From a virus, in IMG/VR virus record IMGVR_UViG_3300025137_000016: a stretch of 64,000 nucleotides of DNA; one strand, given 5' to 3'. Every line of letters starts with the position of its first letter. Within the stretch, counting starts at the first letter, position 1. This document shows positions 1 to 64,000 of the stretch, piece after piece. A model generated the notes under the pieces. The model ran no database searches, had not been told where the DNA came from, and saw only the letters and a list, made by a program, of their open reading frames with translations. A program made the position numbers and the translations under genes.

Positions 1-1454
1 TTGTTCACAATTATCTAATGAAAGTAAATGTGGTCATACCACCCAAGTCCAGCCAAAATAAATCTACTAAGTTTGAAGGAGCATTCGTAAAAGATCCAAT
101 TGTAGGATTACATAAATGGGTGGCTTCCTTTGACTTAAACTCACTATATCCGCATTTAATTATGCAGTATAATATTTCCCCTGAAACATTACAACAAGAA
201 TCAGTTGAAAAGGGTGTCGAGCATTATCTTAAAAATCCTGCTGGAGAATCTGATTTTGCTGTTGCTGCAAATGGTTCGCAATATAGAAAAGACTTTAGAG
301 GTGTGTTCCCATCTATTATGGAAGACTTCTATAATCAAAGAAAGATTGCTAAAAAAGAAATGCTTCAAGCACAGCAATTATATGAAAACGAAAATGATCC
401 TAGACAATTAAAAGTTATCTCAAGTAAAAATAATTATCAGATGGGAATGAAGATTGCTCTTAACTCTGCTTATGGTGCACTCGGCAATCAATACTTTAGA
501 TACTTTGATATTAAGATGGCTGAAGCTATTACTACTTCTGGGCAATTATCTATTCGTTGGATTCATGATAGAATGAATGAATATCTAAACAAGATAATTG
601 GTACAAAAGATGAAGACTATATTATTGCTGTTGATACAGATTCTATCTATGTGACCTTTGAGAAACTTGTTGATAAAGTTATGGGAGATAAACAAACTGA
701 CATAAATAAAACTATTAAGTTCTTAGATACAATATGTAATGAAAAATTCATGCCATATATAAATGAGCAATATGCTATTCTTGCTAAAAGACAAAATGCT
801 TTTGCAAACAAGATGGTAATGGAAAGAGAAGTTCTAGCCGATAAAGGTTTATGGACTGCTAAGAAAAGATATGTTCTTTCAGTATATAACTCTGAAGGAG
901 TATCTTATAAAAAACCTAAGATGAAGATTATGGGTTTAGAGATGATTAAATCTTCTACTCCTCATGCTGTTCGTGAATTATTAAAAGAGGTAATACCAAC
1001 TGTTCTTCGTGGAACTCAATCTGAATTGTATGAGTTTATCGAGAAAGCTAGAACTCATTTTAATTCACTTCCTGTTGAAGAGATTGCTTTTCCTAGATCG
1101 GTAAATGGTCTGAGCAACTATTATGATTCCTCTCAAATATATCGCAAGGCAACTCCTATTCATGTTAGAGGTGCTTTACTTTATAATCATTATTTAAAAG
1201 AGAAGAATCTAAATCTTAGATATAATACTATTAAAGAGGGTGAAAAGATAAGATTCGTATATCTTAAAAAGCCCAATACAATGAGGGAAAATGTTATTTC
1301 CTTCCTGGATGAGATTCCTAAGGAATTTGATATCCATAAATATGCTGACTATGACTTGATGTTTGAAAAGGTGTTTCTAGATCCTCTTGAAATACTAGTA
1401 AATTCGCTCAAATGGAAGGTCAAGGACACAGCTTCTTTAGAGGATTTCTTTTAG
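1..1454 (+). CDS. gp43: Family B DNA polymerase (T4 gp43-like), C-terminal part; 5' end lies outside the window
   Basis: Motifs SFDLNSLYPH, KIALNSAYG and DTDS; C-terminal SLEDFF clamp-binding-like tail. Confidence 0.97.
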   Translation, partial: VHNYLMKVNVVIPPKSSQNKSTKFEGAFVKDPIVGLHKWVASFDLNSLYPHLIMQYNISPETLQQESVEKGVEHYLKNPAGESDFAVAANGSQYRKDFRGVFPSIMEDFYNQRKIAKKEMLQAQQLYENENDPRQLKVISSKNNYQMGMKIALNSAYGALGNQYFRYFDIKMAEAITTSGQLSIRWIHDRMNEYLNKIIGTKDEDYIIAVDTDSIYVTFEKLVDKVMGDKQTDINKTIKFLDTICNEKFMPYINEQYAILAKRQNAFANKMVMEREVLADKGLWTAKKRYVLSVYNSEGVSYKKPKMKIMGLEMIKSSTPHAVRELLKEVIPTVLRGTQSELYEFIEKARTHFNSLPVEEIAFPRSVNGLSNYYDSSQIYRKATPIHVRGALLYNHYLKEKNLNLRYNTIKEGEKIRFVYLKKPNTMRENVISFLDEIPKEFDIHKYADYDLMFEKVFLDPLEILVNSLKWKVKDTASLEDFF

Positions 1455-1474
1455 AAACAATGACTTACTGGTAT

Positions 1475-1503
1475 TTTACTTTTAAGTTTTTATCAGGTAA
1501 TAT
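1475..1503 (+). promoter_or_regulatory. Sigma70-type early/middle promoter
   Basis: TTTACT-17 nt-TAATAT with the conserved TTTAAGTTTTT spacer. Confidence 0.75.
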
Positions 1504-1510
1504 TATGATA

Positions 1511-1801
1511 ATGAAAAAAGTAATTGGATTAATGATAATAATGGGATTGACTATGTCACCCTCTGCTTACTCCGCACCGATAACAAAGGTGTATGGACCA
1601 AACTGTACAACTGAGACAACCTCAATTGTTAGGAATGGTATCATAATCAGTTCTATAGAAACTAGGACTTGTAAGGAAGAAGTACAGAATGGTCGTCAGA
1701 AGTTTGACCACAAGGCAAACTCAACAGATGCTTTAATATATGAAGCTGCACAACTGATGATGTATTCTGTTTTCGTTAAGGTCATTACAGAAATGAACTA
1801 G
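1511..1801 (+). CDS. Hypothetical exported protein
   Basis: MKKVIGLMIIMGLTMSPSAYS signal-peptide-like N-terminus; start re-called from 1412. Confidence 0.6.
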   Translation: MKKVIGLMIIMGLTMSPSAYSAPITKVYGPNCTTETTSIVRNGIIISSIETRTCKEEVQNGRQKFDHKANSTDALIYEAAQLMMYSVFVKVITEMN

Positions 1802-1814
1802 GAGAAGTTATATT

Positions 1815-1934
1815 ATGAAATATGTTATAGGAATTGGTATCGGGATAGGGGTTGCTTACTTTTATCCAAGTATCGGATCGACTATTATTGAAACTGTGAA
1901 GGAGGTTTATTATGTCATCAATTCAAAATTTTAA
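1815..1934 (+). CDS. Small membrane protein (39 aa, not in ORF track)
   Basis: SD GGAG upstream; MKYVIGIGIGIGVAYFYP. Confidence 0.5.
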   Translation: MKYVIGIGIGIGVAYFYPSIGSTIIETVKEVYYVINSKF

Positions 1935-2478
1935 AACTATAATCTTGGTAGGAATGCTCGCTGTATTTGTGAGTGCGTGTTCGACTACTAAGATAACCCA
2001 AGAAGCCAATAAAGATGGTGTTCTAAATAAAGTGCCGACTTGGTACTTAGATCACGATGTTGAAAAAGGTATTATTAGAAACAGGGATGCTAACGACTTT
2101 ATATATGGTGTTGGTGCTTCTGTATCTTATGATTTACAGTTTGCTCTAGACAAAGCGACTACTATCGCCAAGTCTGATTTAGCTGACCAAGTAAATGGTA
2201 GAATCACTCAAAATGAATCTATATATAAAGAAGAGGGTCGTGGTGAAGGAGAGGATCTAATGATTGAAAGATCTACTTCTCAAACAAATAATATTATTTC
2301 ACCAACATCCCTTCCAGGATATGAAGAGTGGAATAAAGATGTATTCATTACAGCCGATGGTTTGTATAGAGTATATGTTGGATTAAAATGGTCTGAAGAA
2401 AATAACAAACTTGCACCAAACATTCAAATGGCACCATTGGAGCCAGTGATTGTTAATCCAGCAAACGATGAAGTTTAA
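1912..2478 (+). CDS. LPP20-like lipoprotein
   Basis: Lipobox VSAC, VPTWY and YGVG motifs; strong SD AAGGAGG. Confidence 0.7.
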   Translation: MSSIQNFKTIILVGMLAVFVSACSTTKITQEANKDGVLNKVPTWYLDHDVEKGIIRNRDANDFIYGVGASVSYDLQFALDKATTIAKSDLADQVNGRITQNESIYKEEGRGEGEDLMIERSTSQTNNIISPTSLPGYEEWNKDVFITADGLYRVYVGLKWSEENNKLAPNIQMAPLEPVIVNPANDEV

Positions 2479-2496
2479 TTTAAAAGGAGATAATAT

Positions 2497-3555
2497 ATGG
2501 TTGGTTATTTAAACGATCTTATAGATAATCTTGATAATGAGTACGCAGGTCTTGCGGAAAATGCTTTGGACTCTGATGTCAGTTTCGTTGACACAGGGTC
2601 TTATGTATTTAATGCTCTATTGAGTGGATCTATATTTGGTGGACTACCAGCAAACAAGGTGACTGCCTTGGCTGGTGAAAGTTCTACAGGAAAAACATTT
2701 TTTGCTCTGGGGATTGCTAAAAACTTTCTAGACCTAGACCCAGAAGCAGGTGTAATATATTTTGAAACAGAGGGTGCACTTACTAAGCAAATCCTCGAAG
2801 ATAGAGATATTGATACCAACAGGTTCGTAATGGTTCCTGTGACAACTATTCAAGAGTTCCGTACTCAAGCTGTGCGAATACTTGATAACCATAAAAGTGT
2901 GCCTGAAGCAGCACGGAAACCAATCCTATTTGTTTTAGATTCATTGGGTATGCTCTCAACCACCAAAGAAGTAGCAGATGTGGCAGAGGGTAAAGATACT
3001 CGTGATATGACGAGAGCACAACTAGTAAGAGGTGCTTTCAGAGTATTGAGTCTAAAACTCGCACAGCTTGATGTACCAATGATTGTCACTAATCATACTT
3101 TTGATGTTATTGGTTCTTACATGCCTATGAAGGACATGGGTGGTGGAGGTGGCTTAAAGTATGCTGCATCTACAATTATATTTTTGGGTAAATCTAAAGA
3201 TAGAGATGGTACTGATATTGTTGGAAACATTATTAAATGTACTACACAAAAATCTAGATTTACTAAGGAGAACTCTAAAGTTGAGTGTAAACTAAATTTC
3301 GAAAAAGGACTTTCACGTTATCATGGTCTGACAGAACTTGCTGTTGAAGCAGGTATCTGGGAATCGGCTGGTGGTAGGATTACTGTAGATGGTAAAAAAC
3401 TGTTCGGTAAACATATCGCCAACGATCCTGAGAAATACTTTACTGAGGATGTTCTTAAATCAATTGATGCCCATACCAAGAAGAAGTTTATGTATGGTGG
3501 CTCAAGTCTAGAAGAGATTGTACCAGAAGATGTCGAAGATAATACAGGGAAATAA
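2497..3555 (+). CDS. uvsX: RecA-like recombinase UvsX
   Basis: GESSTGKT Walker A, LDSLGML, DMTRAQ, MGGG motifs; T4-like gene order. Confidence 0.96.
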   Translation: MVGYLNDLIDNLDNEYAGLAENALDSDVSFVDTGSYVFNALLSGSIFGGLPANKVTALAGESSTGKTFFALGIAKNFLDLDPEAGVIYFETEGALTKQILEDRDIDTNRFVMVPVTTIQEFRTQAVRILDNHKSVPEAARKPILFVLDSLGMLSTTKEVADVAEGKDTRDMTRAQLVRGAFRVLSLKLAQLDVPMIVTNHTFDVIGSYMPMKDMGGGGGLKYAASTIIFLGKSKDRDGTDIVGNIIKCTTQKSRFTKENSKVECKLNFEKGLSRYHGLTELAVEAGIWESAGGRITVDGKKLFGKHIANDPEKYFTEDVLKSIDAHTKKKFMYGGSSLEEIVPEDVEDNTGK

Positions 3556-4006
3556 TCCCAAGGAGTATGAACCAATCCATAGTGCTGACGACTATGTTTC
3601 AGAAGAAGATTATCTGAAAGCCAAAGAGGATTGGGAAAAAGAAAATTATCATACTGATAAATTGAGAGACTCTGCTCAAGCCCAAATACCACATGAAGTT
3701 TTAGAAGAAACTAATGAAGCTGGGTTTATGAAGCTAAGAGTGACACAAGGTTTATTAGAGGATAAGATTGTTTCTTTTGGCAAGGTATCTTTTAAGACAA
3801 CTGAGGATAGCACTATTAAACTAGACTATACTTATGAGATAGAGGGTAAAGATAAATTTCGTACAGTACCTAAAGTTGAAGTTGAAAAGATGCTCGGTGA
3901 TTTCTTAATGGCTATGATTAAAGAACAACTTAATGAAAAGCAACTTCTATTTAGAGGTGGCGAAGATGAGATGAAGGATGTACTAAAAGATGAGCCAGAA
4001 TCTTAA
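3530..4006 (+). CDS. Hypothetical protein at the T4 gp40 position
   Basis: Lies between uvsX and gp41; no diagnostic motif. Confidence 0.45.
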   Translation: MSKIIQGNNPKEYEPIHSADDYVSEEDYLKAKEDWEKENYHTDKLRDSAQAQIPHEVLEETNEAGFMKLRVTQGLLEDKIVSFGKVSFKTTEDSTIKLDYTYEIEGKDKFRTVPKVEVEKMLGDFLMAMIKEQLNEKQLLFRGGEDEMKDVLKDEPES

Positions 4007-4007
4007 T

Positions 4008-4036
4008 TTGACTTTTAACTTTTTTTCAGATAGAAT
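4008..4036 (+). promoter_or_regulatory. Sigma70-type promoter for the gp41-modification operon
   Basis: TTGACT-17 nt-TAGAAT; ATG at 4044. Confidence 0.8.
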
Positions 4037-4043
4037 ATAAATT

Positions 4044-5438
4044 ATGCGTATTGAAGAAACTATATTAAATAATCTATTACATAATGATGAATACTCACGC
4101 AAGGTGACACCATTCATCAAACCTGAATATTTTGAAGAACGCAATGAGAAGATTATGTTTGAAGAATATACTAAGTTATTCCTACAATATAATAATGTTC
4201 CTAATGCTGAAATGATTGCTAATGAAGTCTTCAATCGTAAAGACTTATATGATAATGATCATAAACTAATTCAGGATGCCATTCTTAAGATGAAAGAGCC
4301 AAATGATGTAAATGAAAACTGGCTCTATGATAAAACTGAAGATTGGTGTAAAGAACGAGCAGTATATAATACTGTAATGGATGCTATCAAAATTATTGAT
4401 GGTCGTGATAAACAACATACCAAAGATGCTATTCCTAAAATGATGCAAGATGCTTTGGGTGTTTGCTTTGATACTTCTGTTGGTCATGATTATCTAGAAG
4501 ACTCCGACTCTCGTTATGAGTTCTATCATAAAGTTGAAGAGAAAATTAAATTTGATATTGAATTATTGAATACTATTACCAGAGGTGGCTTGAGTAAAAA
4601 GACTCTTAATATTGCTATGGCTGGTACAGGTGTTGGTAAATCATTATTTATGTGTCATCATGCTGCATCAGTTTTGGGTGCTGGTATGAATGTTCTTTAT
4701 ATTACTATGGAGATGGCTGAAGAAAAAATCTCTGAAAGGATTGATGCTAACTTATTGAACTTGGGTATGAATGAAATTAAAGTCGTTGACCATGACATAT
4801 TCAGTAAAAGAATTAATAAGATTAAAGATTCTAGTAAAGGTAAATTGATTGTAAAAGAATATCCTACAGGCTCTGCTCACTCTGGTCACTTCAGAGCATT
4901 ACTTGAAGAACTTAAAATGAAAAAAGGTTTCAAGCCAGATATTATCTTTATTGATTATCTTAATATCTGTGCTTCACAAAGATTAAAGATGGGATCTAAT
5001 GTAAACACTTATTCTTACATTAAATCTATTGCCGAAGAACTTAGAGGACTGGCAGTTGAATATAATTGTCCTCTCGTATCAGCTACCCAAACGACAAGAG
5101 GTGGCTTTAATAACACTGATGTTGGTCTAGAAGATACTTCTGAATCTTTTGGTTTACCAGCGACTGCTGATTTAATGTTCGCGATTATTGCTAGTGAAGA
5201 ACTAGACAATATGGGACAGTGGATGATTAAGCAACTGAAGAATAGATATTCAGATCCTAATTATTACAAGCGATTCGTAGTTGGTGTTGATAAGAATAAA
5301 ATGCGATTATATGATGTAGAAGCATCTGCTCAATCAAACATAATGGGATCAGGTCAAGAAAAAAAAGAAGATGATATCGCTGTGTTTGATAAGTCCGATG
5401 CTGGACAGCGATTAAATATGGAAGGATTTAAATTATGA
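4044..5438 (+). CDS. gp41: Replicative DnaB-family helicase
   Basis: AGTGVGKS, IDYLN, ATQTTR, SESFGLPATAD and KNRY motifs. Confidence 0.96.
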   Translation: MRIEETILNNLLHNDEYSRKVTPFIKPEYFEERNEKIMFEEYTKLFLQYNNVPNAEMIANEVFNRKDLYDNDHKLIQDAILKMKEPNDVNENWLYDKTEDWCKERAVYNTVMDAIKIIDGRDKQHTKDAIPKMMQDALGVCFDTSVGHDYLEDSDSRYEFYHKVEEKIKFDIELLNTITRGGLSKKTLNIAMAGTGVGKSLFMCHHAASVLGAGMNVLYITMEMAEEKISERIDANLLNLGMNEIKVVDHDIFSKRINKIKDSSKGKLIVKEYPTGSAHSGHFRALLEELKMKKGFKPDIIFIDYLNICASQRLKMGSNVNTYSYIKSIAEELRGLAVEYNCPLVSATQTTRGGFNNTDVGLEDTSESFGLPATADLMFAIIASEELDNMGQWMIKQLKNRYSDPNYYKRFVVGVDKNKMRLYDVEASAQSNIMGSGQEKKEDDIAVFDKSDAGQRLNMEGFKL

Positions 5439-6736
5439 CAAAAGTGATAACAGCACCAAAGAAGTTTGAATGCGAAGATAAGCTAGGATTATTTGGTGAT
5501 GAAAATGATTATGAATTATTATGTGATTGGGATTGCGACTTTTATGCTCCCACTCCTATGGGTGAAGAAAACTCTGAAGCCAATATTATATTTAAGTTTA
5601 GAAAAAACTGGTTTACTCAAGACCAACAAGATAAAGCATATAATGGTTTGCGTGAAGCAGCAGGTGCCACTGAGAATCGTGGACTCGCAGCAGGTAGTGA
5701 AAAAACAGTTGCTCTAGGAACTAGGGATTGGGTCACTAACTATCACAACGCATTAATACAATATTTTATGTCACCCTCAGCTACTCTTGATGGCTCGGAT
5801 CCTGTTGAAGCAATTCAACTAGAGTATAAAGGTCGTGAGAAGATTGCTGATGACAGTCGTGGTAAAGTGTGGCTCGCACAAAAAGTAGCAGAAGAAGATT
5901 TCGTATTTGATAATTGGGTTGAAGAAATAAGAGGATTGCCTAGAGAGGAAATGGTTAAAGAAGCAACTAGAGTAAATGATAAATTGACCTCTACAACTTC
6001 TTATGCTAATTCAGTGTTCTCAGGTATCGCAGGATTCTTTGATAGATACCCTCGTATTCCTTTTGGTCGTCCTACAACTTTCACTAGAGATAATCCTGAG
6101 AAGTTTGAACAAGGATTCCCTTTCTTACAACAATTATCTAAAGGTTTTGGTGAACTATTGCCAGTCAGGTATGGTAAACAACAGGAAGCATGTAATAAAC
6201 TAGATAATAAATTTATTATTCCTGGAACTGTTTTCACTACTGCTACTGTTAATAAAACATTTAGAACAGCATACCATCGAGACATGGGAGATCTAAATGA
6301 AGGATTCTCTAATCTTACAGTCGTATCAAATAATGGTAAATATTCTGGTGGGTACTTAATACTTCCTGAATATAAAGTTGCTATTAATATTCGTCCAGGA
6401 GATTTATTATTAATTAATAATCATGATGGAATACATGGTAATACACCAATGGTTATGGAAGATGAAAGTGCTGAAAGAATATCTTTCGTATGTTATTTCA
6501 GAGAGAAGATGTTAGAACTAGGAAGCTGGGATTATGAACGAGCTCGTGAAGATTATGTTATTAATCGTAGAACTAATAAAGAACACGTCTTACAAAGACC
6601 ATTATGGAATGGTATTAGTCCTGGGATGTGGGATGAGAAAGAATGGTATGACTTTCTTGAAGATAAACTAGGGAAAGATATTGTATCTAAGTACCACCCT
6701 GACAGTGAAGCTAGTTCTCTAGCAGACTTTTTTTAG
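5435..6736 (+). CDS. TET/JBP-family Fe(II)/2OG dioxygenase (base oxidation)
   Basis: TAYHRD (HxD), GGYLILPEY..GDLLL, HGNTP and RISFVCYFRE motifs; C-terminal SLADFF. Confidence 0.85.
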   Translation: MTKVITAPKKFECEDKLGLFGDENDYELLCDWDCDFYAPTPMGEENSEANIIFKFRKNWFTQDQQDKAYNGLREAAGATENRGLAAGSEKTVALGTRDWVTNYHNALIQYFMSPSATLDGSDPVEAIQLEYKGREKIADDSRGKVWLAQKVAEEDFVFDNWVEEIRGLPREEMVKEATRVNDKLTSTTSYANSVFSGIAGFFDRYPRIPFGRPTTFTRDNPEKFEQGFPFLQQLSKGFGELLPVRYGKQQEACNKLDNKFIIPGTVFTTATVNKTFRTAYHRDMGDLNEGFSNLTVVSNNGKYSGGYLILPEYKVAINIRPGDLLLINNHDGIHGNTPMVMEDESAERISFVCYFREKMLELGSWDYERAREDYVINRRTNKEHVLQRPLWNGISPGMWDEKEWYDFLEDKLGKDIVSKYHPDSEASSLADFF

Positions 6737-6737
6737 T

Positions 6738-7469
6738 ATGAATTATAAAATATTTAAAGACACCTATGTTCGTGAAGTAGATGGCAAAGCTCTAGGAGTT
6801 GATAAGGATATGGTGAACCAATGCCTATCTAATTATTCAAAGTTTGATAATCTTGATGGTGCCATAGTTATGGACTGGGGTATGAATATTGGTGCGTTTG
6901 GAAGAATGCTACTTGATACAAATATAAAACAATATATTGGTGTAGAATGTCATCCTGAAAATTTTGAAGTATGTGAAAAGAATCTAGGGCATGATGAAAG
7001 ATTTTGTTTAATTAATGCTGCAGTCACTACTCAAGATATTCCTGAGATAACTTTATATCTAACAGGAAGTAAACAAGAATTTTGTTCAGGCACTACTAAT
7101 CCAAAAAGTAATGCTGCAAAGAACATGAGAAAAAACCAAGTCAAAGTTCCAACAGTACAAGCACAACAATTATTTGATATTTACCAACCAACACATTTAA
7201 AGTGTGATGTTGAAGGCGAAGAATATCGTATCTTTGAACCAGATTGGTTTATTCCTGAAAGTATCAAACAGATGTCTTTAGAGTTTCACTGGTCAGATAG
7301 AATACTATCAGATTATGAAAGCAATCAACGAGCTAAATTTATTGAGCAAGGTTTCACACCTTTACAAGAACAATTAAATTTAGTCCCAGGAGATAAGCAA
7401 GTAATGTTCTTGGGTGAAGAAGTTAAATACAGAAACATATGGGGTATGGATACTCTATATAAACGATGA
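6738..7469 (+). CDS. FkbM-like class I SAM-dependent methyltransferase
   Basis: DWGMNIGAF motif I, VECHPEN, LKCDVEGEE, LEFH. Confidence 0.8.
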   Translation: MNYKIFKDTYVREVDGKALGVDKDMVNQCLSNYSKFDNLDGAIVMDWGMNIGAFGRMLLDTNIKQYIGVECHPENFEVCEKNLGHDERFCLINAAVTTQDIPEITLYLTGSKQEFCSGTTNPKSNAAKNMRKNQVKVPTVQAQQLFDIYQPTHLKCDVEGEEYRIFEPDWFIPESIKQMSLEFHWSDRILSDYESNQRAKFIEQGFTPLQEQLNLVPGDKQVMFLGEEVKYRNIWGMDTLYKR

Positions 7470-8650
7470 AGTATTTACACACAGATAATAAAGATAAAGA
7501 ATATGTAGATTGGCGACTCCCTGAAAATAGGGAGAAAGGTTTTCTATTATGGTTAGATTGGCGACTAACTTATAATGACCTCGACCATTACATGACAGCC
7601 AACATATTTCGCGATGCTACTGGCGATAAATCCCCTACAAAAAAACCTATGACTGAAGAACAGCGACTCTGGTACTGTTTAATCTTTGGTTGCACCTATC
7701 AAACAGAAATGGCTTGGGCGATATATTGGAACTTTCCAAATCTATTGGAAATTGATTTACAAGAATTAGAAGAATGGAATGTTGAGCATTTAGATAAACA
7801 AAGATATGCTCGTGATACAAAATATAATAAAGGTAGAATTGCTGAACAAGTAAGATCTATGCAACAATTGATTATGCCCTATGGTTCTATTAAAGCATGG
7901 GTAGATAATCAATTAAGAGATAACCCAAGTGAATCCTTTTTTAATATGTATGAGGAAGCACAGAAGATACACAAGTATGGTAGAATGACTACATGGTTAT
8001 TTTGTCAAGCATTAAAAGAAACAGCCGAAGTACCCTTAGAGCCTGACACAATGTTAGCTACTGACAAATCTAACTGGAGTGTTAGATCTGGTCTTTGTTA
8101 TTTAAAAGGTTGGGATAATCTTATTGAAGCCAAAGGTGCGAAGCTCGGAAAAGATGATATGCTGAATGTGGCTGAAGCAGAAAAATATATTTTTGCCAAA
8201 GCTAAAGATAATGTTTCGCCAGAAAATTCTAAAGTGCTTACAAACTTTTTATTAGAATCCCACCTATGTCAATATAAGAAACTAATGCTTGGTGGCGATT
8301 ATGGTGGGCACTCTTCAGGTGATCATTATTCTAGAGGAAGTTTTTTAAAAGAAAAATGGGAGGGTATAGTGAACTATGATGCGTTCTTTGAAGATGCTAT
8401 TACTAAGCATCACCCACTCGTACAGAAAAAAAGGGAAAGTCTTGCCCTAAGAGATTTATGTAAGAAAACAGGTCAAATGATTAACCTTCATCAAGATTAT
8501 GATTTTATGCCAGATATGTATAAGGAAACAGGAATGGATCCTAACTGGTTCTATAACAAGGGTGCTTATGAGAAAGAAGCAGTCAAATGTATAGATGCGT
8601 ATCAGCTAAAGATGAGTGAAGAGAAATTCGGCTTGGAGGTTTACTTTTAA
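7466..8650 (+). CDS. aGPT-PPlase2 / amino-acid:DNA transferase-like protein
   Basis: RLWYCLIFGCTY, YGRMTTW and ESHLCQYKK..YGGH patterns; hypermodification gene context. Confidence 0.7.
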   Translation: MKYLHTDNKDKEYVDWRLPENREKGFLLWLDWRLTYNDLDHYMTANIFRDATGDKSPTKKPMTEEQRLWYCLIFGCTYQTEMAWAIYWNFPNLLEIDLQELEEWNVEHLDKQRYARDTKYNKGRIAEQVRSMQQLIMPYGSIKAWVDNQLRDNPSESFFNMYEEAQKIHKYGRMTTWLFCQALKETAEVPLEPDTMLATDKSNWSVRSGLCYLKGWDNLIEAKGAKLGKDDMLNVAEAEKYIFAKAKDNVSPENSKVLTNFLLESHLCQYKKLMLGGDYGGHSSGDHYSRGSFLKEKWEGIVNYDAFFEDAITKHHPLVQKKRESLALRDLCKKTGQMINLHQDYDFMPDMYKETGMDPNWFYNKGAYEKEAVKCIDAYQLKMSEEKFGLEVYF

Positions 8651-8668
8651 GTTTTTCTAGTATAGAAT
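8640..8668 (+). promoter_or_regulatory. Sigma70-type promoter for ino1-HAD-kinase
   Basis: TTTACT-17 nt-TAGAAT. Confidence 0.8.
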
Positions 8669-8749
8669 TCTTATATATAAATGAAAAGTGTGCTAATCTG
8701 ATCCAGTCAAATCCCACACTCTAATAAACTGATATAAAGGAGAAAAAAT

Positions 8750-10027
8750 ATGTCAAAAATTAAGGTCGCCATTATTGGCACTGGTAATTGTGCAAAGTCG
8801 GTAGTCGAAGGTGTGCAATACTATACTCAAAATCCCCAAGATAAAGTAGGATTAATGTATCCAGATATAGGAGGATACACTGTAGAAGATATCGAATTCG
8901 TTTGTGGTTTCGATGTTGATCCTAGAAAAGTCGGGAAACCATTACAACAAGCATTAAGAGCAGCACCAAACTGTGCCATGCATCATGTATCAGAAATTGA
9001 TGATACTTGTATAGCAAAAGACAGTATGGTATATTCTAGTCCAGAACTAGATGGAGTTGCTTCACACATGCTTGACTATCCAGAAGCAGTATCATTTAGA
9101 ACAGGAGCAGAAACTGCTTTATCTAAAAAACAAGTTGCTCATACTTTAAACTTCCACAAGGTTGATGTTATTATTAACTATCTTCCAGTTGGTTCTGAAA
9201 AAGCAACAGAGTTTTATATAGACGCAGCAGTAATGGCTGGTGTTCATTTTGTAAACTGTATTCCAACTCTTATTGAAACTGAAAAGACTAAAGTCATAGA
9301 ACAGAAGTTCATTGATGCTGGTCTTACTATTGTCGGATCTGATATGAGATCTGCATGGGGTGCTTCTAGATTATCTGAAGTATTACAGGGAGCGATGTTA
9401 GATTCTGGTCTACAAGTGACGCAACATATTCAAATGAATATGGCAGCAGGATCTACACAAGGTCAAGAAACTATTAGAACAGGAAGAACAGCAAATACTG
9501 ACTTCTTAAATATGGCTTATAAAGAAAGATTAAAATCTAAACATATTTCTAAAGAGAATGTTTTAAAAGGTCAGAATCTAGTTAGAGATGAATCTATCGC
9601 AGGTATGACTTTGTATGCTGGTCCAAGTTTAACAGTATTCCAAAAACCTGGAGGAGAATATGTTGGCTCTGATAATAAGATTGCCAATTTAGATATAGTC
9701 GCCTATGGTTTTGGTGGGGCAAGGTATGAATTATCTGCAAGGATGTCAGTACAAGATTCGCCAAACTCTGGAGGTGTAGTTGTATCAGCTATTCGTTTCT
9801 GTAAGGTTGCTTCTGAAATGCAAGTAGTTGGATTCTTAAGAGGTCCATCAGCTTGGACGCAAAAGACTCCACCTGTACAATTAAAAACAGAAGATGCTAA
9901 GTTTGAATGTGATGCATTAGCTAGACGTGAACTTACTAAGATGACTGAACCACAGTTAGTTGTAAACAAACCAAAAGCAAAAGATCTAGCATATACATAT
10001 CAAAAAGGTGAAACTGATTATGAATAG
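8750..10027 (+). CDS. ino1: Myo-inositol-1-phosphate synthase
   Basis: IIGTGNCA Rossmann motif, FDVDPRKVG, NYLPVGS, NTDFLNM, SKHISK, DSPNSGG. Confidence 0.9.
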   Translation: MSKIKVAIIGTGNCAKSVVEGVQYYTQNPQDKVGLMYPDIGGYTVEDIEFVCGFDVDPRKVGKPLQQALRAAPNCAMHHVSEIDDTCIAKDSMVYSSPELDGVASHMLDYPEAVSFRTGAETALSKKQVAHTLNFHKVDVIINYLPVGSEKATEFYIDAAVMAGVHFVNCIPTLIETEKTKVIEQKFIDAGLTIVGSDMRSAWGASRLSEVLQGAMLDSGLQVTQHIQMNMAAGSTQGQETIRTGRTANTDFLNMAYKERLKSKHISKENVLKGQNLVRDESIAGMTLYAGPSLTVFQKPGGEYVGSDNKIANLDIVAYGFGGARYELSARMSVQDSPNSGGVVVSAIRFCKVASEMQVVGFLRGPSAWTQKTPPVQLKTEDAKFECDALARRELTKMTEPQLVVNKPKAKDLAYTYQKGETDYE

Positions 10028-10430
10028 AAGAATCAATACTTTTGATATTGATGGTGTTATCTATATGGGTAAGCACGATGGTGTTTATCCAGGAAAAAGT
10101 GATGTCATTATTACAGGTAGATCTATAGATGAGTGGGATGAAACTACTGCTATGCTACAAGCAAAAGGCATTAAGAATGAAGTCTTTATGAATCCAGCAA
10201 GGTTTGAAAATAAAACTAGACAAGGTTCTGGTATTCATAAAGGCAACATTATAAAAATGTTAAGAGTTCAAAGAGAGATAGAAATAGGAATACATTTTGA
10301 TGACGATCCTATACAAATAAAAGAGATCGAAAGAATAAATCCTGATATCACATGTGTACTATTATCCCATGAATTAGTGGATAAAGAAAACTGTAGACAT
10401 GTAAACTTCTTTGAGTCTGGAGGAGAATAA
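10020..10430 (+). CDS. HAD-superfamily phosphatase
   Basis: FDIDGVI motif I, ITGRS motif II, HFDDD motif IV. Confidence 0.8.
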   Translation: MNRRINTFDIDGVIYMGKHDGVYPGKSDVIITGRSIDEWDETTAMLQAKGIKNEVFMNPARFENKTRQGSGIHKGNIIKMLRVQREIEIGIHFDDDPIQIKEIERINPDITCVLLSHELVDKENCRHVNFFESGGE

Positions 10431-11005
10431 TGATTATAGCAATTGGTGGAGAACCAGCAACAGGTAAATCTACATTGATGAAACAATGGATGAAAGATTA
10501 TACTTGGGATGATGTCAAGTGTACAGATCTATTATATGGTATGCACTGTCAAGAGCTGAATACTATTGTTCTCGGAAAAGACTATTTCAATGAAGAACAG
10601 ATGTTCTGTGGTACTGATAGACTATCAATGGCAGTACAACCTAAAGCCATTGAGTGGTTTAAAACCTCATACAAGCCATCTGGGGTTAATATCGTATTTG
10701 AGGGAGATAGGTTGTTTAGTGCTTCATTTCTTGGCGAAATGACCTCTCAGGGACACGATATACGCATCATTTACATAAAGGCAGACCAAAGTACCCTAGA
10801 CGAAAGACATGTCTCCAGGAACGATAATCAGGACGATAAGTTCCTAAAATCAAGGAAAACCAAGCTATCTAACATATTATCCAACTTCGAGCTTATGCCC
10901 TACATTGAAGAGTTTACAAATAATACAATTGAAGATCAGTCGGTCTTAGTGGAATTAATCTTAAAGGAACTAAATAGTAGTGATGGCAAAATGGTACAGG
11001 GATAA
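10430..11005 (+). CDS. P-loop nucleotide kinase of the type found in base-modification loci
   Basis: GGEPATGKST Walker A, GTDRLSM, FEGDRL. Confidence 0.75.
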   Translation: MIIAIGGEPATGKSTLMKQWMKDYTWDDVKCTDLLYGMHCQELNTIVLGKDYFNEEQMFCGTDRLSMAVQPKAIEWFKTSYKPSGVNIVFEGDRLFSASFLGEMTSQGHDIRIIYIKADQSTLDERHVSRNDNQDDKFLKSRKTKLSNILSNFELMPYIEEFTNNTIEDQSVLVELILKELNSSDGKMVQG

Positions 11006-11543
11006 GGCAACCATTTCAGTACGAGGTGGCGATGCTCCAACTAGAAAACTCATAAGAGAGATGGCACACTATTGTGCTAAAAAACTTATGACTGTTCAAC
11101 TCCGAACTCAAGTCACAATAAATTTCGTAATTACAAAAGACCTTTACTTAACTGAAAAGGTCCAAGGACTATCTTGGATTGATTGCGAAGAATATCGTCC
11201 AAAGAAATTTAAAATACAAGTAGAACACGAATCCAAATTAAGACCTTTATTAGAAACTGTAGCACATGAGATGGTACATATAAAACAATGGGCATCTGGT
11301 GATATGTATGAATATTCAGATGGTAATAGAACTCGCTACAAAAAGAAACAATATAATAATCAAAAAATAGATTATTGGGATTCGCCATGGGAAGTAGAAG
11401 CACATGGTAAAGAGGTTGGTCTATTTGTTCGTTTTTGTGAAGATGAGGGTTATAAAGATGAGAAGTGGGCAAAGGTCGATTTCTTAAAACCTGAATATGC
11501 AAAAAGAATCGCAAAACATATAAAAGCAAAAAGAAAAAAATAG
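10983..11543 (+). CDS. Zinc metallopeptidase-like protein
   Basis: AHEMVH (HExxH) plus PWEVEA; late promoter CTAAATA at 10970. Confidence 0.7.
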   Translation: MAKWYRDKATISVRGGDAPTRKLIREMAHYCAKKLMTVQLRTQVTINFVITKDLYLTEKVQGLSWIDCEEYRPKKFKIQVEHESKLRPLLETVAHEMVHIKQWASGDMYEYSDGNRTRYKKKQYNNQKIDYWDSPWEVEAHGKEVGLFVRFCEDEGYKDEKWAKVDFLKPEYAKRIAKHIKAKRKK

Positions 11544-11546
11544 TCC

Positions 11547-11579
11547 TTTACTTTTGTTCAAAAATAGTTAGAATAAATA
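11547..11579 (+). promoter_or_regulatory. Overlapping sigma70-type and late-type promoters
   Basis: TTTACT-16 nt-TAGAAT overlapping ATAAATA. Confidence 0.6.
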
Positions 11580-11584
11580 GTATT

Positions 11585-12997
11585 ATGGCAAATATATTTA
11601 AAGATAAATATCCCACAGGTCACAAGGTCGTGATCAAAGACAGGCAAGGCTTAACCAAAGTCGGTCCCATCATTCCTAGCATTATCACTCAAGCAAAAGC
11701 AAACATCAATCCAGGAAGTACTGTATTTGAATTAGAGAAAACAAGATTTACTAATTTAAAATATGAAATAAATCTTTCTAAATCTGGTGTTGCTCAAGAA
11801 ATATATATGAGGAAGAGTGGTCACCTGTATAAGTTCATTGGTTCTAAAAGTGTATTAGAAGGTATCTTCAGTCATGCTGGTGATGGAACTTCAGCAAAAT
11901 CTGATACGAATTCTAAAACTGAATGCCAAGAATTAGTGTCTTTACATTTATTCGAGCAAAAATTAAAGTTTGGAAAAGATCAAGATTATGATTATATCGA
12001 ATCATGCCTGCCTACTAAATTAAGAAAGTTCTTTAATGAAGATTTCTATGAAAGTGCTAAAAAACAACTAGCACTATTCCTCAGCAAACACCCCAAGCTA
12101 TTCACAGGTCCAGGATTCATATTTGAATTACAACTAGCCAGTCCTGCAACAAAAAGAATATATGCTAATGCTCTAAAGTTATCTAAACTGAATAAGGATA
12201 ACTGGAATCCAGCTGATATGTGGATCGTGAGTAAGAGTTTAGATTATGATGTTTATGAAACTGCCACTGATATCCAATCAGTTAATAAACAACTAATCGC
12301 AGATTATCAAGCTGGACTTCTAGTTGGAATATCTCTAAAGAAAATCTTGCCAGGACAATTAGGTCAGATACAATTTATTAATACCTCGGAAACAAAAAAG
12401 AAAGAAACTAAATTTGATTTCAGTTTTGAGTTAAATGCTTTGACAGGAAGATCAAAAGCCAAAGATAAAATTAATGGTAATGCTTTTAATAACTTTATCA
12501 TCTACACAAAATCAGGCTTTGGTATTCGTGGTGGGTTTAAAGCATCATCAACAACTTATAGTGTATCACTAGAGGGAAGATTTAAAAACTCTGGTTCACA
12601 GGTTGGTGGTATGGATGCTAAAGTTGTACCCAAAGAATTTGTTAAGAGATATGGATATACATTAAGACAGGGTGGCATTCCTAATATTAAAGCAGAAGAA
12701 AAAATAGCATTACAAGAAATGAAAGAGATCTATGCAAAACATGGTGACAAGGTATCAGTATCAACAGACATGAATACCTATGCTGACTTTCTAAAAGTTT
12801 ACAAAGGTGCGAATGATTTTGAGAAACAAAGATTGTGTCGTATCTCTTCTATGCTATATCCATTCATGGTATTGGCTTTTAATAAGCCGAAGAAGAAACA
12901 GAAGCAGACTGAATTTGAAAATTTAATGGACTGGAGTTATTCCCTAGCGAAGAAAGAAACAGCAGTTGGTGGCTTCTATGTCATCGTAAAACCATAA
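11585..12997 (+). CDS. Putative PD-(D/E)xK restriction-fold nuclease
   Basis: QE helix, DNWNPADMW and GISLKK motifs; very basic protein. Confidence 0.55.
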   Translation: MANIFKDKYPTGHKVVIKDRQGLTKVGPIIPSIITQAKANINPGSTVFELEKTRFTNLKYEINLSKSGVAQEIYMRKSGHLYKFIGSKSVLEGIFSHAGDGTSAKSDTNSKTECQELVSLHLFEQKLKFGKDQDYDYIESCLPTKLRKFFNEDFYESAKKQLALFLSKHPKLFTGPGFIFELQLASPATKRIYANALKLSKLNKDNWNPADMWIVSKSLDYDVYETATDIQSVNKQLIADYQAGLLVGISLKKILPGQLGQIQFINTSETKKKETKFDFSFELNALTGRSKAKDKINGNAFNNFIIYTKSGFGIRGGFKASSTTYSVSLEGRFKNSGSQVGGMDAKVVPKEFVKRYGYTLRQGGIPNIKAEEKIALQEMKEIYAKHGDKVSVSTDMNTYADFLKVYKGANDFEKQRLCRISSMLYPFMVLAFNKPKKKQKQTEFENLMDWSYSLAKKETAVGGFYVIVKP

Positions 12998-13016
12998 ATA
13001 TCCATACCATTAGTTA

Positions 13017-13097
13017 TAAGTCCTTGATTTCATATAACAAAATAAACTAAAAAAAAGTGAGAAAGTTCTTTACTTTTGCCTCAAAATAAGGTAAGAT
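13017..13097 (+). promoter_or_regulatory. Early promoter with IHF-like box and A-tract UP element
   Basis: TAAGTCCTTGATT at 13017, AAAAAAAGTGA, TTTACT-17 nt-TAAGAT at 13069-13097. Confidence 0.75.
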
Positions 13098-13131
13098 ATA
13101 GGTATATTAAATAAAAAAAGAGGTAAATAAT

Positions 13132-13500
13132 ATGAATAAAGAAAATAACGAAACAATAGATCTAGGAATTTATGATAGAGGTCGTTCGACTTTTAACACT
13201 ATTACAATCTGTGGTACTGAATACACTAGACAAGGTGAGTTTTGGAACTACAGCTGGTCAACTACTCAAGATGCTGTTGCAATGTACAAAGACGAATTTT
13301 ACATTGATGAGAATGATATTGTTAGATGGAACTCTAATGATAGAGAACCATTCGGTGATATGCTTCTTGACTTTGAAGAAGCTGGTCTTATCAAACTTAA
13401 ACATGTTTTCAGAACTTGTGAGTCTAGAGATAAAGCGACTGAAGCATTTTGGGCAACACATGACATCTCTGAATTTGTTACAAAAAGACCAGGTGAATAA
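13132..13500 (+). CDS. Hypothetical early protein
   Basis: SD GAGGT; follows early promoter. Confidence 0.7.
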   Translation: MNKENNETIDLGIYDRGRSTFNTITICGTEYTRQGEFWNYSWSTTQDAVAMYKDEFYIDENDIVRWNSNDREPFGDMLLDFEEAGLIKLKHVFRTCESRDKATEAFWATHDISEFVTKRPGE

Positions 13501-13501
13501 T

Positions 13502-13681
13502 ATGAGTTGCGACGTGAGAGATAATATAGCTGATAGAATAATTGACGATGTTGCAGACTTCAGTTCGCAACAGGTATTCCAGGAATTAAAGGATAGAGGA
13601 ATCGTTCTTCATTATTCTGAAGTCCCAAGGGATGTTCTAGTTGAAGTGCTGTATGAGGAAAAAATGGGGTTTTATATTTGA
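13502..13681 (+). CDS. Hypothetical early protein
   Basis: ATG right after the upstream stop; the track's 13172 start is a shadow extension. Confidence 0.55.
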   Translation: MSCDVRDNIADRIIDDVADFSSQQVFQELKDRGIVLHYSEVPRDVLVEVLYEEKMGFYI

Positions 13682-13700
13682 AACCTAAATATTTTTTTTC

Positions 13701-13760
13701 TAAGTCCTTGATTCTAAATGAAAGAATTGTCTTTACTTTTGGTTCAAAAAGTAGTAAGAT
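13701..13760 (+). promoter_or_regulatory. Early promoter with IHF-like box
   Basis: TAAGTCCTTGATT at 13701; TTTACT-17 nt-TAAGAT at 13732-13760. Confidence 0.75.
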
Positions 13761-13794
13761 AAGGGTATATTAATTGATAATGAGAGGAAAAAAT

Positions 13795-13986
13795 ATGAGA
13801 CCAATAACAATACACGATAAACTAGTAAGACTAGTCGAAAGACTAGAAAATGGTTCTTTGTCAAAAGCACAAGCTGTGACAATAGCTAAAAGTATGTGGA
13901 AACAAATCACTCCACTTCTACAAGTTAAAATGACTCCAGAGGAGTTAGTTAATGAGTGGCATACTGAACAATACAGGGGAGAGTAG
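13795..13986 (+). CDS. Hypothetical early protein
   Basis: SD GAGG then ATG. Confidence 0.65.
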   Translation: MRPITIHDKLVRLVERLENGSLSKAQAVTIAKSMWKQITPLLQVKMTPEELVNEWHTEQYRGE

Positions 13987-13992
13987 CCAAAT

Positions 13993-15240
13993 ATGCTAAA
14001 AAGTTTTAAGACGATGTTGACCGAACAGAAAAATGTTCACATGGAACATATTGAAGATCTTATCTTTGATGAGGGAGTTGTGGGTACACGTCGTGCGATA
14101 AACTTTATGCAAGGCATGCGTGACATGTTAGCAGGTGCATCTACCACTAAAGTAAATGCCACTGTTAAATGGGATGGTGCTCCAGCAATCTTTGCTGGTA
14201 CTGATCCAAGAAATGGAAAAAAGTTTGTTGCCAAAAAAGGTATCTTCAATAAAGATCCTAAAGTTTATTACACACCTGCTGATGTCAAAAAAGATACTGC
14301 TGGTGATTTACAAGCAAAGTTATTAATCTGTTTAAAATACTTGCCTAAGATTCTTCCAGATAAAGGTATCTTCCAAGGTGACTTAATGTGGGCAGGTCGT
14401 AATGATTTAAAATTAAAAAATATAGATGGTCAGTCTATGGTGACTTTTCAACCTAATACTATTGTCTATGCTGTTCCTGCGATATCTCCATTATCAAATG
14501 ACATTCGTCGTGCTCATATGGGTATCGTCTGGCATACTGAATATGCTGGAAATACATTTGATACTCTTAGAGCATCGTTTGGTAAAAACATTGCTAAGAA
14601 AATGAAACAATCTGGACCACTAGGTGGCGATGTTTGGTTTGATGATGCTACTTATAAAGATGTGTCTGGGCAAGGTGCTATGACTGCTAAAGAGACTGCT
14701 GCAATTACTAAGCAATTATCTGCTGTCGGAACGCAATTTAGAAATGTAGATGCTGGTGTTGTAAATAGCATTCAAGCTAACAAAGACTTGCTTATTAATA
14801 TCAAGACATTCAACAATACTAAAATAAGAGCAGGTCAAAGAATTACAAATCCAAGTCAGCATGTGACACAGATGTTTCATTATATATCTGACAAGTATCA
14901 AAAAGAGATTGATGCTAAGAAAACTCCAGCTGGTAAAAAGACTTGGGAAGCTAAAAAGAAAGAGATATTATCATTCTTTAAAAACGATAAAGCAAAGATT
15001 GTTCAGATCTTTAAATTGATGAATTTACTAGTGGATGCCAAGCAAACACTTATTAATAAGATGAACCAAATCGGATCTATGAAAACTTTTGTTCGTACTG
15101 CAAATGGATATAAAGTGACTGGAGTAGAGGGATTTGTAGCTATTGATAAGATGTCAGGCAAAGCTGTAAAACTCGTCGATAGATTAGAATTCTCTAGACT
15201 TAATTTTAGTCCAGAAATTTTGAAGGGATGGAATAAATAA
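13993..15240 (+). CDS. Conserved T4-like phage protein with ligase/nucleotidyltransferase-like motifs
   Basis: VKWDG, FQGDL, EGFV and VKLV motifs; N-terminus MLKSFKTMLTE. Confidence 0.6.
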   Translation: MLKSFKTMLTEQKNVHMEHIEDLIFDEGVVGTRRAINFMQGMRDMLAGASTTKVNATVKWDGAPAIFAGTDPRNGKKFVAKKGIFNKDPKVYYTPADVKKDTAGDLQAKLLICLKYLPKILPDKGIFQGDLMWAGRNDLKLKNIDGQSMVTFQPNTIVYAVPAISPLSNDIRRAHMGIVWHTEYAGNTFDTLRASFGKNIAKKMKQSGPLGGDVWFDDATYKDVSGQGAMTAKETAAITKQLSAVGTQFRNVDAGVVNSIQANKDLLINIKTFNNTKIRAGQRITNPSQHVTQMFHYISDKYQKEIDAKKTPAGKKTWEAKKKEILSFFKNDKAKIVQIFKLMNLLVDAKQTLINKMNQIGSMKTFVRTANGYKVTGVEGFVAIDKMSGKAVKLVDRLEFSRLNFSPEILKGWNK

Positions 15241-15299
15241 TTACTAAATATAGGTATTGCGAGCAATACTGCTCTATTATAAATCGATGGGAAATATAA

Positions 15300-18200
15300 A
15301 TGAAAGACTTTAAAACACTTCTTAATGAAGTGCCTAGCAAAAAAATAGTTATCGGCTTTGGCAGGTTTAATCCACCAACGACTGGTCATGAATTGCTTAT
15401 TAATAAAGTCACCCAATATGCTCGTAGCAAAGGCAGTCCTGCCAAAATCTATGTCACTCATACTGAGGACAACAAAAAAAATCCATTAAAACAAGCACGC
15501 AAGATCTATTACATGAAAAGAATGTTTGGACAGAATGTTCCATTAGTCGGAACTAAAGCACCTGACCAAAGAACAATAATAGAAGTTGCCAAGCATCTTA
15601 ATACTGTAGACAAGATTAATGAAATAACTCTTATTGCTGGTAGCGATAGAATTGCTGAGTATAAAAGATTGCTTAACAAATACAATGGTAAAGATTTCAA
15701 TTTTGACAAGATAACAGTTTTATCATCAGGTCGTAGAGATCCTGACTCTGATATGGCTGAAGGAATGTCAGCAACTAAAATGAGAACTGCTGCTACTTCT
15801 GGTAAATTTACTGACTTTAAAAAAGGTGTACCAAGAAGAATGACTATCGCTGATAGCAAAAGACTATTCAACGAAGTTAGAAAGGGCATGGGACTACCAC
15901 CTATAAGAGAAGAAGTAGTTCTACCAACTTCTCAATTAAGAGAAGATTATGTTGCTAAGAAAATATTTAATATTGGTTCAGTAGTAGAAGATGACAAAGG
16001 TGTCTACGAAGTTATGGACCGAGGAGCAAATTATATAAGTGTTTCTGATGAAGATGGAAATGTAAACAAAAAATGGCTACATGAAGTCCGACAGATATCA
16101 GAACAAAATATTGTGAACGATTACCATTCTGAAGACGAACTTAAATACAAAGGATTCGTCACTGAAAATTTACATAATTTTTATGAAATTAAAGACAAGT
16201 TTCTAGACCTATTCGAATCTGATAAAGATCCTGTTGCTGTTCTTACTTGTTTAAAACTAGTTGATCAATCATGTAAGATCTTAGAGGACGCAAGACATCG
16301 AGGATATGCACTATTAGAAGAAGCAGGTGCTGATTCCATTATAAAAATGAAACTGACAGACAGCCTAAATAGTATTAGCGAGTTTGATCAGCACAATTAT
16401 ATTGATGCGATAAATGCCGACTTGGCAGACTTATTAGCTAAGGAACCAAATATGAAACAAGACATTAAAGAGCAGAAAAATCTTAAGATAGATCCTGCCA
16501 ATAAATTCAGATTTACTTCTGCCGACAGAATTAAAGTCGCTAGAATTATTGCTGGCTCATTGGGTGTAGACAATCCTGAGAAGATGTCTAATCCAACTCA
16601 ACTTATTAATTATGGTCTTAGAAAATTAAGATCTAAAAGAGTGACTCCAGAGTTTGCTGATATTGTTAAAAAGATGCTAGTGACAGCTAAGACTGCAGGC
16701 ATCGATTATGATAGACAATATTTACCACCACTAATGAAGACAGGTAGATTTGCTGTAGAAAGTAAATCCTTCACGCAATTCGTAAAAGAAGTTTCAGGTT
16801 CTGGTGTAGATCCTATCGTATTACAACTAAGAAAAAATATTAATCTAAAAGGCAATTACACTTTTGAGTTTAGAGATGGCTCTAAAGGTAAGATGTCTCC
16901 AGGAGCATCTGAAGGAATCTTAAACAAATACGATGCACTTCGTAGACCTAATCAAAAATTGAATGTATCTAATCCTATGGGTAAATCAATGAACTCTTTA
17001 AAAGATACATTGAAGAACTGGGACGCAGTTGCTAATAAAGAAAAGAAAGCAGCAGTTGGTGCAGATGGTAAAAAGAAAACAGGTAGAGATGAGCCACTTC
17101 GTGGATTAAAGAATCCTATGGATGAAATGTTTACTGAAGCCGATCTACCAGAAGCATGGGTAAAAACTGAAGCTGATCTAGAGAAGTTTTGGAAAACAAA
17201 AACTGAAGATGTAAAAGCTACTAAAGAAAGAATTACAAAAGAAAAAGAAGCTGATAAAATGAAGCATGATAAAATGATGGATCGTGCTAGAACTCAACAA
17301 GCTAGAAAAAAGAATATTGAAACAAAACCTTCTATCAAAAAAGAAGAGTATTATAATGTCGTATATAAAGGCAAAGACGGAAAGCCAGAGTCAGGTAAAG
17401 AAAAAAGATTTGGCGATAAAGAAGCTGCAAAAAAATATGCCAAGCAAGGTAATACCATTAACACTGTTGGTGGTAAGTATCATGTATATAAAGTAGATGA
17501 AGAGTCTGAAGGCACAGATGGAACAATGGGTGTTGGTGCTGATGTCACTCGTAAAGTAAGACAAGGCTTAAGAGCTGATCTTATGATGAGAATGACTAGA
17601 GTTAAAGATAAAATGTCTAAAGCTGAAAAGGGTTCTAAAGAGTTTCAAGAATTATATGCTGAGTACAAAAAATGTAAAGGTATGATGCAAAGTCTCCCAG
17701 GGAAAAAGGGTGCTAATGAAGAAAAGATTTGGGAAGTAAAAAGACCAAGTGTTGATGTAGTAGATACTAATAGCAATTATAATATGGCGAAGTCTATTAT
17801 GTCGTTTGACGATTACAAAAAAATGTTGAAACTTGCTGGTGGTATTGAAAAGCGAGATGAAACTGGTCAGATGGAATCTCAAAAAAAAAGAATTAAGGAC
17901 GAGCAACGATTTAAGTTTGAAGAAGATGTTGCAGTCAAACAAGCTAACGATCTAGCAAAAGGCACTGAGCAGGAAATGACTCCTGAGCCTGAAGATAAAC
18001 CTAAAGCATCAAAGATTAAAAAGAAATCAGGAACACCAAAGTCGGATGATCCTTATGACTTAGAAATATTTGTAGCAGATCCTAAAGCTGACGCAATGCT
18101 AGATAATCTCGACGATAAAGAGATTGATAAAGTTGTTGCTATGTTTAATGCTGACGAAGATCCTATGAATTCTAAGTTAGATATTTTTGATTTATATGAC

Positions 18201-18758
18201 GATGAAGAATTAGCAATAGAAGTAGAGGATGAAGATGAAGAAATCTCTATGGAAGAATTTGAAGTTGAAGAAAATGCTGAACAATTAAATGAAGTATTAT
18301 CTAGAACTGAAAGAATCAAAGCTAGAGTTAGAGTGCGAAGAACTAAAGCACGTCGTTCAAGAGCTGTTAAGATTGCACTTCGTAGACACTCATCTACACA
18401 AGTAATAAATAGTAGAGCAAGACGATTAGCTGTTAAGCTATTAAAAAGAAGATTCTTTAAGAAAGCTCCAAGCCAATTATCAGTTGGTGAAAGAGAAAGA
18501 GCTGAAGCAAGAATCGCTAAGATGCGTCATGTAGTAAAAAGAATTGCTTTGAAGTTAGCACCTAAAGTAAGGCAGATGGAAAAGAAAAGATTGCACGGCA
18601 GAAAATCTGGTGGGGCAAAATTCAAATCTGCATTAAAAGGTGGACGAATTAATACTAACAGACAAGCTGGTCGTAAGACTAAAGGTAATACAGTTGGACA
18701 AAGAGCCAGAGCTGGTAAAGGTTATGGTGGAAAGACAGGAAAGAAATATGGTGGTTAA
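15300..18758 (+). CDS. Cytidyltransferase-like (HxGH) domain fused to a long charged, probably virion-internal region
   Basis: FGRFNPPTTGH, AGSDR and MSATKMR motifs; late promoter CTAAATA at 15244. Confidence 0.75.
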   Translation: MKDFKTLLNEVPSKKIVIGFGRFNPPTTGHELLINKVTQYARSKGSPAKIYVTHTEDNKKNPLKQARKIYYMKRMFGQNVPLVGTKAPDQRTIIEVAKHLNTVDKINEITLIAGSDRIAEYKRLLNKYNGKDFNFDKITVLSSGRRDPDSDMAEGMSATKMRTAATSGKFTDFKKGVPRRMTIADSKRLFNEVRKGMGLPPIREEVVLPTSQLREDYVAKKIFNIGSVVEDDKGVYEVMDRGANYISVSDEDGNVNKKWLHEVRQISEQNIVNDYHSEDELKYKGFVTENLHNFYEIKDKFLDLFESDKDPVAVLTCLKLVDQSCKILEDARHRGYALLEEAGADSIIKMKLTDSLNSISEFDQHNYIDAINADLADLLAKEPNMKQDIKEQKNLKIDPANKFRFTSADRIKVARIIAGSLGVDNPEKMSNPTQLINYGLRKLRSKRVTPEFADIVKKMLVTAKTAGIDYDRQYLPPLMKTGRFAVESKSFTQFVKEVSGSGVDPIVLQLRKNINLKGNYTFEFRDGSKGKMSPGASEGILNKYDALRRPNQKLNVSNPMGKSMNSLKDTLKNWDAVANKEKKAAVGADGKKKTGRDEPLRGLKNPMDEMFTEADLPEAWVKTEADLEKFWKTKTEDVKATKERITKEKEADKMKHDKMMDRARTQQARKKNIETKPSIKKEEYYNVVYKGKDGKPESGKEKRFGDKEAAKKYAKQGNTINTVGGKYHVYKVDEESEGTDGTMGVGADVTRKVRQGLRADLMMRMTRVKDKMSKAEKGSKEFQELYAEYKKCKGMMQSLPGKKGANEEKIWEVKRPSVDVVDTNSNYNMAKSIMSFDDYKKMLKLAGGIEKRDETGQMESQKKRIKDEQRFKFEEDVAVKQANDLAKGTEQEMTPEPEDKPKASKIKKKSGTPKSDDPYDLEIFVADPKADAMLDNLDDKEIDKVVAMFNADEDPMNSKLDIFDLYDDEELAIEVEDEDEEISMEEFEVEENAEQLNEVLSRTERIKARVRVRRTKARRSRAVKIALRRHSSTQVINSRARRLAVKLLKRRFFKKAPSQLSVGERERAEARIAKMRHVVKRIALKLAPKVRQMEKKRLHGRKSGGAKFKSALKGGRINTNRQAGRKTKGNTVGQRARAGKGYGGKTGKKYGG

Positions 18759-19101
18759 ATCATTTAAAGAACATAGAGAAGAATCTATAGACTCAATATG
18801 TGAAGCTATGGAACTTCCTGTATTAAGCGAAGCCGAATACCAAGGAAAGAAAGTCACACTTAATGATCCTATTCGTACTTCTGAAAATCCTAAAAAGAAA
18901 TTCAAAGTATATGTAAAAGGTCCAAAGGGTAATGTTGTTGTAGTTCGCTTTGGCGATGCTAACATGTCTATCAAAAGAGACGATCCTAAAAGACGAAAAA
19001 GTTTTAGAGCAAGACATGGGTGTGATAATCCAGGTCCGAAATTCAAAGCTAAATATTGGAGTTGCTACCAGTGGAGAGCAGGAAGCAAAGTAGATAGTTA
19101 A
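18748..19101 (+). CDS. Basic conserved viral protein, probably virion-internal
   Basis: VRFGD..RRKSFRARH..YWSC pattern; N-terminus MVVKSFKEHREE. Confidence 0.6.
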   Translation: MVVKSFKEHREESIDSICEAMELPVLSEAEYQGKKVTLNDPIRTSENPKKKFKVYVKGPKGNVVVVRFGDANMSIKRDDPKRRKSFRARHGCDNPGPKFKAKYWSCYQWRAGSKVDS

Positions 19102-19127
19102 ATTTTATTAATAATTGGAGATTATGA

Positions 19128-20096
19128 ATGAGTAATGATAAAAATGAGCCAGTGGATATCCCAGAAACTGATGAAGATTGGGACAAAATCATAGATGAGC
19201 AAGACGCCATCGAAAAACACAAAATAGCACAAGCAGAACTAGACGCAGAGATGGGTGGTAAAACATTTACCAAACCCACAGTTCCGTCACCTGCATTAAG
19301 CTCTGATCCTGAAGCTCCTCTTCCTGAGGGTGTTCTTAAAAGAGTCATGGGTATGGCTATTCCTACAAGAGAAAAACAACTTGAGGATTATGAAAAGTAT
19401 AAAGAAGCTACATCCAAAACTACTGATCAAAGTAAAGTTGCATATGCAATTGAACAGATCGGAGAAAACAATTTAGATGGTGCTCAAAAATGGCTTAATG
19501 AAAACAAACAGCAACTAGACGAATCTAAAAGATTAACTATTACTGAAGGACAAGCTGTTCAGGTTCACTATGTAAAATTCTTATCTGAAGAAGAGTTTGA
19601 AAGTAAAATTATTGAAGGACTTGCTGAGATTAAACAAATTGAAGTAAAAGATATAATGGATGCTGGTGGTATGGACGCACACTTAGTAAGGGATTTAGAT
19701 ATCGATTCATTAGATGCTATTGAACTTATTATGGATGCTGAAGATATGCTTGGTGCTCAGATTGAAAACACTGAAATTATGTGGGTCAAAACATTAAAAG
19801 ATATCTTCGAAGTTATTAAGTATAAGATCGAAAATGACAATATGCCTTTCCCTATCCCTGACTTTGATGAAGAAGATATTATATTCAGACCAACCACTAC
19901 TAATGTAGATGGTGTAGAGGTACATGGGGGCAACTCTGCTTATAAAGCATTCATGGCTGGGTCTGATCAACAGAGAGCTGTAGAAGGCGATATTGATGCA
20001 TGGCTTGAAGAAGAAGACGCAAGAGAACAAAAAATGCGTGAACTTCTTGAAGAAGATGATGATGATTTATCTGTCGGACACGACAAAAAGGAATAA
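19128..20096 (+). CDS. Acidic protein containing an acyl carrier protein domain
   Basis: LVRDLDIDSLDAIELIMDAED..KTLKDI is a canonical ACP helix II with the DSL serine. Confidence 0.8.
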   Translation: MSNDKNEPVDIPETDEDWDKIIDEQDAIEKHKIAQAELDAEMGGKTFTKPTVPSPALSSDPEAPLPEGVLKRVMGMAIPTREKQLEDYEKYKEATSKTTDQSKVAYAIEQIGENNLDGAQKWLNENKQQLDESKRLTITEGQAVQVHYVKFLSEEEFESKIIEGLAEIKQIEVKDIMDAGGMDAHLVRDLDIDSLDAIELIMDAEDMLGAQIENTEIMWVKTLKDIFEVIKYKIENDNMPFPIPDFDEEDIIFRPTTTNVDGVEVHGGNSAYKAFMAGSDQQRAVEGDIDAWLEEEDAREQKMRELLEEDDDDLSVGHDKKE

Positions 20097-20099
20097 TAT

Positions 20100-20231
20100 A
20101 TGGACTATCTATCACTATACGAGACAGAAAGATCTAAAGTTATTGAATTAGAAGGGCGAATTCGAGAACTTGAATATAAAATAGAACTAAATAATAGTAA
20201 ATTAAACAATGAAGGAGACGATAATGATTAA
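20100..20231 (+). CDS. Small coiled-coil protein (43 aa, not in track)
   Basis: SD AAGGA; MDYLSLYETERSKVIELEGRIRELE. Confidence 0.45.
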   Translation: MDYLSLYETERSKVIELEGRIRELEYKIELNNSKLNNEGDDND

Positions 20232-20448
20232 TGAGAATGAGAAAGTGGCTGTAGAGAATGAAACTCCAGAAGCACCTGAAACAGATGCACCTGTAGAAAC
20301 TCAACCTGAAGCACCTGCGGAAGCACCTGCTGAAGAGCCAAAGGCTGAAGAGCCAAAGGCTGAAGAGCCAAAGGCTGAAGAGCCAGCAAAACCAGAGATG
20401 AGTAATTTACAGAAAGCAGCAGTTGCTAAATTAAACGAACTTATCTAA
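20224..20448 (+). CDS. Small Pro/Glu/Ala-rich late protein
   Basis: CTAAATA at 20187, SD AAGGAG. Confidence 0.6.
   Translation: MINENEKVAVENETPEAPETDAPVETQPEAPAEAPAEEPKAEEPKAEEPKAEEPAKPEMSNLQKAAVAKLNELI
20329..20385 (+). repeat. 15-bp coding tandem repeat, about 3.8 copies (AEEPK)
   Basis: GCTGAAGAGCCAAAG x3 plus a partial copy. Confidence 0.9.
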
Positions 20449-20463
20449 TTAAAGGGGATACAA

Positions 20464-21876
20464 ATGTCAGAAGTATTAAGCTATCAAGAATTTATGGAAG
20501 CATTGGATTCAGTGAATTCGAAAGCTGTCAAAAAGAAGTTTAAAGATCGCAAAGACAAGGACATCGATAATGATGGAGATGTTGATTCGTCTGACAAATT
20601 CCTACACAAAAGACGCAAAGCTATTTCTAAGGCTGTTAAAAACGAAGACATGGAAAAACCTATGACTTCTGCAGAACGAGCAAAGATGATGCAAAAGAAA
20701 GCTGATAAAGTAAAGCGTGATGCTGAAGCAAAACTTAAGAAAGCAAAAGGCATAACTATGGGAGAAGGCAAGTATGCAAAATACTCAGACCTACTTCTAA
20801 AAAAACAACGCATGAAAAAAATGGGTCAAAATACTATGGTGGTTGATAAAGAAATCGAAGCTGAAAAGAAAAAAGTTCAATCAGATAAATCTGGTACCAT
20901 GTCAATGAAAAAAGAAATGGCTGAAGCGAAAGATACTCATAAGACTAAAGATGGTGGCACTGCTAAAAAAGGTTTATATTACAATATAAACAAAAAGAAA
21001 AAGTCTGGTGCAAAGATGCGTAAAAAAGGCGACGAGGGTTCTCCTACTGAGAAAGACTTCGACAATGCTGCCAAAACTGCTAAAGAAGAAGTCGATCCTA
21101 TAGATTTAAGAGGAAGACCTAAAAAAGCAGACTCACATCCAAATTCACCTTATGGTGTAAAGCATCCTCTTCATCCTGCGAATGTAGCAAAACGCAAAGA
21201 GAGAGAAAGAAAGAAAGCACAAAGTGCTAACGAAGAAAGAGAACTATGTCATTCAAAAGACCACGACTGTGCTACAGTTGTTGAGCATCCAGTATGGGGT
21301 TTAGGAAAACCAATGTATGAAAGTCATGCAGTACCAACTGACGATGGTTATGTTTCTTGGTATGATGTAGAATTCGATCATGGTATTGAAAAAGAAGTTC
21401 CTACAGATGAGATGAAGGTTTATACTACAGAAGATCATTCTAAGTATATGAAACCAAAATCTAAGAAAGCTGTAAACGATGAAATGTATGCATCGAAGAA
21501 AAAGGACAAAAACAAAATGATAGATGAAGAAGAATATTCTGAAGCAGATATCAAAAAAGCTGTCGAACTCGCTAAGAGAATGGCAGGAAGTAATTACACT
21601 GGAGCAACTAATGCCATTAACAAGATGAAAAAAGGTCTTGCTAGTGTTGGTAAAGTCAAATATGCATTAAGAAAAGCTGCAGAATCTTTTGAAACCTTTA
21701 ATGGTTTATCTATATCAGAAGTAAACGACATCGTTGATGAGCTCGCTTCTTCTGCCCAAGACTATATTAAGCTGGTGGAAAGTGGTGACTTAGAGTCCGC
21801 TGTCGAGCCAGATGTTGAACTAGCCAAAGGGATGCCATTATCATTTAAACAATTCAAATCTAAAATAGGAGAATAA
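20464..21876 (+). CDS. Lys/Glu-rich putative internal head protein
   Basis: LSYQEFMEA N-terminus; DIDNDGDVDSSD EF-hand-like segment; modules ending in EE. Confidence 0.6.
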   Translation: MSEVLSYQEFMEALDSVNSKAVKKKFKDRKDKDIDNDGDVDSSDKFLHKRRKAISKAVKNEDMEKPMTSAERAKMMQKKADKVKRDAEAKLKKAKGITMGEGKYAKYSDLLLKKQRMKKMGQNTMVVDKEIEAEKKKVQSDKSGTMSMKKEMAEAKDTHKTKDGGTAKKGLYYNINKKKKSGAKMRKKGDEGSPTEKDFDNAAKTAKEEVDPIDLRGRPKKADSHPNSPYGVKHPLHPANVAKRKERERKKAQSANEERELCHSKDHDCATVVEHPVWGLGKPMYESHAVPTDDGYVSWYDVEFDHGIEKEVPTDEMKVYTTEDHSKYMKPKSKKAVNDEMYASKKKDKNKMIDEEEYSEADIKKAVELAKRMAGSNYTGATNAINKMKKGLASVGKVKYALRKAAESFETFNGLSISEVNDIVDELASSAQDYIKLVESGDLESAVEPDVELAKGMPLSFKQFKSKIGE

Positions 21877-21877
21877 T

Positions 21878-22996
21878 ATGGCTTTATGGGGAACAAGTGA
21901 TTCACACGTGAATCGACCTAACTGGCTAGAAGTTGGTCAAATTAAAAAAATTAATATTAGTGAAGTTGGTACTGGTTATGGTACTGGTCCATCTGTCGCT
22001 ATTGCTGCTGGAGCTAGTGGTACAAGAGCCACTGCTGCTAACGCAACATTATCAGGTTCAGGAATAGCAAATATCGTTATGACTGATCCAGGAGACGGAT
22101 ATATAGCAACTGATGCTGCTGCTGTAACAATTGGTACACCAACAACTAATACTGTTGCTACATCTGCTGTCACTACTGCAACTGATACCTTTACTACTGG
22201 TACTCACAACTTGCTTACTGGTGATAGAGTAATTTATGCAAATGGTGGTGGAGCTGATGCTACTGGATTAACTGGTGGTACAACTTACTTCGCAATTAAA
22301 GTTGACGCAACTAATATTAAAGTTGCTACAAACTTAACAAATGCTGAAGCTGGAACTGCTATCGTAGTTTCTGGCACAGGTAATAACGCACAATCCTTTT
22401 CAGGTATTCAAGCTGTAGGTGCTGTAGTGAAAGCTGCAAACTCTTATTCAGCTGCAGACATTATGTTTGTTGATACTGATGAAGCTGCACTTGCTCAAAA
22501 CAAAGCAAGAGGAATAACTGGTGCTGGTTGGTGGACAATTAAATCTAGCAAACAAGATTCAGATGGTAATACAAGATATCAAGCTGAATGTATAGTTGCT
22601 ATGTCTAGAACTGCAGCTCAAGCTGGTGACGATGCTGCTGATGATGCTTCTGTATCTGATGCTGCTAACTCATTCGCAATAACAGTACAACCTGCTGCTA
22701 TGACTACTTCAAGTGGAGATGCTACGATAACTCTAACTACAGGAACTGTGGTAGGAACTATTGGAGCTCTAAACTACAAGTGGCAAAGACAAACAGCTAC
22801 TGGAACTCGTTGGACTGATGTCAATGGTACAATTGACGCAGGAATCTACTCAGACTTCACTACTGCTACATTAGCAGTGACTGGTGTGACTGATACAACG
22901 CATGATGGTAAAAAATACAGAGTAAAAGTAAATAGTGCAAATGGTGCCCCAGAGCAAGTCTCTAATGGTGTCGCTACACTAACCTTTGGCTCTTAA
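21878..22996 (+). CDS. Virion structural (decoration/fibre) protein with C-terminal Ig-like domain
   Basis: MALWG N-terminus; Thr/Ala/Gly-rich; ITVQP..YKWQ..DGKKYRV..S..ATLT Ig pattern. Confidence 0.7.
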   Translation: MALWGTSDSHVNRPNWLEVGQIKKINISEVGTGYGTGPSVAIAAGASGTRATAANATLSGSGIANIVMTDPGDGYIATDAAAVTIGTPTTNTVATSAVTTATDTFTTGTHNLLTGDRVIYANGGGADATGLTGGTTYFAIKVDATNIKVATNLTNAEAGTAIVVSGTGNNAQSFSGIQAVGAVVKAANSYSAADIMFVDTDEAALAQNKARGITGAGWWTIKSSKQDSDGNTRYQAECIVAMSRTAAQAGDDAADDASVSDAANSFAITVQPAAMTTSSGDATITLTTGTVVGTIGALNYKWQRQTATGTRWTDVNGTIDAGIYSDFTTATLAVTGVTDTTHDGKKYRVKVNSANGAPEQVSNGVATLTFGS

Positions 22997-23019
22997 TAAA
23001 TAATAACATAACCTAGAAC

Positions 23020-23048
23020 TGGGGGAGGGTTGTAAAAAACTCTCCCCA
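23020..23048 (+). terminator. Intercistronic GC-rich hairpin (weak terminator or stabiliser)
   Basis: GGGGAGGGTT...AACTCTCCCC stem with no long U tract. Confidence 0.5.
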
Positions 23049-23075
23049 TTCTGCAAAATTAAATAGGAGTAAATT

Positions 23076-23672
23076 ATGGCAGATCAAAAAATATCAGAAC
23101 TCGTTGCAGCAACCTCTGCTGCAGGTGCCGACCTTTTAAATATCGTACAAGGTGGCTCAAACAAAAAACTTACAATCGCAAATCTATTCGCTAATCTGGA
23201 TACACCATTAATCATTAATGAAAGTGGTGGTGACCAAGATACTCGTGTCGAAGGATTAAACGATGTTAATCTATTATATGTAGATGCTTCCACTGACGCA
23301 GTTGGTATCGGAAGTGCTACTCCCACACAAAAATTAGATGTAGCAGGAAACCTTGCAGTTTCAAATGGAACATTGTTCCTATCACAAACTGCTCAGTCTT
23401 CTACAGGTACATCTACAACAGACCTAACTAAAGCAGTGACAGAATTAACTTTGTCATCTGGTTCAGATGCTGCATCATTAGCTAATGGTACAGTTGGTCA
23501 AATCAAAATTATTACAGTCGTAAGTGGCTCAGGAGCATGTGTATTGACTCCTGCAACTGCTAATGGCTTTACTACAGCTACATTTAACGCAGTTGGTGAT
23601 ACACTGACTGTTATGTATGTCGCAACAGTTGGTTGGTCAGTTATTGGCAATCATTCTGTGACTGTAGCTTAA
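23076..23672 (+). CDS. Fibre-like structural protein
   Basis: MADQKISEL N-terminus; VGIGSATPTQKLDVAG repeat unit. Confidence 0.65.
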   Translation: MADQKISELVAATSAAGADLLNIVQGGSNKKLTIANLFANLDTPLIINESGGDQDTRVEGLNDVNLLYVDASTDAVGIGSATPTQKLDVAGNLAVSNGTLFLSQTAQSSTGTSTTDLTKAVTELTLSSGSDAASLANGTVGQIKIITVVSGSGACVLTPATANGFTTATFNAVGDTLTVMYVATVGWSVIGNHSVTVA

Positions 23673-23703
23673 TATTAATCTATATTATTTTTAGGAGATA
23701 ATT

Positions 23704-23916
23704 ATGTCTAGTTATGACTTTAATGCGAAACTTGATGGATATAGACAAGGACTTAAAAAGAAAGAAGAAGTTCTTGTTCAATTACAACAAGGTGTAGCGA
23801 ATACCCAAGCAGAAATGCATATGTTGACTGGAGCGATACAAGCACTAGAAGACATTATAAAAGAATCTGAATTGAAACAGAAAAAGAGCGATGATAAAAA
23901 AACTGACAGAAAATAA
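23704..23916 (+). CDS. Small coiled-coil protein
   Basis: SD AGGAG; heptad pattern. Confidence 0.6.
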   Translation: MSSYDFNAKLDGYRQGLKKKEEVLVQLQQGVANTQAEMHMLTGAIQALEDIIKESELKQKKSDDKKTDRK

Positions 23917-24268
23917 CTTTCTTCAGTATGCTCTAAATAATTATGATAATCCTTCTTGTGCTACACTAGAAGAATTTGAAGATGATTTAAAAAAGTTCTT
24001 TTATCTTAATAAACTTTTTAAGAGATACAAAAAGAATGAAGAGTTAAGAGAGAGATTAATTTTAAATCATATTGTTGTGATATTTAATTTATGGGGCGAT
24101 GCTGCTGCGGATATGCTTTTTCATCGAGTAGATGAAGAACATTGGAGTACACTGATAGTCTTTTTGATTTATCTAGGTAGACTCCCAGAATATATCCCAG
24201 GCACAACAACTCGCTCTACAACTTTACCACATGATGAAAATGTGGCAGATATATTAAGAGAAATATAA
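23891..24268 (+). CDS. Conserved T4-like hypothetical protein
   Basis: NYDNP.C..EEF.DDL and LRERLILNH pattern familiar from marine T4-like phages. Confidence 0.65.
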   Translation: MIKKLTENNFLQYALNNYDNPSCATLEEFEDDLKKFFYLNKLFKRYKKNEELRERLILNHIVVIFNLWGDAAADMLFHRVDEEHWSTLIVFLIYLGRLPEYIPGTTTRSTTLPHDENVADILREI

Positions 24269-25177
24269 ATGAGCAAAACAGTAGATAACATAATTGCGTA
24301 TAGAATCATTTCTATGCTCGTCAAACCTTTTAAGGACACAGATGCCTTTAAAGAGGGAATCATTGACGAGAGAGGTAAAGTGATTAAGAAGGCAAGCAAG
24401 TTATCCACTACTAAAGAAAAAAATGCTTATACATTTTTACATCGTCTCATATTCAAATTAAAACAATTTGTTGAGAAAGCTCCAGGAGGGAAAACTAGAT
24501 TAGGATCCCTTGCTGCAGCATACTATTTAATCAGGGAAGCATATGAAGGACAAGAGTCTGTTCATATACTAGAAGAAAGATATACTGATTTAATGTCAAA
24601 AGATATATCTCTACTTGAGGAAGAACTCATGGTAGAAGAAGTCGTTGATCATTTAATCTTTATGTCAGAAGCAAAGAAATTTAAACCTCATATGATGTAT
24701 GATCCTAAATCTGGTGCTAAGAAAATGGCAAAAACAGAGAAAGATCATCTAGCACTAAAAGATAAAGGTTGGGGACATGAAGAAGTAGAAGAAGATGTTG
24801 CTGCTAATTCGGTAGCAGGTGGTGGTGTTGATTTATCCCCAACTGTTAGAATGAAAAAAGGTAGGAAGTTTGCTACATTTAAAGTTAGTGACGAAGTCTT
24901 CAGTAAATTCAAAAAGGGTAAAAAGAAATATTCTAAATGGAAAGAATATTTGAATATGGAAGATGATGCTCAATCATCAATCTATTCATATGCTCGTAAG
25001 AATCCAAAAGGTGTTATCATAATGCAAAGCAAATCTGGTGACACTAAAGCGATTCGATTCAATAGAACTGGTGGAGGAAGTTGGAGAAATATTCAACGAC
25101 CTGTATCTCGATCAGTTGGTAAAAGCACCATGGTTGGTGGACCAACTGGAACCATAGTCGCAATCACGGCATTATAA
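24269..25177 (+). CDS. Conserved T4-like hypothetical protein
   Basis: PF..TDAF..GIIDE.G N-terminal pattern; abuts its neighbours. Confidence 0.6.
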   Translation: MSKTVDNIIAYRIISMLVKPFKDTDAFKEGIIDERGKVIKKASKLSTTKEKNAYTFLHRLIFKLKQFVEKAPGGKTRLGSLAAAYYLIREAYEGQESVHILEERYTDLMSKDISLLEEELMVEEVVDHLIFMSEAKKFKPHMMYDPKSGAKKMAKTEKDHLALKDKGWGHEEVEEDVAANSVAGGGVDLSPTVRMKKGRKFATFKVSDEVFSKFKKGKKKYSKWKEYLNMEDDAQSSIYSYARKNPKGVIIMQSKSGDTKAIRFNRTGGGSWRNIQRPVSRSVGKSTMVGGPTGTIVAITAL

Positions 25178-25794
25178 TGTTTACAATTATTTCTATATTG
25201 GGGTTTGTACCCACGTCAGTCTATCTCGGTATTACTGTCATAGGACTAATAGGAATGATAGTAGTTGGTGTTATGCCACTACTACCTAAGAGCTGGGGAC
25301 TAATGTTCGGATTGCTTTTTGGTATAGGCTCTTTCTTATTAGGAGCTGTTTGGACAAATGGTCCAATAGTCGATGAGCTAAATAGATTACAGGATGAAAT
25401 AAAAACTATTGAAGCTGAAGCAGAAAAAGTTTCTGAAGTTATTGCTGAAGATTTTGTAGATGAAACGAATAAAATTAAATCTAATGGAAATAAAATAAGT
25501 GAGAAGGTCAATGAATATATTAGTGAAAGTGATGATGCTTTGTGTAGTTTGCCTGACGATGTCAGCTTGCTCCACGACAGTGCCATTAAAAATGAAGTTC
25601 CCGACACCACCAGAAGTACTGATGGAGGAGGGGAAGAAAATGGAGACGATAGAGGAACGGAAAAACTCAGAATCTCTGAACTAACAACAATCACAGTCGA
25701 AAACTACACGACTTGTAATGAAGTAAGAATACAACTTAAGAATTTACAACGATGGGTAGACGAGATGCAGAGGGTACACAACTATGGCGAGTGA
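25177..25794 (+). CDS. Rz-like inner-membrane spanin
   Basis: N-terminal TM helices, coiled coil and ENY..C pattern; hosts an embedded lipoprotein ORF. Confidence 0.65.
   Translation: MFTIISILGFVPTSVYLGITVIGLIGMIVVGVMPLLPKSWGLMFGLLFGIGSFLLGAVWTNGPIVDELNRLQDEIKTIEAEAEKVSEVIAEDFVDETNKIKSNGNKISEKVNEYISESDDALCSLPDDVSLLHDSAIKNEVPDTTRSTDGGGEENGDDRGTEKLRISELTTITVENYTTCNEVRIQLKNLQRWVDEMQRVHNYGE
25511..25684 (+). CDS. Rz1-like outer-membrane spanin embedded in Rz
   Basis: SD GAAGG; lipobox MSAC; Pro-rich FPTPPEVLM; +1 frame. Confidence 0.65.
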   Translation: MNILVKVMMLCVVCLTMSACSTTVPLKMKFPTPPEVLMEEGKKMETIEERKNSESLN

Positions 25795-26203
25795 AGTCGA
25801 AATAGCAAAAAATCAGGTAGAAATATCTAATCTTAAAACTGATATTCAAAAGATTGATACATCTATTGAAAAGATTGGGGAAGCAACAGCTCAGATTTCT
25901 AGACTGTTAGCAGTACACGATTCTCGATTAGATGGACAAGACGAAGATACAACTGCAATCCAAAAAGATATTAAAGTCCTACACGCAAGAATCACTGAGG
26001 GTGGGCAAGAAGTAATTCAAGCTATCCATGCTAGTGAGACCAGAATCTCAGAAGGTTCTAGTCTACAACATGCAGCCATGAACGAATCAATTGCTCAGGT
26101 AGGTCTTAGAGTTAATAATCTAGAGCAATATAAGTGGTATGTCATGGGAATAATAGGAGCTATTGCTGCTGTTGCAGGTTCTTTTGGATATATGTTATTC
26201 TAA
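25784..26203 (+). CDS. Coiled-coil protein with C-terminal TM helix (holin-like candidate)
   Basis: LEQYKWYVMGIIGAIAAVAG tail; follows the spanins. Confidence 0.5.
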   Translation: MASEVEIAKNQVEISNLKTDIQKIDTSIEKIGEATAQISRLLAVHDSRLDGQDEDTTAIQKDIKVLHARITEGGQEVIQAIHASETRISEGSSLQHAAMNESIAQVGLRVNNLEQYKWYVMGIIGAIAAVAGSFGYMLF

Positions 26204-26204
26204 C

Positions 26205-26233
26205 TTTACTTTTAAGTTTTTATCAAGTAATAT
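26205..26233 (+). promoter_or_regulatory. Sigma70-type promoter for primase
   Basis: TTTACT-17 nt-TAATAT, nearly identical to 1475-1503. Confidence 0.8.
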
Positions 26234-26242
26234 TACTATATT

Positions 26243-27256
26243 ATGATTTATGTGGACGCAAAATATGCTGCGATGCTCTCACCGAGAGTACGCAACTTCA
26301 AACAGCAGAAGGACTATCTATGGAACCTTTCCTGTCCTCTCTGTGGTGATTCCAAAAAAGACCAATCAAAAGCTCGAGGATATATCTATCGTAAAGAATC
26401 CTCGCTTTTTTATAAGTGCCATAACTGTCAAGCTGGTACGAATCTTGGCAACTTAATCAAACAACTAGACTCACGAATGTATAGTGAGTACTCTCTCGAA
26501 AAATTTGGGAGTACTAATAATACACACGTGCAAGATAAACCAGATTTAGATATATTCAAGACGGAAGCAATACAATTTCCTACTAAATTACAGCATGCGA
26601 ATTTTGTATCTACTCTCCCTGATGAACACCCAATAAAAAAGTTCTTACTAAGACGACACATAAATCACGATCTACATAAGCACTTTTATTGGGTGCCGAG
26701 ATTTAAACAATGGGTAAATGATAATGTGGTATATAAGTTTCATAAGATAGTATCTGATGAGCCAAGATTAGTTATACCCTTCTTTGATGAGGATAAAGAA
26801 TTAATTGCTCTACAAGGTAGATCTTTCGGAAATGAAGAGCCTAAGTATTATACACTGAAAGTTAAAGAAGAAAACCATAAAGTGTATGGTCTTGATCGTT
26901 TAAATAAAGATCAACATGCTTATGTAGTTGAGGGTCCAATAGATTCTCTATTTCTTCAAAACTGTATAGCAGTTGCAGGTGCTTCTTTTGATATACCTCA
27001 AGTTAGAGAATTAAAAGATAACTGTACAATTGTTTTTGATAATGAACCACGCAATCGTGAACTCGTAAAACAAATAGAATCTATAATTAAAAAAGGTTAT
27101 AGAGTTTGTTTATGGAGTGATAGTGTAAAAGAAAAAGATATTAATGATATGATTATGGCTGGCAAAACACCTCTTACAATACATGCTCTCATGGAGGGGA
27201 GTAGTGTACAAGGTGCAGAAGCTGAAGCCAAATTTAACTTATGGAGAAAGTGCTAA
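26243..27256 (+). CDS. gp61: DNA primase
   Basis: CPLCGDS..CHNC zinc finger; EGPIDS, FDNEPRN and KDINDM TOPRIM motifs. Confidence 0.95.
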   Translation: MIYVDAKYAAMLSPRVRNFKQQKDYLWNLSCPLCGDSKKDQSKARGYIYRKESSLFYKCHNCQAGTNLGNLIKQLDSRMYSEYSLEKFGSTNNTHVQDKPDLDIFKTEAIQFPTKLQHANFVSTLPDEHPIKKFLLRRHINHDLHKHFYWVPRFKQWVNDNVVYKFHKIVSDEPRLVIPFFDEDKELIALQGRSFGNEEPKYYTLKVKEENHKVYGLDRLNKDQHAYVVEGPIDSLFLQNCIAVAGASFDIPQVRELKDNCTIVFDNEPRNRELVKQIESIIKKGYRVCLWSDSVKEKDINDMIMAGKTPLTIHALMEGSSVQGAEAEAKFNLWRKC

Positions 27257-27753
27257 TGACTATACCATTTGACAGAGCTGACTTATTAAAAGATTATGTT
27301 CATGAGATGGATATTACTGAAGATATGGTTCGAACATTTTGTAAAATTGTACAAGATGATAACCCCTTACATTTCGGAGACGAAGAGGGTAATGTAATGC
27401 CAGGAGCATTAATGGTTTCACTATTATTTTCAAACCCAGTAAATGGTTTCTTTATTCGTAATGTACAAATTAAATTTCTAGCACCAATTCACTTTCCTAC
27501 AAAGGTTAAGATATATCGTAAGGTATGGAAAGCTACAGATAGAAAAGCTGGTGAACTCGGAGAAGGTATTTTTGCCATTCGTGATTTAACTGATGGCATT
27601 ATTAAGTGCAAAGGTACAGGACAAGTATTCAGACCAACTAAAAGATTAATGGAAACATTTGAAACAGGTGTTGATAGAAACTTTTTTAAGTCGTCAGATC
27701 CTAATTTTAAAAGACAACATTGGACAAACCCAACAGGCAAGGAGATAAAATGA
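27256..27753 (+). CDS. MaoC-like hotdog-fold (de)hydratase
   Basis: F..IVQDDNPLH..VMPGAL hydratase-2 motif; IKFLAPI. Confidence 0.75.
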   Translation: MTIPFDRADLLKDYVHEMDITEDMVRTFCKIVQDDNPLHFGDEEGNVMPGALMVSLLFSNPVNGFFIRNVQIKFLAPIHFPTKVKIYRKVWKATDRKAGELGEGIFAIRDLTDGIIKCKGTGQVFRPTKRLMETFETGVDRNFFKSSDPNFKRQHWTNPTGKEIK

Positions 27754-28214
27754 GCGAAGAAGATAAAACAGATAAGCCATCGGCAACTGTCACAGATATT
27801 AATGAATTTGCTGCGAAGAAATATGATGAGCAAACTCTAGAAAATTTGCGTCAGCAACAAGAGTTAGATCAGAACTTTATTCTATCACCACTATGGGAAT
27901 CGCTGGGTAATATTAAGAACTCCAAGCAAGCAATCAATGCTGCGATGGGTATGTTAATATGTGCGAAAGACATTCTTGTTTTAGAACAAGGTAAAGAACA
28001 AGCCAAGTTAATATTAAGCACTATGGACTTCGAGAAGATCGATCTGGTGACTATTACTAAGAAGCCTGTAGATGGGGTACCAACAGATGAATATAGTCTC
28101 AGAGAAGAGGATATGGATCCTATGGACGCTCCTCTAGAAGAAGATAAGGTTATAGAATTTGAATTTGATAATAATGGAGATACTGACAATGGCGAAGAAG
28201 AAAGCACTGATTGA
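27750..28214 (+). CDS. Hypothetical acidic protein
   Basis: SD AGGAG; overlaps upstream stop. Confidence 0.6.
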   Translation: MSEEDKTDKPSATVTDINEFAAKKYDEQTLENLRQQQELDQNFILSPLWESLGNIKNSKQAINAAMGMLICAKDILVLEQGKEQAKLILSTMDFEKIDLVTITKKPVDGVPTDEYSLREEDMDPMDAPLEEDKVIEFEFDNNGDTDNGEEESTD

Positions 28215-28551
28215 AGAACTTTGGGATGAACAAGAAGAAGTCCTAGAAAAACCACAACAGCAGACTGTATCTAACTTCGTAAGAGGTGAATGGGTCGATC
28301 GTATATATGGTGGTGGTGGTAATAAAATGAGATTACTCCAAGGGCAGTTCGGTAAAGAGTTCGCTGGTACTATCACTGAAAAGAAGTTTCGTAGATATAG
28401 AAAAGATCTACAGGGCATCGCTACTGAAACATATTATCAAAAATACCATCATACTTCAGATGGAAGATGGTTCGACAATGGTGGTATGCCATGTGAAAAA
28501 CCTCACCATGAACCAAAACAGGCACACCTAGAGGAAGAAGAAAGCGAATGA
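28189..28551 (+). CDS. Hypothetical protein
   Basis: SD GGAG; ATG at 28189. Confidence 0.6.
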   Translation: MAKKKALIEELWDEQEEVLEKPQQQTVSNFVRGEWVDRIYGGGGNKMRLLQGQFGKEFAGTITEKKFRRYRKDLQGIATETYYQKYHHTSDGRWFDNGGMPCEKPHHEPKQAHLEEEESE

Positions 28552-29108
28552 ATGAGCCGAATATATTACTAAAGAAAATAGATGGAAAAAATTTATATAT
28601 TTTTGATGATATCTTTACTTTTGAACAACGAGAAAAGCTATATAGTTATTGCTTAAATCAAAAGTATTCTCTCTCTGGATCTGATGTCCAAAGACTAGAA
28701 ACTAAAGGCGATTACAACTTATATTGCAACCTTTCCCCAATAGACGTGGATAACATGGGGATTGAATGTATTAAAGCATACAGCCACGTCAAACACCACT
28801 TAGATAAATACACAATTACTCAATCAAGAATTAATTTGAGTACCATCCAGGATCGGAATCGTTTTCATTGCGATACTGGTGCCGAGCATAATATGACCAT
28901 GCTTTATTATCCCAATATGGAATGGGAAAAGTCTTGGGGTGGACAGACACTTTTTTCAAACCTAAATGGAGATGACCTAGAATGGGTCTCTCACTATATT
29001 CCTGGAAGGATAATATTATTCGATGGCACACTCCCCCACTCAATCAACCCCCCAACAATCCACAGCCCAACGCACAGATTTTCAATCGTCATTCAATATG
29101 GAAAATAA
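28548..29108 (+). CDS. Fe(II)/2OG oxygenase (prolyl-hydroxylase-like)
   Basis: FHCD, YYPN.EW..WGGQT, PGRIILFDG..PH and R.S motifs. Confidence 0.85.
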   Translation: MNEPNILLKKIDGKNLYIFDDIFTFEQREKLYSYCLNQKYSLSGSDVQRLETKGDYNLYCNLSPIDVDNMGIECIKAYSHVKHHLDKYTITQSRINLSTIQDRNRFHCDTGAEHNMTMLYYPNMEWEKSWGGQTLFSNLNGDDLEWVSHYIPGRIILFDGTLPHSINPPTIHSPTHRFSIVIQYGK

Positions 29109-29109
29109 A

Positions 29110-30915
29110 ATGGAAGATAAATTAACAGCAGAGATACATGGTATCACAATTGACTATACTAGAGATTCCCTATTAGATGTCGCAGGTAAAACAAGATTAA
29201 GAGAATCATATATGAAAGATGAGGAAACTTCCCCACAAGAGAGGTTTGCTTTCGTATCAAAAACATTTGGATCTAATCCTGAACATGCTCAAAGGTTATA
29301 TGATTATGCAAGTAAACATTGGCTATCCTATTCAACTCCTATCCTATCATTTGGTAGAAGTAAAAGAGGATTACCAATTAGTTGTTTCTTAAATTTTATT
29401 GAAGATAGTTCTGAGGGTTTAGTACAAAATTTATCTGAAACAAACTGGCTATCAATGTCAGGTGGTGGAGTTGGTATTGGTTTTGGTATTCGTAGTGCTG
29501 ATGATAAATCTACTGGTGTGATGCCACACTTAAAAATGTATGACGCATCTTCACTAGCATATCGTCAAGGCAGAACTAGACGTGGAAGCTATGCTGCATA
29601 TCTAGATATATCTCATCCTGACATTAAAGAATTTATTGATATGAGAAAGCCGACTGGTGATCCAAACATGAGAGCGATGAACATGCATCATGGTATTAAT
29701 ATCACTGACGACTTTATGCAGATTATTGAAAACAAAATGAAAGATGCAAACTGCGATGATAAGTGGGGTCTTAAAGATCCACACAATGGTAAAGTAAAAG
29801 AGTATGTATCCGCAACAGAATTATGGCAAACAATTTTAGAAACTCGTATGATGACAGGTGAGCCATATTTACACTTCATTGATACAAGCAATAAACACTT
29901 GCCAGACTTTCTAAAAGAAAAAGGGTTGAAAATTCATCAGAGTAATTTATGTTCGGAGATTATACTCCCAACTAATGAAGAGCGAACAGCTGTATGTTGT
30001 TTATCATCATTGAACTTAGAGTACTTTGACGAGTGGTCAAAAAATAAACAATTCCTAAAAGATACTGCAGAGATGCTTGATAATGTATTACAATATTTTA
30101 TTGATAATGCTAGAGATGAAATATCTCGTGCTAGATTTTCTGCTGAACGAGAAAGATCGATTGGGATCGGAGCTCTAGGATTCCATGCTTACTTACAGAA
30201 GAATGGTATTCCTTTCGAGTCTCCAGTAGCTGGTAATAGAAATGATAAAATATTTAAACACATTAGGAAAGGATTGGATAATGCCAATATTGAATTGGGC
30301 AAAGAACGAGGTGAAGCACCTGATGCTATGGGTACTGGCTTTCGTTTTAGTCATATGCTTGCCATTGCTCCTAATGCTTCTAGCTCTATTATTATGGGGA
30401 ATACTTCTCCTAGCATCGAGCCTTATCGAGCTAATGCATATCGTCAAGATACACTTAGTGGTTCCAGTCTTAATAAAAATAAACACCTTCAAAAACTTTT
30501 GGAAGAAAAATCAAAAGAATCTAAATTAGATTTAGATGTTGAATGGTCTAGCATCATAGCGAATGATGGATCAGTACAGCATTTAAAATATCTTTCTGAT
30601 ATGGAAAAGGATATATATAAAACAGGAATGGAAATTAACCAGCAATGGATTATTAATCATGCATCAGAAAGACAGAAGTATATTGACCAAGGACAATCGG
30701 TAAATGTATTCTTCAGACCTGATGTAGATATTAAGTATCTACATGCTGTACACTTCCTAGCATGGAAGACAGGACTAAAGACTTTATATTATTGTAGAAG
30801 TGAGAAGATTGGTAAAGCCGATAAAATTAGTAGAAAGATACAACGAGAAATTATGAAGGAAATAGATATCTCAGCCATTGCGGACGGAGATGTATGTTTA
30901 GCCTGTGAGGGATAA
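29110..30915 (+). CDS. nrdA: Class I ribonucleotide reductase large subunit
   Basis: PISCF, GGGVG, SNLCSEI, APNASSS, KTLYY and C-terminal CLAC. Confidence 0.95.
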   Translation: MEDKLTAEIHGITIDYTRDSLLDVAGKTRLRESYMKDEETSPQERFAFVSKTFGSNPEHAQRLYDYASKHWLSYSTPILSFGRSKRGLPISCFLNFIEDSSEGLVQNLSETNWLSMSGGGVGIGFGIRSADDKSTGVMPHLKMYDASSLAYRQGRTRRGSYAAYLDISHPDIKEFIDMRKPTGDPNMRAMNMHHGINITDDFMQIIENKMKDANCDDKWGLKDPHNGKVKEYVSATELWQTILETRMMTGEPYLHFIDTSNKHLPDFLKEKGLKIHQSNLCSEIILPTNEERTAVCCLSSLNLEYFDEWSKNKQFLKDTAEMLDNVLQYFIDNARDEISRARFSAERERSIGIGALGFHAYLQKNGIPFESPVAGNRNDKIFKHIRKGLDNANIELGKERGEAPDAMGTGFRFSHMLAIAPNASSSIIMGNTSPSIEPYRANAYRQDTLSGSSLNKNKHLQKLLEEKSKESKLDLDVEWSSIIANDGSVQHLKYLSDMEKDIYKTGMEINQQWIINHASERQKYIDQGQSVNVFFRPDVDIKYLHAVHFLAWKTGLKTLYYCRSEKIGKADKISRKIQREIMKEIDISAIADGDVCLACEG

Positions 30916-30917
30916 TA

Positions 30918-31859
30918 ATGATTACACTACCAGAACATTTAAGTTATAGTAGAGAAGAAGTAGCGAAACTCAGAACACAAAAGATATTTCGTTATGGTGA
31001 TGTTGCTAGACTCGATAAAGAACTAGACTTTCTTTGTACATTTAAAAATGATTTAATCAAAGATTTCTTAAAAGAATATAAAGATATCGAAGACTGTTTA
31101 CAAAAAGGAACTACTTCTGCAATGGGTGCAATATATGCCCAACTTAAAAAAAGTAAAGAGGGTATTCCTGACAAAGCATTAATGAATAAAGCAACTGCTC
31201 AAGGCAATCCTGATGTTGAATTTAACATAGGTGATGATTCTTTTTTAAAAGGTCAAACTGTAGATGGTAAATTAACTCATGATGCTTGGCGAGTATTAGT
31301 TATGAAATATCATAATCCTAATATAGTTGGTAGAGGTCAAGAGAAAGGTGTTCAAGAAAGAATGCTTAAACTAAGACAAGCACAAGATGGTTATAGAGCA
31401 TCAGCATTTCCTACTATGATGAAGATTGCTGATCATTATAAAGAACTGTGTCCTGTATTAGAATACAGTATTCTACCAGCTCAAAGTATTATTGAAAGAC
31501 ATATAGGAATAGAAAATAAAAAGGGAGAGAATATAAGAATACATATTCCTTTAATTATTCCTGAAGGAGATTTATATTTAGAAGCTACTGGCGAGGAAGT
31601 TGATTGGCAACATCCATGGGGATTTAATAATCAACATATGCATAGTGCTCATAATAATTCAAATGAACATAGACTAATAATGTTAATTGATTTAAAAAGA
31701 ACTTATGTTGGTATTCCACCAGCAACGCATTTTAAAGATATGAGCATGGATCAGATTGGTGATGTACACTTTAAATACGGAAGGGATAATGAAAGAAGCC
31801 AACCTCAAATATCTTCTTCATTGTCAAATAAATTTAGGAAACCAGAGGACTACCTATGA
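30918..31859 (+). CDS. Aspartyl/asparaginyl beta-hydroxylase-like (LpxO-like) oxygenase
   Basis: YSIL..I.RHIG, IRIHIPLIIP and HSAHN..RLIMLID. Confidence 0.75.
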   Translation: MITLPEHLSYSREEVAKLRTQKIFRYGDVARLDKELDFLCTFKNDLIKDFLKEYKDIEDCLQKGTTSAMGAIYAQLKKSKEGIPDKALMNKATAQGNPDVEFNIGDDSFLKGQTVDGKLTHDAWRVLVMKYHNPNIVGRGQEKGVQERMLKLRQAQDGYRASAFPTMMKIADHYKELCPVLEYSILPAQSIIERHIGIENKKGENIRIHIPLIIPEGDLYLEATGEEVDWQHPWGFNNQHMHSAHNNSNEHRLIMLIDLKRTYVGIPPATHFKDMSMDQIGDVHFKYGRDNERSQPQISSSLSNKFRKPEDYL

Positions 31860-31970
31860 AAAACAAAAAGATGAAATTAAAAGAGAAAGAAATAGAAGAG
31901 TGGAATAAAAAGGTAAAAGCTCTTGGAGAAAAGAATAGAACAAAATTAGTATCTGCTATGAGAGGAAAGA

Positions 31971-32204
31971 ATGCCAACTAAATTTAAAAAAGATGAAACA
32001 GTAGTTAAGAAGATTGGTGACCAAAAGATTAAAGCTAATAACAGATTTTATATAAAGAGTGTAAACTTAGATAATTTAATTAAGACACTTAATAACGAAA
32101 ACACCAAACCTAAGATAAAGCAAAAAATAAGAAATGAAATAACTCGTAGAGGAATTATTCTTAAACGCATAGGGATGGAAATAACAGAAGGAAAAACAGG
32201 ATGA
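31971..32204 (+). CDS. Small basic hypothetical protein
   Basis: SD GAGG; KPKIKQKIRNE..RRG. Confidence 0.6.
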   Translation: MPTKFKKDETVVKKIGDQKIKANNRFYIKSVNLDNLIKTLNNENTKPKIKQKIRNEITRRGIILKRIGMEITEGKTG

Positions 32205-32626
32205 ATTTTTTTAAGAAGTCCGCACTAGTTTTAGTAGCAGTACTTTCAATATCAGGTTGTGCTCAACTAAGTGCCTTTAAAAACTTTCTCCCATCAGGCT
32301 GGGATAGTAATGAAATGTTGTGGATTGCTGAGATGCAATATGACATTCGTAAAATACAATGTGAGGGTGGCTTTGAAAACCCACTCGTATATCCTAGTGT
32401 AGAGAAAGTCTGGAGAACGAAAGAGATTTTATGGTGGTATGCTCAAGCAAATAGACATGCAGATGTCGTTGAGTTAATACGACCATTTAGTGAGAGTATG
32501 GAAGGAATATATATGACTGCTAAGAAAGGCATCATAAGAGAACCATACTGTGTAAACAAAGTTATTATATTAACTGTACAAGTTGATGAGATAGCTGAAG
32601 CATTAGCATCAAGGAGAAAACGATGA
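32201..32626 (+). CDS. Lipoprotein
   Basis: Lipobox ISGC after a basic and hydrophobic signal. Confidence 0.7.
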   Translation: MNFFKKSALVLVAVLSISGCAQLSAFKNFLPSGWDSNEMLWIAEMQYDIRKIQCEGGFENPLVYPSVEKVWRTKEILWWYAQANRHADVVELIRPFSESMEGIYMTAKKGIIREPYCVNKVIILTVQVDEIAEALASRRKR

Positions 32627-32877
32627 AATTAACGATAATGGGTAAAAACAATTGTCCTTATTGCGACTTAGCAAAAAGGCATTTAGAAGATAAAGGTATT
32701 GCATTCGAGTATGTTAAGATCGATGAAGACATGGCAGCATACGAAACATTTAAGGAGCTCGGTGTTAAATCAGTTCCACAGATTTGTCAGAATGGTAAGA
32801 TAGTTATTAAAGGTGGTTGGGATGGATTAAAATCTACACCAATTAATGAATTACAACAAATGGTCGGAGGAGAATAA
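32623..32877 (+). CDS. nrdC: Glutaredoxin
   Basis: CPYC, SVPQI and GG motifs; between nrdA and nrdB. Confidence 0.9.
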   Translation: MKLTIMGKNNCPYCDLAKRHLEDKGIAFEYVKIDEDMAAYETFKELGVKSVPQICQNGKIVIKGGWDGLKSTPINELQQMVGGE

Positions 32878-32878
32878 T

Positions 32879-33103
32879 ATGGATGCATTTAAAGAAATTC
32901 GTAATGATGAATGGGCAAGTAAGAAAGTAGAACTCGCTGAGAAGTTTACCAAGCAATTAGAATCTGGTGAATTAAATGAGTGGGAATATAAAGATCTTAT
33001 GCAAGATCTAACTCGTACAGATGAAGTCATGGACAAAGCTAACGCAATGAAAATGAAAGCAGCAGTAGAAAAAGCTATTTCTGTGGCACTGAAATTTGTA
33101 TAA
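32879..33103 (+). CDS. Hypothetical protein
   Basis: SD GGAGG; helical. Confidence 0.6.
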   Translation: MDAFKEIRNDEWASKKVELAEKFTKQLESGELNEWEYKDLMQDLTRTDEVMDKANAMKMKAAVEKAISVALKFV

Positions 33104-33782
33104 GTTTACATTCAAAGATTCGACTGAAGAAGTATTTGACGCAGAGACTCGTAAAAAGATTCTTGATAAGATATACTTCCACGAAAAGTACTGGAAAGGC
33201 TTAGACAAATATTTTAAAAGTTCAATCTTTCTCCAGCCTGGCATGGAACATATGTATTTATTTGGCGATGGGTTATATGTCTTACAAGAATTAAATGAAG
33301 CTAATAAGATAGATGAAGAAGTGCAGGAAATATTGGATACTGAATTTTCAGAACTTATATATACTCCACTACTTAATACTATTAAAGAGATGTTCGGTCT
33401 CGGTATTAAAGAAGTATCTTATTGGGAAGGTCTACCATTGCCAGGATTTCATATCTACAGAGGTAATGAGATAGGACTAACCCCAAATAGACCATATCAT
33501 ACAGACGACAATTTAAGATTTTATAAACCTGAAACCAATAGAGATAAAATATTCTCTTTTGCTATACCAATCACCATGCCAGAATGTGGGGCATGTTTAG
33601 ATTGGTTGGGGGATTCTAGTGATTATTTTACAGCACCTTATGCACTTGGTAAGATGACCATATGGCATGGAATGGTTAAGCACCGAATAGGATCTAAGCC
33701 ACCAACTGAACAAGATAGAATTACTTTACAGGGACATGTATATGTCAATGAACATGATGGAATTTTAAAAGTTTATTTCTAG
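33096..33782 (+). CDS. Fe(II)/2OG oxygenase-like protein
   Basis: PGFHI, YHTD, KHRIG and DRITLQGH motifs. Confidence 0.7.
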   Translation: MYKFTFKDSTEEVFDAETRKKILDKIYFHEKYWKGLDKYFKSSIFLQPGMEHMYLFGDGLYVLQELNEANKIDEEVQEILDTEFSELIYTPLLNTIKEMFGLGIKEVSYWEGLPLPGFHIYRGNEIGLTPNRPYHTDDNLRFYKPETNRDKIFSFAIPITMPECGACLDWLGDSSDYFTAPYALGKMTIWHGMVKHRIGSKPPTEQDRITLQGHVYVNEHDGILKVYF

Positions 33783-33791
33783 GAGGAAAAC

Positions 33792-33914
33792 ATGGACTTA
33801 AATTTAGACGCACAACTTCTTAACGACATTAGTTGGGGAGATGGAATATCATACATTATACTCGGACTGGCAGTATATATTACTGTTAGAATTATTAACA
33901 AATACACTAGATAG
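33792..33914 (+). CDS. Small membrane protein (40 aa, not in track)
   Basis: SD AGGAGG; single TM helix. Confidence 0.55.
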   Translation: MDLNLDAQLLNDISWGDGISYIILGLAVYITVRIINKYTR

Positions 33915-33922
33915 GAAAATAG

Positions 33923-34921
33923 ATGGCTAAGAAGCAACTCAAACTCACTGACGAAAGAACATATTTTAAACCTTTTAATTATGCTTGGGCATATGATGCA
34001 TGGCTAAAGCATGAACAGAGTCATTGGCTTCACACTGAAGTACCAATGATTGAAGATGTTAAGGATTGGAAAACTAAGATTACTGCTGAGCAGAAATACT
34101 TTTTGACCAATATATTTAGATTCTTTACTCAGGGAGATATAGATGTTGCTGGTGGTTATGTAAATAACTACTTGCCATATTTTCCACAACCAGAAATAAG
34201 AATGATGCTAAGTGGGTTTGCAGCAAGAGAAGCATTACACATTGCTGCATACTCGCACTTAATTGAAACTCTGGGTATGCCAACTGATACATATCAGCAG
34301 TTTGCTGAGTATCAAGAAATGTCTGACAAGCATGAATACTTTATGAAGTTGTCAGAATCTAATGGCAACAAAGCATCTATCGCTATTAACATTGCAGCAT
34401 TCAGTGCATTTACTGAGGGCATGCAACTATTCTCATCTTTCATTATGCTCTTGAATTTTCCAAGACATGGTATGATGAAAGGGATGGGACAAATCGTGAC
34501 TTGGTCAATCGTCGATGAAACTCTACACGCAGAAAATATGATTAAGCTGTTTAGAACTTATGTTGAAGAGAACCCAAGCATATGGAACGACAAGACGAAA
34601 GGTGAAATCTATTCTGTCGCTACCAAAATGACTGAACTGGAAGATAAGTTTATTGATCTATCTTTTGCTATGGGCGAGATGCCTGACTTAACAGCAGAAG
34701 ATGTAAAACAATATATTAGATATATTTGTGATCGTAGATTAATAGAACTTGGATTAAAAGGAATCTGGAAAGTCAAGAAGAATCCTCTACCATGGGTTGA
34801 AGAAATGATAAATGCTCCGACACATGGAAACTTTTTTGAGAATAGAGTCACAGATTATGCCAAAGGTGCACTGGCTGGTGACTGGCAAGAAGTTTGGGGT
34901 GTGAGTGCACAAGCTAAATAA
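33923..34921 (+). CDS. nrdB: Class I ribonucleotide reductase small subunit
   Basis: FFTQGD, EALH..AY, EG..LFSSF, DETLH and NFFE motifs. Confidence 0.95.
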   Translation: MAKKQLKLTDERTYFKPFNYAWAYDAWLKHEQSHWLHTEVPMIEDVKDWKTKITAEQKYFLTNIFRFFTQGDIDVAGGYVNNYLPYFPQPEIRMMLSGFAAREALHIAAYSHLIETLGMPTDTYQQFAEYQEMSDKHEYFMKLSESNGNKASIAINIAAFSAFTEGMQLFSSFIMLLNFPRHGMMKGMGQIVTWSIVDETLHAENMIKLFRTYVEENPSIWNDKTKGEIYSVATKMTELEDKFIDLSFAMGEMPDLTAEDVKQYIRYICDRRLIELGLKGIWKVKKNPLPWVEEMINAPTHGNFFENRVTDYAKGALAGDWQEVWGVSAQAK

Positions 34922-34923
34922 TT

Positions 34924-35115
34924 ATGAAAACAAATATAAAAAAATATACATTTGAATGTCGTTCGTGTGAAGCAGAATACACAATATCATTCGAACCAAT
35001 TGATAATAACTTATATGGACAAGACATAACTTGTTGCCCATTCTGTGGTGATGATTGTGAACGACAAGATGATGATCTTGAAAAGGATGAAGATGACGAA
35101 GAAAATTTTAATTGA
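34924..35115 (+). CDS. Small zinc-ribbon protein
   Basis: CRSC..CPFCG and acidic tail; CTAAATA at 34914. Confidence 0.7.
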   Translation: MKTNIKKYTFECRSCEAEYTISFEPIDNNLYGQDITCCPFCGDDCERQDDDLEKDEDDEENFN

Positions 35116-35893
35116 TGTTGTAAGTCAAGCTCCAGGAGTAATGACTTCTGACAAGGCAGAACTATTTGAATCTATTAAAGACCTAGATCTAGACTTAGAG
35201 ATTTATGAGACAGTAAGAGAATTCGATTATGCCAAATATTTTCCTGCAAAACTTGCAAATGAAAATAGAGAGCGATTTCTAATCAATCATGAAAATGACT
35301 TTGTCATTCATCTACCTGAGAATGCTAAGATACAACGAGATTTTAAAGTAGTATGTGAAGCAGTACTTAATGAAGAAATAGATCTGGTACTTCAAGCTGG
35401 TAAAAGAGATTATTTTATCGACGATGAAGCCTTTGAAACCCAAGAACAATTTCTAAGAGCAGTACTAGAAGTATATTGTGCTGAGGGTAAGAATACAATG
35501 TTTAAACACCCTGTAGAATATATCCAAAATATAATGATGTGCTCAGCACCCTATGTTGCACAGTATGTACCTTATGCTAATGAAGCAGGTGTGTTTAATC
35601 CATTCGTTGGGTACTCTAGAAAGTTTGCTGAAAAGTATTCGTATGATGAAACTATCAGACCATCCGATATATTAAACAATCACAATGCCCTTATGTTGGC
35701 ACACTATGAAAAACTAAAGATCAAATATATTAGATCTAATGCTATATGGGAAGAACATATTAGTATGCAGAATCTAATAAACAGTGGTCAATGGGAACTT
35801 TATACTGACATATGGAAAGACCAAATGAAGAAAGCTATCCCCAAGTTTTCTAAAAATATCACTAGACGCAAGATAGAGTTTATCTCCAATTAA
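35093..35893 (+). CDS. Hypothetical protein
   Basis: Long ORF with no recognised motif. Confidence 0.6.
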   Translation: MTKKILIDVVSQAPGVMTSDKAELFESIKDLDLDLEIYETVREFDYAKYFPAKLANENRERFLINHENDFVIHLPENAKIQRDFKVVCEAVLNEEIDLVLQAGKRDYFIDDEAFETQEQFLRAVLEVYCAEGKNTMFKHPVEYIQNIMMCSAPYVAQYVPYANEAGVFNPFVGYSRKFAEKYSYDETIRPSDILNNHNALMLAHYEKLKIKYIRSNAIWEEHISMQNLINSGQWELYTDIWKDQMKKAIPKFSKNITRRKIEFISN

Positions 35894-35938
35894 CTCTTTT
35901 TCCTCATTTTTAAACTAGAAAAGACCTAAATATAATAC

Positions 35939-36358
35939 ATGACTTGGTTATTAGAAGACAACGTCTTCACTGATTATAAAGATTATTATGGTTTCATTTA
36001 TGAGATTACCTGTAAAGCTACAGGGAAATCTTACATTGGTCGAAAATATTTTACAAAAGCGAAAACACTGCAGCCATTGAAAGGCAGAGTCAATAAAAGA
36101 CGTAGCAGAGTTGAAAGTGATTGGCAAAATTATTGGGGATCGTCAGCAATCCTACACGAAGAGATTAACACGAAAGGCGAAAGTAGTTTCGAAAGAAAGA
36201 TACTTCACCTTTGCAAAACACGTGGCGAGGTAAATTACTGGGAAGTTAAAATAATGTTCGAGCGAGATGTGCTGAATGCAAAACTTCCTAATGGTGAATA
36301 CAAATATTACAACGAAAATATTATGATGAAATTTACAAGATCTAATATAGGAGGATAA
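35939..36358 (+). CDS. denA: GIY-YIG endonuclease II-like protein
   Basis: GFIY..YIGRK, ESDW..YWGSS and YYNENI; single domain. Confidence 0.75.
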   Translation: MTWLLEDNVFTDYKDYYGFIYEITCKATGKSYIGRKYFTKAKTLQPLKGRVNKRRSRVESDWQNYWGSSAILHEEINTKGESSFERKILHLCKTRGEVNYWEVKIMFERDVLNAKLPNGEYKYYNENIMMKFTRSNIGG

Positions 36359-36361
36359 TAT

Positions 36362-36508
36362 ATGTGGAATCTTACTGACATAAAAGAATGGATAATCGAT
36401 ACCAAAGACACAATTATGTGGAAGTGGTGGGAGTTATCTACAAAAAATAAAATAATAGCAGGTGGTCTTATAGCCATTGCTGTTTGGGTTATATTGCGTT
36501 GCATGTAA
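36362..36508 (+). CDS. Small membrane protein (48 aa, not in track)
   Basis: SD GGAGG; C-terminal TM helix. Confidence 0.55.
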   Translation: MWNLTDIKEWIIDTKDTIMWKWWELSTKNKIIAGGLIAIAVWVILRCM

Positions 36509-36513
36509 TCTAA

Positions 36514-36540
36514 TAGGGTGGGCACTTCGGTGCCCATCTA
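36514..36540 (+). promoter_or_regulatory. cUUCGg tetraloop hairpin
   Basis: GGGTGGGCAC-TTCG-GTGCCCATCT immediately before SD AAGGAGG. Confidence 0.75.
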
Positions 36541-36556
36541 ACGAAGGAGGACTATT

Positions 36557-37822
36557 ATGTTCATGAAAATATTAATGTTAGGGACAGCATTAACTATATC
36601 AGGCATTGCAGCATACTACTCAATTATTGGGTTGGCTACTATTTTTGCTGCAGCAATGATCCCAGTTATAGTAATGGGTTCTGCGATGGAAGTAGGAAAG
36701 CTGGTCACAGTCGTATATCTACATAGATATTGGACTCAAGCCCACCTCTTACTCAAATCATATTTACTGTTCGCAGTATTCTTTTTAATGTTTATAACAA
36801 GCATGGGTATCTTTGGTTTCTTATCAAAGGCACATATTGAACAAACTTCACTATCGGTGGAGCAGGTAGCACTTGCTGATTCTATTGATGACAAATTACT
36901 TCGCTCAGAAGTAAAGATTACCAGATGGGATAGTGAGATAGATAGGTTGCTTAAACCTAATAGTGAAAGAGTTGATGTTCAAATAGGTAATGAGCAAGAC
37001 ACTCTTAATAGTATTTACGATCGTATTACTTCTGAGAAGAAAGCTATTACTGAAAGAAAAAAAGATGCTAACACTGCATATAATTCCAAAGTAAAAACTA
37101 TTAATGATACAATCTCTGGCTGGGGAAGTCAACCAAAAAAAGATGAACAAATTAGTATTGCCAATGGCGAACTAAAAAAAGAAATCGCTACCCTAGATAA
37201 AGAGCTGGCAAGTATTGATAAGAAGTATGCTGCACAGATAGCAGACTTAGAAAAAGTCATTAAAAGTTATCGTGCTCAGTCAGAAACTAAAACTGATGAT
37301 ATTGATGGTAAAATTGCTACATTAGAAAATAATGTAGAAAAGGAACAACTCATTGTTGATAAACTAATAGAAGAAAAAATGGTTTATGAGAAAGAGTTTC
37401 GTAAACTCGAAGCTGAAGTTGGACCTGTAAAGTATATCGCTGAACTAGTATATGGTGAAGCTGATAAGAATGTTCTTGATGATGCTGTTAGATGGGTTAT
37501 CATTATTCTATGTATTGTATTTGACCCACTAGCTGTAGCTCTACTAATTGCCTGGAATGGTATGATAGAACCAAGAGCTGTAAAAAAAAAGTTAAAGCCG
37601 AGTGATGATGCCAAATACTATTGGCAAAAAATAACTCAAGAAGCTAAAGTAAAGACGCATGTTGATAAACTTCCAGAGAAAAGAGAAGATTTGCCAGGTC
37701 CTGCCATAAGTAAAGGCAAAGAAGTAGACCCTGACAATGAACCATATAATCCAGATGCCGACGAAATAAGATCCGACATTAAAGAATTAATTGCTAAGAA
37801 AGATAGCAAAAACCCTAAATAG
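36557..37822 (+). CDS. Multi-TM membrane protein with long coiled coil
   Basis: Three N-terminal TMs, GIFGFLSKAH, EVGPVKYIAE and a VFDPLAV TM. Confidence 0.7.
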   Translation: MFMKILMLGTALTISGIAAYYSIIGLATIFAAAMIPVIVMGSAMEVGKLVTVVYLHRYWTQAHLLLKSYLLFAVFFLMFITSMGIFGFLSKAHIEQTSLSVEQVALADSIDDKLLRSEVKITRWDSEIDRLLKPNSERVDVQIGNEQDTLNSIYDRITSEKKAITERKKDANTAYNSKVKTINDTISGWGSQPKKDEQISIANGELKKEIATLDKELASIDKKYAAQIADLEKVIKSYRAQSETKTDDIDGKIATLENNVEKEQLIVDKLIEEKMVYEKEFRKLEAEVGPVKYIAELVYGEADKNVLDDAVRWVIIILCIVFDPLAVALLIAWNGMIEPRAVKKKLKPSDDAKYYWQKITQEAKVKTHVDKLPEKREDLPGPAISKGKEVDPDNEPYNPDADEIRSDIKELIAKKDSKNPK

Positions 37823-37860
37823 TTATCTAAATTGAATTTTAATTTTAAATTGGATAAAAT

Positions 37861-38154
37861 ATGGGCAACAAGGATTTTGATCTCGACGGAGATGGCAGTG
37901 TTTCTAAAGAAGAAATTGAAGCTGTAAAACTACTTAAAGAATCTGAAGCAGCAGAAGAAAAAGCTGATACGCAAAAGAGTATGGCATGGATCGCTATGGC
38001 ATCCATGCTAATATTCACTGCATTTCTATTCCTCCCTTTTATGTCTAACGAACGAGTCTCCGCACTCGGAGATTTACTTGGTCTATTTTACATAGCTCAA
38101 GCAGGTGTCGTTGGAGCATACATGGGAATGGCTGCATACATGAGTAGAAAATAA
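37861..38154 (+). CDS. Two-TM protein with N-terminal EF-hand-like loop
   Basis: DLDGDGSVSKEE and two hydrophobic helices; CTAAATA at 37815. Confidence 0.65.
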   Translation: MGNKDFDLDGDGSVSKEEIEAVKLLKESEAAEEKADTQKSMAWIAMASMLIFTAFLFLPFMSNERVSALGDLLGLFYIAQAGVVGAYMGMAAYMSRK

Positions 38155-38168
38155 AGTAAAGGGAGATT

Positions 38169-38450
38169 ATGGAAGATGTTTTATTATTAGTAGGTGAACT
38201 TGGTTTACCAATTGCTGGTTGTATTTTTTTAGGTGGCTTTATATATGTCATTCTAAATTATATATTATCAGGTGTCACTGATCAAGTGAAGACTATGCAT
38301 GGAATTATTTCAATGCTGGACAATCGTATCAAAAATATGAACAACGATATGATTAAACTTGATATCCTAATATCACATTCACTAGATCTAAAACCAGATG
38401 AAGAGCGAATAGCAAGAGCTGATGGGAAGGAAGATGCAAGACGTGATTGA
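38169..38450 (+). CDS. Small TM plus coiled-coil protein (paralogue A)
   Basis: ELGLPI..FIY..NRIK.MNND. Confidence 0.65.
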   Translation: MEDVLLLVGELGLPIAGCIFLGGFIYVILNYILSGVTDQVKTMHGIISMLDNRIKNMNNDMIKLDILISHSLDLKPDEERIARADGKEDARRD

Positions 38451-38697
38451 GATTATTAATGAGTATGGCTTTCCAGTGGTAGCTGTAGTTGGTATGGGGT
38501 GGTTCATATACTTCATATATAATTACATCACTGAAAAGATAGCGACTAAGCTAGACCAAGCTAATGCAGTGTTGATAGCACTAATAGATAGAATTCGTAT
38601 GTTAGATAACGATATTATAAGATTGAAGTCTAAGATAAATACAGTAATAGAATTGAAGGAAAAACAGAAGGAACATCAAGATGAAAATACTAAATAA
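38434..38697 (+). CDS. Small TM plus coiled-coil protein (paralogue B)
   Basis: EYGFPV..FIY..DRIRMLDND. Confidence 0.65.
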   Translation: MQDVIEIINEYGFPVVAVVGMGWFIYFIYNYITEKIATKLDQANAVLIALIDRIRMLDNDIIRLKSKINTVIELKEKQKEHQDENTK

Positions 38698-39160
38698 TGG
38701 TATAAGAGCTCTAGTAGTCTTACTATTTTTAAGTCCAGCATATGCGGATAACCTTCATTTTGAATTTGGGAATCCTGCTTTCAGTGGCAATGGATATAGT
38801 TCTCACGTATTAAGTGTTGAGCAATTGCAATACTCTAGACAACAAGATGTAAAAGCAGACGAGAAAAGTGCTGCTGCTGCAGCAAAACGACTAGAAGAAA
38901 ATACTACAATTGCGAAGTTTATAAAAAATGTAGAATCTAGAATATATGCTAACTTGTCTAAACAACTAGTTGACAATATGTTTGGTACTGGATGTGATGC
39001 TGAAACTGTAAACTGCCCAACCAGTGGTACATCAACTGTTGAGGGTGCTACAATTTACTGGGTTAAAGATACGACCACTGAAATTATCACCCTTACCATT
39101 ACAGATGAAAATGGATCTGTCACAAGCATTAGTGTACCTATCGGCGATTTTCAGTTTTAA
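38681..39160 (+). CDS. csgF: Curli assembly protein CsgF-like
   Basis: Signal peptide then L.FEFGNPAFSG; directly upstream of csgG. Confidence 0.8.
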   Translation: MKILNNGIRALVVLLFLSPAYADNLHFEFGNPAFSGNGYSSHVLSVEQLQYSRQQDVKADEKSAAAAAKRLEENTTIAKFIKNVESRIYANLSKQLVDNMFGTGCDAETVNCPTSGTSTVEGATIYWVKDTTTEIITLTITDENGSVTSISVPIGDFQF

Positions 39161-39171
39161 AGGAGTGCCCA

Positions 39172-40014
39172 GTGCGAAGTATATGTAAGAGTATAGTCTT
39201 GTTGTATATACTGCTTATTGCAGGTTGTGCAACAGTACCTCAAAAGATTCAAGATTATAACGAGCTTGGACCTTTTCAGCATAAGACTCCTACACATGAA
39301 TTATTAACAGGTCTACCAGAATTAGATCAGGAAACAATAACAATAGCAGTTTATTCTTTCACCGATAAAACTGGGCAAAGAAAACCCAGTACAAATTTTT
39401 CACAATTGTCAACTGCTGTATCTCAAGGACCAGAAGTCTGGGTGATACAAGCATTAAAAGAAGCTGGCAATGGTACTTGGTTCAAAGTTGTTGAAAGAGG
39501 TGGGTTAGATAACCTCGTTAAAGAAAGACAACTGATACGATCTACTAGAGAATCGTATGAAGGACAAGAAGCAAATAAGAATAGTTTAAAACCACTATTG
39601 TTTGCTGGTCTTATATTAGAAGGTGGGATTGTTTCCTACGATACTAATATAGACACTGGAGGTTTTGGTGTTAGATACTTTGGCATCGGTGCTCATGAAG
39701 AGTATAGAGTTGACCAAGTGACTGTTGCTCTAAGAGTTATAGCAGTACAAACTGGCGAAGTGATGCTCGCAGTATCAAGCACGAAAACTATCGCTTCACA
39801 TAAAACTGGACTGGATGCTTTTCGGTTTATTGATATGGGAACTAGAGCGATAGAAGTTGAAAGTGGAGTTAGTTCCAACGAACCTGTAAATTATGCCATA
39901 AGATCTGCAGTAGAAAACTGTATTATAGAGATGATTAAGCAAGGAGAGAAAAACTCTCTATGGAAATTTAAGGAGAAAAAGTATGTACCAGATATTAAAA
40001 AAGACTTACATTAA
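39172..40014 (+). CDS. csgG: Curli secretion channel CsgG-like lipoprotein
   Basis: Lipobox IAGC; AVYSFTDKTGQRK, STAVSQG, VERGGLDNL.KERQLIR, YRVDQVTV.LR. Confidence 0.9.
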   Translation: MRSICKSIVLLYILLIAGCATVPQKIQDYNELGPFQHKTPTHELLTGLPELDQETITIAVYSFTDKTGQRKPSTNFSQLSTAVSQGPEVWVIQALKEAGNGTWFKVVERGGLDNLVKERQLIRSTRESYEGQEANKNSLKPLLFAGLILEGGIVSYDTNIDTGGFGVRYFGIGAHEEYRVDQVTVALRVIAVQTGEVMLAVSSTKTIASHKTGLDAFRFIDMGTRAIEVESGVSSNEPVNYAIRSAVENCIIEMIKQGEKNSLWKFKEKKYVPDIKKDLH

Positions 40015-40690
40015 TATTATTTCTGTTGTATTCATTATGACTGTGTCATCCTATTTGTATGCGAATGATATTTATGTCACACAGTCTGGGGCAACTCTAG
40101 ATTTAGACATCACACAGGATGGACAAAATAACACAGTTGGTAATTCAACCACTGCTTCATCATCTATCGGAGCCACTACTAGTTTAAACATTGATCAAGT
40201 AGGAAACTCGAATGTTATTACTTATGCTATAAATGGTGCTTCTTATACAGGTGTTATTAATTTAGCTGGTAATAGTAATAATGTAGATTTAAATTGTGAT
40301 AGCACAGGAGGAAACTCTTCTTGTGGATCTGCTAATGCTGTAATCAATTTCACAGGTAGTTCAAATGATATAGATTTAGATATTGGTCAAACCTCGTCAG
40401 CATCAAGTGCTGATGTTGATTTAGTTGGTCAATCAGGATCTGATTCAAATACTTTGGCAGCAACTGTAGATGGCAACTCTGCTATCTTAACAATCACTGT
40501 AAATGGTGATACAAATAACTGGCTAATCGATATAGATGGTAATGGTGATGTCAATGGACATACCTTAATACATTCTCATACAGGTGGAATAGCTGATGTT
40601 GATATTGTTCAATCTGGTGTTAATGACCAAATGATTAACTTGACAACTTCGGGAGATAACCATGACATCGATATCAGTCAGACTGACTAA
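39983..40690 (+). CDS. Secreted curlin-repeat-like beta-solenoid protein
   Basis: Signal peptide; repeated I.Q.G..N units. Confidence 0.7.
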   Translation: MYQILKKTYINIISVVFIMTVSSYLYANDIYVTQSGATLDLDITQDGQNNTVGNSTTASSSIGATTSLNIDQVGNSNVITYAINGASYTGVINLAGNSNNVDLNCDSTGGNSSCGSANAVINFTGSSNDIDLDIGQTSSASSADVDLVGQSGSDSNTLAATVDGNSAILTITVNGDTNNWLIDIDGNGDVNGHTLIHSHTGGIADVDIVQSGVNDQMINLTTSGDNHDIDISQTD

Positions 40691-40775
40691 CATTGTCGGA
40701 GATAATCTAGGCAATTTTTTTCATGATATAATACACGATCCATCAATCATGTTAATTCTATCGTTTAGTTTCTAA

Positions 40776-41891
40776 ATGAAATTCGCTTTACCATTAACTG
40801 TATTGTTCATGCTTGTACTATGCTCTCAAGAAGTGAAAGCAAGTATAGGAGAAGTGACACTACATGAAGGCAACGGAAGTATTGAAAGAAAAACTAATGG
40901 CGAATCTGTCACTACTGAAAAAGAAGTAGATGTATTCAGTTATGATACAGTTAAAACTGGAAATGGTAAAACTGCTATTGAGTTTATTGACGATACCAGA
41001 GTTGATGTCACAAGTCATAGTAAATTAGTCATTGATGAATTTGTTTACGATCCTAATACTAAGACAGGAAAGTTATCATTAAAAGCTAGTCTCGGAACAA
41101 TAAGATATGCTTCTGGTCAGATAGCAAAAAACTCAGCAACAGATGTAAATATTACTACTCCAACAGCAACCATTGCTGTAAGGGGAACTGACTTCACTAT
41201 GACTGTAGATGAGGTTGGGTCTTCTACTATTATATTATTACCAAGTTGTGATACCACAGGTGCTTGTTATGTAGGGGAGATAGCTGTAGAATCTGATGCT
41301 GGATTTGTAATATTAAACCAAGCATTCCAGGCAACAGTAGTTGATACAATATCAAGTCAACCTATGAAGCCAGTGATACTAAATTTAGATGAGGAGATGA
41401 TTGGTAATTTATTAATAGTATCTAAACCAAGAGAGATAGCAGAAGAACAATCTAGGGAAGATTCGTATAACCAAGTTGCTAGTGCATTAGATATAGATTT
41501 TTTACAGTTTGATGATTTAGAAATAGATTACTTAGAAGATGAAGAAGATACTTGGTCAACTGGATTAGATATAGATTTTTTAGAACAAAATTTTCTAGTA
41601 GATATTTTGGCTCAGATAAATAAAGAACTTGCTAAAGCTATGCGAAGCGAGTTTGATAAGAAAAAATCAACTAGTAATGTTCAATTAGGGAAAGACCCTG
41701 TCACTGGTATTATAATTTTAGATGAAGATCCTCAATGGGTTTATTCTAGAGAAGGTGCAGGAAACTTTTTTGAATTAAGATTAGATAAGGAATATGGCTA
41801 TGTCATTTCATTTACACAAAACGATTTTCAAATTATGGATTACGAACTAGGAGGAGCAGAAAATGTTATCGACATTCTTCAAAATCAGTAG
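40776..41891 (+). CDS. FecR-domain exported protein
   Basis: Signal peptide; D.VKTG, F.DDT, and ITTPTATIAVRGTDF. Confidence 0.85.
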   Translation: MKFALPLTVLFMLVLCSQEVKASIGEVTLHEGNGSIERKTNGESVTTEKEVDVFSYDTVKTGNGKTAIEFIDDTRVDVTSHSKLVIDEFVYDPNTKTGKLSLKASLGTIRYASGQIAKNSATDVNITTPTATIAVRGTDFTMTVDEVGSSTIILLPSCDTTGACYVGEIAVESDAGFVILNQAFQATVVDTISSQPMKPVILNLDEEMIGNLLIVSKPREIAEEQSREDSYNQVASALDIDFLQFDDLEIDYLEDEEDTWSTGLDIDFLEQNFLVDILAQINKELAKAMRSEFDKKKSTSNVQLGKDPVTGIIILDEDPQWVYSREGAGNFFELRLDKEYGYVISFTQNDFQIMDYELGGAENVIDILQNQ

Positions 41892-43236
41892 CATACTTGT
41901 ATTAAGTTTTTTACTCTCATCTAAAGCATGGGGTGGTAGTCTTAATTACGAAGTCTGGGGTATCTCAACTTATGCTCCTATGTTAGAATCACCTTGTTAT
42001 AATAACTATGCGTATCTTTCTACATGTAATAATACAAACTGGGCAGGTGTTGGTGTGTCTCAAGGAACTGGTACTCTTAGTAGTTTAAATTATAACTGGA
42101 ATAGTGGTCAAATAAATTTTGGAGGGAACACCAATTTTGGCTACGACCAAAAAATGGCAGTCATCACAGGTTATTGGCAACATCCAGGAACAGCTGGTCA
42201 ATCATCAACAGTATATTTTGCTGGTCGTAATGATGATGGTCTTATAGTAAATATTAATAATACCAAAGTAATATCTGACTGGGCACAACAAGGTCCAACA
42301 TATTGGAACTCCAGTGGTTCATTTACAGGTGTGGGTGGTCAATGGTATCCAATAATGATTAACTGGTATGAATGGGGTGGTTCTGCTAATATGGATATAC
42401 ATTATAGTTTATCTAATTTAAGTTTAAACTCTACAAGTGGTTGGTTAGATATGAACAACAATCATTTTAGTACATCAGCTCCAGTGACAGCAACAGTTGC
42501 AACAAGTGGTCAATCAAGTTTGGTCACCACAGGTAAAGGAGCAACAGGTGAGGGAGTAAATCTAAATGTACAAGGGGATAATAATGATATCAATATACAA
42601 CAAGCTGGGAACAACAATTTTATCGTAGGTACTAACTGGTCAAGTGCTGCTCAACTTACTGGAGATAATAATACTATAAACTTCAGTCAAGGAAACCACA
42701 ATACAAGTGGCAGTAGTGGTAGTAATGGTATCGGCTTTGATATTACAGGGGATAGTAATACTGTGAGTATATCCCAAGGAGATGCTTCTGCTGATACTGG
42801 TGATCATAGAGTATGGATGGATATTGATGGGGATAGTAATGTGTTATCTCTATTACAAAAAAACAATGGCGATACTAACTCTGAGCATTACATGCATATT
42901 GATATTGATTCTAGTAGTAATAATGTATTGGCTTATCAACATAACGATGGAGATAAAACATTATTCTTAGATATAAATAATAACAGTAATGATGTGGATA
43001 TATTTCAGTATGGTACTGGCTCACATTTTCTTGATGTATTATTGGATTCAGGAAGTAGTGCTCATGATATAGATATCACGCAGGACGGAGCAGGAGATCA
43101 TGGAGCAAGAATAGACTTGTCTGGATATTCATATGATTTTGATTTATCACAAGATAGTGGTAGTTCTAAAAGCTATGTCGTAGAAGGTATATGTGCAACC
43201 TCTAGTGGTTGTAGTTTATCTACCACACAAAACTAA
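41863..43236 (+). CDS. Secreted PA14-domain plus curlin-repeat protein
   Basis: NDDG and WYEWGG (PA14); C-terminal Q.G..N repeats. Confidence 0.7.
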   Translation: MLSTFFKISSILVLSFLLSSKAWGGSLNYEVWGISTYAPMLESPCYNNYAYLSTCNNTNWAGVGVSQGTGTLSSLNYNWNSGQINFGGNTNFGYDQKMAVITGYWQHPGTAGQSSTVYFAGRNDDGLIVNINNTKVISDWAQQGPTYWNSSGSFTGVGGQWYPIMINWYEWGGSANMDIHYSLSNLSLNSTSGWLDMNNNHFSTSAPVTATVATSGQSSLVTTGKGATGEGVNLNVQGDNNDINIQQAGNNNFIVGTNWSSAAQLTGDNNTINFSQGNHNTSGSSGSNGIGFDITGDSNTVSISQGDASADTGDHRVWMDIDGDSNVLSLLQKNNGDTNSEHYMHIDIDSSSNNVLAYQHNDGDKTLFLDINNNSNDVDIFQYGTGSHFLDVLLDSGSSAHDIDITQDGAGDHGARIDLSGYSYDFDLSQDSGSSKSYVVEGICATSSGCSLSTTQN

Positions 43237-43248
43237 CTAAATATAATA

Positions 43249-43677
43249 TTGGCATATAGTAAAAAAGTCGTAGACCGATTCGAAAGTGTTCTACGCAATC
43301 CAAAAAAACATTCGGTTGGTAGATTCAATCCGAAGGATGCTGATGTTGCGACAGGTATGGTAGGAGCTCCTGCTTGTGGTGATGTAATGAAATTACAATT
43401 GAAACTTGATAGAGCCAACGATCCTGATAAAGCTAAGATCGTAGATGTTAAGTTTAAAACATATGGGTGTGGTTCTGCTATCGCATCTTCTACTATGTTT
43501 GTAGAAATGTTAAAAGGTAAAACTATTGAAGAAGCAAAAAATATAAAAGATAAAGAAATAGCTGAAGCATTAGAATTACCTCCAATAAAATTACACTGTT
43601 CAGTATTAGCAGAAGAAAGTATTAAAAAAGCGATAGAAGATTGGTATGATAAAAAATATTCTGACCCACTGGACTAG
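43249..43677 (+). CDS. iscU: Fe-S cluster scaffold (TTG start)
   Basis: GAPACGDVM, FKTYGCGSAIAS and LPPIKLHCS; CTAAATA at 43237. Confidence 0.93.
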   Translation: MAYSKKVVDRFESVLRNPKKHSVGRFNPKDADVATGMVGAPACGDVMKLQLKLDRANDPDKAKIVDVKFKTYGCGSAIASSTMFVEMLKGKTIEEAKNIKDKEIAEALELPPIKLHCSVLAEESIKKAIEDWYDKKYSDPLD

Positions 43678-43944
43678 TGCCTTTAAAGAAGGGATAGCAT
43701 AATGTACTTTATTATTACAGCATGGCTCACACTATATTCTGGTCCAGCAATACATCACGAGTTGAATACAATACAGTTTGAAGACACCTGGCAGTGTCAT
43801 GAATACATTGCAGAAAACAAGATGGCATTGCTCTTACCTCATATTGAAACTTATGGCGATGATCTAAAAGGGTTTGAATTCTACTGTGAAAACAGGTGGA
43901 ATGATTAATGTCTAAAATTTTTACGCATTGGACTAGTGCCTTTA
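43670..43944 (+). repeat. 16-bp direct repeat TGGACTAGTGCCTTTA flanking an inserted gene
   Basis: Copies at 43670-43685 and 43929-43944. Confidence 0.85.
43702..43908 (+). CDS. Small two-Cys hypothetical protein
   Basis: Hydrophobic N-terminus; F....C..Y...C pattern. Confidence 0.6.
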   Translation: MYFIITAWLTLYSGPAIHHELNTIQFEDTWQCHEYIAENKMALLLPHIETYGDDLKGFEFYCENRWND

Positions 43945-45746
43945 TAACTGTTGCCATCCTGGCAATTATAGGATTCGCAAATCCTGACTTCAAAGAAATA
44001 ATTAAACTAAAGTCTTTCGACTTTTTACTTGCGTCTGAAGAACAAACCTTTTCAGATGATATAGTAATAGTTGAAATAGATGAACAGACCATAGATAAAC
44101 TTGGTCAATATCCTTTTGCTAGAACTCACTATGCAGATCTAATAGACAAGCTAAGAATTGCTGGGGCAGGTGTAATAGTATTCCCAATATTATTCTCGGA
44201 AGAAGATAGAGAAGGTGGTGATGATTTATTTAAGAATTATCTAACTGCAGGAACTGTTATTGCTCAGCTAGGAACTAATGATATTAATAAGAATGGTGTA
44301 CCAAGAGGTGTAGCTAAGATTGGCGATCCCTTACCTTATCTATTTGAATGGGGTGGTATGCTTGGACCAATACCTGAACTTGGACAATCAGCAAATGGTG
44401 TAGGTGTTGTTAATACTGCACCAGAGTTAGATGGAGTTGTTCGTAGAGTACCACTATTGATGAGGATAGGTGAAGATGTATATCCTAGTATTGCCATAGA
44501 GGTTATTAGAGTTGCAGTAGGTGACCCATCGTATCAAGTTAAAGCAGGTGTTGCTGGTATTCAAGCTATGAGGGTTCCAGGATTCGCTACTATTGAAACT
44601 GATGCTAATGCTAGAATATGGTTGAGACATAACAAAGAATATCATACTATCTCAATGATAGATATCGAAGAAGAATTAAATGAACTATTAATATTTGGTA
44701 AGACTGTTATCGTATCACCAACTGCTGCTGGGATTTCAAATATAATTGCTACACCAAGAGGTGAACAGTATTCACATTATATAACTGCTTCAACTTTAGA
44801 TACAGTATTATCTGGTGAGCAAATAACTCGAGTAGATTATCTACCATTGCTTGAATTACTTGCTATGGTAGTTTGGGCAGTAATAACTATATTGGCTTGT
44901 AGATTTTTACCATACGCATGGTTGGCAGTTTACTTAGCGACTATTATAATTGCTGCAGGAGTAAAAGCATATCTAGCATTTACTTGGTATGGTTGGCTGA
45001 TAGATGTATCTTGGTTTATTATCGCAATGTTCTTAGTAGGATTTCATTCTACCTTTACTAGATTTATATTAGAGTTTAATCTAAAACAACAAATAAGAAA
45101 ACAGTTTGAAAGATACTTAGATCCTAGACAAGTTGCTATCTTACAAAAAGATCCTAGCAAATTAAAACTTGGTGGTGAGAAAAGAGAGATGAGTTTCTTG
45201 TTTATGGATATAGTTGGCTTCACACCTATATCAGAATTCTTTAAAAACAATGACGATCCCGAAGGATTAGTAGAACTGATTAATGATTATCTAAATCGTA
45301 TGAGTAAGATCGTTATGAATAATGGTGGCACCATAGATAAATATATGGGCGATTGTATTATGGCTTTCTGGAATGCTCCATTAGATTGTGAGGATCACGC
45401 AGAGATGGCAGTCAAGACTAGTATAGAGTGTGCCATAGAAACTGAAGAATTGAAAAAGATGTACAAAGAAAAAGGTTTGCCTGAGATTAATATTGGTTCA
45501 GGAGTAAATACTGGAACTTGTATTGTAGGCAATATGGGTAGTGAGATGAGATTTGATTATTCAGTTATTGGTGATGCAGTAAATCTTGCTGCTAGATTAG
45601 AAGCCCAGACTAGAAACTATGATAACTGTACCACATTATATTCACAGTACACCAAAGATGCCCTAAATAATATCAAGTCAAAAGAACTTGACAAGATAAA
45701 AGTAAAAGGAAAAGAAGAACTCATAACCATATACGAGCCATGTTAG
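43908..45746 (+). CDS. CHASE2-domain class III adenylate cyclase
   Basis: IVIVEIDE..LGQYPF.R and DGVVRRVP (CHASE2), three TMs, FMDIVGFT, DKYMGD, IGDAVNLAARLE. Confidence 0.92.
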   Translation: MSKIFTHWTSAFITVAILAIIGFANPDFKEIIKLKSFDFLLASEEQTFSDDIVIVEIDEQTIDKLGQYPFARTHYADLIDKLRIAGAGVIVFPILFSEEDREGGDDLFKNYLTAGTVIAQLGTNDINKNGVPRGVAKIGDPLPYLFEWGGMLGPIPELGQSANGVGVVNTAPELDGVVRRVPLLMRIGEDVYPSIAIEVIRVAVGDPSYQVKAGVAGIQAMRVPGFATIETDANARIWLRHNKEYHTISMIDIEEELNELLIFGKTVIVSPTAAGISNIIATPRGEQYSHYITASTLDTVLSGEQITRVDYLPLLELLAMVVWAVITILACRFLPYAWLAVYLATIIIAAGVKAYLAFTWYGWLIDVSWFIIAMFLVGFHSTFTRFILEFNLKQQIRKQFERYLDPRQVAILQKDPSKLKLGGEKREMSFLFMDIVGFTPISEFFKNNDDPEGLVELINDYLNRMSKIVMNNGGTIDKYMGDCIMAFWNAPLDCEDHAEMAVKTSIECAIETEELKKMYKEKGLPEINIGSGVNTGTCIVGNMGSEMRFDYSVIGDAVNLAARLEAQTRNYDNCTTLYSQYTKDALNNIKSKELDKIKVKGKEELITIYEPC

Positions 45747-46024
45747 AAACAATTTTTTATATAGTGCTAGTAGCATATACAGTCCCAGGAGTTCAACTAT
45801 CTTCTGTATGGACTACTCCATTTGCAAATGAAGTTGAGTGCCAATACTATTTAGATAACGAAGTACCAAAACACGAACTACCATTCCCAACTAATGAAGA
45901 AGGTAAACTGATTGTCGTTTATGAAGACGTGGAATATGAAGTAGAATTTTGGGCTCATTCATGTGAGGAGCATTATTATGACGCAGAAAACAATGTATTC
46001 AGAGTTCTCCCAAGATCTATCTAA
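45740..46024 (+). CDS. Small two-Cys hypothetical protein
   Basis: Same layout as 43702-43908. Confidence 0.55.
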   Translation: MLETIFYIVLVAYTVPGVQLSSVWTTPFANEVECQYYLDNEVPKHELPFPTNEEGKLIVVYEDVEYEVEFWAHSCEEHYYDAENNVFRVLPRSI

Positions 46025-46724
46025 TTACTTAATCCCATTAAACATTCCCAAAATAGAAAGACCTAATCTCTGGTCTACTAATAAGAAAACAATTACAGTT
46101 GTCAATCTTACTAAAGATGGAGAACTAACCACCGATCTTCAACCTGAAGATACTAATATGCTAGACCAAGAGATGCATTTCAATGTTGGTCATTATGCAA
46201 ATGACCATGAACATGGTGGTCAGTGGAGACAGAACTCTTTTCCCTGGGAACTTCGCCGAGAAGTAATTCCTAACATCGTACATAGATACCTTAATTGGAT
46301 TCCTGGAGGTTGGTATTGTATTGTTCTAACAACTGCACCCAATTCTCAAATGGCTTTACATTCTCATTCTCGTCAGCATGGCGACTCATGGGCAATAAAC
46401 ATGACTTGGGGAGAGGGAGAACATTATACAGATTTCTATTCCCACCCAACATGGGATTTTAATTTCCAAGAATCTGTTGCTGTGAGGGATCCAGATAAAT
46501 TTAAACATAGAGATGATATCTATGCCATCCTAACTGAGAAAGAACAAGCAGAATGTACTAAAGTATTCACCCATCAAAATGATGGAACCTGTCTTATTAA
46601 TCTCTCTACCATACATGGAGTTCGGAATATGAGCGATAAACCTCGCACAACTCTGCAGTTTGCACCATACATCCCTCTGAAGAGGGAAATAGCTCTTAAA
46701 CACCTAAAAAACAGGGTAAAATAA
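45978..46724 (+). CDS. Cupin / Fe(II)-oxygenase-like protein
   Basis: LHSH, WAIN and LINLSTIHGVRN..PR motifs. Confidence 0.6.
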   Translation: MTQKTMYSEFSQDLSNYLIPLNIPKIERPNLWSTNKKTITVVNLTKDGELTTDLQPEDTNMLDQEMHFNVGHYANDHEHGGQWRQNSFPWELRREVIPNIVHRYLNWIPGGWYCIVLTTAPNSQMALHSHSRQHGDSWAINMTWGEGEHYTDFYSHPTWDFNFQESVAVRDPDKFKHRDDIYAILTEKEQAECTKVFTHQNDGTCLINLSTIHGVRNMSDKPRTTLQFAPYIPLKREIALKHLKNRVK

Positions 46725-46891
46725 GGAGTAATAGTATCTAGAGCTATTTTAAGCCCATTCTAGAGCACCCATAAAAAGCTGGTACAACTAACCCAACCCA
46801 TGTCTGTTTGCGTCCCTGTGTCCTGATATGGAGTCCGCTTTTCACCTCAGAGCTCCCTTTTTGCTCTATTCAATCTTTTTTCGCCTTATAT

Positions 46892-46920
46892 TTTACTTTT
46901 AAGTTTTTTTAGAGTATATT
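46892..46920 (+). promoter_or_regulatory. Sigma70-type promoter
   Basis: TTTACT-17 nt-TATATT. Confidence 0.75.
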
Positions 46921-46972
46921 AATAATACTGGCGATGAAGTCAGGCTTTTTAATTATTCTATAAGGAGGATAT

Positions 46973-47233
46973 ATGTCAAAGGCAACATTAACGCAGGAAG
47001 CCAAAGTGCTTCGTGCATTGCAAAATGGTAGTGAGTTCACTGCTAATCAAATCAGTCAAAGATTCAATGTAGCGAATCCGTATGCTGTAATTCAGAACCT
47101 TAAACTAAAAGGTTATGCAATCTATCTTAACAACAGAACTAACTCTGTTGGCGAGACTTACAAGAAGTATCGAATTGGTACTCCTACAAGAGCAGTGATT
47201 GCTGCTGGATATCGTGCACTAATTAGTGCATAA
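46973..47233 (+). CDS. Winged helix-turn-helix protein
   Basis: TANQISQRF.V.NP..VI..L...GYAI; strong SD. Confidence 0.75.
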   Translation: MSKATLTQEAKVLRALQNGSEFTANQISQRFNVANPYAVIQNLKLKGYAIYLNNRTNSVGETYKKYRIGTPTRAVIAAGYRALISA

Positions 47234-47257
47234 TCATTTCGTCCTGATATGATTTTA

Positions 47258-47292
47258 AAGGGGAGTTCGATCATCAGTATTGGCTCCCCTTT
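47258..47292 (+). terminator. Rho-independent terminator-like hairpin
   Basis: AAGGGGAG...CTCCCCTT followed by a T-rich tract. Confidence 0.6.
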
Positions 47293-47318
47293 ACTTTTAA
47301 GTTTTTTAGATATAGAAT
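47290..47318 (+). promoter_or_regulatory. Sigma70-type promoter
   Basis: TTTACT-17 nt-TAGAAT. Confidence 0.8.
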
Positions 47319-47353
47319 ATAGGTATAGTGAAAATAATAACTTTGGAGGGTAA

Positions 47354-47689
47354 ATGAACGATTCATCAATTAAAATTGAAACTAATGAATACGAAGATAG
47401 AAAATATATGGAAGCAGAAAAAACAAAAATGAGACAACAACTACAGGATGCAATCTGTGAAGTTGTATTTACCAAACAGGATGGCACTGAAAGAAAAATG
47501 AAGTGCACTACTAATAGAAGATACATACCTGAAGATAAATTACCATCTTCTGAATCAATAAAGAAAACCCCAGATACCTATGACGATTTGTTTGTAGTAT
47601 TTGATACAGAACAAGCTGGTTGGAGATCTTTTAATTATCCAACTATGAAGTCATTCGCATTTCCTGGGACGGCAGATTCTAACACATGA
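47354..47689 (+). CDS. WYL_2 / SH3-like beta-barrel protein
   Basis: VVFTKQDGTER.M.CT and VFD.E..GWRSF. Confidence 0.75.
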   Translation: MNDSSIKIETNEYEDRKYMEAEKTKMRQQLQDAICEVVFTKQDGTERKMKCTTNRRYIPEDKLPSSESIKKTPDTYDDLFVVFDTEQAGWRSFNYPTMKSFAFPGTADSNT

Positions 47690-48576
47690 TACTTTTAGAT
47701 TATAGTCAAGTCGCAATAAGCAACATAATGTCTTTTCGTAAAGATATTATTCAGTCAGCCGACACAGGTGATATTAGAGGTGCCGAAGATATTATTCGTC
47801 ACTGTATATTATCTAGTGTAAAGTTATATAAGAAAAGATTTTCTAAAGAATATGGCGACATGGTTATCTGTTGTGACTCGTTTAATTATTGGAGAAAAGA
47901 TTACCATGCCTTTTATAAATCTAAAAGGGCAGGGAGTCGTGATCAAGATGATATGCCATGGGATATTCTCTTTACTATAATGAACAAAGTAAGAGAAGAG
48001 ATTATGGAGCATTCTCCATATAAAGTAATGCGTATTGAAAGATGTGAAGCTGATGATGTGATTGGTGTACTCGCAAACCACACCGATACATTTGGCAACA
48101 ATGAACCTGTTATGATTATTAGTAGCGATAAAGATTTTAAACAATTGCAAAAATACCCACACGTGAAACAGTTCTCCCCTATGCAAAAGAAGTTTGTCAC
48201 TTTGGATAAAGGGGAGACTGTGAAGGAGTTTACTACTATGCATATCGTAAAAGGTGATACAGGTGATGGTGTACCAAATATATTTTCTCCTGATGATATA
48301 TTTCATCAAGAGGGTGTACGACAGAAACCAGTGACTAAGAAAATTCTTGAATCTTTTTATGCTAATGGTCGTGATGCTTGTCAAACTGATGAGGAAAGAA
48401 CTCGTTGGGATAGGAATGAAAGATGTATTTCACTGGATTTTGTACCAGAGGAATATGAGAAAGCCATTCTAGATGAGTACCTAAATATAGAGGTTAAAGG
48501 CGATAAGATGTCACTATATAATTATTTGATGGCGAATCGTTGTAATTTATTATTAGAAGAAATTGAGGAGTTTTAA
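47686..48576 (+). CDS. rnh: T4 RNase H-like 5'-3' exonuclease
   Basis: ILLDYSQ, WRK..YK, EADDVIG, SSDKDF and GDTGDGVPN. Confidence 0.93.
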   Translation: MILLDYSQVAISNIMSFRKDIIQSADTGDIRGAEDIIRHCILSSVKLYKKRFSKEYGDMVICCDSFNYWRKDYHAFYKSKRAGSRDQDDMPWDILFTIMNKVREEIMEHSPYKVMRIERCEADDVIGVLANHTDTFGNNEPVMIISSDKDFKQLQKYPHVKQFSPMQKKFVTLDKGETVKEFTTMHIVKGDTGDGVPNIFSPDDIFHQEGVRQKPVTKKILESFYANGRDACQTDEERTRWDRNERCISLDFVPEEYEKAILDEYLNIEVKGDKMSLYNYLMANRCNLLLEEIEEF

Positions 48577-48578
48577 TT

Positions 48579-49106
48579 ATGGCACAGAAGTTCATACATA
48601 AAATACTATCAGAGATTAATGAGAATCCTGATAAAATCGTAGAGATAGCTGGTCAAGATGCATTAGTAAGAATCATATTTGAAAATGCATTCAACCCTGC
48701 TAACAAATGGATATTACCAGAGGGCATTCCACCTTATAAAAAAGCGGACGAGCCTGATGGAATGTTTCCATCAAATATGTATCTTGAAGCAAGACGCATC
48801 GGATATATATTTAAAAGAGAAGATCTTAAACCTCTTAAGAGGGAAGGATTGTTTATAGAAATGCTGGAAAGTGTTTCCCCAGAGGAAGCAAATATTCTTA
48901 TACATATAAAAGAACAGAAACTATATAAACTATATCCAAATATTACTCCAGCTGTAGCAAGTAAAGTTGCACAGGTATCTGTAATGGTTGCGGAATCAAT
49001 GATTGCGGAGCAAGAAGAAGCAGAGGAGAAAGCTAAGAAACCACATCAGGCAGTCTCGCAGAAGCGAGGAGCAGATGGTAAATTTTTAAAGAAGGCAAAT
49101 AAATGA
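48579..49106 (+). CDS. Conserved T4-like hypothetical protein
   Basis: LPEGIPPY and KREGLFI.MLE; usual position after rnh. Confidence 0.65.
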   Translation: MAQKFIHKILSEINENPDKIVEIAGQDALVRIIFENAFNPANKWILPEGIPPYKKADEPDGMFPSNMYLEARRIGYIFKREDLKPLKREGLFIEMLESVSPEEANILIHIKEQKLYKLYPNITPAVASKVAQVSVMVAESMIAEQEEAEEKAKKPHQAVSQKRGADGKFLKKANK

Positions 49107-49369
49107 CACTACCATTATCAGAAAGAGTCACGACTCTACATGATATTGATAATGATAAGGACTATCATGCTGAAGTTCGTGTATGTAAAGAAGCAAAATT
49201 AATTGTTTTTTACAGAGCCGATCTAACTGCTGATATTAAAGAAGTCCAGTTTGATGTTTATGATGAAGACACTCAAATATGGTCAAACGAATTTTACACT
49301 TGCAAGTATCCTAACATAGATGCTTTAAATGCAGGTGATAAGACTGTACGGATTAATAACCATAGATGA
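49103..49369 (+). CDS. Hypothetical protein
   Basis: ATGA-coupled on both sides. Confidence 0.55.
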   Translation: MTLPLSERVTTLHDIDNDKDYHAEVRVCKEAKLIVFYRADLTADIKEVQFDVYDEDTQIWSNEFYTCKYPNIDALNAGDKTVRINNHR

Positions 49370-50127
49370 AAATAGCTGTTGTTATGGGAGTGGCGAATAG
49401 TCGCTCGATTGCGTGGGGTATCGCAAATAAGTTAATAGACGAAGGATACACTTGCGTCTTTACTTATCCGAACACGTCCATTCAAAATAAGATATCTAGA
49501 TTATCTCCATTAGCCCACACATATAAATGTGATGTGACAGATGCTATGCAGGTGAGAAATTGTTTTATGGCAATTAAAGCTAAATATAAAACAATTGATT
49601 ATGTTGTACATGCAATGAGCATGACTGATTTTACAGAATTAGATGGAAAGCTATATGATATATCTAAAGCAAACTTTTCAGAATCTTTAGCAGTAGGATG
49701 TTATTCATTAATTGAGATTGTAAAACACAGTTTACCAATGATGAATGACAATGGTGCATACTTGACACTAAGTTATGATGGAGCTCGTAGAGTTTACGAT
49801 AACTATAATGTGATGGGTATAGTCAAAGCAGCATTAGAATCTAGTGTAAGATACTTAGCACGAGATGTAGCTGATAGAGGAATAAGAGTAAACTGTATAT
49901 CGGCAGGAGTAATTAAAACCTCCAGTGCTATGGCTGTAAAAGGTAGCAAGGGCATGCTGAAGTGGGCAGAGGGAACTAATATGTTAAAAAGAAACATAAC
50001 CCTTGACGACATCGCAGGAACTGCATACTATTTTTTATCTGACTTATCGTCAGGTGTGACTGGTGAAACACAATATGTAGATTGTGGATATAATTTAATG
50101 GGAGCTCCAAGTATAAATGACTTGTAA
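49366..50127 (+). CDS. fabI: Enoyl-ACP reductase
   Basis: GVANSRSIAWGIA, YNVMGIVKAALES (catalytic Y/K), RVNCISAG and SGVTGE..YVD.G. Confidence 0.92.
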   Translation: MKIAVVMGVANSRSIAWGIANKLIDEGYTCVFTYPNTSIQNKISRLSPLAHTYKCDVTDAMQVRNCFMAIKAKYKTIDYVVHAMSMTDFTELDGKLYDISKANFSESLAVGCYSLIEIVKHSLPMMNDNGAYLTLSYDGARRVYDNYNVMGIVKAALESSVRYLARDVADRGIRVNCISAGVIKTSSAMAVKGSKGMLKWAEGTNMLKRNITLDDIAGTAYYFLSDLSSGVTGETQYVDCGYNLMGAPSINDL

Positions 50128-50560
50128 TGTAGTGAATAGAAAGTGGGCAACACTTAGTGACCAAACAATTAAAATGCAACTTAATGGATTCGTAATGAAT
50201 ACCTCCATTGATAAGATAGATGAACTATTTGATGAAGGCATTATTCGTTATGTTGTGAACCATGTACTATATCAATTAGATGTAGAACGACAACTATATT
50301 TTGAAGAAGATGATAAAAGACCACCTGCTTCTAAAAGCAATACTGCAACGATTGCAGAAAAAAAGGTGTATTGTGAAGTCTTACTGAAAGATGCTTCCTG
50401 GACTGACTACTGTCAAAAAGGTGTTAGAGGTTATGCCTGGGATTTTCATGAACTTGCGAAGAAGGACATGGAACAAATTGAAAAACATAAATACGAGGGC
50501 GACCCATCAAAAGGGAACCTCGAAATATTGGAGGAAAGAGAAAATGAGAGCACTAATTAA
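50117..50560 (+). CDS. Hypothetical protein
   Basis: ORF with no recognised motif. Confidence 0.55.
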   Translation: MTCNVVNRKWATLSDQTIKMQLNGFVMNTSIDKIDELFDEGIIRYVVNHVLYQLDVERQLYFEEDDKRPPASKSNTATIAEKKVYCEVLLKDASWTDYCQKGVRGYAWDFHELAKKDMEQIEKHKYEGDPSKGNLEILEERENESTN

Positions 50561-50759
50561 AGACGCAATGATTAAAAAGTATGAAGGAGACATTGCTGAA
50601 GCGAATGCGAATCTTCAAGTATATCTTTCTAATCCTATGGGTATCGGTGAGCATTCAGAGATTATGGTTGAAGTTGATAAACAAGTTGAAAAGATTGCGA
50701 ATGCTGAAGAAAAATTAGATACACTTAATAAGTATTTTGAAAAAAACTTAGGAACTTAA
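50544..50759 (+). CDS. Conserved small phage protein
   Basis: YEGDI..A.AN..VYL.NP.GIGEH pattern; SD GGAGG. Confidence 0.65.
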   Translation: MRALIKDAMIKKYEGDIAEANANLQVYLSNPMGIGEHSEIMVEVDKQVEKIANAEEKLDTLNKYFEKNLGT

Positions 50760-50762
50760 AAT

Positions 50763-51116
50763 ATGATTATAGGTCATGGAGTGGATATGGTATTAGAGTC
50801 TCGATTTGAGAGACGCAGGGATAAATGGTCAACAACTATTTTATCACCAAAAGAATTAGAAATATATAATGGACTGTTAGATAGACAGAAATGTAATTAT
50901 CTAGCAAAGGTGTGGGTGTTGAAAGAGTCTTTCGTAAAAGCTCGTCAGCATCCTATCGTTGGTATGAAGGAAGCTAAAATGTTTTCATACATCTCGCCAA
51001 ATTTGGTTCCGAATAAGGAGATGAGTGAAATGCTAAAGGGAGTAAATATACATTGTTCAATATCGGATTTCAAAGGTTGCGTGCTTGGTTCAGTAATTTT
51101 AGAAACAAACACTTAA
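50763..51116 (+). CDS. acpS: Holo-ACP synthase (phosphopantetheinyl transferase)
   Basis: IIGHGVDMV, LAKVWVLKESFVKA and HCSIS. Confidence 0.85.
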   Translation: MIIGHGVDMVLESRFERRRDKWSTTILSPKELEIYNGLLDRQKCNYLAKVWVLKESFVKARQHPIVGMKEAKMFSYISPNLVPNKEMSEMLKGVNIHCSISDFKGCVLGSVILETNT

Positions 51117-51979
51117 TACCTTACACATTAAAATTTCGCATCAGGTACTGGTGGTTCGTCCAGTTGTGCCTACTTGCGATGTTAGTGCTTGGTCGTTGGG
51201 ATCTAATACTTTACGCACTCGGATGGTGGTTTGCTGGAGCAATGGCTATTACCATATATGCTCATAGAACTTTATCACATAACAGTTTAGAAATAAAATG
51301 GAAATGGTTAGAACATGTATTTTGTTCTTTATGTATCCTAAGTAATGTTGGAAGTCCACTTGCTTGGGCAATAGTACATAGAATGCATCATGTTTATATG
51401 GACGAAGAAAAAGATCCACATAGTCCACATCAAATAGGATTCTTAAATTCCTTAACTCATAGATGGGATGTACCATTTGATGAGATACCATTAAGATTTA
51501 CTAGAGGATTATTAAGACAAGAAACTCCAAGGTGGTATCATGAAAATGGTATGTTTCCTTTTATGTTTCTTACTGTTTTTATATGGGCAGTCACTGTAGC
51601 ATATGGGACTACCATATATGGCTTCGGAGAACTCGGATATTATATGATGAATATATTTACATACGATGGTCCAGCTGTATATCTACAAACATTCTCACTA
51701 GAGTTTGCTTGGGCAGGATTTGCAGGAGTAGCACTAGGACAATGGTCTATGGGTATAACTAACGCATGGCAACATAGTGACAAACGAGGTAAAGGATACA
51801 TTCGTGATATCCCATGGTATTTAAGTTTTATTAATTGGGGAGAGGGTAGTCATAAAGCCCACCATAACAACCCCAAAAATTATAGTTTTGGAAAAGGGTT
51901 AAATGATCCTTCACAATATATTATTTTATTCCTGGCAAAAATCGGTGCTATAAAGGTTATAAATAATAGGAGTATATAA
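51116..51979 (+). CDS. Membrane fatty-acid (delta-9-type) desaturase; start uncertain
   Basis: His boxes HRTLSH, HRMHH and HKAHH; DPHSP; TM helices. Confidence 0.9.
   Translation: MPYTLKFRIRYWWFVQLCLLAMLVLGRWDLILYALGWWFAGAMAITIYAHRTLSHNSLEIKWKWLEHVFCSLCILSNVGSPLAWAIVHRMHHVYMDEEKDPHSPHQIGFLNSLTHRWDVPFDEIPLRFTRGLLRQETPRWYHENGMFPFMFLTVFIWAVTVAYGTTIYGFGELGYYMMNIFTYDGPAVYLQTFSLEFAWAGFAGVALGQWSMGITNAWQHSDKRGKGYIRDIPWYLSFINWGEGSHKAHHNNPKNYSFGKGLNDPSQYIILFLAKIGAIKVINNRSI
51958..51965 (+). promoter_or_regulatory. T4-type late promoter TATAAATA
   Basis: Exact T4 late consensus; another at 58967; CTAAATA variants precede many genes. Confidence 0.65.
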
Positions 51980-52108
51980 TGAACCAGAGATTGAGACCAT
52001 TCTAGATGCTACATTCAGAAGAGAGCAAGCAAGTAGCCAAATCTAGTGAGTTAAGTTCTATCATAGAATACAACTCCCCTGTTCGCTTGGGTAATGGTCA
52101 TAGCAGTT

Positions 52109-52146
52109 TGATAGTTCTGGCTTTAACAAAAACTATCACTTTTTTT
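52109..52146 (+). terminator. Rho-independent terminator
   Basis: TGATAGTT...AACTATCA stem followed by T7. Confidence 0.6.
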
Positions 52147-52178
52147 ATATGCGTTGTAATGGAAAGGAAATTTTTACA

Positions 52179-52475
52179 ATGGAAAGCATGATGATTGATA
52201 CTGCACTGCCTGAATATATTTTAACCCTAACACTTGCTGGAATGTTCTTTTTCGTAGGTTGGGTTATGCCAAGAGGAACTTCCCTCAAAAGACTTCAAGG
52301 AAAAATTAATAAGAGATTCTATAACTGGGTCGGAGCAATCATGATTAAGTTTCATAATTTCTTTGCTGACGAAGAATTCTATCTTGAACATATCTGGCAA
52401 GATACTAAAGAATATGTTCGTAAGAAACACGGATACGAGAAAAAGAAACCCAAAGCACCGACTAAGAAAAAATAA
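52179..52475 (+). CDS. Small membrane protein
   Basis: One TM helix and a basic tail. Confidence 0.55.
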   Translation: MESMMIDTALPEYILTLTLAGMFFFVGWVMPRGTSLKRLQGKINKRFYNWVGAIMIKFHNFFADEEFYLEHIWQDTKEYVRKKHGYEKKKPKAPTKKK

Positions 52476-53254
52476 TGTTTAGACCACCATATCATGTAGA
52501 GTTGAAGGATGTACCCTTCCCACTTTCTGATGTTGAACTTGCAAAACAATTGGCAAGGTATGATCAAGAAAATGGTGATTGGGCAAAGCGAGAAAATATA
52601 CCTGATGTTTGGTACACTGATAAGTCATCAACCTCTTTTGGTGCTTATGGATTTGTAGCTAATCTTTGGATTAAGAATTATGATTTTGCTCCAGAGTTTT
52701 TAAAATGGTTAGATAAAAACATGATGGCTCCAGCACTCGTTGGTACTATCTTTGTATCCCCTCCAGGATATTCCCTAAGACCCCACATCGATTATGCCGA
52801 ATATTCCGCAGAATATTTTTGGCGAATAAACTTCCCTGTAAATTTACAAGACAACTCTGACAAGTCAATGGCTTTCTGGGATCCTAGAGATTGTAATATG
52901 GAAAGACGAAACTATATCAATCATCCAAAGATGCCACATACTGATGCAATGAGTTTAATAGAATTCGATGATGAGACTCGACCTAAAGTTAAAAAACATT
53001 TTGATACACAACTAGGCAAGGCATCTATTATATGTGTTGCTGGACCTGACTGTGCTCATAGTATGATATATGATGGGGAGAAAGAAACCTATACAATATC
53101 AATTGACTTCAGAGATAAAAGAACTGGAGCTAGAATACATGACTGGAACGCAATAGAAAAAAGAATGGGACACCATTTTGTAAAAGAAGATAGACCATCG
53201 CCTATCTCTGCCGAAGTAAAAGACGATGGAGAATTTACTTGGAGTAGATCATGA
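52475..53254 (+). CDS. Fe(II)/2OG-type oxygenase-like protein
   Basis: IF..PPG..RPHID, RINFP and HSM..SIDF. Confidence 0.6.
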   Translation: MFRPPYHVELKDVPFPLSDVELAKQLARYDQENGDWAKRENIPDVWYTDKSSTSFGAYGFVANLWIKNYDFAPEFLKWLDKNMMAPALVGTIFVSPPGYSLRPHIDYAEYSAEYFWRINFPVNLQDNSDKSMAFWDPRDCNMERRNYINHPKMPHTDAMSLIEFDDETRPKVKKHFDTQLGKASIICVAGPDCAHSMIYDGEKETYTISIDFRDKRTGARIHDWNAIEKRMGHHFVKEDRPSPISAEVKDDGEFTWSRS

Positions 53255-54282
53255 AGCATGAACCATATTACATGTCATTAAAAGACACACTTGAAAGACC
53301 TATTACTAATGAGGATTTGCACAGCATATTAGAGCCACTGAGAGCCAACCCAGCACGAGGTAATATATGTGTAAGGAATAGTTGGTTTCGTATCGAAATG
53401 ATGAAGCAATGGCGTGATATGATGCTAATGCCTTATGGTTGCAGTATCTTTAGAGCTCACCCTAATTATCGAATGAGTCCACACTGTGACTCCCCAGCAA
53501 GACCTAATTGGGGAAGAGTGACTTGGGCATTCGAAGAAACTAGTCCTGGAATATATGAGCCATGGCGACCTAATGAAGAAGAATCTTCTATCATGACTTA
53601 CTGGGATGCATCCGAAGCAGAGGAAATGGGATCTGATATGTGTAATGTATCAGGGGATCCCGAAAAAGATTTAACATATATCATACCAAGAGAAAGAACA
53701 TTGCCAGGATACAAAGGAAACTTGAAAGAAGAATTAAGTGTTCAGTTGTCATATCCTGGATTAATTAATGTTGGTCAGCCACATTCAGTTTGGCATAATT
53801 CTGATAAACCTCGTATCGCTATCTCTATAGAATTTATGAATAGAAAAGGTGTATTTGAAGGCTGGGATAAATTAGCAAAAACTTTAGAACGATTTGGTTA
53901 TGCTGATATGGAACAAGATGATAGAACTGTTAAGTATGGTTCGAGATTACATGATGGTTTATTTTCGTGCCTATATAATAAAGAGACTAATGAAAATGTA
54001 CCAGCGACTGTATTTGATGCGGAACAATTAAAAGATCAATTAGAAAAACATCTAGGAACTAATGCTAAAGGTATGTCATACCAAGAAGCAGAAGATGTTT
54101 ATATGTCAAATAGAATAGTTGAAAAAGGTGCACCGAAAGGTAAGATGCTTGCTGACCAAGGATTGGACTATGACGAGTTTATAGAAAAACCTGGAAGTCC
54201 ATTTAAATTAGTTTTTGGTAATGTAATGCAAAGTTTAATTAACATTGAAGAAGAATATAAAAAGAAATATCCTGGAGTATAA
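53251..54282 (+). CDS. Fe(II)/2OG-type oxygenase-like protein
   Basis: SPHCD and LINVGQPHSV..PRIAISIEF. Confidence 0.65.
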   Translation: MKHEPYYMSLKDTLERPITNEDLHSILEPLRANPARGNICVRNSWFRIEMMKQWRDMMLMPYGCSIFRAHPNYRMSPHCDSPARPNWGRVTWAFEETSPGIYEPWRPNEEESSIMTYWDASEAEEMGSDMCNVSGDPEKDLTYIIPRERTLPGYKGNLKEELSVQLSYPGLINVGQPHSVWHNSDKPRIAISIEFMNRKGVFEGWDKLAKTLERFGYADMEQDDRTVKYGSRLHDGLFSCLYNKETNENVPATVFDAEQLKDQLEKHLGTNAKGMSYQEAEDVYMSNRIVEKGAPKGKMLADQGLDYDEFIEKPGSPFKLVFGNVMQSLINIEEEYKKKYPGV

Positions 54283-54283
54283 T

Positions 54284-55489
54284 ATGAATGTAAAACCTGT
54301 ACATGTAGTTGGTTATGGAATGTCTGATGCCTTGGGCATTAGTCCTGACGAATGCTATACCAATATGCTTGATGCCAAAGATTACTCAAGAGAGATTCCT
54401 GGGATGGCAAAACAAGTAGAAGAAATTTTCCACTTAACAATTCATCGAGGAGCGATGCATGATGAGAATAGAATCATTATGCCTGAAGGATTTGATAAAA
54501 AGATGTGGAGGTCTATGACCAATGCTCAAAAGATGATGAGTAATACTACTGAACAAGCTATGCAAATGGCAGGTTTAGAACGCAGTCCTAATGTGGCATG
54601 TCTTGCCAGTACTGTTTCAAATGATACTGAAGGCATCGATGTTTACTTTGAATATATTAAGTACATGAAGAGGGGTAATGCTCGTAGAGCAGTTAATAGG
54701 ATCCCTGATATGGGTTGTATGCATATTACTTCTTACTATGGCTTCAAAGGTTTGTCAACTGCTACCTTTGCATCCTGTGCGACTGGTATGGTTAATATTG
54801 ATTATGCTATGCGTCTTACTGATGAATATGATTATGTTATCTGTACTGCTGGTGATTGTGCTAACTTCCCTATGGGAATTAAATACTTCGCTTGTCTAGG
54901 TGCATTAGCAAACTGGTCATTACCATTTGACGATAGACGACAAGGTTTCTTAATGGGTGATGGTGGTGCTTGTATGATATTACAATCAGAAGAAAGTATG
55001 AAAAAATTTGGTTCTACTTCTTATGCTAAATTACATAAAGCAGGTATGGCATCTGATGCTGTAGATATGGTAAACCCAGAAGGAGGAGGAACTCGTAATT
55101 CTATGAAGGACGCACTAGCTAACGCAGGTGTAGATAATGTAGATTATGTTTGTACTCATGGTACAAGTACTGTTGCTGGAGATCCTATTGAGTATGAAGC
55201 TGTATCTGAAGTTATGCCAGGAACAAAAATGTGGGCACCGAAAAGTAAAATCGGTCACACACTTGCTGCTTCTGGAATACTTGAAGGATGCTATGCTATT
55301 GAAAGTATGAGAAAAGGTACAGTGCCCCATATTCAAAATTTAAAAGAATCTAAAATAGATATACATGGAACTTTACTTAGAGAAAATGTTAAGTATAGTG
55401 ATGACCAAAAGAAACGAACTATGTTAAATAATAGTTTCGGATTTGGTGGTAAGTGTATGTCACAAGTAATAGAGGTAAACAATGGCTGA
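54284..55489 (+). CDS. fabF: Beta-ketoacyl-ACP synthase (FabF/FabB type)
   Basis: Cys-His-His triad in ASCATG, HGTST and KSKIGHTL; PFD..R.GF..G; NSFGFGG. Confidence 0.9.
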   Translation: MNVKPVHVVGYGMSDALGISPDECYTNMLDAKDYSREIPGMAKQVEEIFHLTIHRGAMHDENRIIMPEGFDKKMWRSMTNAQKMMSNTTEQAMQMAGLERSPNVACLASTVSNDTEGIDVYFEYIKYMKRGNARRAVNRIPDMGCMHITSYYGFKGLSTATFASCATGMVNIDYAMRLTDEYDYVICTAGDCANFPMGIKYFACLGALANWSLPFDDRRQGFLMGDGGACMILQSEESMKKFGSTSYAKLHKAGMASDAVDMVNPEGGGTRNSMKDALANAGVDNVDYVCTHGTSTVAGDPIEYEAVSEVMPGTKMWAPKSKIGHTLAASGILEGCYAIESMRKGTVPHIQNLKESKIDIHGTLLRENVKYSDDQKKRTMLNNSFGFGGKCMSQVIEVNNG

Positions 55490-55757
55490 ACAGTTGGATA
55501 TGTTTGAATGCGTCGAATGTACAAAGCTAAAAAAAGAACTAGCAAACTTAAGAAATGCTTATGACACTTTGGCTTTACAATATTCGCAAGAAACAACTCC
55601 GACTATGACAGTCAAGCCTACTACTAGCGACACTGGTGAAATATATTCTAATGAAAGATTAGAGAATGGACAACGCAGAAGAATCCCAAGAAGAGAACTA
55701 GAAGACTGGGAACAAGCTGGTGTACCAAAAGAACTTATGAAAGGGTGGAGCAAGTGA
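55482..55757 (+). CDS. Hypothetical protein
   Basis: SD GAGGT; CxxC then coiled coil. Confidence 0.55.
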   Translation: MAEQLDMFECVECTKLKKELANLRNAYDTLALQYSQETTPTMTVKPTTSDTGEIYSNERLENGQRRRIPRRELEDWEQAGVPKELMKGWSK

Positions 55758-55978
55758 AATATATACATGTAAATCAATTAGAGATTAGAAAAAACTTAAA
55801 GCACGGAACAAACAATCCTGTGATAACTATTAAAGAGGGCAAGAGTAATACTTATTGTCACGAAGTGGAGATTAAAGGTCCAAGCAAAGTTATCTATGGT
55901 GAAAATGGTGAGAAGCTATTAAATTGTGGAGCTCGTGTAGTAATACAAACAGAAAGTGATATAGAGGTTATAAGATGA
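55754..55978 (+). CDS. Conserved small phage protein
   Basis: IHVNQ..IR, HEVEI.GPS and LNCGARV pattern. Confidence 0.65.
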   Translation: MKYIHVNQLEIRKNLKHGTNNPVITIKEGKSNTYCHEVEIKGPSKVIYGENGEKLLNCGARVVIQTESDIEVIR

Positions 55979-56382
55979 CAAATGGAATTTTAAAATTATT
56001 TCAAAATAAGAAACCATTTAAAATGGTAAAAGATTGGATGAAGATAGCAGGTCAACCTTGCCCATCTGAAGAACTAGCTGATACAGGTTATAATGCCCAA
56101 GCTGATTTATATGCTAATCTTATTGAAGAAGAATATGAAGAATTTAAACAAGCACTCAAAGATAAAGATGAAGTTGAACAGCTTGATGCTGTCTGCGACT
56201 TAATCTGGGTTGCTGCTGGTTATGCTCATTCTAAAGGCTGGGATCTAGACGATGCCTTTGCCGAAGTAGGTCGTTCGAACTACTCTAAGTTCCCCACAAA
56301 AAAGGATCCAAATACTGGTAAAGTACTGAAATCGAAGAACTTTTCACCACCAGATCTAGTTAAATATATAGATTTTTTCTAA
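55975..56382 (+). CDS. MazG-like all-alpha NTP pyrophosphohydrolase
   Basis: LIEEEYEE, DAVCDL, EV.RSN.SK and GKVLK motifs. Confidence 0.85.
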   Translation: MTNGILKLFQNKKPFKMVKDWMKIAGQPCPSEELADTGYNAQADLYANLIEEEYEEFKQALKDKDEVEQLDAVCDLIWVAAGYAHSKGWDLDDAFAEVGRSNYSKFPTKKDPNTGKVLKSKNFSPPDLVKYIDFF

Positions 56383-56459
56383 GTCCCTGATTTTATTGAA
56401 TATTTATTTTAAAAAAAAGTGAAATAATGCTTTACTTTTGGCACAAAGTATAGTAGAAT
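56380..56459 (+). promoter_or_regulatory. Early promoter with IHF-like box and UP element
   Basis: TAAGTCCCTGATT, AAAAAAAAGTGA, TTTACT-17 nt-TAGAAT at 56431-56459. Confidence 0.8.
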
Positions 56460-56465
56460 AACTGT

Positions 56466-56993
56466 ATGATTAAAAATAATAAAATAATATATCTCGATAT
56501 GGATGGCGTTTTAGCTAACTTCGATGATTACTACTTCAGGAATGGAAGACATTCTTTCATCTATGAAGAATTTAGAAATGAAGTAATGAACAATAAACTG
56601 TTTGAAAAACTTCCAAGAATGGTAAACATGGATGAGTTAGTTTCATCTGTAAGAGAGATAGCTGATAAGCATGGATATGAAGTCCAAATCTTATCAAGTG
56701 TTCATACCCTAACAACTGATCAGTTTGATGAAAGTGTTAAACAAAAAAGATCATGGTTGGCTAAAAATGGTATGGATGATATCAAAACAAACTTTGTTAA
56801 AGGTAGAACAGAAAAAGGTGAATGGGGAGCAACAGGTGATATCCTGATTGATGACCAACTTACTTGTGTTCAATACTTTAATCAAAATGGTGGAGCTGGA
56901 GTTGTACATAAAAATGTAATTGATACTCTAACTCTATTACAAAAAGTAATTGCCGATCAATTATTACAGAACAGGGAATCAAGAAGTGTTTGA
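56466..56993 (+). CDS. 5'(3')-deoxyribonucleotidase (HAD)
   Basis: YLDMDGVLANF, ILSS, K..WL and ILIDD. Confidence 0.85.
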   Translation: MIKNNKIIYLDMDGVLANFDDYYFRNGRHSFIYEEFRNEVMNNKLFEKLPRMVNMDELVSSVREIADKHGYEVQILSSVHTLTTDQFDESVKQKRSWLAKNGMDDIKTNFVKGRTEKGEWGATGDILIDDQLTCVQYFNQNGGAGVVHKNVIDTLTLLQKVIADQLLQNRESRSV

Positions 56994-57510
56994 ACCAGCA
57001 GTAATGTTTTCAGATAGAATACAATATGCAGCTGTGTATGCTAGGAATGCTCATGAAGGGCAGAAAAGAAAATACACAGGTGAAGAATATATTTCTCACC
57101 CAACTGAGGTGGCTGAACTCTTAAGACATAATTACAAAGATACTACTGAAGAAATGTATATGGCTGCACTTCTTCACGACACTGTAGAAGATACAGATGC
57201 TACTATTTTTGAGATCCAAAAATTCTTTGGGATTGTAGTTGCTAGTCTGGTTAAAGGTTTAACAGACGTGGCTTTACCAGAGGATGGTAATAGAAGAGTG
57301 AGGAAAGCTATCGAAAGAGATAGACTTGCGAAGGAATCTAAAGAAGTCCAAACCATTAAAGTCTTCGATCTTATTCATAATTCTATAAGTATTAAAAAAC
57401 ACGATCCCAAGTTCTGGGAAACATTTAAGGCTGAAAAACAGGATTTACTTAATGTAATGACCAAAGTAGATGCATCTGTAAAAGCTCTTGGATTTAAAAC
57501 TATCACATAG
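56986..57510 (+). CDS. Stand-alone HD hydrolase of SpoT/Mesh1 type
   Basis: AHEGQKRK..Y..HP, ALLHDTVEDT, LTD and IK..D..HN. Confidence 0.85.
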   Translation: MFEPAVMFSDRIQYAAVYARNAHEGQKRKYTGEEYISHPTEVAELLRHNYKDTTEEMYMAALLHDTVEDTDATIFEIQKFFGIVVASLVKGLTDVALPEDGNRRVRKAIERDRLAKESKEVQTIKVFDLIHNSISIKKHDPKFWETFKAEKQDLLNVMTKVDASVKALGFKTIT

Positions 57511-57539
57511 TTTACTTTTAAGTTTTTTTAGTTTAACAT
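57511..57539 (+). promoter_or_regulatory. Sigma70-type promoter
   Basis: TTTACT-17 nt-TAACAT. Confidence 0.7.
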
Positions 57540-57545
57540 ATACTA

Positions 57546-57659
57546 ATGATTGAAATATTAGATATTATTCTAACACTTGGTGCATTCACATTATTCATTG
57601 CAATACTTGGTTTGTATATTCAAGATAGATTAAAAAATAGGAAAGATAAAACTAAGTGA
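57546..57659 (+). CDS. Small membrane protein (37 aa, not in track)
   Basis: Single TM helix; GTGA overlap with the next gene. Confidence 0.5.
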   Translation: MIEILDIILTLGAFTLFIAILGLYIQDRLKNRKDKTK

Positions 57660-58210
57660 ACATATTTGTTCTTCACCCACATCCAGTAGTATCTGCAAAG
57701 CAACACTGTGATAAACATGTGGTGAAGATGATATTAGAAACTGCTCAACTTTTATCTACTGCCCATCGACTATTAGATGGTGTACAAGATTTAAGAGAAT
57801 CAAGTACAGGTAAGACCCAAACAAAGTATTGGGAACTTCCTGATAACAATATGGAGGGAACTCTTTATCGTGCTACTATGATGAACCATCCTTGTGCTAT
57901 ATGGTGTAGGGAATCTGATGCTAATTATACTTGGGCATATAATTTATTTGCAGGACTATGTGATGAATACACTCATCGTTATGGTAAAGTACATAAAACA
58001 GATATGTTATTAAGAGAAGCATTATTTGAGACACCAAAAAATATACCAAAGAAGATTGGATTAACTCCATTCAAACAAGCGATGCCTGAAGATGTAAAAC
58101 ATAATGATAGCATTCAAGCCTATCGTCAATATTATTTAAAATACAAAGCATCATTTGCTAAGTGGACAAACAGAGAGGTACCAGATTGGTATGCCAGCAA
58201 AACTAATTAA
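57656..58210 (+). CDS. Pyrimidine-dimer DNA glycosylase (DenV-family)-like protein
   Basis: MNIF.L, DKHVVKMILE.AQLLS, NHPCAIW, EY..RYGK.H and QAMP. Confidence 0.75.
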   Translation: MNIFVLHPHPVVSAKQHCDKHVVKMILETAQLLSTAHRLLDGVQDLRESSTGKTQTKYWELPDNNMEGTLYRATMMNHPCAIWCRESDANYTWAYNLFAGLCDEYTHRYGKVHKTDMLLREALFETPKNIPKKIGLTPFKQAMPEDVKHNDSIQAYRQYYLKYKASFAKWTNREVPDWYASKTN

Positions 58211-58871
58211 TTATTCGAAAGGTGAACATGGAGACTTATTACAAGAAGTTGCATTCTGTGCAAGAGTTTCTAATCCTAGCAACCAAGCGAGTCAAGAAAC
58301 GAGTGAAAAATTACTCAACTATTTAATGAAACATAAACACTGGTCGCCATTTGAAATGGTATCAGTATGTATAGAAATTAAAACTACCAGAGATATTGGT
58401 AGACAGATACTAAGACATAGAAGTTTTTCCTTCCAGGAATTTAGTCAAAGGTATGCTGAAGCAAATGAATACACTACTCGTGAAGCTAGAGAACAAGATA
58501 CTAAGAACAGACAAAACTCTACCGAGTTTGAAGATCGTGAAATTGTTGAATGGTTTAACATGCAACAAATGAAATTAATAAAAGGAGTGAAGGACTTATA
58601 TACAGAAGCACTCGGCAAAGGTATAGCCAAAGAACAGGCTAGAGCTATATTGCCTGAGGGTATGACGCAAAGTACATTATATATGAATGGTACACTAAGA
58701 TCTTGGATGCATTATATTGATCTAAGAACTGAGAATGGTACTCAAAAGGAGCATATGATTATTGCTCACGAATGTGCTAAAGCTATTGAACCAGTGTTTC
58801 CTATGATTAAAGACTTTAATAATTATGAAAAGGATCAAGATAATCAAGAAATCTGGAGAAAATATATCTAG
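58191..58871 (+). CDS. thyX: Flavin-dependent thymidylate synthase
   Basis: HWSPFE, RHRSFSFQEFSQRY, EQARAILP and TQKEH. Confidence 0.95.
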   Translation: MPAKLINYSKGEHGDLLQEVAFCARVSNPSNQASQETSEKLLNYLMKHKHWSPFEMVSVCIEIKTTRDIGRQILRHRSFSFQEFSQRYAEANEYTTREAREQDTKNRQNSTEFEDREIVEWFNMQQMKLIKGVKDLYTEALGKGIAKEQARAILPEGMTQSTLYMNGTLRSWMHYIDLRTENGTQKEHMIIAHECAKAIEPVFPMIKDFNNYEKDQDNQEIWRKYI

Positions 58872-58971
58872 GAAAAAGGATCCTGTAGCAAAGGATTTGA
58901 GAACACCTAAGTATAGAAGTAGAGTCATCCCAAATAAAAAGAAGAACATTCCCCCAATAGAAGAGATATAA
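58825..58971 (+). CDS. Small basic protein with ArfA-like segment (48 aa, not in track)
   Basis: DPVAKDLRTPKYRSRVIPNKKK. Confidence 0.45.
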   Translation: MKRIKIIKKSGENISRKKDPVAKDLRTPKYRSRVIPNKKKNIPPIEEI

Positions 58972-58980
58972 ATAAACGAT

Positions 58981-59229
58981 ATGCCATTATATAATGCAAA
59001 ACATAAAAAAACTGGAGAAGTACAAGAAGTCTTCTGTGGTATGAATGATAAAGACCAGTGGTTAGTTGATAATCCTAAATGGGAATTCATGTTATCCGCA
59101 CCTAAAATTGTAGATGCTGCAAGACTTTCTAATACTAATGAAAGAAGGAAAGCCACAGGATTTAGAGATGTACTTGAAAGAGTAAAAACTAAAAATCCAG
59201 GAAGTAAAATTGACACGGATGTATTTTAA
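58981..59229 (+). CDS. FmdB-like small protein
   Basis: MPLY..TGEV.E..GFRDVL..K..PGS; TATAAATA at 58967. Confidence 0.6.
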   Translation: MPLYNAKHKKTGEVQEVFCGMNDKDQWLVDNPKWEFMLSAPKIVDAARLSNTNERRKATGFRDVLERVKTKNPGSKIDTDVF

Positions 59230-59231
59230 TT

Positions 59232-60002
59232 ATGCCAAGATCTAAAACTAAAGATGTGCCAACATCAACAAAAGCGAAATTAAAAATAGCCGACTTGAGA
59301 AAAGTCGAGCCATTAAACCAAAGCCAACAAAAGTTTTTTGACTTTTTTAAAGATGAGAAAAAGCAAATCATTATGGCTCATGGTGTAGCTGGTACAGGTA
59401 AAACTTATATCGCATTATATAAAGCGATAGAGTCTGTACTCAAGCAAGAGTTTGAAAAAGTATTAATCATTCGATCTGCTGTACAAAGTAGAGAGATTGG
59501 TCATTTGCCAGGAGATCTAGAAGAAAAGCTGGAGCAGTATCAATTGCCTTATAAGCAAATTTGTGGTGCACTATTCGCTAAGAAAGTAGATAACTTGGTA
59601 TATCCTGATCCATACGAAAGGATGATGAAGCAAGACAATTTAGATTTTGCTTCAACTTCATTCGTCAGGGGTTTAACATTTGATAACACGATAGTAATTG
59701 TGGACGAATGCCAAAACTTAAACTGGGAAGAACTTGATACAATAATTACAAGAGTGGGTGATCATTCTCGTATTATTTTCTGTGGTGACTATCGTCAAAC
59801 TGATTTAAAAAGAGGAACTGAAAAAGAGGGTCTCTTTTCTTTCATGGAGATAGTTAGACACATGAAGAGTTATGCTCGTATTGAGTTTACTGTAAACGAT
59901 ATTGTCCGAAGTGACTTAGTAAAAGAATATATTATTGCTAAGATAAAAGCTGAAGATGATAAAATCAAACCAAAAGCTAAAAGGAGCAAAAGAAAATGTT
60001 AG
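59232..60002 (+). CDS. phoH: PhoH-family ATPase
   Basis: GVAGTGKT, IGHLPG, RGLTF, VDECQN and GDYRQTD. Confidence 0.95.
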   Translation: MPRSKTKDVPTSTKAKLKIADLRKVEPLNQSQQKFFDFFKDEKKQIIMAHGVAGTGKTYIALYKAIESVLKQEFEKVLIIRSAVQSREIGHLPGDLEEKLEQYQLPYKQICGALFAKKVDNLVYPDPYERMMKQDNLDFASTSFVRGLTFDNTIVIVDECQNLNWEELDTIITRVGDHSRIIFCGDYRQTDLKRGTEKEGLFSFMEIVRHMKSYARIEFTVNDIVRSDLVKEYIIAKIKAEDDKIKPKAKRSKRKC

Positions 60003-60121
60003 ATATACTTTTCTGGATTGCAGTCGGTGCATTTATCGGCTGGAACTTTCCACAACCCATATGGGCAAGCTGGGTTGAGTCAACTATCAAAAGTTGGATC
60101 AGCAAAATTAACACAAAATAA
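59996..60121 (+). CDS. Small membrane protein (41 aa, not in track)
   Basis: MLDILFWIAVGAFIGWNFPQP; SD AAGGAG. Confidence 0.55.
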   Translation: MLDILFWIAVGAFIGWNFPQPIWASWVESTIKSWISKINTK

Positions 60122-60132
60122 CAGGAGAAATT

Positions 60133-60363
60133 ATGCAAAAGATTATTGATAAAATCAAATGTATTTGGTCTAAAATGTTTAATACTCTAGATTTGAATAA
60201 GGATGGCATCATTGATGCTAAAGACTTTACATATCTTGAGAAGAAAACTAAAGACGAGTTAGAAGAACTCGGTCGCAAATTGGGTGTTGAACTCGATAAG
60301 AGACAGACTAAAGCTAAATTGGTTGCTGCAATTAAAAAAGCAAAAAAGAAACTAAAAATCTAG
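60133..60363 (+). CDS. Small basic protein with EF-hand-like loop
   Basis: DLNKDGIID and TKDELEELGR..GVELDKR. Confidence 0.6.
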   Translation: MQKIIDKIKCIWSKMFNTLDLNKDGIIDAKDFTYLEKKTKDELEELGRKLGVELDKRQTKAKLVAAIKKAKKKLKI

Positions 60364-60374
60364 AGGAGAATGCA

Positions 60375-60824
60375 ATGTCATTTGATAGAGAGAAGTTAAG
60401 AGAAGAACTCATTCGTGATGAAGGAGTTAAGTTCGAAATCTATAATGATCATTTGGGTTATCCTACCTTTGGGATCGGACACCTTGTCACAGTAGCTGAC
60501 ATTCAGGAGTATGGTCAACCAGTAGGAACAGCTGTCACTGAGGATAGATGTTGGGAAGTATTCGACGAAGACGTCGAGCTTTTTGTTGAGGAAGTCAAGA
60601 AAGTATATCCCCACATCGAAACTTACCCTGACACTGCTCAAAGAGTCTTGATCAATATGTGTTTCAACATGGGAGCTCCCAGACTTGGGAAGTTCCAAAA
60701 CATGAAGAAAGCTATTGACGAGGGGAACTGGAAACAAGCTGCAATTGAGGGTAGAGACTCTCGTTGGCATAAACAGGTACCAAATCGTGCTGAAAGACTT
60801 ATGGTCGCACTTGAAAGCATATAG
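60375..60824 (+). CDS. T4-type (GH24) lysozyme
   Basis: DEG..Y.D.LG..T.GIGH catalytic E/D/T; FNMG; DSRW..Q..NRA. Confidence 0.9.
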   Translation: MSFDREKLREELIRDEGVKFEIYNDHLGYPTFGIGHLVTVADIQEYGQPVGTAVTEDRCWEVFDEDVELFVEEVKKVYPHIETYPDTAQRVLINMCFNMGAPRLGKFQNMKKAIDEGNWKQAAIEGRDSRWHKQVPNRAERLMVALESI

Positions 60825-60840
60825 TTCTAGAATCTGGAAC

Positions 60841-60869
60841 TTGACTTTTAAGTTTTTTGAGAATATACT
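60841..60869 (+). promoter_or_regulatory. Sigma70-type promoter
   Basis: TTGACT-17 nt-TATACT. Confidence 0.75.
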
Positions 60870-60957
60870 TTATAAGCATAGGAAAAAAGTATCTAAATGG
60901 GACGACTCGTTTCATTCAGATAAGAATGGAAAACCTATAAAAGTAGAGAAGTAAATT

Positions 60958-61608
60958 ATGTTTAATCATGTACCTATTGAGATAGGTAAATTAGTGCAGG
61001 TGAATAGTAAGAGTGGGAGATACTACGAAACTCCCACTGGTGCAAAATATCCATCAGTCACATCCGTCACAAAACTTCATAGTCAACAATCCATTTTAGA
61101 ATGGAAGAAAAGAGTTGGTGAAGAAGAAGCTGGCAGAATATCTAGACGAGCACTCGGTCGTGGTAATAAAATACATTCACTCGCTGAGAAGTATCTTCTT
61201 AATGAAGGAGATTGCTCTGATGATTTTTCTAAAGCTGACTTCGGTCAGATGATTCCATACTTGGACAATATTAACAATATTCATTGTTTAGAAACCAAAT
61301 TATATTCAGACCATTTACAAACAGCAGGAACTGCTGACTGTATAGCTGAGTATGAGGGTAAACTAACTGTGATTGACTTCAAGACCTCTGCTAAGATGAA
61401 GAAGAGGGAATGGGTTAAAGACTACTTCATGCAATGTTCTGCTTATGCAGTTATGTTTGAAGAACGAACTGGCACACCTATTGAAAGGTTGCTACTAATA
61501 ATTAATGTGGAAGATGAAGGAATACAATTAATGGATGGTCGTAGAGATGATTACATTAAAGACTTCTTACATCTAAGAGAAGCATTTAAAAAATTAAAGG
61601 AAATGTAA
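60958..61608 (+). CDS. PD-(D/E)xK exonuclease (Cas4/RecB-like)
   Basis: YPSVT, RG..IH, AGTADC, IDFKTS and Q..AY. Confidence 0.85.
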   Translation: MFNHVPIEIGKLVQVNSKSGRYYETPTGAKYPSVTSVTKLHSQQSILEWKKRVGEEEAGRISRRALGRGNKIHSLAEKYLLNEGDCSDDFSKADFGQMIPYLDNINNIHCLETKLYSDHLQTAGTADCIAEYEGKLTVIDFKTSAKMKKREWVKDYFMQCSAYAVMFEERTGTPIERLLLIINVEDEGIQLMDGRRDDYIKDFLHLREAFKKLKEM

Positions 61609-61610
61609 TA

Positions 61611-62120
61611 ATGAACGATAGATTGACAGATCAAGTCTTCTATATGCGTGCGGACTCAGAGTGGGTATTAAAACGCACACAGGACTTGTTTAACGATAAG
61701 GAAATTGTTGTGTTTGGACTCCCTGGAGCATTTACTCCAACCTGTTCAGCATTTCAATTACCAAAGTATGAAGAACTCTATGATGATTTTATAGAGCAAG
61801 GAATTGATGAAGTTTACTGCACAGCTGTAAACGATTCCTTTGTAATGAACTCATGGCTAGATAATCATGAGATTAAAAAAGTTAAAGCCTTGCCAGATGG
61901 TAATGGTGATTTTGCAGCATCAATTGGTATGCTCGCAGACTTTAAAAATAGGGGATTTGGTATGAGGAGTTGGAGATACTCTATGTATGTTAAGAACTCT
62001 GAAATCCAAGTTAGATACAGTGAATGGGGCGAACCACAAGATTGTCCTATTCAAGATCCTTTTGATGTTTCCAACGCAGAGAAAATGTTAGAAGCGATTA
62101 AACATTTAAAACAGCATTAA
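61611..62120 (+). CDS. Peroxiredoxin (Prx5 type)
   Basis: GLPGAFTPTCS, VNDSFVM..W, DGNG.F and RSWRY. Confidence 0.92.
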   Translation: MNDRLTDQVFYMRADSEWVLKRTQDLFNDKEIVVFGLPGAFTPTCSAFQLPKYEELYDDFIEQGIDEVYCTAVNDSFVMNSWLDNHEIKKVKALPDGNGDFAASIGMLADFKNRGFGMRSWRYSMYVKNSEIQVRYSEWGEPQDCPIQDPFDVSNAEKMLEAIKHLKQH

Positions 62121-62124
62121 TATT

Positions 62125-62634
62125 ATGAGCAATTCAGATGGAATAGATACAGGCATGGGTCCAATGGATCCAAAGTTTGGTTCAGGTAATGGCATGGGAT
62201 CAATGGATCCTCGTCAGATAGATGAATGGTATGAGAACTACGCAGTTGGTTGCCCACCTTTCGCAGAGGATGTTAGGCAAGAATTATTAGATCTTAAGAC
62301 AGACACTAGAGTATTGAGAGATGCTATTTGTTTATCGGCAGCACTAACACTAAATGCTCGCGACCTTGTACATGATATCACACAATCTATAATGGATTAT
62401 AAAGAAGATCTTGCTGCTATGCGAGATGATATTATTACTCTGACGCACCAAGCTATTGGCGACTTTACTCTTGGCGATTATACTCTTATTAAAGAGGGTG
62501 ATGGATTTATGTCACCTGAGATTCGCCAGACAGTTGCAATTATAATGAATATAAAGCTCGATACTGATCATATAGATGTTCAGAGAATGCGAGAACTTGT
62601 ATCAATAATTAGAAGGGTGCATATCCTAATATAA
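62125..62634 (+). CDS. Hypothetical protein
   Basis: N-terminal GMG(P/S)MDP duplication; helical. Confidence 0.55.
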   Translation: MSNSDGIDTGMGPMDPKFGSGNGMGSMDPRQIDEWYENYAVGCPPFAEDVRQELLDLKTDTRVLRDAICLSAALTLNARDLVHDITQSIMDYKEDLAAMRDDIITLTHQAIGDFTLGDYTLIKEGDGFMSPEIRQTVAIIMNIKLDTDHIDVQRMRELVSIIRRVHILI

Positions 62635-62665
62635 TAAATAAACAGTATCACGATAGGGGGAACTT

Positions 62666-63202
62666 ATGTTTAAGACAAAGCCACTACTTATAATGATTAT
62701 ATTATCCATGTTTTTGGTTAATGGGGCAAAGGCTATGTTCGGTGTTCCTGAAATACAAACTGATAATAAGCAAACATTCATTACTTCAATGAATAAGTGT
62801 ATTGATAAAATATACTACAACCAAGACGAATCTCGTCACTTTCCCAGGGAACTAATTATTGCTCAAGCGATACTAGAATCTAGTTGGGGGAAATCTCGCT
62901 TCGCAAATGAAGCAAACAATCTATTTGGTATAAGAACTTGGAATGAAGATACTCCACATGTTAAGCCTGTCACCCATGACAATATATGGTATGGCTGGGG
63001 AGTAAAAGCCTACGATTATAAATGCGACTCTGTAAATGATGTTGTAAGGATATTAAACGATCTACATTATTACGAATCGCTAAGAAAGGCTAGAGATAAT
63101 GGAGCTGATGCAACTGAATTAGTGTATCATCTACAATCTTTTAGTACCAATCCAGAATATGGAAACTTACTAAAAGGCATTATTCTGAGTGAAATTCAAT
63201 AA
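62666..63202 (+). CDS. GH73 glucosaminidase (Bax-like), signal-anchored
   Basis: AQAILESSWGKSRFA..NNLFGI and FSTNPEY. Confidence 0.85.
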   Translation: MFKTKPLLIMIILSMFLVNGAKAMFGVPEIQTDNKQTFITSMNKCIDKIYYNQDESRHFPRELIIAQAILESSWGKSRFANEANNLFGIRTWNEDTPHVKPVTHDNIWYGWGVKAYDYKCDSVNDVVRILNDLHYYESLRKARDNGADATELVYHLQSFSTNPEYGNLLKGIILSEIQ

Positions 63203-63295
63203 CCACTAAATAGTTGTGTCGCTACCCAGAAAAGGGTTAGATACTATTTTCAATTGTACTAAATACTAGTATATAAAGATTGGAGAATCAAAATT

Positions 63296-63889
63296 ATGTC
63301 ATCATTAAACCCAAACAAATTAAAGACTCCTACTGCACAACAGATCAGAATGACTCGGGCAAAGATTTCCGAAGTAGATACCGACGCAGGAAGAGCAAAG
63401 ATCATTGAAACTTTTGCTGAGATACAAGAAGCTGAAGCAAAAGGACTTACCCAACCATCATGGGAAAACGATAGCAACCAAGAAGAATACAATTTCATAT
63501 TTAGAAATGGTCAAGAATTTAATACTATCTGCCCAACACTAGAATTCGCTAAAGCACAATGCGAAACCTTCTTAAAAGATAACAATAGAAGTGGTGAAGA
63601 CTGGGAAGTATTTGATGTAGAGATTACTGACTTAGAAGAAGTCAAGGATAGATTATATAAGGCACCTGTATTACATGTTGGTCATACTGACACTGTAATG
63701 GGTACTCTAGAAGATGGCGACGAAGACTTTAAAAAAGCATTCGAAGCAGTAGATGAAGATGAAGCTAAGAAAAAATACTTCAAAATTCTTGAGAACTCTC
63801 AAGGACATGTTATTGGTGAAGTAGAAGTAGATAAAGACGGCAACGAATTAACTGCTAAGAAAACCAAATCATCTAAGAAAAAAAGTTAA
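63296..63889 (+). CDS. Hypothetical acidic protein
   Basis: SD GGAG; CTAAATA at 63206 and 63259. Confidence 0.6.
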   Translation: MSSLNPNKLKTPTAQQIRMTRAKISEVDTDAGRAKIIETFAEIQEAEAKGLTQPSWENDSNQEEYNFIFRNGQEFNTICPTLEFAKAQCETFLKDNNRSGEDWEVFDVEITDLEEVKDRLYKAPVLHVGHTDTVMGTLEDGDEDFKKAFEAVDEDEAKKKYFKILENSQGHVIGEVEVDKDGNELTAKKTKSSKKKS

Positions 63890-63915
63890 AAAAACACTAA
63901 AAATTCCAATCTTTT

Positions 63916-63948
63916 AAGGGGAAGCCAGCAATGGTTTCCCTTTTTTTT
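63916..63948 (+). terminator. Rho-independent terminator
   Basis: GGGAAGCCA-GCAA-TGGTTTCCC followed by T8. Confidence 0.85.
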
Positions 63949-63950
63949 GT

Positions 63951-64000
63951 TAAGTCCTTGTTTTTAAATGAAACTTTTATTGAAAAAAAGTGAAATAATG
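63951..64000 (+). promoter_or_regulatory. Upstream part of another IHF-box/UP-element early promoter (truncated)
   Basis: TAAGTCCTTGTTT and AAAAAAAGTGAAATAATG, matching 56380-56429. Confidence 0.65.

Follow-up and report, generated by a model that had tools for sequence, protein, structure and literature searches.

The 64-kb window, the whole stretch of DNA analysed here, belongs to an uncultured marine T4-like phage and carries a cluster of six putative modification genes. These follow a gp41-like replicative helicase (4044..5438; Pfam DnaB_C 2.1e-17; phrog_19 8.8e-127), whose stop overlaps by 4 nt the start of a gene for a TET/JBP-family 2OG/Fe(II) dioxygenase (5mYOX; 5435..6736). Next in order are an FkbM-family SAM methyltransferase (6738..7469), a DNA transferase of the AADT/aGPT-Pplase2 family (7466..8650), a myo-inositol-1-phosphate synthase homologue (Ino1/MIPS; 8750..10027), a small capless (C0) HAD-superfamily phosphatase (10020..10430) and a P-loop kinase (10430..11005). 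All ORFs from the helicase through the kinase lie on the + strand, and the junctions between them comprise, in order, a 4-nt overlap, a 1-nt gap, a 4-nt overlap, a 99-nt gap, a 20-nt overlap and a 1-nt overlap; the HAD ORF opens at GTG 10008, but homologues favour ATG 10020, a start that shrinks the Ino1/HAD overlap to 8 nt. The sequence-only reading had placed six such genes at 5435-11005, and all were found there with catalytic motifs intact. Each of its enzyme assignments (TET/JBP, FkbM, AADT, Ino1, HAD and kinase) holds, with catalytic residues in place, and the Pfam profiles it proposed as checks (TET/JBP, ADDT, Inos-1-P_synth and Ploopntkinase, the last as Ploopntkinase3) all match.

A promoter-like motif shared with other gaps (TTGACTTTTAAC...ATAGAAT) lies upstream of gp41 (4008..4036, + strand), and a copy near-identical to those at 4008 and 47290 occurs in the 99-nt gap preceding Ino1 (8640..8668, + strand). 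Five copies are present on the + strand, every one intergenic, compared to ~0.5 expected in shuffles. The first likely marks the start of a transcription unit comprised of gp41-TET-FkbM-AADT, and the second, also a putative promoter, likely that of an Ino1-HAD-kinase-o187 unit. The earlier description of a single coupled cluster is thus borne out for the gp41 coupling and the overlaps but not for its unity, as the conserved motif in the 99-nt gap would divide the genes into two units. A seventh, translationally coupled gene (10983..11543, + strand) overlaps the kinase stop and encodes an HExxH protein (VAHEMVH; phrog_10499) that has no Pfam match; its neighbours by Atlas features carry the name SprT-like (0.97). 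This gene is kept at 70-74% in window-type loci only, and its SprT-like lead would make the product a possible accessory protein, speculatively a DNA-protein-crosslink protease.

The dioxygenase (Pfam Tet_JBP 1.6e-21; phrog_24024 2e-160) displays an HxD…H triad and Arg (H281-x-D283, H334 and R348) invariant across 7 homologues, along with a conserved N-terminal region of ~200 aa, and is predicted to be a thymine dioxygenase giving 5-hmU in DNA. ThyX, the flavin-dependent thymidylate synthase that the sequence-only reading had recognized, is encoded at 58155..58871 on the + strand (Pfam Thy1 7.5e-42; RHRxxS motif, RHRSFSFQEFSQRY), which indicates that the phage makes ordinary dTMP and that T enters DNA ahead of modification. 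A phmmer search of the 64-kb window with the ThyA-family, C5-MTase-like, HMUDK, dCMP-deaminase and glycosyltransferase proteins of related loci detected no homologues, in agreement with the earlier statement that the window holds no dUMP hydroxymethylase or C5-methyltransferase; ParB was likewise not found in the window. In relatives of 131 kb and 117 kb (genes ~90% identical; genomes 65-73% complete), a Pfam HMM search found no PF00303, PF00145 or ParB. In the complete genome of Caulobacter phage Cr30, the sole ThyA-family gene is a canonical ThyA, and neither a C5-MTase nor a ParB partner is present. As the searches turned up neither a C5-MTase nor a hydroxymethylase acting before replication, T is the likely substrate of the dioxygenase.

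The kinase (Pfam PF18751, Ploopntkinase3, 6.3e-9) bears a conserved Walker A motif, G-x-P-x-T-G-K, and always accompanies TET and AADT in the surveyed loci; it is predicted to be a 5-hmdU DNA kinase. It had been likened to the ViI/M6-type enzymes, and while it is indeed a P-loop kinase, it falls outside PF18748 and PF18747, to which the verified 5-hmdU DNA kinases M6 gp54 and ViI gp243 belong, and BLAST against M6 gp54 matches the P-loop alone, with no detectable kinship beyond. Assignment of the transferase to the aGPT-PPlase family is secured by the Pfam ADDT match (5.6e-20), by E264 and C268, the aligned counterparts of the Glu/Cys pair essential in ViI gp247 and M6 gp51, within an intact Glu264/Ser265/Cys268 active site, and by an AF2 model (pLDDT 76.5) that superposes on PaMx11 PUGT (8Z2M) with Z 16.5 and an rmsd of 3.7 A over 255 residues. 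The enzyme should swap the phosphate of 5-phosphomethyl-dU for a nucleophile. Its donor-site motif GRMTTW resembles GRLSAW of ViI gp247, a user of a hydroxyl nucleophile, and where PUGT binds glycine through Trp146/Lys150, the donor pocket here has Met174/Leu178. The Ino1-linked AADTs share 17-52% mutual identity and form no obvious single clade.

Ino1 (Pfam Inos-1-P_synth 1.5e-9) matches Mycobacterium tuberculosis Ino1 (1GR0) by phmmer over residues 3-386 (2e-53, 185 bits), and 67 unique homologues conserve its motifs GSDMRS, SDNK, QDSPNS and TQKTPP to at least 95%. The two proteins share full-length homology, an NAD-binding N-terminus and active-site motifs, whereas the phage enzyme differs by a clade-wide conserved insertion of 15 aa beside the active-site region and by a C-terminus that extends further (425 against 367 aa), and it is encoded in a setting of DNA modification, not of mycothiol or phosphatidylinositol synthesis. 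MIPS relatives can yield other cyclitols, as exemplified by 6K96, and this was counted against the pathway proposed below. The HAD ORF has no Pfam match and is recognized by a phrog_415 PNK hit (2.2e-8) and by HAD motifs I-IV (DIDGV, ITGR, K78 and DD99-100), invariant in 30 aligned homologues; its AF2 model (pLDDT 88.6) finds its best folds in the T4 Pnkp 3'-phosphatase, lipin/LNS2, KDO8P phosphatase and MDP-1. The FkbM gene (Methyltransf_21 1.2e-6; 29.2 bits against a cut-off of 22.7) occurs only in loci L004-L016, which are of the window type, and in two loci of the hmC type, and encodes an optional tailoring enzyme that may O-methylate the cyclitol.

A survey of 83 loci reveals how tightly Ino1 and HAD are associated with DNA modification, although the loci come from related phages and the counts are not independent events. 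Ino1 adjoins HAD in 73 of 82 loci, and a transferase and a kinase are both present in 24 of the 27 Ino1-HAD loci flanked by at least 4 kb on each side. The partner sets are non-homologous: TET/AADT/PF18751 (7 loci), dCMP hydroxymethylase/c4/HMUDK (11) and AADT/HMUDK (2), where the hydroxymethylase, c5, is T4-type (54% identical to T4 gp42) and c4 is fused to an HMUDK in phrog_17781. Phages DLP6 and C48C1 carry a TET of the same clade and lack AADT, the PF18751 kinase and Ino1. In Moby, the Ino1-HAD pair sits between FolE and QueC in a 7-deazaguanine cluster; the complete genome holds no AADT, HMUDK, PF18751 kinase or ThyA-family gene, a TET homologue was not found, and in Moby-like phages generally the pair lies among 7-deazaguanine genes only. 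The pair can therefore do without 5-hydroxymethylpyrimidine chemistry, and the hmC and 7-deazaguanine contexts tie it to DNA modification generally, not to AADT specifically. The co-occurrence of ino1 with aGPT-PPlase, for which the sequence-only reading had suggested a survey, is part of a tight linkage of Ino1-HAD to several non-homologous pairs of kinase and DNA transferase. Recurrence of Ino1-HAD in other DNA-modification clusters points to an inositol-bearing DNA base, a prediction for which the literature searched offers no precedent: no description of a cyclitol-modified base was found there, as the sequence-only reading had supposed.

From the observed gene content, catalytic residues, folds and conserved gene association, we infer every substrate and product of a post-replicative thymidine-hypermodification system with a phage-made cyclitol as donor, a reading given slightly better than even odds (roughly 55%). 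Replication would use ordinary T supplied via ThyX, after which selected thymines in DNA would be converted to 5-hmU by the dioxygenase and the hydroxymethyl group to 5-phosphomethyl-dU by the kinase. The AADT would then flip the base out, with Cys268 attacking C6, the phosphate being expelled and a nucleophile joining the exocyclic methylene. That nucleophile would be a hydroxyl of myo-inositol, made from glucose-6-phosphate by Ino1 as the phosphate, which HAD may strip before transfer or afterwards on DNA; FkbM may O-methylate the product. The predicted 5-(inosityl-oxymethyl)-dU (nucleoside C16H24N2O11; monoisotopic 420.138) would be isobaric with base J, or heavier by 14.016 if methylated. 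An ether formed via a hydroxyl has precedent in O-serinyl-T. As a nucleophile, the hydroxyl of a cyclitol is poor beside an amine. The Moby context, the kinase family and the divergence of Ino1-linked AADTs were also counted against the pathway. Overall, the original observation is confirmed and its cyclitol-donor interpretation partly supported.

Thymidine hypermodification of the ordinary kind, drawing on a nucleophile common in the cell such as an amino acid or polyamine, is an unlikely alternative; Ino1-HAD would then be an unrelated auxiliary metabolic module that supplies inositol to host physiology, to signalling or to some other target and merely happens to lie among the same early genes. 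Every AADT characterised takes an amino acid or putrescine as donor, Moby-like phages retain the pair without pyrimidine-modification genes, Ino1 has a promoter-like motif of its own, and the Ps15 authors viewed the gene as a bacterial-type acquisition. Yet the pair sits between modification genes in at least 3 non-homologous cluster types and in 24 of the 27 well-flanked loci, TET phages without AADT are also without Ino1-HAD, and even the Moby pair is within a DNA-modification operon. Moreover, the glycine-binding residues of PUGT are not conserved, and the cluster lacks the tailoring genes of known amino-acid pathways, be they PLP, radical-SAM, FAD or acetyltransferase.

It is rather improbable that a cyclitol is attached by another order or chemistry, with inositol phosphate transferred first and dephosphorylated on DNA by HAD, or with a cyclitol other than myo-inositol being made. 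The capless HAD, of only ~130 aa, has an open active site that fits large substrates and counts the T4 Pnkp DNA 3'-phosphatase domain among its nearest solved folds, but capless HADs (KDO-8-P phosphatase, HisB-N) also serve small sugar phosphates. A five-membered cyclitol-phosphate synthase (6K96; 4.8e-28, 101 bits) is the second-best PDB match of Ino1, and the 15-aa insertion could be read similarly; however, the synthase is far nearer to genuine Ino1 and keeps its motifs. Lastly, decoration of cytosine through oxidation of 5-methylcytosine, an activity of many phage TET/JBP enzymes (PMC13229309) that would suit the hydroxymethylcytosine-based context most common for Ino1-HAD, is highly improbable given the lack of a C5-MTase in the window, the 117-131 kb relatives and Cr30, its presence in only 6% of phage 5mYOX pathways, and the partnering of AADT and P-loop kinases with the T-dioxygenase clade C1 (PMC13229309).

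The proposed cyclitol-donor pathway bears comparison with several known systems. The 5-NeOmdU pathway of Salmonella phage ViI employs the 5-hmdU DNA kinases gp67/gp243, the serine:DNA transferase gp247 and the PLP decarboxylase gp226 (Lee et al. 2021, PMC8989533). Both routes would have a kinase activate 5-hmdU in DNA ahead of a Glu/Cys AADT, and in ViI a hydroxyl nucleophile likewise gives an ether. The window differs in that its 5-hmU would be produced by a TET after replication, not drawn from hmdUTP, its kinase belongs to another Pfam family (PF18751), its AADT is only 19% identical to gp247, and Ino1, HAD and FkbM are present while a PLP decarboxylase is not. The glycine:DNA transferases PaMx11 gp46/PUGT and M6 gp51 (8Z2M, the solved 5-PmdU glycinyltransferase; PMC11472151) share their fold, their metal-binding Glu/Thr(Ser) and their covalent Cys with the window AADT, which adds a C-terminal helical region of ~75 residues and is ~14-21% identical to them. 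By gene partners, the cluster resembles the 5mYOX clade C1 pathways, which combine TET/JBP, P-loop kinase and AADT, although their ParB partner is absent from the window relatives and Cr30 (O'Toole et al. 2026, PMC13229309). That study lists HAD and O-methyltransferase domains as co-occurring with phage T-dioxygenases and makes no mention of inositol-phosphate synthase (PMC13229309). The undescribed element is the Ino1–HAD pair, the TET, kinase and AADT architecture having already been published (PMC13229309; Lee 2021).

The product itself would resemble base J in its O-linked C6 polyol and in arising through post-replicative conversion of T to 5-hmU, and the expected nucleoside would be isobaric with glucosyl-hmdU. 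Base J of kinetoplastids is made by the thymine hydroxylases JBP1/2 and a glucosyltransferase. Where that route relies on a nucleotide-sugar glycosyltransferase and yields a glycosidic acetal, the window route would use phosphate activation and a Cys-covalent transferase, and would join a carbocycle through an ether bond.

The six open reading frames that the sequence-only reading assembled into one candidate module lie exactly where it placed them, all on the + strand downstream of a gp41-like helicase gene (4044-5438), and HMM searches bear out most of the family assignments. They encode a TET/JBP dioxygenase (5435-6736, +; Pfam Tet_JBP, 1.6e-21), an FkbM methyltransferase (6738-7469, +; Methyltransf_21, 1.2e-6, over the cut-off), a transferase of the aGPT-Pplase2 type (AADT; 7466-8650, +; ADDT, 5.6e-20), a homologue of the inositol-1-phosphate synthase Ino1 (8750-10027, +; Inos-1-P_synth, 1.5e-9), a HAD phosphatase lacking a Pfam match and assigned from its motifs and fold (10008-10430, +), and a P-loop kinase (10430-11005, +; Ploopntkinase3, 6.3e-9). 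The junctions mostly overlap or abut, the exception being a 99-nt gap 5' of Ino1. A custom pattern recovered five + strand copies, all intergenic and against about 0.5 expected, of a promoter-like motif, TTTACTTTTAAGTTTTT…ATAGAAT / TT[G/T]ACTTTT...TAGAAT (4008-4036, 8640-8668, 11547-11574, 47290-47318 and 56431-56459); one lies in the gap before Ino1, and further copies lie before gp41 and before the ORF at 11585. Scans for sigma-70 promoters and terminators returned background level only, and the five-copy motif is probably the early or middle promoter of the phage. Its presence inside the gap therefore probably divides the genes into two units, gp41-TET-FkbM-AADT and Ino1-HAD-kinase-o187, the last being the ORF that follows the kinase. 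The single run of six genes described earlier thus stands as contiguous and mostly overlapping, but is probably two units. No near-identical DNA was found by megablast in the phage collection, and marine metagenomes abound in the gene family, with ~8,000 relatives reaching E ≤ 1e-20.

The favored reading, given a probability of roughly 0.55, is that the module hypermodifies T by a TET/kinase/AADT route with an inositol donor. ThyX (58155-58871) would provide dTMP, the TET enzyme would convert T in DNA to 5-hmU, and the kinase would phosphorylate this to 5-PmdU. Cys268 of the AADT would then attack C6 with expulsion of the phosphate, and a hydroxyl of myo-inositol would add to the exocyclic methylene; alternatively, inositol phosphate would be added and dephosphorylated afterwards by the HAD enzyme. 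O-methylation of the product by FkbM would be optional. The nucleoside predicted in this way is C16H24N2O11 (calculated 420.138; +14.016 when methylated).

Support for an involvement of Ino1 and HAD comes from a neighborhood survey of the kind suggested by the sequence-only reading, which linked the pair to kinase and DNA-transferase sets of several kinds. A scan of IMG/VR yielded 169 relatives, and 80 loci plus three cultured phages were examined. Ino1 is adjacent to HAD in 73 of 82 loci. When the set is narrowed to the 27 loci flanked by 4 kb or more on both sides, HAD is present in 26 and a DNA-transferase candidate together with a kinase in 24. These counts overstate independence, as the loci belong to related phages and the independent units are three or four architectures. 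The window type, comprised of TET, AADT and PF18751 kinase, occurs in the window, L004-L016 and Caulobacter phage Cr30. The commonest type combines an enzyme 54% identical to the T4 gp42 dCMP hydroxymethylase with a kinase of the HMUDK_hel type and a transferase candidate, c4; in its representatives L050 (8458-14875) and L020 (8564-15092), the hydroxymethylase is accompanied by a dCMP deaminase, a DUF6552 or UDG-like small ORF, Ino1, HAD, the kinase, c4 and a 400-aa C5-MTase-like protein. The third type (Ralstonia phage RP13, L029, L032 and L033) carries AADT with a 5-hmdU DNA kinase (HMUDK), no hydroxymethyl source being seen in the flank. The partner genes are non-homologous between architectures, and this recurrence of the pair with functionally equivalent but unrelated partners is the strongest evidence that it works with the kinase/transferase step. 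As for c4 itself, homology to AADT was rejected (profile-profile probability 0.5%), comparison with T4 beta-glucosyltransferase gave only a sub-threshold hint (E 0.044), and c4 is fused to a kinase in phrog_17781.

A further context bears on the leading rival, that Ino1-HAD has an unrelated role. In the complete genome of Stenotrophomonas phage Moby (6207-11621 of the surveyed locus), a 7-deazaguanine cluster holds the pair, flanked by FolE and QueC, and in L047 (9959-19680) it likewise lies between FolE and QueC/DpdA/QueE; pyrimidine-hypermodification genes are absent from both phages. Searches of the Moby genome found no AADT, HMUDK, PF18751 kinase, ThyA-family gene or TET. The association of the pair is thus with DNA-modification islands at large, and 5-hydroxymethylpyrimidines may not be needed for the use of its product; at these two loci, the pair might serve an inositol-linked deazaguanine or have some broader function. 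Set beside the recurrence with kinase and transferase partners, an unrelated role is considered unlikely. A wider reading than the favored one, held tentatively at somewhat less than even odds, is that marine and freshwater T4-like phages, including the cultured Cr30 and RP13, carry the carbocyclic polyol myo-inositol (possibly O-methylated in the window) ether-linked to the C5-methyl of DNA pyrimidines, with a portable Ino1-HAD module supplying the donor to two or more non-homologous kinase/transferase systems, among them those for hmU and hmC, and perhaps also to a 7-deazaguanine system. Some TET/AADT/Ino1 clusters also contain glycosyltransferase-like genes (L067, 6847-7986; L002, 5943-6869; L033, 6915-7826), including a GT4 with a Glycos_transf_1 match (1e-7) and c41, a weak match to the T4 alpha-glucosyltransferase PHROG, which suggests that the adduct is glycosylated further in Cr30-like phages.

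The Ino1 homologue matches Mycobacterium tuberculosis Ino1, a characterized synthase of solved structure, over its full length (1GR0; 2e-53; residues 3-386 of the query against 15-360 of the chain) and scores 38.4 bits against PF01658 (cut-off 27). Residues D197, K284, D310 and K346 of the mycobacterial enzyme, which we take to be its essential active-site Asp and Lys residues, are all identical in the 1GR0 alignment and sit in motifs at least 95% conserved among 67 unique homologues. The homologue is predicted to convert glucose-6-phosphate to inositol-1-phosphate, in a family that also has a paralogous activity; the second-best, distant relative is a five-membered cyclitol-phosphate synthase (6K96). 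Even at E 1, Pfam returns nothing for the 140-aa HAD ORF. The ORF matches a polynucleotide kinase/phosphatase PHROG, and all 30 sequences aligned share its motifs I-IV without variation (D13-I-D15-G-V, T36, K78 and D99-D100). A PDB sequence search with the ORF was empty, and it was placed by fold search alone: the AlphaFold model (pLDDT 88.6) lies closest, at modest TM scores, to the 3'-phosphatase domain of T4 Pnkp (5UJ0; TM 0.53), lipin/LNS2, YrbI and MDP-1, all of them capless. Such a modeled fold would suit a substrate phosphate carried either on a free sugar or on DNA. Another cyclitol, or another order of steps, is a rival with some footing in 6K96 and in the HAD fold, and is judged slightly less probable than an unrelated role. 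FkbM scores 29.2 bits against PF05050 (cut-off 22.7), and a PDB sequence search gave no solved relative.

The product of 7466-8650 had to be an aGPT-Pplase2 homologue for the proposal to hold, and it is one by Pfam, catalytic residues and fold. It scores 72.5 bits against PF18724 (gathering score 26.2), with an HMM validated on ViI and Cr30. Its E264 and C268 are invariant and align with ETSGAC of ViI gp247 and ETVLC of M6 gp51, two AADTs in which the Glu/Cys pair is essential by mutagenesis; the kinase-then-transferase chemistry as such is established (PMC8989533). A PDB sequence search was empty, the placement coming from the fold search alone. The AlphaFold model superposes on the crystal structure of the PaMx11 gp46 5-PmdU glycinyltransferase PUGT (8Z2M_A) with a Z of 16.5 and an rmsd of 3.7 Å over 255 aligned residues, its best Foldseek match is 8Z2N, and the next structure matches are DUF2419 (Z 10) and, far lower, HhH glycosylases (Z 7-8). 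In PUGT, glycine is contacted by Asp24, Trp146 of an FGPW motif and Lys150 (PMC11472151). This pocket is not conserved in the AADT; by a mapping that runs via M6 gp51 and not gp46 itself, FGPWIGFK of gp51 corresponds to YGRMTTWL, with Met174 and Leu178 in place of Trp and Lys, and the DLD motif is retained. The GRMTTWL stretch resembles GRLSAWN of gp247, the member with a hydroxyl nucleophile. These replacements and the gp247-like motif argue against a glycine donor and are compatible with, but not diagnostic of, an O-nucleophile. Of these genes, the one for the AADT is the most readily exchanged, with 89% identity in L004-L007 and ~40% in L008-L016, where the flanking TET, Ino1 and kinase stand at 79-88% and HAD falls to ~62%, a pattern suggestive of allele replacement or of rapid transferase evolution.

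The kinase matches PF18751 only, and not PF18748 (M6 gp54), PF18747 (ViI gp243) or the PF18723 helical domain. No kinship with the HMUDK type was detectable beyond the P-loop: comparison with gp54, a verified 5-hmdU DNA kinase, gave E 0.23 by BLAST, and with the HMUDK-type c2/c53 a probability below 1% by hhalign. A PDB sequence search was empty. In the surveyed loci, the PF18751 kinase always occurs alongside TET and AADT, and it is predicted to phosphorylate 5-hmdU in DNA. The start of o187 (10983-11543) overlaps the kinase stop. This ORF bears an HExxH motif (VAHEMVH), has no Pfam match and is conserved in window-type loci only; its Atlas neighbors are named SprT-like, a lead only. Speculatively, it could be a DNA-protein-crosslink protease acting against stalled Cys-covalent AADT-DNA intermediates.

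Two other ORFs were set aside. The 470-aa product of 11585-12997 was rejected as a part of the module given its absence from Cr30, L063 and L067; it is fast-evolving, at ~30% identity among relatives whose neighboring genes are at 70-90%, with no Pfam match and Atlas neighbors named 'putative virion protein'. A 1152-aa ORF (15300-18758), the first 300 residues of which match 'cytidyltransferase' PHROG families (4.5e-62), was rejected as a CDP-inositol activator, having no Pfam support and being unlinked to Ino1 in other contexts. Elsewhere, the phage protein encoded at 43908-45746 joins a CHASE2 sensor domain (1e-40) to a catalytic domain of the adenylate/guanylate cyclase type (3e-19), and a FecR-domain protein is encoded at 40776-41891.

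The TET enzyme scores 76.6 bits against PF12851 (cut-off 34.9, E 1.6e-21), and its iron triad H281, D283 and H334, together with the 2OG-binding R348, is invariant among seven homologues of 46-88% identity; a PDB sequence search found no relative. In agreement with the sequence-only reading, phmmer with members of each family found no ThyA-family enzyme or C5 cytosine methyltransferase in the window, and Pfam HMMs found none in relatives of 131 kb and 117 kb. The window, these relatives and Cr30 being without a C5-MTase points indirectly to thymine, rather than 5mC, as the probable TET substrate, and a cytosine pathway is very improbable.

An earlier study already describes phage thymine dioxygenases of the TET type in linkage with P-loop kinases and AADTs, and lists HAD and O-methyltransferase genes but no inositol synthase among the neighbors (PMC13229309). 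The TET, kinase and AADT backbone is thus a known architecture, of which this module is a further member. Many clade-C1 dioxygenases typically have a ParB partner, whereas none was seen for the TET here: the stretch from gp41 to DUF6267 holds no ParB-like ORF, and the PF02195 model matches nothing in either of the two relatives, in Cr30 or in RP13. The cultured phages DLP6 (8001-9347) and C48C1 (7908-9326) encode a full-length TET of the same clade (45-50% identity) yet are without AADT, PF18751 kinase and Ino1, and probably decorate 5-hmU differently; in C48C1, two hypothetical genes of ~340 aa come after TET. Phage papers annotate the ino1-type gene without functional comment. The earlier impression that no cyclitol base has been described agrees with a full-text literature search on inositol or cyclitol DNA modification, which gave irrelevant mentions only. 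What is new in this system is Ino1-HAD in the company of thymine-modification genes, the chemistry being a prediction. If true, it could account for abundant ocean phages that resist restriction enzymes and sequencing chemistries. To our knowledge, all thymidine hypermodifications derived from 5-phosphomethyl-dU bear amino acids or polyamines, and the sugar decorations of DNA are made by nucleotide-sugar glycosyltransferases. The product proposed here would instead be the first cyclitol-modified nucleobase and a new class of DNA base, an isobar of base J but an acid-stable ether made by a Cys-covalent transferase, and would extend the donors of the AADT family, whose enzymes are useful for enzymatic DNA labeling, from amino acids and polyamines to polyols.

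Follow-up and report, generated by a model that had tools for sequence, protein, structure and literature searches.

Does a single phage genome encode its own pathway for building acyl chains, or does it carry a partial set of enzymes that leans on the host? The question is raised by a 64,000-nucleotide stretch of viral DNA (IMG/VR record IMGVR_UViG_3300025137_000016; the whole stretch is hereafter the window), in which a sequence-only reading had seen most of a type II fatty-acid (FAS-II) elongation cycle and had proposed a dedicated, orthogonal pathway. Our analysis supports that interpretation in part: the toolkit is genuine and fuller than is usual in phages, yet it is incomplete. The window comes from an uncultured marine T4-like, pelagimyophage-like phage whose hosts are probably SAR11-type bacteria. 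As in pelagimyophages, TET/JBP, PhoH, MazG and ThyX are encoded there along with curli genes.

Five of the six fatty-acid genes that had been named were confirmed in place (Table 1); the sixth, a MaoC dehydratase, has no Pfam match and stays tentative. The genes are tightly packed, and the catalytic residues of the synthase, FabI, AcpS and desaturase are intact. The synthase belongs, by its sequence, to a large and divergent phage family (247 stretches in IMG/VR). Both KS domains are matched, the FabF model gives 184.8 bits (cut-off 493.75), and in alignment the protein pairs with structures of E. coli FabF at 1e-34. The Cys-His-His triad described earlier (Cys178, His305 and His338) is invariant in 26 family members, and Lys333 is likewise invariant in the family. 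In FabI the Tyr-x6-Lys motif (Tyr147, Lys154) is invariant in the alignment; FabI models match at up to 1e-75, yet under their equivalog cut-offs. Alphaproteobacterial FabIs are its best solved relatives, its best 80 genome matches are all from Alphaproteobacteria (42-47%), and it is placed on a long branch. Aligned with S. pneumoniae AcpS, the phage AcpS has both the GHGxD and KE..KA motifs, and the three His boxes of the desaturase (HRTLSH71, HRMHH109, HKAHH267) align with those of human and mouse SCD1, its best solved relatives.

Table 1. Features of the window discussed in the text (all on the + strand)
Feature	Position	Strand	Length	Match or motif
Acidic acyl-carrier-domain protein	19128..20096	+	322 aa	PF00550
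Hot-dog-fold protein, tentative MaoC/PhaJ/Had-type dehydratase	27256..27753	+		D39-x-N-P-L-H44, hydratase-2-like
Third Oxy-family member in the window, outside the cluster	45963..46724	+	253 aa	iterated family HMM
FabI-type enoyl-ACP reductase	49366..50127	+	253 aa	adh_short_C2 4e-71
Conserved protein inside the cluster	50117..50560	+	147 aa	no family match
AcpS-type 4'-phosphopantetheinyl transferase	50763..51116	+	117 aa	PF01648 1e-9
Membrane SCD/DesC-type fatty-acid desaturase	51053..51979	+	308 aa from TTG (start uncertain)	PF00487 7e-8
Small conserved protein, hydrophobic stretch	52149..52475	+	108 aa	no family match
Oxy1, 2OG/Fe(II) oxygenase-fold protein	52475..53254	+	259 aa	H104-x-D106...H195
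Oxy2, Oxy1 paralog	53251..54282	+	343 aa	BLASTP vs Oxy1 5e-8
Elongating beta-ketoacyl-ACP synthase	54284..55489	+	401 aa from ATG (ORF opens 54245)	PF00109 + PF02801

The two oxygenases reported beside these genes also held up. Neither Oxy1 nor Oxy2 matches Pfam; the BLASTP alignment of the two paralogs brings HxD and H into register, and the residues of the H-x-D...H triad are the only near-invariant ones among 40 aligned family members. An AF2 model of Oxy1 (pLDDT 82.7) has 2OG/Fe(II) oxygenases exclusively as its top structural matches, the best being proline 3-hydroxylase (Z 9.9, rmsd 3.5, 159 residues). Both have the 2OG/Fe(II) fold. The window contains numerous 2OG oxygenases, and phages of this kind carry many.

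The carrier protein is built around a central acyl-carrier domain (aa ~150-245), with orphan extensions on its N- and C-terminal sides and with Ser194, the DSL serine, in the motif DIDSLD. Pfam recognizes the PP-binding domain at aa 165-226 with 22.4 bits (cut-off 20.8). ACP models, AcpM among them, span their full length on the domain at scores far under AcpP cut-offs, and the AcpP model gives 27 bits compared with 98-113 for true AcpPs. Identity to alphaproteobacterial AcpP is 22-28%, with the DSL serine kept and the full four-helix ACP alignment preserved. Among 1.8 billion representatives there is one full-length relative (76%), and the other matches cover the ACP domain only. The domain is complete but divergent, and a private phosphopantetheinyl transferase (PPTase) makes sense because it scores so far below true AcpPs on their own model.

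The hot-dog protein is harder to place. Its ORF opens at 27241, and the second ATG, at 27256, agrees with its homologs, of which just seven are close. It has no match in Pfam, NCBIfam or PHROG. The AF2 model shows hot-dog topology but is poor (pLDDT 46); its top Foldseek matches are PhaJ1, HTD2, HadBD and PhaJ, plus thioesterases, with HadAB also high. Against ten MaoC proteins, hhalign gives a weak match in which the motif lines up (E 0.01, probability 4%). From this poor model, weak profile match and motif we tentatively call it a MaoC-type dehydratase; a thioesterase is possible instead.

The claim of a dedicated, orthogonal pathway is not supported by what accompanies these genes. Pfam scans took in all window ORFs of at least 200 aa, and neither the window nor related records of up to 131 kb yielded FabD, FabG, FabH, FabZ/A, an acyl-activating enzyme or a PlsC-type acyltransferase. 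FabG, FabD and FabH had already been noted as missing from the window, and the wider search proposed for fabG, fabD and acyltransferases thus came back empty, although the related records are 43-73% complete and absence there is not proof. Because these enzymes were not found, the host must supply them. The window likewise yielded no second KS/CLF subunit, cyclase or adenylating enzyme, and no thioesterase other than, perhaps, the hot-dog protein. Membrane SCD-type desaturases, for their part, act on acyl-CoA or acyl-lipid and not on ACP-bound chains. A set in which we found no malonyl transferase, ketoreductase, primer synthase or FabZ/A does not support the description as most of an elongation cycle, and the PKS-II-like product once suggested lacks its second KS/CLF subunit in the window.

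Nor do the genes descend as a single block. Nine related IMG/VR contigs keep the order and content of the cluster at 55-100% protein identity, and the 108-aa protein is kept at 63-97% within the clade. Homologs of the 147-aa protein (35-43%) take up the corresponding place in phages that are more distantly related and have no FabI; searches of Pfam and other family collections gave nothing for either small protein. Genes for RNase H, MazG, NT5C and HD, and with them unrelated nucleotide genes, are packed just as closely in this region. The carrier protein, AcpS, FabI and the hot-dog protein each occur once in each of three relatives (G001-G003). Of the synthase-carrying genomes used for comparison, G006 (92% complete) and the complete G007 and G008 have no carrier, AcpS or FabI; AcpS was not found in G006-G010, and the hot-dog protein was sought in just two, G007 and G008, and is in neither. 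Around the synthase itself, the commonest neighbor within 6 kb among 35 non-redundant lineages is an SCD-type desaturase (11/35), then a ~144-aa unannotated family (9/35) and the Oxy family (7/35). Related phages have arrays of 3-7 Oxy paralogs directly upstream of the synthase, AspH-type or P4H-type oxygenases adjoin it in other lineages, and at one locus (L032) it is surrounded by a free ACP, a soluble acyl-ACP desaturase and PhyH. These last loci represent non-orthologous replacement within one recurring theme, and a freshwater relative has the same RNase H-DUF6433-...-desaturase-...-synthase order. That synthase, desaturase and 2OG oxygenase keep occurring together across phage lineages fits the earlier suggestion of an unsaturated or hydroxylated lipid. 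Judged from these patterns, the synthase, desaturase and oxygenases are old and widespread in phages, and a single clade later gained FabI, AcpS, the carrier and the hot-dog protein. The set was built stepwise: the expected co-occurrence is seen in the marine clade, where the set is kept as a set, but its genes differ in age and origin.

The explanation we favor, and to which we would give not quite an even chance, is a host-dependent partial FAS-II with its own carrier, assembled stepwise in one marine pelagimyophage-like lineage, that remodels acyl chains. The phage carrier domain would be converted to its holo form by the phage AcpS; their shared phyletic pattern argues that the two work together. 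Host FabD would load malonate and host FabG would carry out ketoreduction, while elongation, on the phage carrier and perhaps also on host ACP, would fall to the phage synthase, FabI and the probable dehydratase with the hot-dog fold. Once host acyltransferases had passed the chains into lipids, desaturation by the SCD-type enzyme and perhaps hydroxylation by the 2OG oxygenases would follow. In sum, the acyl chains of the infected cell's envelope lipids would change in supply and composition. Against this, 30 kb separate the carrier gene from the cluster, a 'head protein' homolog is just two genes away from it, and its role could be unrelated, and adjacency in a tightly packed region with many 2OG oxygenases is weak evidence for joint function.

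That same location could suit another arrangement, which we consider unlikely though still the most serious competitor: the phage synthase, FabI and hot-dog protein would boost host FAS-II in bulk on host ACP, the desaturase would tune fluidity, and the carrier-domain protein would do something else, for instance as a virion-associated or scaffolding protein. Most synthase-carrying phages, complete genomes included, have no carrier, AcpS or FabI, and there the synthase must for that reason use host ACP. FabI is of the alphaproteobacterial housekeeping type, and FabF, desaturase and acpP are already recorded as ordinary auxiliary genes of such phages. What such a booster explains poorly is the carrier, which retains its DSL serine and four-helix alignment, and the private AcpS, which occurs only alongside the divergent carrier domain and would be awkward if that carrier were idle.

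The carrier's divergence, its long orphan extensions and its private PPTase could instead point to a special product, an acyl chain destined for a phage protein or surface structure (a virion component, secreted curli-like proteins, lipid A) or a small polyketide-like molecule, and not bulk lipid. The head-associated genes beside the carrier gene, and the hydroxylating and desaturating enzymes linked to the synthase, would suit such a product, as would the CsgF/CsgG and other envelope proteins that the window also encodes. We regard it as improbable, since the window offers no acyltransferase, thioesterase (barring the hot-dog protein), second KS/CLF, cyclase or adenylating enzyme, and no target protein can be named. 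It is just as doubtful that the genes are unlinked, gathered from hosts into a hyperplastic region of T4-like phages and acting alone or not at all: separate assembly steps, differing ages and origins, three members spread across 36 kb, equally tightly spaced RNase H, MazG, NT5C and HD genes and plentiful 2OG oxygenases would all allow it, but synthase, desaturase and oxygenase recur in divergent lineages with different families in the same roles, four FAS-related genes share one phyletic pattern, and FabI is otherwise near-absent from 2.9 million viral contigs.

The host-dependent reading has partial parallels in known systems. In rhizobia, themselves alphaproteobacterial, a special ACP and a special ketoacyl synthase (NodF/NodE) borrow housekeeping FabD, FabG and other FAS-II enzymes to make an unusual acyl chain, which a known acyltransferase transfers to the Nod factor. 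The phage set may follow a similar logic, in that a private carrier and condensing enzyme would use the housekeeping cycle, a likeness of logic; unlike the phage set, NodFE brings no FabI, PPTase, desaturase or oxygenases with it. Mycobacterial FAS-II (KasA/B, InhA, HadAB/BC/BD, AcpM) and mitochondrial FAS-II (OXSM, HTD2) are dissociated elongation systems that combine a FabF-like synthase with a reductase of the FabI family (InhA), a hot-dog dehydratase of the MaoC/hydratase-2 type and an extended ACP (AcpM). They are complete and include a ketoreductase and a malonyl transferase, neither of which we found in the phage set. The phage hot-dog protein resembles their dehydratases (fold matches to HadBD, HadAB and HTD2), a low-confidence likeness of function and fold only.

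Among phages, the closest comparison is with the pelagimyophages, for which fabF, stearoyl-CoA desaturase and acpP are recorded as auxiliary lipid genes (Zaragoza-Solas et al. 2020, PMC7029224, text and Table S5). They are of the same T4-like aquatic type and share the synthase and SCD-type desaturase, and both have a carrier protein; fabF and the desaturase are assigned there to freshwater genomes, and the phage studied here is marine. FabI, AcpS, the hot-dog protein and the 322-aa fused carrier are extra here; as far as the text and supplements of PMC7029224 go, fabI and acpS are not named and the synthase-adjacent oxygenase array is not discussed. Marine T4-like cyanophages are also described as carrying lipid desaturases as auxiliary genes (Roitman et al. 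2018, PMC5776448), and the membrane desaturase of the window resembles these in type, as an auxiliary gene of marine T4-like phages.

The lipid genes of this phage may best be read, and we propose so tentatively, as a partial type II fatty-acid synthesis (FAS-II) pathway that depends on its host and runs on a private carrier protein. In such a pathway, the phage AcpS would arm the phage carrier, host FabD and FabG would supply malonylation and ketoreduction, and the phage synthase, a probable dehydratase and FabI would carry out elongation. Host acyltransferases would then put the chains into lipids, and the SCD-type desaturase, perhaps together with the oxygenases, would tailor them. To judge by sequence, the enzymes of the set are small and intact, and the identities that the sequence-only reading gave to FabI, AcpS, the desaturase and the synthase hold up in profile searches. 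FabI matches PF13561 (4e-71) and carries Tyr147-x6-Lys154, both residues being invariant in the alignment; it scores 217 bits against a solved FabI and falls below the NCBIfam FabI equivalog cut-off (best 253.9 vs 446 bits). Its best 80 genome matches are all from Alphaproteobacteria, at 42-47% identity, and we assign it to the alphaproteobacterial type. In a FabI tree, the phage clade forms a long branch outside every sampled alphaproteobacterial (cellular) FabI, with Pelagibacteraceae closest by path but weakly placed, and because of this long branch the donor cannot be named. Across IMG/VR, this FabI is found on 14 contigs of the window's clade, and matches elsewhere reach at most 45% identity. 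AcpS (117 aa; PF01648, 38.7 vs a cut-off of 25) aligns with the solved AcpS 1fte, including the GHGxD and KE..KA motifs, and lies below the TIGR00516 cut-off (33.8 vs 59.8). The desaturase (PF00487, 32.9 vs 29.7) has three His boxes, at residues 71, 109 and 267, that align with those of SCD1, and its closest solved relatives are the mammalian SCD1 enzymes. As a membrane protein of the SCD type, it was rejected as an enzyme acting on the phage carrier.

The synthase, described earlier as a FabF/B with an intact Cys-His-His triad, matches PF00109 (1.4e-22) and PF02801 (2e-22), both above cut-off, and its Cys178, His305 and His338, invariant in 26/26 family members, line up with E. coli FabF. It scores well below the FabF equivalog cut-off (TIGR03150, 184.8 vs 493.75 bits), and we read it as a divergent phage family rather than a housekeeping FabF. 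At E <=1e-10 it matches 2,020 database proteins, the best 120 of which share 44-89% identity with it at a length of about 390 aa, and many of these lie on contigs of 100-330 kb carrying phage genes; 247 stretches in IMG/VR match it as well. These matches describe a distinct phage ketoacyl synthase family that is widespread in aquatic phages. GenBank protein matches to the synthase were rejected as bacterial-type sequences in mislabelled records. The suggestion of a PKS-II-like product did not survive, as the expected pair of KS-alpha and chain-length factor was not found and just one KS was recognised: Pfam recognised no second KS among window ORFs of at least 200 aa, and tblastn returned one match per related locus.

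The remaining steps were sought with Pfam on all window ORFs of at least 200 aa and with family models on three related IMG/VR records of the same clade (70-131 kb, estimated completeness 43-73%). FabD (PF00698) was found in neither, and the sole SDR in the window and in each related record is FabI, leaving no FabG; each of the three records holds one carrier domain and one AcpS. FabH (PF08541), FabZ/FabA (PF07977), an AMP-binding enzyme and a PlsC-type acyltransferase were likewise not found in the three records. The reported lack of FabG, FabD and FabH in the window is thus confirmed for ORFs of at least 200 aa, and the proposed search for fabG, fabD and acyltransferases beyond it came back empty in the related records. 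At 43-73% completeness, a true absence of these genes from the clade is likely. The earlier description of the pathway as orthogonal is unsupported, with FabD, FabG, FabH, FabZ/A and an acyltransferase found neither in the window nor in its relatives.

The carrier was correctly called an ACP-domain protein (PF00550, 22.4 vs a cut-off of 20.8), with Ser194 within DIDSLD. The alignment covers the entire ACP length and keeps the serine, at 22-28% identity to alphaproteobacterial AcpP. Its score against the AcpP model (TIGR00517) is 23-27 bits, below the cut-off of 70.45, while alphaproteobacterial AcpPs score 98-113. This is not a free housekeeping AcpP of about 80 aa but an ACP domain embedded in a 322-aa protein that is acidic throughout (80 Asp+Glu vs 35 Lys+Arg). 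Among 1.8 billion representatives scanned, a single full-length relative turned up; the remaining matches are confined to aa ~150-245 and are ordinary ACPs of 75-150 aa. The best argument for a private carrier is that this divergent protein occurs only together with its own PPTase. Against it stands the position of its gene, 30 kb from the cluster and near a 'head protein' homolog. That homolog is two genes away, and the carrier gene is flanked by cytidylyltransferase-like genes. A plain flux booster working on host ACP, which the distance would favor and the pairing with a PPTase would disfavor, strikes us as rather unlikely.

The least secure member of the host-dependent pathway is the hot-dog protein, previously called a MaoC-type dehydratase. 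It has no match in Pfam, NCBIfam or PHROGs, the Pfam MaoC_dehydratas model giving no hit at E 0.01 on the protein or at E 10 on related records, and a search of PDB sequences returned nothing significant (best HadD/Rv0504c, E 0.84). Its close homologs number only seven, and D39-D-N-P-L-H44 is invariant across them. The structural model is poor (pLDDT 46) and has hot-dog topology, and Foldseek places only hot-dog proteins at the top: PhaJ1, HTD2, HadBD and PhaJ, and also thioesterases. A profile alignment (hhalign) with ten alphaproteobacterial MaoC proteins is weak (E 0.01, probability 4%) and keeps the motif in register, with D39 and H44 lining up with their near-invariant Asp and His. On balance, we consider the protein somewhat more likely than not to be a MaoC-type dehydratase.

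Comparison across phages bears on whether these genes form a unit. In nine marine contigs, whose proteins are 55-100% identical, the conserved order is RNase H, DUF6433, p88, FabI, p147, AcpS, desaturase, p108, Oxy1, Oxy2, synthase, then MazG, NT5C and HD (p147 and p108 are conserved proteins of 147 and 108 aa; Oxy1 and Oxy2 are paralogous oxygenases). Among relatives at 58% identity or below, FabI and AcpS were not found near the synthase, and in L015 and L016, two of these more distant loci, homologs of p88 and p147 adjoin with no FabI in between. Three synthase-carrying phage genomes of 145, 235 and 333 kb, two complete and one 92% complete, yielded no carrier domain, AcpS or FabI, and the two complete ones yielded no hot-dog protein. 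The co-occurrence that the sequence-only reading proposed to test holds within one clade and not in the other synthase phages searched. In the resulting picture, the synthase core is old, and a single clade would later have gained FabI, AcpS, the carrier and the hot-dog protein. That the set is a collection of unlinked auxiliary genes appears improbable.

The synthase's other neighbors point to acyl-chain tailoring. Grouping at 90% identity gave 35 synthase lineages, and all ORFs within 6 kb of the synthases were then clustered; in this raw tally, the commonest neighbor is an SCD-type desaturase (11/35 lineages), followed by an unannotated family of about 144 aa (9/35) and the Oxy family (7/35, 24 ORFs). 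Oxy genes form arrays of three to seven paralogs that end exactly where the synthase starts, and another synthase group has AspH-type paralogs immediately downstream (Asp_Arg_Hydrox, 3e-22). In L032, a locus of another lineage, a free ACP, other oxygenases and a soluble desaturase surround the synthase, with an APS-kinase-like gene upstream. That different protein families take the same roles beside the same synthase suggests functional coupling, and these neighborhoods fit chain desaturation and hydroxylation. Against a functional module, these phages carry many 2OG oxygenases (the window alone has six, TET/JBP included) and pack all genes tightly.

Oxy1 and Oxy2, noted before as two oxygenases, have no Pfam matches, and H-x-D...H, the iron triad, is the family's only near-invariant feature. 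The Oxy1 model (pLDDT 82.7) matches 2OG/Fe(II) oxygenases only: its best 50 chains all belong to that group, led by proline 3-hydroxylase (Z 9.9, rmsd 3.5 over 159 residues), with AspH, FIH, prolyl hydroxylases, CurA halogenase and phytanoyl-CoA hydroxylase among the others. The modeled double-stranded beta-helix fold and the triad place Oxy1 in this superfamily, at superfamily level. By sequence, the Oxy family profile matched no protein of solved structure, and the ESM Atlas returned viral clusters only, plus a weak Asp_Arg_Hydrox lead.

If the set works, these phages go beyond tuning membrane fluidity with a single desaturase: the phage would take over the condensing and final reducing steps, and perhaps the dehydrating one, with its own carrier and activator. 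SAR11-type bacteria, the probable hosts of such phages, rank among the ocean's most abundant cells, and lipid composition would change in a large fraction of infected marine cells. That the synthase family recurs beside desaturases and varied 2OG oxygenases suggests a way of tailoring acyl chains that is common among phages and so far undescribed, and this link across phages may matter more than the window's set itself. The text of an earlier study credits freshwater pelagimyophages with fabF and a stearoyl-CoA desaturase, and its Table S5 lists the two along with acpP (PMC7029224); neither that text nor the supplements consulted mention FabI or AcpS. Relative to those phages, the window adds FabI and AcpS to a published pair or trio of lipid genes. 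Cyanophage desaturases have been published (PMC5776448), and jumbophages are reported to carry ACP modules (PMC13573597). Within the literature searched, the window's set is the fullest phage fatty-acid gene set.

The window has all its long ORFs on the plus strand, a G+C content of about 35% and no tRNAs. Pfam recognizes a family B DNA polymerase, a DnaB-type helicase, a RecA/UvsX-like protein, both ribonucleotide reductase subunits, T4-type RNase H, ThyX, PhoH and MazG, in addition to a DNA-modification block centered on TET/JBP, and CsgF/CsgG accompanied by FecR and a CHASE2 cyclase. The polymerase shares 53% identity with its cyanomyovirus counterparts, and the reductase large subunit shares 55-57% with those from Pelagibacter podophages. 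No close relative was found among GenBank phages, a DNA search giving three short matches only. Gene content is of the same kind as in pelagimyophages from metagenomes, curli genes included (PMC7029224), and we infer a SAR11-type host. Near the synthase in two distant phages (L014 and L015) lie Cpn10, ribosomal protein S21 and AdoMet decarboxylase, hallmarks of pelagimyophage-like phages.

A special product meant for a phage structure, for which the neighborhood of the carrier could be cited, also seems improbable. Lower still we would put a private acyl line in which AcpS would arm the carrier, the synthase, reductase, dehydratase, desaturase and hydroxylases would build the chain, and a special chain or the acylated carrier itself would go to a phage-made structure, not bulk membrane lipids, candidates being a component of the virion and the curli-type secretion products that the phage encodes.

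Locations of the lipid genes and of other features in the window and in loci of other synthase-carrying phages
Feature	Location	Contents or setting
DNA-modification block, contiguous	window 5435-11005	TET/JBP oxygenase, FkbM-type methyltransferase, ADDT, myo-inositol-1-phosphate-synthase-like protein, P-loop nucleotide kinase 3
DUF6267 protein (2e-106), then 1152-aa protein	window 13993-18758	
Carrier protein	window 19128-20096	
Hot-dog protein	window 27256-27753	
2OG-FeII_Oxy_3 protein and Asp/Arg beta-hydroxylase (4e-11)	window 28548-29108 and 30918-31859	either side of ribonucleotide reductase gene
SegE-type GIY-YIG homing endonuclease (2e-37)	window 35939-36358	
Envelope and signalling block	window 38681-45746	CsgF, CsgG (1e-56), FecR, PA14-like protein, CHASE2-adenylate/guanylate cyclase
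FabI	window, from 49366	
p147	window, from 50117	
AcpS	window, from 50763	
Desaturase	window, from 51053	51116 in the sequence-only reading
TATAAATA site	window 51958-51965	gap between desaturase and p108-Oxy1-Oxy2-synthase run
p108	window, from 52149	
Oxy1	window, from 52475	
Oxy2	window, from 53251	
Synthase	window 54284-55489	
Synthase row in L032	L032:5666-12801	free 85-aa ACP, four P4H-type 2OG oxygenases, synthase, soluble acyl-ACP desaturase (PF03405, 4e-52), PhyH dioxygenase
Hallmark genes near synthase	L014:288-2522, L015:20983-21179	

Promoter and terminator scans of the window stayed at chance level; the T4 late-promoter motif TATAAATA has three exact sites, rarer than chance. The DNA-modification block, whose ADDT is an amino acid:DNA transferase, looks like a thymidine hypermodification pathway. 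The N-terminal 300 aa of the 1152-aa protein match phage 'cytidyltransferase' families, and since a single PHROG profile covers both it and the DUF6267 protein, the two are evidently fused in other phages. The 2OG-FeII_Oxy_3 gene is the second past the hot-dog protein, and an unannotated ORF of 282 aa separates the ribonucleotide reductase small-subunit gene from the SegE-type endonuclease, the second gene downstream of the reductase. That marine pelagimyophages carry curli genes is already published; the adjacent cyclase and FecR may be unpublished.
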